21,727 nucleotides of DNA from Pseudomonadota bacterium (GTDB lineage: Bacteria > Myxococcota > JACRCW01 > JAFGSX01). Below, piece by piece: positions 1-21,727 of the stretch. Numbering within the stretch: position 1 is the first letter of the stretch; the number at the start of each line of letters is the position of its first letter. The position numbers and the translations under genes were made by a program. The DNA is taken from NCBI GenBank assembly GCA_043821645.1, contig JBDRCO010000117.1, forward strand, positions 1-21,727. Direction: 5' to 3'. The notes under the pieces are model-generated. The model saw only the letters and a list, made by a program, of their open reading frames with translations, did no database searches and had not been told where the DNA came from.

Positions 1-1758
1 CGCGTCAACGACGACTTCGGACATCTGGCTGGCGACTACGTACTCAAGAAGGTGGCCAACGAGGTGTCGCGCCGCATCCGCAAGGAAGAGTGCTTCGCCC
101 GCTACGGCGGTGAAGAATTCACGATAGTGCTGCCGGACACCCCCATCGACCGCGGCAAGATCCTGGCCGAGAAGATTCGCGCGTTGGTCGAAGCCACGAC
201 CTTCGAGTTTGAGGACGTAATAATTCCGGTCACTGTGAGCATGGGAATAGCGTCGTTGAAGGATTCAGGACAACACCCCGGAATGAATACAAGTGGCGGC
301 GAGCCAGTAGAAGAGTCGGGGGCGGCTGAAGGACTAATCCGAAGAGCAGATGAGTGCATGTTCTTCGCAAAGCGCGCCGGCAGAAATCGTATCATTTGCG
401 AAGGCGATAATTTGATCGCTGATTCGAAGATCGAGAGGCGCGACAGACAAAGAGTTCTGACAAAGACGCAGTTCCAGAAATATCTAAAGAGCCTCACCAG
501 GGGGGCTGTGAATCCGGAAGAAACCGCGGTAATTTCAAGTCAGCCAGTCCGAGAACTCGGTGCCTTTAGACTCTGCAAGCGGTCAACATATCTTGCTGAA
601 GATGGCGGCTTCACTCTAGATAGTCTAGATGAAATGCTGGGTGATGCCATCATACAGTGCATTGGTGTGAATGACGGAATTGGTAGATATGATGAAGGCT
701 TGTGGCTGGTCGCATTGCACGGAGAAAGCGAGCCAATTTGCGCAAGAATAAAGGAAACATTTTCAAGCTACGTCAAAAGGCAGAATATTGAAGCCAAGAT
801 CGAGATGGCGGCAGCAGGTATCGACTATTCTGTGACAGAAAAAGAAAATATAGCACTGTTGATCGGTATTCTGGAAAGCTCGAGTCATAAGTTGGATCAA
901 CCCAAACTAGATCACCCGACCCCTATAATGCTAGCTCGACAAAGAATTGACGCCGAAACTTCGATCGCGTTGCGCTACGACGCTGTCACGAGGTTTGCTG
1001 AAGTATGCTTGCGATACATATTTTCCCACGTCGCGGCAGATCTTTGTTACAACCACGGATCGAGAGTGTGTGAAGCCACATGGAACAAGCTATCGAGATA
1101 TCTAGAAAAGGACGTTTCTTTGGGGGGATGGCATGAGCTCTGCTATCTGGTATGCAAAGAGTGCGTGAAAATCGAAGGGGAGTGTGTTTCCACCGAGACC
1201 GCCGAGATATTGGCGAAAAAAAGACATGGGTCTACTAGACTATACCAACAGATATCAACGATGGTCGAGTCAAGAAACTCACTCCGACACAAGGATGTAA
1301 GTGAGGAAAAGTACGCCGAGGCATTAACGACTGCTTTGCCTGTGGTGGCCGAACTCATGAGAGCCATGGCTAGCACTTGTCAGGTTCCAGTCGTCGTAAT
1401 TCGCGACGTCAAGATACGACCCAGAGACAAGGAGGCGGTATTCCACTATCAGATCAGAAGATTCATTGGCGGCACACAGTTCGCACCGGTGGTTGAATGG
1501 AAATCAAATGAGTGCCTGGAGAACGATAGGGCATATTGGCTAAGGAATAGAGACGGACTGGCGATTCCAACGGATCCCTTTCTTGTTGTGTCGGGGGCGC
1601 AGAGACCAGCACCTATAATTATGGCCATTTCAAAAGTTGTTGGGGGGGTACCGAAGTACCAAGACCTAGTTCATGGAGATGACGTAGACATTGAGGAAGA
1701 ACTCGTTAGCGCGGTTGATCAGAGTGTTGCTCAAAGGCTTGGAATTAGGGAGGGGTAA
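1..1758 (+). CDS. GGDEF (diguanylate cyclase) domain protein with a probable degenerate second GGDEF-like region and a C-terminal HEPN-like domain; 5' end lies outside the window
   Basis: Frame 1 is open from base 1: RVNDDFGHLAGDYVLKKVA...ARYGGEEF...VTVSMGIA...RADECMFFAKRAGRNR are classic GGDEF motifs. The C-terminal half has HPTPI...SLGGWHEL...RNSLRH (1273-1290). Confidence 0.9.
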   Translation, partial: RVNDDFGHLAGDYVLKKVANEVSRRIRKEECFARYGGEEFTIVLPDTPIDRGKILAEKIRALVEATTFEFEDVIIPVTVSMGIASLKDSGQHPGMNTSGGEPVEESGAAEGLIRRADECMFFAKRAGRNRIICEGDNLIADSKIERRDRQRVLTKTQFQKYLKSLTRGAVNPEETAVISSQPVRELGAFRLCKRSTYLAEDGGFTLDSLDEMLGDAIIQCIGVNDGIGRYDEGLWLVALHGESEPICARIKETFSSYVKRQNIEAKIEMAAAGIDYSVTEKENIALLIGILESSSHKLDQPKLDHPTPIMLARQRIDAETSIALRYDAVTRFAEVCLRYIFSHVAADLCYNHGSRVCEATWNKLSRYLEKDVSLGGWHELCYLVCKECVKIEGECVSTETAEILAKKRHGSTRLYQQISTMVESRNSLRHKDVSEEKYAEALTTALPVVAELMRAMASTCQVPVVVIRDVKIRPRDKEAVFHYQIRRFIGGTQFAPVVEWKSNECLENDRAYWLRNRDGLAIPTDPFLVVSGAQRPAPIIMAISKVVGGVPKYQDLVHGDDVDIEEELVSAVDQSVAQRLGIREG

Positions 1759-1845
1759 TATGCGGGGCATACCCGCACACGGGCGCGAAGAACACGCGTC
1801 AATCGAACGTTGAAAAAAATCTGCCGCGACAGCGGAAAGCCGAAT

Positions 1846-1930
1846 TCAAGCGTTATTGATTCCCGAGGCCCCGGCCTTCTTCCTCGCCTTGTAGGCCTTC
1901 CAGGCGTCGATCATCTTGTTGCTGGACTTC
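1846..1930 (-). pseudogene. Remnant copy of the 3' end of the Lys/Ala-rich basic protein gene at 3387-3728
   Basis: Encodes SSNKMIDAWKAYKARKKAGA versus SSNKMISAWKAYQERKKAGA. No matching N-terminal part before the ATPase stop at 1997. Confidence 0.6.
1871..1926. repeat. 56-bp imperfect direct repeat, copy 1 (copy 2 at 3394-3449)
   Basis: 49/56 identical by manual alignment, no gaps. Confidence 0.9.
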
Positions 1931-1996
1931 GCGCCCACTCGACTCGTGCGGCCTGGCAAGCGGGTACGCGAGCTGGCCTGAGACCAACCCACCACA

Positions 1997-3256
1997 TCAA
2001 ACCATGTGGACGGGCACGGCCACGGTCCGCTCGTCGACGAGGAACAGCTCGTCGCCGCCGTGCACGACAATCGCAGCAGCCACCCGAAGTCCTGGATAGG
2101 TGTCGATAAAACTCCGAATGCCGCTCAGATCTCGAGTCGAGGGACGGGAGCTGAGCTTGATCTCGACCGGGAAGTAGACTCCATCGCGCTCCAGCAGCAG
2201 GTCCACCTCGGCACCAGCCGAGGTTCGCCAGTGCCAGCACACAGGCTTGACCGCGAGCGCCGCTGCCTGCTTCAGCAGCTCGAGAACCACGTGGGATTCA
2301 AACAGGTTGCCTGTCCGCGGATGGTCCTGCACAGCCCTGGGCGACGAGATGGAGAGCAGATGGCAGCAGAGCCCCGAGTCCACCAAATGGACTTTTGGGC
2401 GACCCGAGATGCGCTTGAGCGTGTTCCCCGAAAAGGCATCCAGAGTCACGACCATGTATGAGCCAATCAGCGTCTGCAGCCACTGCGCTGCGGTCCGTGG
2501 CGTTACGCCAATCTCGCGACCAAGCTGCGAGGCGTTGATCTCCTGCGCGGTGAGCGCAGCAAGAAGACGGAAGAACCGCGAGAACTGATGCGGATCATTG
2601 AAATCGCGCAGCGTGCGAACGTCGCGCTCGATGTACGTGCGAATGTAAGAATCGAACCACGCCGGCGTCTCGTCGGTCCTGAACGCCTGCAAGCCAGGAA
2701 AGCCGCCACGAAACAGCCGCTCGTACAGGACTGTGGTCCCGCCAGAGCCGCTTGTGCGCGCAAGCCGCTTCAGGAGACCACGGACGTCGCGAACGGGCTG
2801 CGGCACGAACAGCGCCCGCACGAGCCCACCCTGCGTCGCAGCGGCGAGCTCGAGTTGGGACATTGGCAAGAGATCGACAAGCAAGGCTCGACCAGCCAGG
2901 CTCTCCTGGGCGCGACCCAGAACCTGAAACTGCTGCGACCCGGTCAAGAAGTACTGCCCTTTGCGACCCGGCTTCCTGTCCACCACTCGCTTGAGCACGG
3001 GCAGAAGCTCCGGCGCGTGCTGGATCTCGTCGAGAATCAACGGTGGCGAATTGTGCTGAAGGAACAGCTCGGGATCGCGCCGGGCATTACCCACGTCGGA
3101 GACGGGATCGAACACGAATGTTGCCGCACGAGCGCCAAACAGGTGCGCGAGCAGTGTCGACTTTCCAGATTGACGCGCGCCAGCCAGCACCACGACGGGA
3201 AAGCGCCTTGCTAGCGTCTTAAGCCTCTGTTCGACGTGCCGATCTCGGTACTTCAT
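1997..3256 (-). CDS. AAA+ ATPase, AAA_14 + DUF4143 family (C-terminal PD-(D/E)xK-like domain)
   Basis: Walker A GARQSGKST, Walker B LILDEIQ, LTGS, ESLAGR, GGFP, YIERDV, GNLFES, C-terminal EVDLL...PVEIK. Confidence 0.93.
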   Translation of the reverse strand: MKYRDRHVEQRLKTLARRFPVVVLAGARQSGKSTLLAHLFGARAATFVFDPVSDVGNARRDPELFLQHNSPPLILDEIQHAPELLPVLKRVVDRKPGRKGQYFLTGSQQFQVLGRAQESLAGRALLVDLLPMSQLELAAATQGGLVRALFVPQPVRDVRGLLKRLARTSGSGGTTVLYERLFRGGFPGLQAFRTDETPAWFDSYIRTYIERDVRTLRDFNDPHQFSRFFRLLAALTAQEINASQLGREIGVTPRTAAQWLQTLIGSYMVVTLDAFSGNTLKRISGRPKVHLVDSGLCCHLLSISSPRAVQDHPRTGNLFESHVVLELLKQAAALAVKPVCWHWRTSAGAEVDLLLERDGVYFPVEIKLSSRPSTRDLSGIRSFIDTYPGLRVAAAIVVHGGDELFLVDERTVAVPVHMV

Positions 3257-3265
3257 ACACCTTGC

Positions 3266-3294
3266 ATTTTAGTACTGCAGGTATCATATTGCAA
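3266..3294 (-). promoter_or_regulatory. Sigma70-type promoter of the DUF4143 ATPase
   Basis: Minus strand TTGCAA-N17-TAAAAT, ending 9 nt before the ATG at 3256, within an AT-rich patch. Confidence 0.65.
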
Positions 3295-3386
3295 GATGTT
3301 TCTTTTTGGTGTCACCGGCCTTGGCGATGTCCCCACCCCTGCCCTCGCCACATCGCCGCACTTCGCAGTGACGGGTGCTGTCAAAC

Positions 3387-3728
3387 TCAAGCACCGGCCT
3401 TCTTCCTCTCCTGGTAAGCCTTCCACGCACTGATCATCTTGTTGCTGGAGCGCTCGTCCACGCCCTTGACCACGGACTTGCGGCCAGGCTTGCCAGGGGT
3501 TTTTGGCTTCAAAGCCTTTGCTGCAGGCTTGCGGCCACGCTTGATGCGGACCTTGGCCTTCTTGGCCGCCTTCTTCGCGGCCTTCTTGGTCCGGTACACG
3601 ACCTTGCTCTGGGTCGTGAGAACCTTGCGGGTGTCCTGCAGGCGCTTGATCTCGCCCTTGACGAGGCGGACCTCCGCTTCCAGTCCCTTGATGGCGGCGT
3701 CTATCTGCTTGCGGGCGCTGTCGTACAT
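3387..3728 (-). CDS. Small Lys/Ala-rich basic protein (N-terminal coiled coil, histone H1-like tail), possibly DNA-binding
   Basis: KKAAKKAAKKAK repeats, heptad-like N-terminus, AAGGAG Shine-Dalgarno upstream of the ATG. Confidence 0.75.
   Translation of the reverse strand: MYDSARKQIDAAIKGLEAEVRLVKGEIKRLQDTRKVLTTQSKVVYRTKKAAKKAAKKAKVRIKRGRKPAAKALKPKTPGKPGRKSVVKGVDERSSNKMISAWKAYQERKKAGA
3394..3449. repeat. 56-bp imperfect direct repeat, copy 2 (copy 1 at 1871-1926)
   Basis: 49/56 identical to copy 1. Confidence 0.9.
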
Positions 3729-3828
3729 GGGTTCTCGCTCCTTGTCTCGGTCTTCAGGATGCCAGGAATTCAGTCAAACTTCCCGGAAAAACAAGAGTAA
3801 TGCCATTCAGTGGTCATTCCTCTTGATA

Positions 3829-3939
3829 TTCCCTGACGGGAAAATAGCTTGAATGGAGGTGAAAATCAAGTATATTATCCCTGACGGTAAGAATGCAATC
3901 TCAGGGGGGCCGTCACGCAATGAATGCACCGTACGGGAA
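3829..3939 (+). promoter_or_regulatory. hipBA promoter with three putative HipB operator palindromes
   Basis: TTCCCtgacGGGAA (3829-3842), ATCCCtgacGGTAA (3877-3890), GCACCgtacGGGAA (3926-3939). TTGAAT (3849-3854) and TATATT/TATTAT (3871-3878) lie among them. Confidence 0.65.
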
Positions 3940-4174
3940 AATACAGGATACCAGGGCACTGGGCGCCCTTCTGCGCGCCTCACGCAAGCAACGTGGCGTG
4001 ACCCAGGCCTCGGTGGCTGGCCTCAGCGGTGTTGGCATTCGCTTCCTGTCGGAGCTGGAGCGCGGCAAGGACACGGCGGAGCTTGGAAAGGCCCTGAAGG
4101 TCCTGCAGAGGCTTGGTCTGGAGCTGTGGGTCGTTCCCAGAGGACACAGGCCAGGAGACGACCTTGGCGGCTGA
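3920..4174 (+). CDS. hipB: HipB-like XRE/HTH antitoxin
   Basis: LGALLRASRKQRGVTQASVAGLSGVGIRFLSELERGKDTAELGKALKVL is an HTH_3 pattern. Overlaps the start of hipA. Confidence 0.9.
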   Translation: MNAPYGKIQDTRALGALLRASRKQRGVTQASVAGLSGVGIRFLSELERGKDTAELGKALKVLQRLGLELWVVPRGHRPGDDLGG

Positions 4175-5426
4175 GAGGCTGCTGGTCTTCTACCAGCGCG
4201 AGCTCGTGGGTCAGCTCGACCGCCTCGACGACGGCAGCCTGGAGTTCTGCTACGCGCCCTCCTGGCTGGGCTCGCCTGGACGCTTCGCCGTCTCGCTGAG
4301 CCTGCCGATCACTGGCGAGGCCTACGCGGGCGCCGTCGTCGCCTCCTTCTTCGGCAACCTCCTGCCGGAGGGTGCCGTGCGGACCCTCGTCGCCAGGCGC
4401 CTTGGCCTGTCCGAGGACAATGACTTCGCCCTGCTGCGGGCTCTTGGTGGCGAGTGCGCCGGTGCCCTCACCCTCGTCGTCGACGAGCCTCCTGCAGGAC
4501 CCGGCAGCTACGAGGAGATCAAGCGCAGGGAGATTTTGAAGCTCTGTGCTGACACCGCCGTGGCAGCCACCCTGCTTGGCCAGGGACGCCTGCGACTGTC
4601 CATGGCCGGGGCGCAGGACAAGCTGCCTGTCCTCGTCGAGGATGGGCGCTTCTACCTGCCCCTCGACGGGGCGCCAAGCACCCACCTGCTGAAGTTCTCG
4701 AACCGGGATTTTCCCAACCTCCCGGCCAACGAGTGGTTCACGACGTCACTGGCCCGACGGGTCGGGCTACCGGTGGTCGGGCTGGAGGTGGTGCTCGACG
4801 GGCAGGCCTGCCTGGTGGAGCGGTTCGACAGGGTACGTGGGGTCGACGGCAGCGTGCTCAGGCTGCATCAGGAGGACTTCTGCCAGGCCTTCGGGCTTCC
4901 TCGCCACACCAAGTACGAGCAAGAGGGTGGCCCCTCGTTCGCTCGCTGCTTCGAGCTGGTCACCAGGGAGTCCTCGGACCCCCTGGCGGACAGTGACACG
5001 CTGCTTCGCTGGCAGGTCTTCAATGCGCTCGTGGGAGCCGCTGACGGACACGCCAAGAACCTCGCCCTGCTCTACCCTGCCCTGCCCTCCTCGCCCCGCC
5101 TGGCGCCGTTGTACGACCTCGTGTGCACCCGCGTGTATCCTCGGCTCAGTACCAGGCTCGCCATGCGCGTGGGTTCGGTTGACGACCCCGGCCAGCTCAC
5201 GAGCAAGGACTGGGGCGAGCTGGCGAGGGCCACGGGGGTCAGTGCGCCATTCCTGCAAAAGCTCGTCGTGGGTCTGGCAGATGAGGTCCTGGGGAATGTC
5301 GACGCGGTAGCTGCCGAGCTCGACGCTCAGCTCAAGGCCACGGTCGGGCGGGACTGGCTGAGGCCTGTGGTCCTGAAGAATGCCAGGAGGGTGAGGAAGA
5401 ACTGCCTGCCGCCGAAGAAGGGCTGA
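4164..5426 (+). CDS. hipA: HipA-family toxin kinase (N-terminal Couple_hipA + HipA_C)
   Basis: SLSLP, FGNLLPEG, SMAGAQDK, LVERFDR, LHQEDFCQA, KYE, DGHAKN, LAPLYDL. TTG start at 4164 follows AGGAG. Confidence 0.93.
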   Translation: MAAERLLVFYQRELVGQLDRLDDGSLEFCYAPSWLGSPGRFAVSLSLPITGEAYAGAVVASFFGNLLPEGAVRTLVARRLGLSEDNDFALLRALGGECAGALTLVVDEPPAGPGSYEEIKRREILKLCADTAVAATLLGQGRLRLSMAGAQDKLPVLVEDGRFYLPLDGAPSTHLLKFSNRDFPNLPANEWFTTSLARRVGLPVVGLEVVLDGQACLVERFDRVRGVDGSVLRLHQEDFCQAFGLPRHTKYEQEGGPSFARCFELVTRESSDPLADSDTLLRWQVFNALVGAADGHAKNLALLYPALPSSPRLAPLYDLVCTRVYPRLSTRLAMRVGSVDDPGQLTSKDWGELARATGVSAPFLQKLVVGLADEVLGNVDAVAAELDAQLKATVGRDWLRPVVLKNARRVRKNCLPPKKG

Positions 5427-5442
5427 GGGACGTTGGGGCGTC

Positions 5443-6108
5443 TTGCCCTTGCAGGAAAAGCTGCTGATGACGGTGACCAGGGACAGAAAGAGCCTCGTGC
5501 AGGCAAAGCCTGGCGTCGCCAGGCAGTGGAACGTCGAGCGCAATGGCGACCTGAAGGCCGATGAAGTCACCCCGGGCAGCAAGAAGAAGGTCTGGTGGCG
5601 CTGCTCGAAGGGCCACGAGTGGCAGGCCACGATCATATCCAGGTCAGCGGGCGCGAGCTGCCCCTACTGCCTGGGTCGGCTGGCGGCCGACGACAACTCG
5701 CTCGGTGCCCTCTTCCCGGACCTGGCGGCCGAGTGGGACCACGAGAAGAACCCCGAGCCAGGGCCCAGCCGGGTCAGGCCCGGCAGCCTTCGCCAGGTCT
5801 GGTGGCTGTGCCCGGAGGGGCACTCCTACGAGGCGAGGATTCTTACTCGCAAGAACGGTCACGGCTGCCCGTACTGCGCCGGCCAGAGAGCCGGCTACGG
5901 GCGCAGCCTGGCGGACCAGCACCCTGCCCTGGCCCTTGAGTGGCATCCGACCAGGAATCGGAAGCTCGAGCCTTCCGACGTCACGCCAGGATCCGGGCGC
6001 AAGGTGTGGTGGAGGTGTGCCCGGGGCCATGTGTGGCAGGCGAGCGTGAACAGCCGGTCACATGGGAGCGGGTGCATGCGCTGCTACATGAAGCACGGGG
6101 GCAAGTAG
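5443..6108 (+). CDS. Zinc-ribbon repeat protein (DUF4379-like, three repeats)
   Basis: Three copies of WxxxxN...PGSxxxVWWxCxxGHx[WY]xA...GxxCxxC. Start could be 5443 (TTG) or 5467 (ATG). Confidence 0.85.
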   Translation: MPLQEKLLMTVTRDRKSLVQAKPGVARQWNVERNGDLKADEVTPGSKKKVWWRCSKGHEWQATIISRSAGASCPYCLGRLAADDNSLGALFPDLAAEWDHEKNPEPGPSRVRPGSLRQVWWLCPEGHSYEARILTRKNGHGCPYCAGQRAGYGRSLADQHPALALEWHPTRNRKLEPSDVTPGSGRKVWWRCARGHVWQASVNSRSHGSGCMRCYMKHGGK

Positions 6109-6186
6109 CATCCGGAAGCCACCGCAGCGCGTCGCCTGGGTGCTTGCTGGCCCCGCGCCGCACGGCGTCGGTGGGAGCCCCTCCGG

Positions 6187-6423
6187 TTAACCCAGGTCCG
6201 TGGCTGCAATGGCGACCGTGTGACCGCAATTCGGGCAGACGTAAGCACAGACCTCGCCGAGGCCCTGGATGGCGTACTCGCGGGCCCACTGGGGGACGTC
6301 GGGGGCGACGTGGCGCTGGAGGTAGCTGCCCTCCCGGAGCTCCGTGTAGGGCTCCTTGCTCGTCCAGACCTGGTCGACGACCGATGGGGTCTGGCAGCGC
6401 TGGCAGAGGAAGGTGGAGGGCAT
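6187..6423 (-). CDS. Small hypothetical protein with two CxxC pairs (zinc ribbon)
   Basis: MPSTFLCQRC...YVCPNCGH. Start inferred at ATG 6423; weak RBS. Confidence 0.6.
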   Translation of the reverse strand: MPSTFLCQRCQTPSVVDQVWTSKEPYTELREGSYLQRHVAPDVPQWAREYAIQGLGEVCAYVCPNCGHTVAIAATDLG

Positions 6424-6506
6424 GGGGCATTCTTGCCGGCACCCCCGGTGGGAGGCAAACGCTGTCAGGTGCCGATAGGAGCACGCTGGCAAAGGAAGCT
6501 AGCCGG

Positions 6507-7388
6507 TCATGGAAGGACCTCGGTGTAGCTCATGGTCCCGACCGCCGGAATCTTCAGAAGCGCGAAAGTAGGGTTCGTGTCGTCCATGGCTCCCGAGCGA
6601 CCCATAAGATGGGCGCGGCAGGACCTGGTGACCTTCCACGAGTACCGGTCGTCGCCAGGGTCATGGATGTGGCCGCACAGGATGGCTTCCACCTGGAGGT
6701 CCTTGACCACCTGCTCGAGTCGTTCGAGGTCGCTCGCGAGGTAGCCGTACTCGAGCTCCTCCTGGAAGAGGCTGGAGAGGGACTGGGGCTGACTCTGGAT
6801 GGGTGGGCCGTGAGTGGCCAGGACGCGACGGCAGTCGCGGCCGTCCTCGCCGGAGCGCAGGCACTGCTCCTCCGCGTCCCGGAAACAGGAGATGGCCACG
6901 TCGCCCGTCACGCGGCCCGTGCTGTCGCTGGCGAGCAGACGGACGTGGCCGAGGTCCTTGTGCAGGGGGAACAGGTCGCCGTCCTCGTCGAGGAGGTCTG
7001 CCGGTCTCGCCAGCTCTCCTGCCCAGTCGCAGAAGGCCTGGTAGTGGTCGCCGGCATCACGCCGTGCGGCTGCCGTGAGGACCTGGCGAAACTGTGTCGT
7101 GCGGCTCGCCCGGCCGGACACCCGGAAGACGTCGTGGTTGCCCACGACGATGGTCAGGCGGTCGCGCTTCCACAGGCCCAGGCGCCTGAGCTCGCGCTTC
7201 ACGGCGGCACGATCTCGCTGCATGGCCCCGGCGCTGTCGAAGGTGTCGCCCACGATGACAACGTGGTCGGGTTTTCTGGCGGCCACCGCCTCGAACATGG
7301 TGCAGGCCAGGTCCCACGAGTCCGGGTGATGCCTGCTGTCTATGTGCTGGTCGGAGAGGACCGCGAGCTTGAAGGTGCGGGAACTCAC
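6507..7388 (-). CDS. Calcineurin-like metallophosphoesterase
   Basis: All five motifs present: SDQH, VGDT, VGNHD, THGP, CGHIH. GTG start overlaps the upstream TGA (GTGA). Confidence 0.9.
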   Translation of the reverse strand: MSSRTFKLAVLSDQHIDSRHHPDSWDLACTMFEAVAARKPDHVVIVGDTFDSAGAMQRDRAAVKRELRRLGLWKRDRLTIVVGNHDVFRVSGRASRTTQFRQVLTAAARRDAGDHYQAFCDWAGELARPADLLDEDGDLFPLHKDLGHVRLLASDSTGRVTGDVAISCFRDAEEQCLRSGEDGRDCRRVLATHGPPIQSQPQSLSSLFQEELEYGYLASDLERLEQVVKDLQVEAILCGHIHDPGDDRYSWKVTRSCRAHLMGRSGAMDDTNPTFALLKIPAVGTMSYTEVLP

Positions 7389-8044
7389 TGCTTCTTGCCT
7401 GCCATCGCGGCCACCAGCTTGAGTGGACCGCGAGTCTCGAGGTCCAGCTCCAGGCTGCCTGGGCTGACCTTGAGATTCTTGATGGCGAAGAGGTCACCAA
7501 CGCGCTGGCCGAGGACCGTCCTGTCGATGAGCTTCCTGGTCTGCTCGAGCTTGTCGATATGACAGGTGACCACGCCGTTCTTGTAGTCGATGCCACTGGT
7601 ATCAAGATTCTCGAGCGTCTCGGCCTCGATGTCGGGGAAGAGTGCCTTGAGGATGGCCAGGACCAGCGCTCCCATGATGCGGCGGACGAAGCCGCCGTCT
7701 GCCTCGAGCTTGGGGTCCACGTCGATCTTCAGGACGCCCATGCAGCCTGTCTTCGAGAAGCGGCAATTGCTACCGGTCACCCGAACCTTCATCAGGGAGC
7801 CAAGCATTCTCCTTGGCTTTCCCTCGAGCACGATGGTGTCTTGGTCAAGGCGAAGATTCACGTTGTCCAGATCGTCGGCAATGCTGGACCTCGCGTGGCG
7901 TTGCAGGGTTTTCTCGGGAATGGCCAGGTGGCCTCGCTTCAGCGCTCCGAGGAAGTTCGCGCCGACGAGGTCCTTCAGGAGCTCATCGAGGCCGTGCTTG
8001 CTGGCGGCCCTTGCTGCATCACCGAGCTTGTCGAGAAGGCTCAT
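7385..8044 (-). CDS. Hypothetical protein, translationally coupled to the metallophosphoesterase
   Basis: Clean ORF, GGAGGG Shine-Dalgarno before ATG 8044, 4-nt overlap with the next gene. No recognised motif. Confidence 0.75.
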   Translation of the reverse strand: MSLLDKLGDAARAASKHGLDELLKDLVGANFLGALKRGHLAIPEKTLQRHARSSIADDLDNVNLRLDQDTIVLEGKPRRMLGSLMKVRVTGSNCRFSKTGCMGVLKIDVDPKLEADGGFVRRIMGALVLAILKALFPDIEAETLENLDTSGIDYKNGVVTCHIDKLEQTRKLIDRTVLGQRVGDLFAIKNLKVSPGSLELDLETRGPLKLVAAMAGKKQ

Positions 8045-8172
8045 GGGGTACCCCTCCATGTCACAGCCCCGAAACCCATCAGACAGCGTCAGAATGCAGG
8101 TTGTCGACGCCCGCTCTCAAGCAGCGCTCGTGGGTCCATGCTCCGCTCCGAGATGTCCTCAGGCGCACGCAC

Positions 8173-10224
8173 TCAACCTCTCCGGGTCGGGGCACAATTC
8201 CCGCATGGGGCGTCCTTCGCGTCGAGAGGCAGACCGCACACCTTGCAGAACAGAAGGTTGAGCTCCGAGGTCTTCGAATGCTCCAGCCACGGGCTTTCGA
8301 ACTCATTGAGATAGATCGAATGTCCGCAGAAGGAGAATGCAACCTCCCAGCCCTTGCTCGTGGCTCTGCGGAGCCTGCCGTGACGTCGTGCGTCGTCACA
8401 ACGCGGGCAGGACGAGTTGACGAGAAGGTTGGATTCGTAGACCGCCTCGGTCGCGCCGCAGACCACGGGTCTGCGCCCGGTGTTCTGGATGGACCACAGC
8501 GCCCAGTTCTGTACCCAGGGCTTGCCAGAGCTGAAGGCCTGCACCAGCTTCACGATGAGCCCTGACAGGATCCGGAGGTCGTCCTCGCCCGGCACCAGAC
8601 CGCCGTGCATGATCCTGTTCCTCAGGGCGACGATGGTGTTGAGACCGTCCCGCAGGGTCCTGTCCGAGCGGACCGGCTTGAGGTACCTCGGGAGTATGGC
8701 CTCAGGGATATCCGATGAGAGTCTCTGCAGGAGCTCGTTCATCGCCCCGAGGGTTCCCTTCTCCAGCAAGCTCTTCAGCTCCGGGCGATGAGCCTTCGTA
8801 CCGTAGGAGGTCTCCAGAGCCGTGAGGGACATGAGGCTCACGATGTCTTCAAGAAGGATCAGGCCCTCCGAGACCAGGTTCGCAGTCTTCCCACCCGAGC
8901 GCTCGAGGCGATCGAGGATGCCCTTGAAAACCGGGGAGAGCGATTGCTCCCACTCGTTCAGACACATCCCATGGCAATGCTGGAAGAATGGATGCCTCGG
9001 GATCTCGAGCGTGACCCTGTTCTTGTTGAACCAGGGGATGATCGGTTTCCCTCCAAGATCCTTCTGGGTCAGTACCCCCTGATAGCCAAAGCGCTCTGGA
9101 AAGATCGTGATCCTGGCTTCCGGAGCCAGTGCCATGCCGGTCATGGAGACGTCGGTCGGTTCGTCGTATCCCCCGATGGAGGACGTGATGGTGTTCCCGC
9201 CAGCCGGGAACTCCGAGAACACGACGAGATCGGCCGCGAACAAGGTCGCGCCCGCGAAGTGCTGCTGCCGCCAGGACAGGGTCGACCTGGCGAGTCTCAT
9301 CGCCCTGTCGATCTCGGTGGAGCAGAACGCCGCCAGATGCAGATCGCCCGAGAGCGGGGCATGCAGGCCCGAGGAGCCAGGATCACCGAGCATATCGAGG
9401 GCATGAGTGAAGGTGCCCGAGAACGGCGAACTCGACCTCAGCAGGACAAGGACGAGATAGAACTGTTCCGCGGTCCTCGATCTCGCCATCAGCAGATTGT
9501 AGAGGTCGAAGATGGCCTGCACTGCAGACTTGCTGGCGATGTGAAGATGGACCCGGCCGATGGCAATCGAGGCCCCCGGGGAGCAGACCAGTTCGTCGAT
9601 GCTCTCCCCGTTCACGAAGGTTCCTCGCTTCCTGTCGAGGTTCGTGAGTGTCATGACCCCGTTTTTGAGAACGAACTCGCAATGAGGGTTGCCAACGGAG
9701 CGATCATTGATGGTGAAGGATGACGAATTCTCGCCTGCTTCCTTCCCACGCGATACGCGAACCCGGCGAGATTCATCGAGCCTGAACAGGGCAGCCTTCT
9801 GTGGTCTCTCGAAGGCTGGGCCGAGAAGAAAGAACTGGGGCTCCGAGGAGTCGGACAGTCCATCTCGCGCGCATTGACACTGCTCGACCCACGGAGACAG
9901 TCGGTCGGCCAGTCCATCCTCGACGATGAAGATGGAGCTGCCGCCGAGAACCAGGACGTCGCCGGCTGTCACGTAGGCTCGATCGAGCCTGGCGCCCTCG
10001 AAGACGACCCCGTTGGTGGATCCCAGGTCGCGCACCTCGCAGGAATTGTCGTCGTAGTAGACAAATTCAGCGTGGCTCTTGGAGACCAGGATGTCCGAGA
10101 GCTTGATGAGAACAGTGCTGCTGCCGTCCTTTGCCGCTGGCTCCTTGCCCAGGACGACAGGCCTTCCCGGGACGATGCGGGTGCGACCGATGCCGCCGGG
10201 GACTGGGTAGAGGATGGAAAGCAT
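8173..10224 (-). CDS. Double-FHA protein with HEPN-like domain and Cys-rich C-terminus
   Basis: FHA1: VLGK...VSKSHAEF...DLGSTNGV. FHA2 (degenerate): VSRG...VGNPHCEF...GTFVNG. Then TLGAMNELL...RNRIMH (8605-8622), followed by CPRC, FCGH, CKVC, CGNC. Confidence 0.85.
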   Translation of the reverse strand: MLSILYPVPGGIGRTRIVPGRPVVLGKEPAAKDGSSTVLIKLSDILVSKSHAEFVYYDDNSCEVRDLGSTNGVVFEGARLDRAYVTAGDVLVLGGSSIFIVEDGLADRLSPWVEQCQCARDGLSDSSEPQFFLLGPAFERPQKAALFRLDESRRVRVSRGKEAGENSSSFTINDRSVGNPHCEFVLKNGVMTLTNLDRKRGTFVNGESIDELVCSPGASIAIGRVHLHIASKSAVQAIFDLYNLLMARSRTAEQFYLVLVLLRSSSPFSGTFTHALDMLGDPGSSGLHAPLSGDLHLAAFCSTEIDRAMRLARSTLSWRQQHFAGATLFAADLVVFSEFPAGGNTITSSIGGYDEPTDVSMTGMALAPEARITIFPERFGYQGVLTQKDLGGKPIIPWFNKNRVTLEIPRHPFFQHCHGMCLNEWEQSLSPVFKGILDRLERSGGKTANLVSEGLILLEDIVSLMSLTALETSYGTKAHRPELKSLLEKGTLGAMNELLQRLSSDIPEAILPRYLKPVRSDRTLRDGLNTIVALRNRIMHGGLVPGEDDLRILSGLIVKLVQAFSSGKPWVQNWALWSIQNTGRRPVVCGATEAVYESNLLVNSSCPRCDDARRHGRLRRATSKGWEVAFSFCGHSIYLNEFESPWLEHSKTSELNLLFCKVCGLPLDAKDAPCGNCAPTRRG

Positions 10225-10266
10225 GTTTCGGCTCGAACACAGCTCCCTGGAACGAGGCCCATGGCA

Positions 10267-10291
10267 CTGCTCCTGCGCCCTGCAGGAGCAG
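10267..10291. other. Perfect 10-bp-stem hairpin between the two FHA genes
   Basis: CTGCTCCTGC-gccct-GCAGGAGCAG. No U-tract, so not called as a terminator. Confidence 0.5.
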
Positions 10292-10302
10292 CACGCCAGC
10301 CA

Positions 10303-11655
10303 TCATTTCTTGAGTGACTTCCTCGTCACGCCGTCGAGGGTACTATAGATCAGGCGACCCTTCTCGTCGGGGACCACGCCGCAGGCGAGCAGGAGCTCAT
10401 GTCGCTGAGTTATCTCGGAGACCTCGCATCGAATGAAGGGACGCAGGGGAGTGGCGCGGTTCTTCCTGCCAAAGAGATAGCACCAGCCTTCGCTGAGCCT
10501 GTCCGCCGTCGTCGCATCCATGATCGGGAAATGGTCCTGGGAACCGCTGTGAAGACGCAACTTGTAGCGGATGAGAGGGTGCTCGTCCTGCTCGTCGTCG
10601 CTTGAATGCTCGAAGGATACGATCTTGGCCATACTTACCAGCCAGTTCTCCCTGATGGGAAGAAAAGCCCGGCAGAAGTCGGACCAGAGTGAGAAGATCT
10701 CACCTTCCCTGGCCTCGGCGGCCGCAGACGGGACGATGGCATGGGCCTGGATGTTTCGGTAGGGCACCAGCTCGCGACGCAGCCGCCCGGTCAGCTCTGT
10801 CTGTGCGCCCCGGGCGTCCAGGAATGCTTTCGATATTTTCGTGTAGGAGTCAGCCTCCAGCGGGAGCAGCGGAAGCAATTTCAAACAGAGCTCCAGCCAT
10901 TTTCCCATCGTGATCATGTTCGGATAGGCACCCAGGATCGCGTCAAGCCTCGCTGCGAGTCCCTCATCCGTTCGAGACCTCGCTCGTGCTCTCAGCTCTG
11001 CAATCAGGAGGAAGCAGAAGAAGGATAGACCTTTTTCAAAACCTACCAGCCATACCCTGACCTTCTGTGACGACTCGTGCTCGGCCTTTCCCAGGGTCTT
11101 GAAGGCGGCCAGTGGAGAGGGCAGCAGGTCGAGTTCGTGATTCTCGGTGGCCGTGTATTCCCGAGGAAACATGGCAGCGTTGGTCAACTCGAGGCTGTAG
11201 TTGTGACTCGCAAGCAGGATCATGTTGCCGGGTATGAGGCGTACCGGTTGCTCGGGACTCAGCCTCATTGCCTCAAGAATGGCGGAATCGTCTGGCCTCT
11301 TGCCCACGATCTCGATGTCAGTGATGAAGCTGCCGTTGCTGGAGCCCCTGTCCTCGTAAAACCAGGAGCCTGCCTTGAAGGTCAGGTAACCATGCAATCT
11401 CGATATCTTGTCGTTGCCTTCGATCCGGATCAGGCACTCACTGCCCCGGCCGACGGTGTAGAGCTTCTTCTCGTCCAGGGGAAGGTCGTTGGTCTCGGTC
11501 CCGCGTCGGACCCTGATGACTTGATTGGGCCTTTCGAAAACGCCCGTGGGATTCTCCTCCAGGGAGTCAAACGGGTTCACGTCCTTCTTGCCTGCAATGG
11601 CAGTGATGGCGCCGTCTCGCACCTCAGCGACGCCATGTGACGATCTTCTTGGCAA
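10303..11655 (-). CDS. FHA-domain protein with C-terminal HEPN-like domain
   Basis: Canonical FHA (VGRG...ISRLHG...DRGSSNGSF). Then LPSPLA...TMGKWLEL...RNIQAH (10741-10758). GAGGGG precedes the TTG start. Confidence 0.87.
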   Translation of the reverse strand: MPRRSSHGVAEVRDGAITAIAGKKDVNPFDSLEENPTGVFERPNQVIRVRRGTETNDLPLDEKKLYTVGRGSECLIRIEGNDKISRLHGYLTFKAGSWFYEDRGSSNGSFITDIEIVGKRPDDSAILEAMRLSPEQPVRLIPGNMILLASHNYSLELTNAAMFPREYTATENHELDLLPSPLAAFKTLGKAEHESSQKVRVWLVGFEKGLSFFCFLLIAELRARARSRTDEGLAARLDAILGAYPNMITMGKWLELCLKLLPLLPLEADSYTKISKAFLDARGAQTELTGRLRRELVPYRNIQAHAIVPSAAAEAREGEIFSLWSDFCRAFLPIRENWLVSMAKIVSFEHSSDDEQDEHPLIRYKLRLHSGSQDHFPIMDATTADRLSEGWCYLFGRKNRATPLRPFIRCEVSEITQRHELLLACGVVPDEKGRLIYSTLDGVTRKSLKK

Positions 11656-11801
11656 CGGCGTCCCCCCTCAGGAGACCGGTTCGCAGGCCTGGACAAGCCT
11701 TCCACTGGAAGGAATACCACGGGTGCGGGAAAGCTGCACAGAGACAACCACGACGGGATTGGTACAGGTTCGCTCCGGGTGCATTGGCCCTTCCCGCCAG
11801 G

Positions 11802-11939
11802 CTAGTTGCCCGAGCCCCGACCCTTGGTCCTGCTCCTGGAGGCCTTTCTCGAGGAACTGGCGAAGGCCTCGTCGCGGACGGTCTCCATGGAAGCGCGGCG
11901 GTCGAGCAGGAAGATGATCTCGGTCAGGTTGGCTTTTAT
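11802..11939 (-). pseudogene. vWA-domain protein remnant
   Basis: AGGAGG (11948-11953) then ATA in place of ATG. KANLTEIIFLLDRRASMETVRDEA resembles a vWA N-terminus with a decayed DxSxS; similarity seems to continue in another frame (QFLEK) and is then lost. Confidence 0.7.
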
Positions 11940-12027
11940 CCCGGTGTCCTCCTGCTGTACTGACGCGCAGGGCCACGTTCTGTGACAGGTGGGCCATCTC
12001 CCGGGCGGCCGCCCTGCTGCCAGCCTG

Positions 12028-12477
12028 TCATCGGCTCCCCGCGAGAATGGCCAGGGCAACGGCGGTGGCGACGGAAAGAGGATCTCGCGCCCTGCCCTGC
12101 TGCACCTCGCGAATCACCACATGCCCAAGGCCTGTAGCCACCCTGACGGCCTTCTCGACCTGCCGGCTGCGCGCCCGCCCGGTCTTGCACCAGGTCGCGA
12201 AGTGCTCGCAGTTGTGGAACACCAGGCTGTAGTCACGCTCACCCAGTCGGCTGCGGGCTCGCCGCAGCACGGTGTCGGGCGGGTCGGTGTCGACATGGTG
12301 AACGACCACGAAGCTGTCGCTGCCGTCGAGGAAGGTATCCAGGCTGTCGCGCCTGACACAGGCGTTGCGCTTGCGGCCGACCTCGCCGCTGTAGTGGATG
12401 ACCGTACCGTCCCCGCAGTCGATGCCGTGGTGGGTGTAGCCCAGCCTGCTCACCTTGATGTGGTCACCACGCGCCAT
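12028..12477 (-). CDS. Lecithin:retinol acyltransferase (LRAT)-family, permuted NlpC/P60 protein
   Basis: GDHI, YTHHGID, VIHY, and YSLVFHNCEHFATWC (NCEHF catalytic motif). AGGAGG upstream of ATG 12477; hydrophobic C-terminal tail. Confidence 0.9.
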   Translation of the reverse strand: MARGDHIKVSRLGYTHHGIDCGDGTVIHYSGEVGRKRNACVRRDSLDTFLDGSDSFVVVHHVDTDPPDTVLRRARSRLGERDYSLVFHNCEHFATWCKTGRARSRQVEKAVRVATGLGHVVIREVQQGRARDPLSVATAVALAILAGSR

Positions 12478-12563
12478 TCCACTCCTCCTGCTCTCCTGCC
12501 GCCCGGCCTTCCGGGTCCTGACAGGGCCCTGCCCTGCCCACCTCGGGTCTGCCTGGACAGTCC

Positions 12564-12764
12564 TCAGGCGGCCTGGGCCAGCGGATGCTCCTGGACCGCC
12601 TTGCGGCGGCGGGACAGGGCCATGGACCGGACGCAGTCGAGCGTGCTGCGGTAGCAGCGAGGGCAGAGGTCGTGCTGCCGGTCCGCCTTCCAGCGTCCCC
12701 GGTACTCGAAGCGAGCGGTGTGGCAACCACAGTGGCGGCAACGGTGCTTGCTTTGCTTCGTCAT
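12564..12764 (-). CDS. Small basic zinc-ribbon protein (66 aa)
   Basis: CRHC...LCPRCY; GGAGGG Shine-Dalgarno before ATG 12764. Confidence 0.7.
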   Translation of the reverse strand: MTKQSKHRCRHCGCHTARFEYRGRWKADRQHDLCPRCYRSTLDCVRSMALSRRRKAVQEHPLAQAA

Positions 12765-13296
12765 GGCGAGTTCCCTCCTGCTGGAAAGACGGCCCTGTTT
12801 CCCGGTTCTGACAGCGCGAGATCCTCTGGTCCTCCTGCTTCCAATATGCGTGGCGGTGGCGACGGATCGTGTCGATCTCGGGAGGGTCGGATCAGGCTCT
12901 GAAAAGTGGTGGCTGGACGGGAGGTTGGGGTGGCCCGCGAGGCCATGAAGGCTGCCGTGCGCACGAACTTCCACAAGAACTTCCGGGTTGTGGTCAAGCT
13001 GCTGCCGGCGTGAAGCGGTCCACAGCGATCCCCCGGGCAAATCGCATCAAGTGGAGAAGTGCTGAGATGTCGCATCACCAGGGGTGGTGCCTGAAAAGGG
13101 CCAGTCAGTTGGAGCGGTGCCCGGTGACGGTGGCAACATGGCTGCCTGGGGGACCGGCCCCAAAAAGGTCGAATCGATGACCTGAAGGCACTCACCAAAG
13201 CAGTCAGCCCAAGTTTCCCGCTGGAGGAGCTGTCAGAAGTGGCCCGGAGCCGCGTCTGGAGGGAGAGCGCAGGACAGCAACCCAAGGAGCACGATC

Positions 13297-13947
13297 ATGA
13301 CCAGTCCCCGAATCAATCCCGCCCTGAGCAAGATCCTCGACGAGGCCTACGCCCCCTGCCCGGGGTTCACGGGCGCATGCCAGGGAATCGCGACCTGGGC
13401 TCCGGAGCGAGGTCACGTACCCCGGGGCTTCCTCGGTGCGTTTGGCGATCTCGAGGAGGTCAAGCTCGTGCTGGTGGTGGCGGAACCTGGCAATCCGTAC
13501 CCCGGCGATAGCCACGACACGAGCGGTGGCCCGACGGCCATGGTCGAGCGGATGAGCCGCATCGTGCTCGAGCTGTACCAGCGTGGCCACGATCTGTACC
13601 ACCGCAACATGAGCTTCATCCTCGACGGGTGCTTCCCGGGCGAGAGTCTCGTCGAGCAGCTTCGAAAGGTCTGGATCACCGAGAGCTACCTGTGCTCGGC
13701 ACCCGTGGAAGGTGGTGCTGTTCCGGCCCGAGCGTGCCGCGAATGCCGCAGACGTTTCCTTGAGAGGCAGATCGCGCTGCTTCCAGGAGCTGTGGTTGCG
13801 ACCCTTGGAGGCAAGGCGGCCGCCAGGACCAAGGGCCTGAACACGGTGGCCGCCCGGGCCATCTCGCCGCCGGGCTGCAATCACAAGGGGTCCAGGGAAT
13901 CGTGGCTGGAGGTCATCCGGCTGGTGAGGGAGAGCGCCGGGAAGTGA
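13297..13947 (+). CDS. Uracil-DNA glycosylase-like superfamily protein
   Basis: PRGF...LVLVVAEPG, WITESYLC, ECRRRFLERQIALL, VVATLGGKA. AAGGAG Shine-Dalgarno. Confidence 0.75.
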   Translation: MTSPRINPALSKILDEAYAPCPGFTGACQGIATWAPERGHVPRGFLGAFGDLEEVKLVLVVAEPGNPYPGDSHDTSGGPTAMVERMSRIVLELYQRGHDLYHRNMSFILDGCFPGESLVEQLRKVWITESYLCSAPVEGGAVPARACRECRRRFLERQIALLPGAVVATLGGKAAARTKGLNTVAARAISPPGCNHKGSRESWLEVIRLVRESAGK

Positions 13948-14301
13948 CCAGGTGTGGTGCGCTGGTGGCGGTCAGGGGCAAGAGCGCGAGCGTGTACCAC
14001 CTGGGCGGAAAGAAGCGAGCCCACCAGGTTAAGTCTCAACCACCTGGCGGATGATGCCGCGAGGCGCCGCCAGGGTGCTGGTTGGCCCCGCGGCGCCAGG
14101 CGTCATCCTACACATGGTGGCAACTGGTTTTTCGGGCGTGGAGTGTATGAAGAGTGAGGATAGAGCCGTGGCCGTAAGCTACTGCGACCGATGGCGTCAT
14201 GGTGCTGTGAGACATTGAAGCAAGCTGAAAGGGAGCCCTCAGACCGAGGTCCCAGATGCGTCTGATTGTCAGGCACAGACGCCAGCACGGAAGGAGCACG
14301 C

Positions 14302-14580
14302 ATGTCTCTTCTGAACTACCGCGCCGACTTTGACGATGACGACGTCAGGCTGAGGTTGCTGGGGTACCGGACAGCTCGCCGGAAGAAGTTCCAGCGCATC
14401 GAGACGATGCTGCGGACCAAGGGGCTGAGCCTCGACGCCTCATTTGGTGCCGAGCTCGGAGAGGTCACCTTCAAGCTCGCTGCCCTCGAGGAGCTGGTGC
14501 TGGCCCTGGTCGGTCCCGTGGAGCTGGCCGACGAGGAGCAGCCAGCAGGAGAAGCGCCCGGGGAAGAGGACGTGCCCTAG
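14302..14580 (+). CDS. Hypothetical protein (92 aa, acidic tail)
   Basis: AAGGAG Shine-Dalgarno, GC-rich third codon positions. Confidence 0.7.
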   Translation: MSLLNYRADFDDDDVRLRLLGYRTARRKKFQRIETMLRTKGLSLDASFGAELGEVTFKLAALEELVLALVGPVELADEEQPAGEAPGEEDVP

Positions 14581-14630
14581 CAGAAGCGGCAGCCAGCTTT
14601 GAACACGGGAAGCTTTGAAGGGAGCAATGC

Positions 14631-14921
14631 ATGAAGTTGTCCAGGAACGCCCTGGGTCTGGTCGAAGGAAGTGAGCCGGACAGGCAGCCTGAAGCCGGTC
14701 AGGTCGAAAGCCATGGAGAGGCGCAGCAGCCGGTGGTGATGAGGGTGCAGCCGCCTGACGGGTTCTTTCCGGAGTGCATGGAAGCTGGATGGTCGTACGA
14801 GCAGTGCGTGGATCAGTGGTTGAGTCTCTGCTCGATGCTGCAGGCGGGAAAGCTCTTCACTGGTATGCCCGGGCGAAGGCCCCGACGCTTTCGAAGGGGT
14901 GGAGCGGTCGAGGAAAGCTAG
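14631..14921 (+). CDS. Hypothetical protein (96 aa)
   Basis: GAAGGGAG upstream; co-oriented with the previous ORF. Confidence 0.55.
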   Translation: MKLSRNALGLVEGSEPDRQPEAGQVESHGEAQQPVVMRVQPPDGFFPECMEAGWSYEQCVDQWLSLCSMLQAGKLFTGMPGRRPRRFRRGGAVEES

Positions 14922-15149
14922 GTGCCGGAGTTTGGTGTCCCTCCGCTGACAGAAAGATTGGTGTCAACCCTGTGGGAGCGGGGGTTGCTCGTTGAGCGAA
15001 CAATACAGAGGGCGATGCCTGGCAATAATCTTCATGGCAGAGACCTTCTGGGGACGAATGGGGGCTGAGAGAGGGTCTCTTTTTACTATACAGAGAGGCG
15101 GCGATTATAATTCGTTAAAGCCTTTAGAATGTAAGTATATGCAAATTTG

Positions 15150-15184
15150 TTGCATGACTTTAACTATTCATTATACTATTCAGC
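15150..15184 (+). promoter_or_regulatory. Promoter of the yjjJ-like gene with ACTATTCA direct repeats
   Basis: TTGCAT-N16-TATACT ending 7 nt before the ATG. ACTATTCA at 15163-15170 and 15175-15182. Confidence 0.65.
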
Positions 15185-16510
15185 ATGGCCTCCATCCGTG
15201 ACCTGCTCTCGTTTCTCGCCGGGCGTGAGCCCGTGGCGTCGCTGGAGATCCAGCATGCCCTGGGGGTGAGCCAGGCCACCGCATCCCGCCTGATCACGCA
15301 AGCTGGCGAGCAGGTGCTGCGACTCGGGAGAGGAAGGACAACGCGCTACGCGGCCGTGCTCGACCTGCACGGTGCCGGGATGGCCGTGCCCCTGTTCTCC
15401 GTCGACAGGAGAGGTGTGGCGACCGAACTGGGAGAGCTGCGCAGGCTGGGAGGTGGGCAGTACCTGCTCGAAGGTCAGGACCTGCCCTCGTGGCTGCTGG
15501 GACATGAGGGTACTGGCCTGTACCCCTCCCTGCCCTACTTTCTCGACGAGCTGAGGCCCAGCGGCTTCGTGGGGCGCTTGAAAGCCAGGGCCCTGTCGGC
15601 CGAGTGGGACTTCCCGCAGGACCCCAGGACCTGGGCCGAGCAGCACGTCGTGCAGTATCTGGTGAGGAGAGGACACGACGAGCCGGGAAACCTGATCCTG
15701 GGTCGGGCGGCCGTCGACGTTGCTCAGCGATCCGATGGCACAGCCGTTACCGACCGAGAGCTGGAGTACCCGCTCCTCGCAGGCAAGGTGCTCGGGGATC
15801 AGCTCGTGGGATCCTCTGCGGCCGGAGAGCAGCCCAAGTTCCTGGTGTGGCTGAAGGACACCGGACATGTGATCGTGAAGTTTTCCCCGGCCGGCAGTGG
15901 CGACGAGGCCAGACGGTGGCGCGATCTGTTGCGCGCCGAGGCGCTGGCACAGCACGCGCTTCAGGTACAAGGCATCCCGGCAGCCACGGCGACCATCCAC
16001 GAGCATGAAGGCCGTGTCTTTCTCGAAAGCCCCCGCTTCGATCGCCAGGGCAAGCGCGGGCGCCTGCCAAGCCTATCCCTTGCCAGCGTCGATGCGGAGT
16101 TCGCCGGGGTCGGTCTGGGCTGGTCGCGCACCGCCGCCGCCATTCACCAGCGCGGCCTTCTCGACGAGGCCTCGCTCGACCAGATCTCGTGGGCCGAGCT
16201 GTTCGGTACGTGGACAGGCAACTCCGACATGCACCTGGGCAACGTGAGCTTGAGACCCGCTGCGGAGGGGTTCACGCTGGCGCCCCTGTACGACATGCTG
16301 CCGATGAGCCTTGCGCCGAATCGCGGCGAATTGCCCTCCCCGAGCTTCACGCCGCCGCTGCGACCGGCACGGCGCTCGGAGCAGTGGGATGCGACCGGAA
16401 AGGCTGCTGAAGGCTACTGGCGGGAGCTCGCCGACGACGCCTCGCTCGACCAGAGCTTGCGACGACAGGCTGAAATGCGGGCAGAAAGAATCTCGCAGCT
16501 ACTGGGCTAG
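15185..16510 (+). CDS. yjjJ: YjjJ-type HipA-family kinase with N-terminal HTH
   Basis: HTH LGVSQATASRLI...GRGRTTRYA; LRPSGFVGR, GSSAAGEQPKF, VIVKFS, RWRDLL, RFDR, GNSDMHLGN, LAPLYDMLPM. Confidence 0.9.
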   Translation: MASIRDLLSFLAGREPVASLEIQHALGVSQATASRLITQAGEQVLRLGRGRTTRYAAVLDLHGAGMAVPLFSVDRRGVATELGELRRLGGGQYLLEGQDLPSWLLGHEGTGLYPSLPYFLDELRPSGFVGRLKARALSAEWDFPQDPRTWAEQHVVQYLVRRGHDEPGNLILGRAAVDVAQRSDGTAVTDRELEYPLLAGKVLGDQLVGSSAAGEQPKFLVWLKDTGHVIVKFSPAGSGDEARRWRDLLRAEALAQHALQVQGIPAATATIHEHEGRVFLESPRFDRQGKRGRLPSLSLASVDAEFAGVGLGWSRTAAAIHQRGLLDEASLDQISWAELFGTWTGNSDMHLGNVSLRPAAEGFTLAPLYDMLPMSLAPNRGELPSPSFTPPLRPARRSEQWDATGKAAEGYWRELADDASLDQSLRRQAEMRAERISQLLG

Positions 16511-16551
16511 CCCGGATTCATCACGAGCTCACACCGAAACCTTGCGGCGGC

Positions 16552-17358
16552 TCAGAGGGGGACGGGGGTTGAGGTCGGGCTGCGGCCGTCCCAGGAGACG
16601 AAGCCCCTGTTGTTCTCGTCGCGGTTTGAAAGGGTTGGCAGACCGATACGGGTCAGCCTGTAGCCGGTCTTGGGGGTGGTCTCGATGCCGTGGCTGTAGC
16701 GGTGGTTGTGGCCGTGGATGAAGGTGTCGACCTTGAAGGGCACCAGGAGCCTCTCCTCGAGCCTGCGGCGGCGATCCAGGCTCGAGTGCCTGGGGTCTTC
16801 CCACAGGCTCCTGTGGGTCACCAGGTGCAGCCTGCGTGAGCCACGGTCGAGCCCCTCAAGCACGCCACACACCCAGTCGAGCTGCTCGCTGGTGATGCGC
16901 TTGCCACCCTTGAAGCCAGCGTAGGCGGCCTTGCCTCGGTGCGTGCTGCGAAGGGCCATAAACAGTTCGCTGCCAGTGTCGATGACGAGGTCGAAGTCAT
17001 TGTGGGCGATGACCTCGGGCTGGTGGCGCACCTTTTCGAGGATGGCCTCGAAGCGCTTGCGGCCGCTCTTGCCGACGAGAGGAAGGTGCTCGCCGGTCAC
17101 GCCGAAGTCGTGGTTGCCAGGGGTCAGCACGATCAGGGCGCCACGGTCGAGGAGAGCATCCACGAAGTCGGACGCGACCTCGTACTCCTCCTCAGTGGGG
17201 TGCTGGACCAGGTCGCCGGCGATGACCACGACGCGGTCCTTCGGATCGCTGCGGTGGTCGTAGGCGTCGAGGATTGCTTGCCAGAGCCTCTGTTCGGAGC
17301 GGGCGACGTGGATGTCGGAGACGAGGAGCATGGGAAACCTCCAGGACATCAGGAACAC
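16552..17358 (-). CDS. Calcineurin-like metallophosphoesterase
   Basis: SDIH, AGDL, PGNHD, THRS, HGHNH. Exact start uncertain (17358 GTG, 17349 ATG or 17331 ATG). Confidence 0.88.
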   Translation of the reverse strand: MFLMSWRFPMLLVSDIHVARSEQRLWQAILDAYDHRSDPKDRVVVIAGDLVQHPTEEEYEVASDFVDALLDRGALIVLTPGNHDFGVTGEHLPLVGKSGRKRFEAILEKVRHQPEVIAHNDFDLVIDTGSELFMALRSTHRGKAAYAGFKGGKRITSEQLDWVCGVLEGLDRGSRRLHLVTHRSLWEDPRHSSLDRRRRLEERLLVPFKVDTFIHGHNHRYSHGIETTPKTGYRLTRIGLPTLSNRDENNRGFVSWDGRSPTSTPVPL

Positions 17359-17391
17359 CGGACAGGGGCACCGGCAACAGCGGCTTCCAGG

Positions 17392-18009
17392 TCACGGCTT
17401 CTCGAAGTAGGCAATGACCCGCTTGCCGAGGAGCTTGACCTCGATGTGGTTCCAGGTGCCGCCGATGAGGCCGCCGACGACGGGGACGGTTTTTGTGATC
17501 ACCGCCTTCTGGGTGACCTTTAGGCCGAAGTACTTGAGCATGTAGCTCTTGAAGGCCTTGAGGGTCGCCTTGGACAGGTACTTCCTCACCACGGCTCTCG
17601 ACAGGTTCATGCCTCCGCGCATGCCCAGCTCGCGCAGGGCCTGGCTCGCAGCGTCGATGCCGAAGATGGGGATCAGCAGCTCCCAGCAGGCGTCCTCGTC
17701 GTCGAGGAAGTGGGGGTCGTAAATCAGAGCGACCCGCGCCGCGGCCTTGACCTCCGTGCGGAGCACGAAGCCAGCGTCAGCGATGGCGGCCGGGATGGCT
17801 GCGAAGGGGTTGGACGGCAGGCCGGTGAGCACGCCAGCGCCTGTGGCCGTCCAGGCCGCGCGCTTGAGGATCTTCTTCGAGAGCGCCTTGTTGTCGAGGC
17901 CAGGGTAGGCCTCACGAAGCGCGGCGACGTCGGCCTTGATCTCCAGCGCGTCGACGGTCACGGCAAAGTGCAGGGCGCGGGCGACAAGGGACTGGGTCTC
18001 GGTGGTCAT
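17392..18009 (-). CDS. EcsC/DUF697-like protein
   Basis: GAGVLTGLP...AAIADA...ALIYD...KTVPVVGGLIGGTWN is EcsC-like. GGAGG before ATG 18009. Confidence 0.8.
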   Translation of the reverse strand: MTTETQSLVARALHFAVTVDALEIKADVAALREAYPGLDNKALSKKILKRAAWTATGAGVLTGLPSNPFAAIPAAIADAGFVLRTEVKAAARVALIYDPHFLDDEDACWELLIPIFGIDAASQALRELGMRGGMNLSRAVVRKYLSKATLKAFKSYMLKYFGLKVTQKAVITKTVPVVGGLIGGTWNHIEVKLLGKRVIAYFEKP

Positions 18010-18058
18010 GGGGTTCCTCCGCTGGTTCCTGTGGAAGGGACGGAGGGTGGGGGGAGGA

Positions 18059-18087
18059 TCTGACAGCGTGGCGAGCGTGCTGTCAGA
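18059..18087. promoter_or_regulatory. Palindrome between divergent genes, putative regulator site
   Basis: TCTGACAGC-N11-GCTGTCAGA, perfect 9-bp arms. Confidence 0.5.
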
Positions 18088-18139
18088 GATATTTGGCGGC
18101 TGGCGTCCTGGGGATAGCCACCCACCCGAGGAGGACGCC

Positions 18140-18620
18140 ATGACGAGCAGCAAGCGCGAGCAAGCCAAGGGCCTGGTCTACAAGTACACCGTGGCGGCGG
18201 CCGCTACCGGAGCGGTTCCAGTGCCCGCGGCGAGCGGGGCCATCGTCCTCGAGGATGCGGCCATGGTCGCCCACGTGTCCTCGATCTAGCTCGGACATCA
18301 CGCTGTGGAGCGTTATCGAGAACCTGGGAACGATGGCGACCCTCAACATGGCCGGGCGCGCCCTGTTCATCGAGATCGCGCGAACCCTGGGCTGGGGGGT
18401 GGGTGGTCCGCTGCCAGCCATCCTGCTCAGCGGCGCGGGTGCTGCCACGGCCGGCGTGCAGACCTTGATCCTTGGCATGCTGGCCATCGAGATCTGCGAG
18501 AACGGCGGCGAGCCCCTGCCAGCTCACATGGTCGCGCAGCTGGTCGGTCACTGCAGGTCGGCGTACGAGGGGCTATTCTCCGGTAGGGAGTCGGCTACAT
18601 CACCTGCAAACGCTCACTAG
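18140..18620 (+). pseudogene. Frameshifted DUF697-like protein
   Basis: GAGGAGG then ATG 18140: AAAATGAVPVP...MVAHVSSI, stop at 18289. A protein-like continuation (SSDITLWSVIENLG...GAATAGVQTLILG) runs in the +1 frame to 18620. Confidence 0.75.
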
Positions 18621-18635
18621 GTGCTGCGCCACGAG

Positions 18636-20933
18636 CTAGCTTGGCTGTCCCTCGGCAGTCGAGCCCATGAAGGCCTTCAGCTCAGCTAGCATGTCCCCAG
18701 CACTAGTATAGCGATCCGCGGGCCTAGAAGCCGTGGACCGCTCGTAGATCTTTCGCAGAGGCTCGGGGACGCGAGGGAGCTCTCTCTCGATGGGCTCAGG
18801 ATCATTTGTGCGGGGGTGGCGCCCTGCAAGGAGGGCGAAGAGGAGGCGGCCCGCGGAGTAAATGTCAGAGGCCGCACACGGCTCGCCACTGGCCTGCTCA
18901 GGCGCCATGTAGGCATTCGTGCCAACGACCACCCCTGTCCTGGTCAAGCTTGAACCTGCCCCAATGTCCCTCGCGATGCCGAAGTCGATCAGCTTCACGG
19001 TACCGCCGTGGAGGATGATGTTCGCTGGCTTGAGGTCCCGATGGAGGACACCCTCGCCGTGGAGGTACTGCAGGCCCTCGAGGACCTGGATGAGGAGCTT
19101 CGCTGCCTGTTGAGGGTCCATCTTGTGCTCTGCGAAGCTGAGCTCAAGGGATTCACCCGCGATAAGCTCCATCTCAATGAAGGGCACTCCGGCACTGTCC
19201 ATGGCCGCAGTATAGATCTTCACGATGGCTGGGTGGCTGAGCTTGATGAGGATCCTCGCCTCTCGCCGGAAGCGCTCCACAATATCGGGGTTATTCCTCA
19301 GCTCTTGCTTGAGCTTCTTCAGCGCCCTGCGCTCAGAGAGCATGGTGTTCTCGACTTCCCAGACCTCGCCCATGGCACCCTCACCAAGGCGGCCGATGTA
19401 GCGATAGCCGCTATCATCTCCAGGGACCTTGAAGCGACTGTCCAGCTTGCTGAGCTCTTCTTCTCCCAAGCTGAGGTCCTGGCGTGAATGCCACTCCCGA
19501 CCCGACTTCAGGTAGCTATCGAGAGTGACCTTGGAGTCGACATGGGCGGGTGCAAAGAGCTGACCCTCGATGCGCTCCTTGCGGAGAGGGTGGGCATAGT
19601 GAGAAATCCAGGTCTCTCCTTGTGGTACGATCTTTTCTAGCCAGTAGAAGATGGCCACTTCCCTGCTCTCTATCCGCATCAGCGGAGTCAGGTCGAGCAT
19701 TCTCTTGGTGGCCATATCCAGGAGGAGGACATCGCGCTCTGGCCAAGCCTCGCGCCCGTGTAGCGTGACACTCTTCGAGCGCTCCTCCTGGCCGCGACAT
19801 GCAGTCCAGAGGTTGATGCTCCTACCTTGTCCGCCGTATTTACTCCCGATATTGGAGCCCAAGTGGTAGCCACGCAGGAAGGCCGTCTGCTCCATGAGCC
19901 AGGTGAGGGGGCCGTCAAGTTCCAGGAGCCGCGTCCGAGCTTCATCTTCGCCCAAAGCCCAGTCGACATGTGCAAAGACGTTTCGATCCGATCTAATGGC
20001 CTCTGTCATCCTGAGCCAGTCGTCTTCGAGGCAGGTCGATATTTCTTTGAGGAAGGGTCCCCCATTCTCGACGAGGAAGCCCGTCGTTGACTGCACCAAG
20101 TTCAGCAGCTTCCCTGTCCCAGGATTCTCAAGCATCCTGAGCCAGGTCCGAGCTTGCTTGTCTGTTGCGCCCAGTCCCAGTGAATCAGATAGGTTGACCA
20201 GCGCGAGGAAGCGAAAGAGCCCCTCCAGGAACTTGAGCGCATACGGGAACTTGTGCGCTAGCGTCTCGGAGTGTTTGTAGTGTCTGTACAGAACCGAGAT
20301 GGGGAAAGGGAGCTGGAACATGAAAATATGATCGAGGCCCTCCTGCTCACTTGGGCTCACGACTTTCCTATCTCTGGGATACAGATGCCTTGACAGACCC
20401 TCGCCCAAGACACTCTCACCAGCCTCGGGCACCGTAGCGCTGAACCCGGCGAGCGCTCTCCTGGCCGCGTAGTTATCGACCGGTGAGGAGTGCGACCTCA
20501 CGTCGAACCCGAGATCTTGAAGCCTCTCAACCATCTCCCTGTTTGAGGTGCCCAACTCCTTGGCGAGTTGATAGACACGCACTCTGTGGTGAGTCCGGGC
20601 GCTCTCGTGGAAGCCAAGGGATTGAGGACCTGTTAGGGAGTCAGGCTCTACTGAGTCACCAGGTGTGCGGCTGTCCCCTGACGGCTGGTCGGCAGGAGTG
20701 ATACCACCGTCCCGGCGCTTCCGAAGAACCCAGGTCGTCTTCTTGGGGGCGACGCTAGCAGGAGTTGAGGCCTGAGAGCTCGCTTCGGCGAGCGCTGTCC
20801 TTGCGTCCGCCTCGTCAACCGACGATGAGAGTGACCTGACATCAAAGCCGAGCGCTTGGAGCTTCAGCACGATCTCTTGGTTGGACAGCCCGAGCTCTTT
20901 GGCGAGCTGATAGACGCGAATTTTCTCTCCCAC
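18636..20933 (-). CDS. Hanks-type Ser/Thr protein kinase with two IF-2 N-terminal (IF2_N) domains and a central HEPN-like domain
   Basis: Kinase motifs GEGAMG, ALK, RFRREA, HRDLKPAN, DFG, YMAPE, SDIYS. RVYQLAKELG occurs twice. QLPFPI...GTGKLLNL...RNVFAH (19968-19985). GTG start at 20933 after AGGAG. Confidence 0.9.
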   Translation of the reverse strand: MGEKIRVYQLAKELGLSNQEIVLKLQALGFDVRSLSSSVDEADARTALAEASSQASTPASVAPKKTTWVLRKRRDGGITPADQPSGDSRTPGDSVEPDSLTGPQSLGFHESARTHHRVRVYQLAKELGTSNREMVERLQDLGFDVRSHSSPVDNYAARRALAGFSATVPEAGESVLGEGLSRHLYPRDRKVVSPSEQEGLDHIFMFQLPFPISVLYRHYKHSETLAHKFPYALKFLEGLFRFLALVNLSDSLGLGATDKQARTWLRMLENPGTGKLLNLVQSTTGFLVENGGPFLKEISTCLEDDWLRMTEAIRSDRNVFAHVDWALGEDEARTRLLELDGPLTWLMEQTAFLRGYHLGSNIGSKYGGQGRSINLWTACRGQEERSKSVTLHGREAWPERDVLLLDMATKRMLDLTPLMRIESREVAIFYWLEKIVPQGETWISHYAHPLRKERIEGQLFAPAHVDSKVTLDSYLKSGREWHSRQDLSLGEEELSKLDSRFKVPGDDSGYRYIGRLGEGAMGEVWEVENTMLSERRALKKLKQELRNNPDIVERFRREARILIKLSHPAIVKIYTAAMDSAGVPFIEMELIAGESLELSFAEHKMDPQQAAKLLIQVLEGLQYLHGEGVLHRDLKPANIILHGGTVKLIDFGIARDIGAGSSLTRTGVVVGTNAYMAPEQASGEPCAASDIYSAGRLLFALLAGRHPRTNDPEPIERELPRVPEPLRKIYERSTASRPADRYTSAGDMLAELKAFMGSTAEGQPS
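20475..20918 (-). repeat. Two intragenic IF2_N repeats (20814-20918 and 20475-20579)
   Basis: 27/35 aa identical, with many synonymous DNA differences. Confidence 0.9.
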
Positions 20934-21152
20934 AGGCCTCTCCTGCTCCTGAGAGATGCAAGGCGCTACAGTCGTGCAAGCTGGAGGAGGATACCGTGCT
21001 CTCGGACAGCGTGCAGCGGCAAAGAAGAGGGAGTTTTTTTGAGCCTGCAGCTTCAAGCCTCCGGTTTGGTGAGGCGAGCCCGGTTTCAAGCGCCCTTGCG
21101 GCGGCCTAGGTGCCCACGAAGTCGAGGAGTTGACCGCATGTATGGGCCAGGT

Positions 21153-21479
21153 CTAGATACTCCGCACCGTCACCATGCAAATACGCCGGCCGTGCCAGCG
21201 GAGGAGGTAGGCAATGAAGGCAGCCACGAGCTCGCCAGGGTGGCAACCTGCCTTGCTGACCACCCTCCCCACCATGGTCTTGGAGGTGGCGTCCCAGTCC
21301 AGGTTCAGGCAGCCGTAGGAGTCCTTTCGGTTGATCTTCGCCCAGCCGTTGGGCCTGCCCTTCTTGTGCCTCTTCACGACGTGGAGCCCGTCGAGGCTGC
21401 GCTCCTGAAGGTCGCTCACGATGAGCTCGCGCAGTGAGGGCTGGTTCGGCTTGGCCATGGCGTAGATGACAGTCTGCAT
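21153..21479 (-). CDS. Hypothetical protein (108 aa)
   Basis: GGAGG before ATG 21479; GC-rich third codon positions; GWAKI motif of unknown family. Confidence 0.75.
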   Translation of the reverse strand: MQTVIYAMAKPNQPSLRELIVSDLQERSLDGLHVVKRHKKGRPNGWAKINRKDSYGCLNLDWDATSKTMVGRVVSKAGCHPGELVAAFIAYLLRWHGRRICMVTVRSI

Positions 21480-21559
21480 TCCGCCTCCCGGAGCGGGCCC
21501 ACAGCCGCGCTTTTTGTCGCCTGCACTTTCACCTCCAAGACGACGGCGGGCGCGAGGCC

Positions 21560-21727
21560 TGATACCGAATCTCACTGATTGAACCCACTACGCCGCCTCG
21601 CGCTCTGCCTCTGCCGCGTGCGCCCACCAGTCGAAGAGCGTGTGTCCGAAGATGACCTCGGGCTGCGCCCGCAGCTCGCGGCACCTGTGAACGAGGTTCT
21701 CCTCCAGCTCATCCATGTTGGTGACGT
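21560..21727 (-). mobile_element. Right end of a probable IS630-family insertion sequence
   Basis: Transposase-like C-terminus followed ~25 nt later by a candidate end (TGATACCGAATCTCAC on the + strand). The partner repeat is outside the window. Confidence 0.55.
21588..21727 (-). CDS. IS630-family transposase, C-terminal fragment (partial)
   Basis: Manual translation VTNMDELEENLVHRCRELRAQPEVIFGHTLFDWWAHAAEAEREAA* resembles the LDELE..L..RC..L...P..I...T.F.WW tail of IS630 transposases (from memory). Confidence 0.65.
   Translation of the reverse strand, partial: VTNMDELEENLVHRCRELRAQPEVIFGHTLFDWWAHAAEAEREAA

What the first reader, a model, noticed from the sequence alone, without database searches (positions are those of the whole stretch)
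910..20320. One HEPN-like module shared by four different signalling proteins
Seen: four genes carry a colinear ~250-280 aa module. GGDEF (~910-1755): HPTPI..SLGGWHEL..RNSLRH..RRFIG..AIPTDPFL. FHA-FHA (~8173-8945): LSPV..TLGAMNEL..RNRIMH..CPRC..CGH. FHA (~10303-11130): LPSPLA..TMGKWLEL..RNIQAH..RLHSG..TPLRPFI. Kinase (~19480-20320): LPFPI..GTGKLLNL..RNVFAH..ACRG..LDLTPLM. All keep R-N-x3-H despite heavy divergence. Established: Rx4-6H is the HEPN RNase signature, and HEPN domains act as dimers. Inference: this may be an undescribed system in which a conserved RNase-like or heterodimerising module is paired with swappable inputs (phosphothreonine readers, a c-di-GMP enzyme, a kinase), for example a phosphorylation-gated abortive-infection or stress network.
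Basis: partly seen in the sequence, partly recalled or inferred. Interest (0 to 1): 0.88.

Follow-up and report, generated by a model that had tools for sequence, protein, structure and literature searches.

The report
Unclassified HEPN-type domain in four proteins
Four neighbouring signalling genes of an uncultured bacterium share a previously unclassified relative of a known RNA-cutting (HEPN) domain, which elsewhere is fused to restriction enzymes and immune-type proteins, so the cluster is probably a switchable RNA-cutting stress or defence set.

Summary
A profile built only from 99 outside proteins finds exactly four ORFs among 46,740 in this 7.07 Mb genome. They are the kinase (E 4e-52), FHA (1e-47) and GGDEF (4e-36) proteins over about 260-270 aa. 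The FHA-FHA protein (3e-9) matches only over the helical half.

The helical half is a HEPN-superfamily domain:
- The AlphaFold model (pLDDT 92.5) gives mostly HEPN folds as best matches.
- hhalign against genuine HEPN_RiboL-PSP members gives 91.9% probability.

No model in Pfam, NCBIfam or PADLOC covers the module.

Elsewhere the module is fused to FHA, FHA-GGDEF(-SIR2), kinases, HsdR, HsdS/methylase, STAND NTPases, TIR and Macro.

- None of 38 related loci holds more than one module gene, so a conserved four-gene system is not supported.
- 19 of 35 phylum homologues have lost the catalytic histidine or the whole motif, so the family also has non-catalytic forms.

All four window copies keep the motif and have unusually low GC. 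I read them as acquired, regulated RNase-type modules. RNase activity and phospho-gating are inferred, not shown.

The parts
1..1758 (+). GGDEF-module protein, cut at its 5' end by the contig edge (585 aa read). Outside relatives suggest the full form is FHA-GGDEF-(degenerate GGDEF-like)-module.
   Evidence: Translation. Pfam GGDEF on aa 1-130, E 1.6e-23. 11 outside FHA+GGDEF+module proteins. The 'mid' profile matches weakly at aa 180-258, E 0.075 genome-wide. GC is 50.2% against a genome value of 67.2%.
883..1596 (+). Module in the GGDEF protein (aa 295-532 aligned). The helical HEPN-type half is about nt 883-1386, followed by the beta half.
   Evidence: Outside-only profile, E 3.9e-36, profile positions 8-242.
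1273..1290 (+). R-N-x3-H motif of the GGDEF protein (aa 425-430).
   Evidence: Invariant columns R135, N136, H140 of alignment A1, whose first row starts at aa 291. Coordinates were worked out by hand.
8173..10224 (-). FHA-FHA protein (683 aa) with the HEPN-type half and a Cys-rich, zinc-ribbon-like tail.
   Evidence: Translation. Pfam FHA, two stretches, E 8.1e-20.
8515..8934 (-). HEPN-type helical half in the FHA-FHA protein (about aa 431-570). R-N-x3-H is at aa 535-540, nt 8605-8622.
   Evidence: Outside-only profile, E 3.2e-9, profile positions 50-184 only. The AF2 model is confident (pLDDT about 90) over residues 20-155 of the segment, with the same helix order as the FHA protein. The C part is below 50. 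Invariant R120, N121, H125 in A4.
10303..11655 (-). FHA-module protein (450 aa ORF). The database version has 439 aa and starts at nt 11622.
   Evidence: Translation. Pfam FHA on aa 66-114, E 7e-9. P0005, 439 aa.
10648..11157 (-). HEPN-type helical half of the FHA protein (model residues 2-171). R-N-x3-H is at aa 300-305, nt 10741-10758.
   Evidence: AF2 model, pLDDT 92.5, pTM 0.90. VIA-align best matches are HEPN folds. Invariant R135, N136, H140 in A2.
10330..10644 (-). Family-specific beta domain of the FHA protein (model residues 173-277).
   Evidence: Ten strands in the AF2 model. The only leads are S28e-type small barrels (Foldseek probability 0.94-0.99, E 0.1-0.45, 57-67 columns). The fold is not established.
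18636..21089 (-). IF2_N x2 - module - Ser/Thr kinase protein (817 aa ORF). The database version has 765 aa and starts at nt 20933.
   Evidence: Translation. Pfam Pkinase on aa 562-765, E 9.2e-43, and IF2_N, E 1.3e-21. P0006.
19551..20339 (-). Module in the kinase protein (aa 251-513). R-N-x3-H is at aa 369-374, nt 19968-19985.
   Evidence: Outside-only profile, E 4.4e-52, profile positions 8-281. In the tree it lies inside the kinase-linked clade, SH-aLRT 99.
20445..20927 (-). Two IF2_N repeats, 76% and 61% identical to the N-terminus of the genome's own IF-2.
   Evidence: BLASTP E 1e-23 and 7e-20. The genomic partner is IF-2, E 7e-195 to chain 3jcj_f.
6507..8059 (-). Unknown 224-aa gene and a calcineurin-like phosphoesterase gene, downstream of the two FHA genes on the same strand. 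The two genes overlap by 4 nt.
   Evidence: ORFs. Pfam Metallophos, E 5.2e-13, and nothing for the 224-aa protein. The Atlas lists only hypothetical proteins. Not conserved beside module genes elsewhere.
16552..18168 (-). Unknown 258-aa gene and a second calcineurin-like phosphoesterase gene, downstream of the kinase gene on the same strand.
   Evidence: ORFs. Pfam Metallophos, E 1.3e-12. Only weak likeness to the first cassette.

Best explanation
The four proteins share one domain family. It is an unclassified branch of the HEPN superfamily, about 170 aa, all-helical, with E-x3-R in helix 2 and R-N-x3-H at the end of helix 3. In three of the four it is joined to a family-specific beta domain of about 100 aa.

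All four copies here keep the HEPN catalytic residues. I therefore take them to be metal-independent RNases, or at least RNA-binding modules. The attached parts would control their activity:
- Phosphothreonine readers: FHA, and FHA-FHA.
- A probably active diguanylate cyclase (GGEEF present).
- A probably active Hanks-type kinase (HRD, DFG and APE present).

The likely logic is as follows. A trigger activates the kinase. Phosphothreonine sites recruit the FHA-HEPN proteins. Bringing the modules together switches on RNA cleavage, and growth stops. The IF-2-like repeats on the kinase protein suggest that translation initiation is the place of action.

The genes are old, separate lineages of the family. 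They have unusually low GC and were probably gathered by horizontal transfer into one island. They are not a conserved four-gene system.

Shown: homology, fold class, motifs, architectures, clustering and composition. Inferred: RNase activity, assembly, phospho-gating and biological role.
For: Homology: an outside-only profile hits only these four ORFs of 46,740. A profile of stand-alone proteins does the same.

Fold: the AF2 model has pLDDT 92.5. In the VIA-align search of 48,161 chains, 9 of the 50 listed rows are named HEPN or Csm6 (8jbc, 7ae2, 3o10, 8xdj, 6tug, 4rgp, 4nqf, 1wol, 5yjc). Four more are HEPN by Anantharaman 2013 (1wwp, 1ylm, 1jog as listed structures; LsoA 5hy3 by family). Z is 5.6-7.5. 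The top two rows are Roquin, Z 9.3 and 8.2.

Defining features, taken from passages of PMC3710099: Rx4-6H lies at the end of helix 3, a polar residue follows R, there is an acidic E-x3-[KR] in helix 2, and an insert sits between helices 2 and 3. In the model, R135-N136-H140 close helix 122-140 and a loop and helix 145-164 follow. In the 99 outside rows, E is present in 84 of 98 with R or K at +4 in 73 of 98, R in 96 of 98, N in 98 of 98 and H in 92 of 97.

Profile-profile: hhalign of the helical half (98 outside rows) against 20 genome-derived HEPN_RiboL-PSP members above Pfam's cut-off gave probability 91.9%, E 7e-7 over 124 columns, with the E and RN..aH columns aligned. The reversed control gave 0.2%.

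Weak independent hints: HepS (9oij) E 0.049, aligned on the motif. HEPN_RiboL-PSP is hit by 5 of 50 members, best E 0.0013.

Effector-type placement: the helical half sits at the N-terminus of Avs2-like and NACHT STAND proteins. It also sits at the C-terminus of HsdR and of HsdS/methylase proteins.

Clustering and composition: all four copies are in one contig. Their GC is 50.2-61.4%, in the lowest 0.06-1.4% of the genome's 2 kb windows. In the tree the four fall in separate lineages.

Link to translation: the IF2_N repeats are 76% and 61% identical to the organism's own IF-2.

Catalytic motifs of the GGDEF, kinase and FHA domains were read directly from the translations.
Against: - No activity of any kind has been measured.
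- The high motif conservation is partly built in, because the search profile itself carried R-N-x3-H.
- In the phylum set, 19 of 35 module genes lack the histidine or the whole motif. Four of six SIR2-linked forms have Q in place of H. All 14 genes of the kinase-module-nSTAND1-WD40 class lack the motif at the aligned site.
- The columns conserved in every class are elsewhere: the N-terminal P-x-P, a Trp, a Gly and a Pro of the beta half. This points to a shared non-catalytic role.
- VIA Z-scores of 6-9 are within what helical bundles can reach by chance, by the tool's own note. Foldseek found nothing at E<=0.001 in PDB.
- Two of the four window copies (FHA and FHA-FHA) have S rather than R/K at E+4.
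- No related locus repeats the gene set.
- The phosphoesterases look like general calcineurin-type enzymes and need not be protein phosphatases. That reading of their motifs rests on recall.
Confidence: 0.55

Rival explanations
1. The module is mainly a non-catalytic scaffold, sensor or oligomerisation unit derived from a HEPN ancestor. It would bind a ligand, RNA or a partner and pass the signal to the neighbouring output domain (kinase, GGDEF, SIR2, TIR, Macro, HsdR). The conserved R-N-x3-H in the window copies would then be a binding site or a relic.
For: - 19 of 35 phylum homologues have lost the histidine or the motif, including all 14 genes of the kinase-module-nSTAND1-WD40 class.
- Residues conserved in all classes lie outside the catalytic motif: P-x-P in 35 and 33 of 36 ORFs, the Gly of the beta half in 33 of 36, and a Pro in 34 of 36.
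- The module often sits beside another recognised effector: SIR2_2, TIR_2, Macro or HsdR.
- In FHA-GGDEF-module-SIR2 proteins it stands between a nucleotide cyclase and an NADase. In other systems a second-messenger sensor occupies that place. The comparison rests on recall.
Against: - All four window copies keep E, R, N and H.
- So do 92-98% of the 99 outside proteins, across FHA, kinase, HsdR and STAND classes.
- Anantharaman 2013 states that HEPN domains acting as plain binding domains have typically lost the motif (passages).
- At the N-terminus of Avs2-like STAND proteins, the helical half occupies the place where effectors usually sit (the rule itself is recalled).
Confidence: 0.3
2. The four genes are ordinary housekeeping signalling genes of a myxobacterium-like organism (Ser/Thr kinase, FHA and c-di-GMP networks for development or motility). 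The shared domain would be a lineage-specific regulatory domain with no role in conflict or RNA cleavage.
For: - Kinases, FHA and GGDEF proteins are abundant in such genomes. NCBIfam's best FHA hits are myxobacterial regulators at low scores.
- No phage, integrase or known defence-system model was found on the contig, other than kinase-domain hits.
Against: - The distribution is patchy: 30 of 400 other genomes of the phylum and 0 of 40 nearest relatives.
- The module genes have strongly deviant GC.
- The same module is fused to restriction subunits, an Avs2-like STAND, TIR, SIR2 and Macro.
- The contig also carries two HipA-type toxin kinases.
Confidence: 0.1
3. The resemblance is a chance alignment of helical, low-complexity segments around a short R-N-x3-H string.
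For: Pairwise BLASTP and phmmer are not significant.
Against: - Outside-only profiles give E from 4e-52 to 3e-9, with no other ORF of the genome at E<=10.
- The helix order is the same in two independent models.
- 105 outside relatives were found.
Confidence: 0.01

Closest known systems
HEPN superfamily, RiboL-PSP-HEPN family (Pfam PF18735; Anantharaman et al. 2013 call it distantly related to AbiD/AbiF)
   Same: Helical core. E in helix 2 and R-N-x3-H at the end of helix 3. hhalign probability 91.9%. Association with restriction-modification and STAND proteins, as described for HEPN domains in the 2013 paper (passages).
   Different: Below Pfam's threshold: 11.2 bits against 28.4, and no PF18735 match in this genome at E<=1e-6. 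It has its own N-terminal P-x-P motif, a G-x-W insert and an added beta domain. The fusions to FHA, GGDEF and Ser/Thr kinases are not mentioned in the 2013 paper (term search).
Ire1 / RNase L (protein kinase or pseudokinase fused to the KEN domain, a HEPN RNase)
   Same: A Hanks-type kinase and a HEPN-type domain in one polypeptide. The 2013 paper treats KEN as HEPN with catalytic R, polar residue and H. That activation works through kinase-driven dimerisation is recalled knowledge.
   Different: In the window the order is HEPN then kinase. Where the order is kinase then module (nSTAND1-WD40 proteins), the motif is lost. Direct sequence likeness to KEN was not tested.
HepS (PDB 9oij), a HEPN abortive-infection nuclease
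   Same: Best PDB sequence match of the family profile, aligned over the helix carrying RN..aH. A 2026 preprint describes the Salmonella protein as a tRNA anticodon nuclease (passage).
   Different: E is only 0.049 over 61 residues. HepS is a 212-aa protein without the beta domain and without FHA, GGDEF or kinase partners.
STAND/FGS 'conflict systems' of multicellular bacteria (Kaur et al. 2021, PMC8195603: nSTAND1, S/T/Y-kinase and FHA among N-terminal domains)
   Same: The same set of partner domains: Pkinase, FHA, nSTAND1, NACHT, WD40, FGE-sulfatase, TIR and calcineurin-like enzymes (passages).
   Different: The passages I read name no HEPN-type domain between the kinase and nSTAND1. I did not see the paper's supplements, and they may hold it under another label.
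CARF-HEPN effectors Csm6/Csx1
   Same: A HEPN RNase gated by a fused sensor domain. Csm6 chains are among the structural matches, Z 5.6-7.5.
   Different: Here the sensor is a phosphopeptide reader, a kinase or a cyclase rather than CARF, and there is no CRISPR context on the contig.

Membership tests
HEPN superfamily (as defined in Anantharaman et al. 2013) | [quoted passage not shown] | tested here: met
   The AF2 model has helices 15-26, 30-61, an insert (68-77, 85-98, 105-110), then 122-140 and 145-164. At least 13 of the 50 listed VIA rows are HEPN chains, Z 5.6-7.5, and the top two rows are Roquin at Z 9.3 and 8.2. Caveat: these Z values are moderate for helical bundles.
HEPN superfamily | [quoted passage not shown] | tested here: met
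   R135-N136-x3-H140 end helix 122-140. The motif is present in all four window copies. In the outside rows R is in 96 of 98, N in 98 of 98 and H in 92 of 97. It is lost in 19 of 35 phylum homologues.
HEPN superfamily | Second conserved acidic residue in helix 2, typically E-x3-[KR] | tested here: met
   E is present in 84 of 98 outside rows, and R or K four residues later in 73 of 98. All four window copies have the E. Two of the four (GGDEF and kinase) have R at +4.
HEPN superfamily | Profile-profile similarity to an accepted HEPN family | tested here: met
   hhalign against 20 PF18735 members gave probability 91.9%, E 7e-7 over 124 columns. The reversed control gave 0.2%. Only one HEPN family was compared.
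HEPN superfamily | Metal-independent RNase activity leaving 2',3'-cyclic phosphate ends | not testable with these tools
   Needs enzyme assays.
Pfam HEPN_RiboL-PSP (PF18735) | Score at or above the gathering threshold of 28.4 bits | tested here: not met
   The best window score is 11.2 bits, E 0.36, on the FHA-FHA protein. Five of 50 family members match at E<=1, best 0.0013. The genome has no match at E<=1e-6. The module is related to this family but is not a member.
Ire1 / RNase L type kinase-KEN proteins | Kinase domain directly followed by a catalytically competent KEN/HEPN domain | tested here: not met
   In the window protein the module is at aa 251-513 and the kinase at aa 562-765, the reverse order. 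In the phylum proteins that have the kinase first, the motif is absent.
MNT-HEPN toxin-antitoxin pairs | Small HEPN protein encoded next to a minimal nucleotidyltransferase | tested here: not met
   Pfam finds no nucleotidyltransferase gene on the contig, and the module sits in multidomain proteins.
PADLOC PD-T4-6 (single-gene kinase defence) | Match of the whole protein to a PD-T4-6 model | tested here: inconclusive
   E 7.6e-70, but the match covers only aa 561-808, the kinase domain. No PADLOC model covers the module.

The most novel reading that the evidence does not exclude
The cluster is a bacterial counterpart of Ire1/RNase L logic spread over several proteins. A kinase-HEPN protein would be docked at the translation-initiation machinery by two copies of the host's own IF-2 N-domain. 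It would phosphorylate itself or its partners. FHA-HEPN proteins would read the phosphothreonines and assemble with it into mixed HEPN dimers that cut RNA. A cyclase-HEPN protein and two phosphoesterases would add and remove a nucleotide signal. This would be a new class of phosphorylation-gated RNase system for abortive infection or stress arrest. The motif-less kinase-module-nSTAND1-WD40 proteins would be its NLR-like, non-catalytic offshoot.
Probability: 0.15. Interest if true: 0.85.

Novelty: new variant of a known kind. Interest (0 to 1): 0.6.

Why it matters
HEPN RNases are the killing or arresting part of many defence and toxin systems, including Cas13, Csm6, RNase L and Abi proteins.

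This adds a sizeable, unannotated branch. It has at least 105 cluster representatives in public data and occurs in 30 of 400 sampled genomes of one phylum.

The branch is wired to phosphothreonine readers, Ser/Thr kinases, a c-di-GMP-type cyclase, SIR2, TIR, restriction enzymes and NLR-like STAND proteins. A profile for it would annotate hundreds of 'hypothetical' regions in immune-type proteins.

If the window copies are active, the locus offers a compact set of four genes to test whether phosphorylation can gate a HEPN RNase in bacteria. The motif-less forms in STAND proteins would show how such a domain turns into a scaffold.

Tried and rejected
- **Pairwise comparison.** BLASTP and phmmer of the four segments were not significant. 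phmmer of each segment against the genome found only itself.
- **Word-indexed homologue search** with the FHA module found only itself.
- **The search for related loci.** I therefore obtained no genomic context for the metagenome-derived FHA-module or module-kinase proteins.
- **PDC-S15 (PADLOC).** It looked like a hit on 3 of 50 members. It lies in the HsdR C-terminal region, not in the module, so I rejected it.
- **Foldseek.** There was no match at E<=0.001 against PDB or against viral models.
- **tblastn.** Three module queries against plasmids and one against phages gave no match at E<=1e-3.
- **Homodimer prediction** of the FHA protein's module gave no answer: score 0.01 against a mark of 0.42, and the controls were not run. 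This counts neither for nor against binding.
- **Cluster-member look-up** for names and sources could not be made. Source names and taxa of the 105 hits are therefore unknown.
- **Conserved partner genes.** The window's neighbour genes were compared with all ORFs of 38 related loci. The only match was a generic AAA_14/DUF4143 similarity. The two 'unknown gene + phosphoesterase' cassettes are barely alike.
- **Atlas search** for the 224-aa protein returned only hypothetical proteins.
- **The 18 loci.** L089 and L093 were not re-found with the outside-only profile, and L094 only weakly (8.4e-5). I left these three out.
- **Rows dropped before building the outside profile.** Six of the 105 hits had a best-domain score below 30 bits: P0023, P0066, P0072, P0100, P0107 and P0111. 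Two more rows with fewer than 110 filled columns were left out of the tree.

Full report
**What is on the contig**

The window is a whole 21,727-bp contig of a 7.07 Mb draft genome with 67.2% GC. Four long ORFs carry the flagged segments.

| Gene (strand) | Length | Pfam domains |
|---|---|---|
| 1-1758 (+) | 585 aa, cut at the contig edge | GGDEF, aa 1-130 |
| 8173-10224 (-) | 683 aa | two FHA stretches |
| 10303-11655 (-) | 450 aa | FHA, aa 66-114 |
| 18636-21089 (-) | 817 aa | two IF2_N repeats; Pkinase, aa 562-765 |

No Pfam, NCBIfam or PADLOC model covers the flagged segments. The only hint was HEPN_RiboL-PSP at E 0.36 on the FHA-FHA protein.

**Is the shared module real?**

Pairwise BLASTP and phmmer do not show it. 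The best E-values were 2.1 and about 0.25. A word-indexed search found no relatives of the FHA segment.

A profile of the four aligned segments (A1) was run through all 1.84 billion cluster representatives. It returned 109 proteins at E<=1e-3. Four are the window's own and 105 come from elsewhere.

To avoid circularity I rebuilt the profile from outside proteins only. I used 99 of the 105 and dropped six whose best-domain score was below 30 bits. I then searched all 46,740 six-frame ORFs of the genome. Only four ORFs appeared at E<=10:
- kinase protein, 4.4e-52
- FHA protein, 1.3e-47
- GGDEF protein, 3.9e-36
- FHA-FHA protein, 3.2e-9

A profile of 7 stand-alone outside proteins, an architecture absent from the window, gave 2.9e-31, 1.1e-23, 9.4e-22 and 0.023, and nothing else.

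Three proteins match over about 235-275 profile positions. The FHA-FHA protein matches only positions 50-184. Its Cys-rich tail is not related to the second half of the others.

**What the module is**

An AlphaFold2 model of the FHA protein's module, made with a 50-row alignment, is confident (pLDDT 92.5, pTM 0.90). It has a helical part at residues 2-171 and a beta-rich part at residues 173-277.

Foldseek found nothing at E<=0.001 in PDB. The exhaustive VIA-align search of 48,161 chains covered the helical part:
- Nine of its 50 listed rows are named HEPN or Csm6.
- Four more (1wwp, 1ylm, 1jog, LsoA) are HEPN according to Anantharaman et al. 2013.
- These rows have Z 5.6-7.5.
- The top two rows are Roquin, Z 9.3 and 8.2. 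That their aligned region is a HEPN domain is my recollection, not a tool result.

Z values in this range can arise by chance for helical bundles, so I tested the defining features instead.

Passages of the 2013 paper (PMC3710099) give four features:
- A polar residue follows R.
- There is a second acidic residue in helix 2, usually as E-x3-[KR].
- An insert lies between helices 2 and 3.

The model and alignment show all four:
- R135-N136-x3-H140 close helix 122-140, and a loop and helix 145-164 follow.
- A conserved E with R or K four residues later sits in the long helix 30-61.
- Three short helices lie between the second and third core helices.

I also fetched 20 genome-encoded members of Pfam HEPN_RiboL-PSP that score above its cut-off. 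I compared their alignment with the helical half of 98 outside module sequences. hhalign gave 91.9% probability, E 7e-7 over 124 columns, with the E and RN..aH columns in register. A reversed control gave 0.2%.

Two weak results agree. HepS (9oij) matches at E 0.049. HEPN_RiboL-PSP is hit by 5 of 50 members.

I conclude that the helical half is a new family of the HEPN superfamily. It is related to HEPN_RiboL-PSP but falls below that family's threshold.

The beta half has no established fold. The only leads are small S28e-type barrels.

The FHA-FHA segment folds confidently only in its helical half, with the same order of helices.

**Where else it occurs**

Pfam and PADLOC scans of the 105 outside proteins show these partners:

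| Partner domains | Proteins |
|---|---|
| Pkinase | 19 |
| FHA alone | 15 |
| FHA + GGDEF | 11 |
| HsdR C-terminus | 6 |
| Type I specificity subunit or methylase | 5 |
| STAND NTPases (4 by Pfam, 3 Avs2-like by PADLOC), module half at the N-terminus | 7 |
| Macro, TIR-TPR, FGE-sulfatase, GH3, MIT/TPR | 1 each |
| No other recognised domain, incl. ~180-310-aa stand-alone forms | the rest |

The Atlas's own structure search had pointed the same way. It found same-sized regions (TM 0.65-0.80) in proteins with Macro, restriction subunit S, N6_Mtase, CHAT, HSP70, NB-ARC and HEAT. None had a Pfam 38.1 family over the aligned part.

In the organism's phylum, 30 of 400 other genomes have a match at E<=1e-5. 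At most five candidates were scored per genome. None of the 40 nearest relatives has one.

I fetched 38 of these loci and 35 were re-found with the outside-only profile. Architectures are:
- FHA-GGDEF-module-SIR2_2 in five genomes, plus one split form. Three of these sit next to an Lhr-type helicase.
- FHA-GGDEF-module.
- Macro-module, next to a PRTase-CE gene.
- module-Pkinase.
- ResIII helicase-module.
- module-FGE-sulfatase.
- module-GGDEF, next to a WYL-WCX regulator.
- Pkinase-module-nSTAND1(-WD40) proteins of 1372-2413 aa: 13 genes, plus one cut by a contig end. Two genomes each have at least five paralogs.

First, no locus other than the window holds more than one module gene. None of the window's neighbour genes recurs beside module genes, apart from a generic AAA ATPase likeness. 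The four-gene set is therefore not a conserved system in the sample I could reach. I could not obtain contexts for the metagenome-derived proteins.

Second, the catalytic motif is not universal:
- Among the 99 profile-selected proteins, R, N and H are kept in 96 of 98, 98 of 98 and 92 of 97. The search profile favoured them.
- Among 35 phylum genes, 15 keep R-[ND]-x3-4-H, one has a shortened spacing, five lack the histidine, and all 14 genes of the kinase-module-nSTAND1-WD40 class lack the motif at the aligned site. Four of the five without histidine are SIR2-linked forms with Q.
- Twelve of those 14 have no such string anywhere in the module.
- The columns kept in every class are the N-terminal P-x-P, a Trp in the insert, and a Gly and a Pro in the beta half.

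So the family has catalytic-looking members and clearly degenerate ones.

**The window copies**

All four keep E, R, N and H.

A tree of the helical half has 101 rows, after two gappy outside rows were left out:
- The kinase copy sits inside a kinase-linked clade, SH-aLRT 99.
- The FHA copy groups with HsdR-fused and stand-alone forms, SH-aLRT 95.
- The GGDEF and FHA-FHA copies lie on long, unresolved branches.

They are old, separate lineages and not local duplicates. Yet all four copies in the genome lie in this one contig.

Each has deviant GC against a genome value of 67.2% (sd 2.3% for 2 kb windows). All four fall in the lowest 0.06-1.4% of the genome's 2 kb windows.

| Gene | GC |
|---|---|
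| GGDEF-module | 50.2% |
| FHA-module | 58.3% |
| kinase-module | 59.3% |
| FHA-FHA | 61.4% |

Horizontally acquired genes gathered in an island fit this best. The contig also holds two HipA-type kinases, an AAA_14/DUF4143 ATPase, an LRAT-family protein, a DUF4379 zinc-finger protein and two calcineurin-like phosphoesterases.

The partner domains look functional by direct reading of the translations:
- GGEEF in the cyclase.
- HRD, DFG and APE in the kinase.
- The G-R, S-x-x-H and N-G positions in the FHA domains.

**An unexpected detail**

The two IF2_N repeats at the N-terminus of the kinase protein are 76% and 61% identical to the N-terminal domain of the organism's own IF-2. None of the 19 outside module-kinase proteins, nor the two such proteins among the phylum loci, shows IF2_N. 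This looks like a recent capture of a host domain. It hints that the protein acts at the translation-initiation machinery, which would suit an RNase.

**Most likely mechanism**

Shown:
- One HEPN-family domain in four proteins.
- Intact catalytic-type residues in all four.
- Signalling partners that read, write or make phosphothreonine and cyclic dinucleotide signals.
- Clustering and foreign composition.
- Family-wide association with restriction and immune-type proteins.

Inferred:
- The modules cleave RNA.
- They are kept off until phosphorylation or nucleotide signals bring them together.
- The outcome is growth arrest under attack or stress.

The main rival is a non-catalytic scaffold or sensor role. 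The degenerate family members, and the residues conserved outside the active site, support it. I give the RNase-effector reading about 0.55 and the scaffold or sensor reading about 0.3.

**Is it in print?**

- Full-text searches for HEPN with FHA, GGDEF and kinase found one paper, which does not describe such a domain.
- FHA with GGDEF and SIR2 found none.
- HEPN, threonine kinase, FHA domain and phage (any three of the four) found 81 papers, of which 15 were listed.
- nSTAND1 with kinase and WD40 found five papers.
- I read passages of PMC3710099, PMC7159879, PMC8195603, PMC10907252, PMC13581612 and the preprint 10.64898/2026.10.19.760177. None names this module.
- I did not see their supplements, where uncharacterised domains may be listed.

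I rate the finding as a new variant of a known kind: a new HEPN family with new partner domains.

Noticed in passing
window 20445-20927 (-) and L095 (G000:C116:3987-6797): The kinase protein starts with two IF2_N repeats that are 76% and 61% identical to the N-terminal domain of the genome's own IF-2. None of the 19 outside module-kinase proteins, nor the two among the phylum loci, shows this domain. It looks like a recent capture of a host translation-factor domain.
   Followed up: partly
L077-L087, L090-L092 (genomes G390, G262, G281, G261, G155, G196): Large Pkinase-module-nSTAND1-WD40 proteins (1372-2413 aa). G262 and G390 each have at least five paralogs. In all 14 the module has lost the HEPN catalytic motif at the aligned site but keeps the P-x-P, Trp, Gly and Pro positions.
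   Followed up: partly
L035-L039, L041: FHA-GGDEF-module-SIR2_2 proteins (1137-1904 aa ORFs). One is split into two overlapping ORFs (L039). Three lie next to an Lhr-type helicase gene. The motif histidine is replaced by Q in four of the six.
   Followed up: partly
window 4113-5426 (+) and 15185-16510 (+): Two HipA-type kinase genes on the same contig (HipA_C E 5e-48 and 4.9e-21). The first also has the Couple_hipA N-domain.
   Followed up: no
window 6507-8059 (-) and 16552-18168 (-): Two 'unknown protein + calcineurin-like phosphoesterase' gene pairs. Each lies downstream of module genes on the same strand. The pairs are only weakly alike and do not recur beside module genes elsewhere. Their metal-binding motifs look more like general or cyclic-nucleotide phosphodiesterases than PPP protein phosphatases (this reading is from recall).
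   Followed up: partly
window 1-1758 (+): The GGDEF-module gene has 50.2% GC in a 67.2% GC genome. That is lower than all but 0.06% of 2 kb windows, and its GC3 is only 0.54. Between the GGDEF domain and the module lies a weakly GGDEF-like stretch, matching a ~160-aa 'mid' domain conserved in outside FHA-GGDEF-module proteins.
   Followed up: partly
window 20600-20790 (-), linker between the IF2_N repeats: The Ser/Thr/Pro-rich linker holds two T-P-x-D sites. This is the kind of site some FHA domains prefer (recalled). They are possible docking sites for the FHA-module proteins.
   Followed up: no
L054 (G094:C2:1-1829): A module gene is split into two overlapping ORFs (profile positions 5-103 and 90-276). 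This is probably a frameshift or an assembly slip.
   Followed up: no
L052 and L043: A module-GGDEF gene lies next to a WYL-WCX-HTH regulator gene. A Macro-module gene lies two genes from a PRTase-CE gene. Both neighbours are typical of defence loci.
   Followed up: no
window 1997-3256 (-), 5443-6108 (+), 12028-12741 (-), 13297-13947 (+): Other genes of the contig: an AAA_14/DUF4143 ATPase with four paralogs in the genome, a protein with three DUF4379 treble-clef zinc fingers, an LRAT/NlpC-family protein, and a weak UDG-like protein (E 6.9e-4).
   Followed up: no

Follow-up and report, generated by a model that had tools for sequence, protein, structure and literature searches.

We analysed a stretch of 21,727 nucleotides (the window), positions 1 to 21,727 of contig JBDRCO010000117.1 in the Pseudomonadota bacterium assembly GCA_043821645.1, from an uncultured organism, which GTDB places in the Myxococcota. 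Its reverse strand carries a gene for a 765-aa protein (Table 1), within an open reading frame (18636-21089) that stays open across 817 aa. The protein begins (M/V)GEKIRVYQ, mirroring the MGDKIRVYQ with which translation initiation factor IF-2 of the same host starts; a promoter and terminator scan around the gene gave nothing useful. From N- to C-terminus the protein consists of two IF2_N domains, a domain of about 300 aa that contains the motif RNVFAH, and a complete Ser/Thr kinase, and a Pfam scan at E<=1 matched no GTPase family. The observation in the preliminary description of this locus, which had listed these parts and the missing GTPase, is confirmed. The identical protein forms a recorded single-member cluster (P0002), known from one contig, and its combination of IF2_N, HEPN-like and kinase domains is a singleton, one sequence on one MAG contig.

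Table 1. Features of the gene and its protein, in window coordinates; residues are those of the 765-aa protein.
Feature	Position	Strand	Basis or remark
Whole gene	18636..20933	-	765 codons + stop, GTG start
Shine-Dalgarno-like AGGAGCAGGAGAGG	20937..20950	-	read from sequence; 3 bases upstream of GTG at 20933
IF2_N copy 1, N1 type, residues 3-48	20790..20927	-	Pfam; 46.8 bits; 39/49 identical to host IF-2 N-terminus
Linker 1, residues 51-115, P/S/T/G-rich	20589..20783	-	composition; basic patch KKTTWVLRKRRD
IF2_N copy 2, residues 117-163	20445..20585	-	38.9 bits over 20472-20582; 30/47 identical to host IF-2 N1
Conserved HEPN-like + beta module, residues ~194-501	19431..20354	-	no Pfam model matched; 101 family proteins
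Helical HEPN-like half, residues 207-357	19863..20315	-
RNVFAH (Rx4H motif), residues 317-322	19968..19985	-	family alignment; in model helix 135-154
Beta-rich half, residues 356-469	19527..19868	-	strands at model residues 187-300; no known fold found
Hanks-type Ser/Thr kinase, residues 510-760	18654..19406	-	Pkinase E 8.1e-43; PADLOC kinase models align to 509-760

The N-terminal repeats were found to be genuine IF2_N domains, as had been proposed, and not generic helix-turn-helix units: Pfam PF04760 matches in two stretches (E 1.1e-21, 76.8 bits against a gathering threshold of 25.3; the single-copy scores in Table 1 come from the genome search). The earlier count of 27 identical residues in 35 between the repeats holds on recounting the two strings, and over the longer alignment the two agree at 32 of 47 residues; of the codons that differ, 18 do so synonymously and 15 non-synonymously. 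A search with residues 1-170 returned 38 other proteins, of which the host's own IF-2 ranked first with 58.9 bits, the runner-up having 47.7, and in a tree the two copies and the host IF-2 N1 domain form one clade (support 96/83). Both repeats are of the N1 type, so the word "borrowed" proved apt. The first 49 residues of the protein share 80% identity with those of the host's IF-2, and the likeness extends beyond the domain: a basic RRR patch after N1 is common to IF-2 proteins in the alignment consensus, and at the place equivalent to the basic patch of linker 1 the host IF-2 has RRVRTVLRRRSD. Unlike IF-2, the protein has N1 duplicated in tandem and lacks the N2, G and C-terminal domains; neither GTP_EFTU nor the C-terminal IF-2 domains were matched by Pfam at E<=1, which bears out the earlier statement that this is not infB. 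The true host infB sits on another contig (C116), downstream of nusA. A truncated or duplicated infB was considered and rejected, given the missing G domain and a DNA identity of the repeats to host infB of only 72% and 63%. The suggestion that the many silent changes reflect selection on the protein is likewise upheld, with dN/dS of 0.13-0.16 and synonymous sites near saturation (pS 0.65-0.70). These comparisons establish at the sequence level that the repeats derive from IF-2 N1 and are under purifying selection. Among the IF2_N proteins found, no other carries a kinase; this genome also encodes an IF2_N domain fused to a PhaR-like regulator.

The middle domain divides into a helical half and a beta-rich half. 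In an alignment of 56 family segments, the R of RNxxxH is kept in 55 and the N and the H in 53 each, while in the beta half G359, G381 and P417 are each present in 56/56. An AlphaFold2 model built from the single sequence was unusable (pLDDT 34), and we used instead one built with the alignment (pLDDT 90.6, pTM 0.90), whose helical half weakly resembles HEPN structures. No convincing fold match was found for the beta half, for which the ESM Atlas likewise gave no usable match; with the whole middle domain, the Atlas matches were clusters without a name (0.94-0.96) and, at 0.80, clusters of EAD11 and SAM, all of which serve as leads only. When family members were scanned with Pfam, the matches were all below threshold: HEPN_Swt1 in 5/50 (best E 0.0027), HEPN_RiboL-PSP in 2/50 and DUF4145 in 1/53. 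An hhalign comparison with HEPN_Swt1 reached a probability of 64% (E 6.4e-5) and aligned the motif with its counterpart, across only 35 columns, against 0.26% for a control comparison with NusA. Searches of the PDB with phmmer returned chance matches only for the middle domain, and those with the family profile were swamped by kinases. The near-invariant Rx4H motif, the weak profile matches and the weak fold matches together support the earlier view of the RNVFAH module as HEPN-like. Its role would probably be to cut RNA.

The kinase scores 147.1 bits with Pkinase (PF00069; cut-off 31.7), the Pfam match covering residues 510-713, and is followed by a short tail only. GEGAMGEV, ALKKL, HRDLKPAN (from residue 631), DFG and APE are all intact; the kinase was rightly called complete, having its catalytic Lys, HRD, DFG and APE, and from these motifs it looks fully active. 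Several models of defence kinases (PD-T4-6, MADS MAD6, Stk2 and PglW) match strongly, within the kinase domain only (residues 506-762), and none covers the HEPN-beta or IF2_N parts. The PADLOC match to PD-T4-6, a model with no curated cut-off, reaches E 6.3e-70 over residues 509-756 only, and that to mad6 E 2.9e-55; the NCBIfam scores lie under their cut-offs (MAD6 145.4/460, PknB-PASTA 212.2/450, PglW 71.9/990). Membership of MAD6 was rejected and that of PD-T4-6 appears unlikely, the match being confined to the kinase domain.

Another way to view the protein is as one member of a family defined by its middle domain. At E<=1e-3 this family comprises 101 proteins, self included; the 100 others are clusters at 50% identity, found in a set of 1.84 billion representatives, and no Pfam, NCBIfam or PADLOC model matches the family. 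Pkinase was found in 56/87 scanned members (44/53 and 12/34 in the two sets), usually directly after the HEPN-beta domain, and the spacing from RN...H to HRD is about 313-320 residues among the matches listed. What stands at the N-terminus varies, being UvrD, TPR, REC, GAF, FHA+GGDEF or a second kinase in other members; further fusions involve a cyclase and an FGE-sulfatase. Weaker members are fused to Methylase_S, NERD+UvrD or EcoEI_R_C, and some family members lack the kinase and carry restriction-type modules. No other family member has IF2_N. A word-index search with the middle domain at near lengths returned itself only, and scans with the family pattern gave 60 matches on genome contigs and 69 on metagenome contigs, none of them confirmed. 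The profile search and the alignment demonstrate, as far as sequence can, that a HEPN-beta-kinase family exists, that it is rare and that its motif is conserved. In the literature searched we found no description of a kinase-HEPN fusion with a fixed link and a beta domain.

The gene is unusual for its genome: the genome averages 67.2% GC, the gene has 59.4%, and among 2.3-kb windows this falls at the 0.7th percentile. The contig as a whole has 62.1% against the same mean, and its place in the genome bin is therefore not certain. The middle domain was found in 0/60 relatives and in 3/400 other genomes of the phylum. Near the gene lie, among others, two HipA-family kinases as well as PDC-S01 and PDC-S29/30, which are PADLOC candidates; the neighbours in the three phylum relatives are unremarkable (for example LpxR and a Mrp/ParA-like ATPase), with no conserved operon partner seen among the three. 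FHA proteins are also encoded in the window.

The closest parallel in design is with RNase L and Ire1 of eukaryotes, in which a kinase or pseudokinase is followed by a KEN domain, a HEPN RNase; Anantharaman et al. 2013 (PMC3710099) place KEN among the HEPN families and describe its fusion to S/T/Y kinases. Both designs have a Hanks-type kinase fold and a HEPN-type, here HEPN-like, domain with an Rx4-6H motif in one polypeptide and, as proposed logic, would share the activation of an RNase by kinase-driven dimerisation. The 765-aa protein differs in being bacterial, in having its HEPN-like domain first, a beta domain of about 115 residues between and the kinase last, and in having IF-2 N1 as its input domain, where the eukaryotic proteins have ankyrin repeats or a lumenal sensor; the Pfam KEN model did not match it at E<=1. 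Since this order is the reverse of that in RNase L/Ire1, it is probably an independent fusion, and it is not a member of their family. A second likeness is with the Swt1-like/DUF4145 HEPN domains of restriction-linked and abortive-infection proteins, where RNxxAH aligns in register with HEPN_Swt1, and DUF4145 is fused to UvrD, EcoEI_R_C and Methylase_S (PMC3710099), like the weaker relatives here. Unlike these, the present family has a larger helical part, an obligatory beta domain and a fixed kinase link, and no member reaches the Pfam threshold.

What the N1 copies might do depends on what IF-2 N1 binds. The preliminary description took association of this domain with the ribosome as established, a status that is not supported: according to PMC12297416, Domain I/N1 of E. 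coli IF-2 attaches to NusA at its KH2-AR1 region and follows the nucleoid, a behaviour that its authors judged incompatible with binding to maturing ribosomes, and it is N2 that holds the 30S subunit according to a 2026 preprint, in which N1 is unresolved in the structures and merely speeds recruitment. PMC12297416 also notes that the IF-2 N-terminus and the NusA C-terminus are both not conserved across bacteria, and for this reason NusA as the partner in a myxobacterium is an extrapolation from E. coli. In the host, NusA is extended at its C-terminus by a part that contains an HhH domain. A complex prediction of host NusA 225-540 with residues 1-75 gave ipSAE 0.00 and 0.00 and, run without controls, counts as evidence neither way.

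We tentatively favour, at a probability of about 0.42, the reading of the protein as a HEPN RNase-kinase effector whose borrowed N1 domains tie it to the partner of IF-2 itself. The protein would be cytoplasmic and in three parts: a conserved core, in which the HEPN-like and beta domains stand at a fixed distance before an apparently active Ser/Thr kinase; a variable N-terminal position, which in relatives holds sensor or targeting domains; and, at that position in this protein alone, the two N1 copies. We infer that the HEPN-like domain would act as a metal-independent endoribonuclease that requires dimerisation, and that the kinase would control it by binding nucleotide, by autophosphorylation or by dimerising, as happens in RNase L/Ire1. 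The N1 pair may tether the enzyme to the partner of IF-2 N1; judging from E. coli, this would most probably be NusA bound to RNA polymerase during transcription, with the 30S pre-initiation complex as another possibility. Docking on either would bring the RNase and the kinase to nascent transcripts and to sites of initiation, and there the enzyme could halt gene expression when the cell is stressed or infected. A conflict-type flavour comes from the restriction-type fusions, the low GC, the scattered occurrence of the domain and the candidate defence genes nearby. Counted against an effector are the many members with ordinary signalling domains (REC, GAF, cyclase, TPR, FGE-sulfatase), the 35 columns of the hhalign match, the unremarkable neighbours in relatives and the single sequence on one MAG contig.

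Those signalling domains, together with FHA+GGDEF, speak for another account, that this is one of the many multidomain Hanks kinases of the Myxococcota, with the HEPN-like and beta parts serving as a non-nucleolytic regulatory or substrate-binding domain and IF2_N as an all-purpose adaptor between proteins that brings the kinase to its substrates, for example NusA or IF-2, in transcription or translation. The lack of a conserved operon partner in the three relatives, FHA proteins in the same window, the IF2_N-PhaR-like fusion in the same genome and an apparently fully active kinase would all fit. However, the near-invariant R, N and H of RNxxxH are what a catalytic HEPN site would predict, some members without a kinase are fused to restriction-type modules, and the composition and distribution of the gene are atypical, and we consider this account somewhat unlikely. 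That the locus is an assembly chimera, or a decaying gene without function, is very improbable: the protein is indeed a singleton on one contig, but its 765 codons are open behind a ribosome-binding site, repeats of 72% and 63% DNA identity are no mis-joined piece of infB, dN/dS is 0.13-0.16 and every catalytic motif is intact.

The N1 copies may also be read as bait. By a logic that can be likened to the integrated decoy domains of plant NLR immune receptors, they would not dock the enzyme but mimic the head of IF-2, and a factor of a phage or another invader that binds or modifies IF-2 N1 would hit them too and so activate the HEPN RNase and the kinase. The copies have been kept IF-2-like by purifying selection despite near-saturated synonymous sites, they lie nearest to the host's own IF-2, and there are two in tandem; low gene GC, patchy distribution and candidate defence neighbours are also in keeping with it. 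Also in its favour, the kinase of phage T7 phosphorylates initiation factors. However, no factor is known to target IF-2 N1, and none was found; docking accounts equally well for the purifying selection, and a singleton offers no co-variation with phages to examine. A decoy sensor, through which an invader's attack on translation initiation or on the transcription-translation link would switch on an RNase L-like effector, is thus improbable in our view.

The middle module defines a family that is rare and covered by no model, with a HEPN-type RNase motif hard-wired to a Ser/Thr kinase in the reverse order of RNase L/Ire1. Here the pairing of these two enzymes would have been invented independently, and the family would be a candidate class of effectors in bacterial stress or immunity. 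The N-terminus of the family acts as a slot for input domains, filled here from the host's own IF-2. Should the decoy be true, the protein would be for prokaryotes what the integrated decoys of NLRs are for plants, and IF-2 N1 would be revealed as a phage target. The function of IF-2 N1 is just emerging, its binding to NusA in E. coli having been reported in 2025, and a natural re-use of N1 offers a test of N1 as a self-sufficient docking domain, and of its partners outside E. coli.

The minus-strand reading frame of the kinase gene is open from 21089 to 18636 in the window, and the start used in the preliminary description gives a product of 765 aa, whose N-terminus, (M/V)GEKIRVYQLAKELG, resembles that of the host's IF-2, MGDKIRVYQLAKELG. 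Pfam matched IF2_N in two stretches (76.8 bits, above the cut-off of 25.3; E 1.1e-21), and a Pkinase match (E 8.1e-43) covers residues 510–713, with the full set of kinase catalytic motifs present, no match at residues 165–505 and no GTPase family in the protein, confirming the repeat–domain–kinase order described earlier. The protein carries no hydrophobic segment. The identity of 27/35 reported between the repeats was reproduced on the aligned strings; compared as a whole, copy 1 and copy 2 are identical at 32/47 residues, with codon differences that are synonymous in 18 cases and non-synonymous in 15.

We used the host genome (7.07 Mb in 140 contigs, completeness 94.7%, contamination 3.95%) and wider protein collections to investigate the origin of these repeats. 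IF2_N has five matches in the genome: two in infB on contig C116, in an operon ordered rimP-nusA-ylxR-like-infB, two in the kinase gene and one in a 276-aa protein on contig C42 that joins IF2_N to a PhaR-like region. Among 25 relatives there were two matches in 21 genomes, three in two, one in one and none in one, so extra copies are unusual. The host IF-2 N-terminus is identical to copy 1 at 39/49 positions (80%) and to copy 2 at 30/47 (64%). A search with residues 1–170 against 5.8 billion proteins, covering lengths of 420–1339 aa, returned 38 proteins besides the query, none with a kinase; 36 were IF-2 with GTPase domains (the exceptions being P0107 and P0118), and the top score, 58.9 bits, belonged to the host's own IF-2, ahead of a runner-up at 47.7. 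In a tree of 36 domains of the type of N1, the N-terminal head of IF-2 (53 columns), both copies and the host IF-2 N1 formed a single clade with support 96/83, far from the second IF2_N of IF-2 and from the PhaR-like copy. The repeats share only 72% and 63% DNA identity with infB, with pS of 0.65–0.70 and dN/dS of 0.13–0.16. Together, these identities, scores, tree positions and rates suggest that the lineage captured the N1 head of its own IF-2 long ago and then duplicated it in tandem, and that selection keeps both copies IF-2-like. IF-2 proteins have a basic patch behind N1 (consensus RRR), to which LRKRRD behind copy 1 corresponds. Separately, the C42 protein (locus L005, 1477–2307) scores 33.7 bits for its N-terminal IF2_N, and the region behind it is presumably a PhaR-like DNA-binding region; a comparable 298-aa frame with IF2_N occurs in one relative, G024.

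According to PMC12297416, Domain I of E. coli IF-2 co-purifies with NusA and can be cross-linked to it, an AlphaFold3 model sets IF-2 residues 1–50 and the two strands behind them against KH2-AR1 of NusA, and Domain I tracks the nucleoid, which its authors consider incompatible with binding to maturing ribosomes; by their account, both the N-terminus of IF-2 and the C-terminus of NusA lack conservation across bacteria. A 2026 preprint (10.64898/2026.06.26.734871) has the N2 domain holding the 30S subunit, with N1 unresolved in its structures and only speeding recruitment. On these two sources, the ribosome association of IF2_N that had been called established is not established. The host NusA, of 586 aa, is extended at its C-terminus by a region that includes an HhH domain, and its named relatives are Myxococcota.

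When 1.84 billion representatives were scanned exhaustively with HMMER, using residues 170–505 as query, a middle-module family of 101 proteins emerged at E<=1e-3 (self included), 73 of them at E<=1e-10. Across 56 aligned segments the RNVFAH motif retains R317 in 55, N318 in 53 and H322 in 53, and G359, G381 and P417 are invariant. The AlphaFold2 model, built with a 50-row alignment (pLDDT 90.6, pTM 0.90), consists of a helical half (model residues 25–186), with the motif in helix 135–154, and a beta half (187–300). Foldseek gave no match to the model at E<=0.001 in PDB or BFVD; for the helical half, a different structure search returned several weakly similar HEPN entries, and no match was found for the beta half. 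The module is covered by none of the models in Pfam, NCBIfam or PADLOC. In sequence comparisons of family members, HEPN_Swt1 weakly matches 5/50 (best E 0.0027), HEPN_RiboL-PSP 2/50 and DUF4145 1/53. Profile–profile comparison with ten true Myxococcota HEPN_Swt1 segments gave a probability of 64% (E 6.4e-5) over only 35 columns, with RN..AH in register; a shallower family alignment gave 21.6%, and a NusA control 0.26%. The module is HEPN-like, lies outside all curated HEPN families and is probably catalytic. Strong HEPN_Swt1 domains, of up to 132 bits, occur in frames of ~1100–1150 aa in 11/201 genomes of the phylum (L016-L023, L027); they served only as the reference alignment.

A typical family member has the module at residues about 10–310 and a kinase directly after it. 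Pkinase is present in 56 of 87 members scanned (44/53 and 12/34), a count that leaves out 13 short fragments. RN...H occurs in 79 of the 101 proteins, HRDxKxxN in 54 and both in 50, at a spacing of 313–320 residues among the members listed. N-terminal partners include UvrD helicase, TPR, a receiver domain, GAF, FHA+GGDEF and a second kinase; C-terminal ones include TPR, FGE-sulfatase, cyclase, EcoEI_R_C and DUF4268, and weaker, kinase-less members are fused to Methylase_S, NERD+UvrD, AAA_16 or MIT/TPR. Because none of the other 100 members matches the N-terminal 170 residues and the query stands alone on a long branch of an otherwise star-like middle-domain tree, the IF2_N fusion is unique in the data searched. 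Four members (P0007, P0011, P0021, P0003) have a second RN...H 517–583 residues past the first; in the three of these that bear a kinase the distance is 571–583 residues, which puts the second motif behind the kinase, and these might be HEPN-kinase-HEPN proteins.

A single-protein query found the module in 0/60 relatives, and a profile query gave weak matches in 3/400 further genomes of the phylum: two pair it with a kinase and one with FGE-sulfatase, among unremarkable neighbours. The gene has 59.4% GC against a genome mean of 67.2% (SD 2.3 in 2.3-kb windows; 0.7th percentile), and the contig as a whole 62.1%. This composition marks the region as foreign or flexible DNA, unless the contig is misplaced in the genome bin, which is possible; the repeats' affinity to host IF-2 argues for the same lineage. 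The gene appears to stand alone: the preceding ORF stops 219 bases upstream of the start codon, and the following ORF is convergent. Two HipA-family kinases lie within the one 21.7-kb window, which also encodes a metallophosphoesterase and two FHA proteins. Two overlapping plus-strand ORFs in different frames (17936–18289 and 18255–18620), rich in small and hydrophobic residues and matching no family, could be halves of one small gene, split by a frameshift or assembly error. At window positions 1–2000, over an edge-cut GGDEF-domain ORF, GC is as low as about 50%, whereas the genome has 67%.

Features of the window, with positions and strands
Feature	Position	Strand	Remarks
AAA_14 + DUF4143 ATPase	1997-3256	-	PADLOC candidate PDC-S01, E 7.8e-110
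HipA-family kinase with Couple_hipA + HipA_C	4113-5426	+	
221-aa protein, three DUF4379 treble-clef zinc-finger repeats	5443-6108	+	E 1e-60
HipA-family kinase, YjjJ equivalog	15185-16510	+	NCBIfam 408 against cut-off 401
258-aa ORF just downstream of kinase gene	17392-18168	-	PADLOC candidates PDC-S30 E 6.4e-14, PDC-S29 E 9.5e-10; no Pfam or NCBIfam match
Start codon of kinase gene, GTG	20933	-	start in the preliminary description; three bases 3' of AGGAGCAGGAGAGG

Among known systems, RNase L and Ire1 come closest, by logic only, as their HEPN–kinase pairing is analogous; our protein is not a member, and its domain order is the reverse of theirs, therefore marking an independent fusion. They are followed by the HEPN domains of the Swt1-like and DUF4145 types found in restriction-linked proteins (PMC3710099). 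IF-2 N1 itself is also among the closest systems, and the likeness to defence kinases is confined to the kinase domain. The literature covered, supplements aside (notably that of PMC3710099), describes no bacterial HEPN-then-kinase family or IF2_N-kinase fusion, and the IF2_N literature no such IF2_N fusions; the IF2_N-HEPN-kinase architecture is seen once.

Taking as demonstrated the domain content, the IF-2 origin of the repeats and the selection on them, the motif conservation and the family architecture, we tentatively favour, at a probability of about 0.4, a kinase-switched HEPN-type RNase tethered by two IF-2 N1 domains to the partner of IF-2 N1. That this is an ordinary signalling kinase, its conserved middle module being non-nucleolytic, seems unlikely to us. 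An integrated decoy, its two repeats mimicking IF-2 N1, is a distinctly improbable explanation, and an artefact would be very surprising. In the tethered-RNase reading, the two N1 domains would anchor the enzyme to the binding partner of IF-2's N1, most probably NusA on elongating polymerase and possibly the 30S pre-initiation complex, where an HEPN-type RNase would be coupled to a kinase switch gating its activity.
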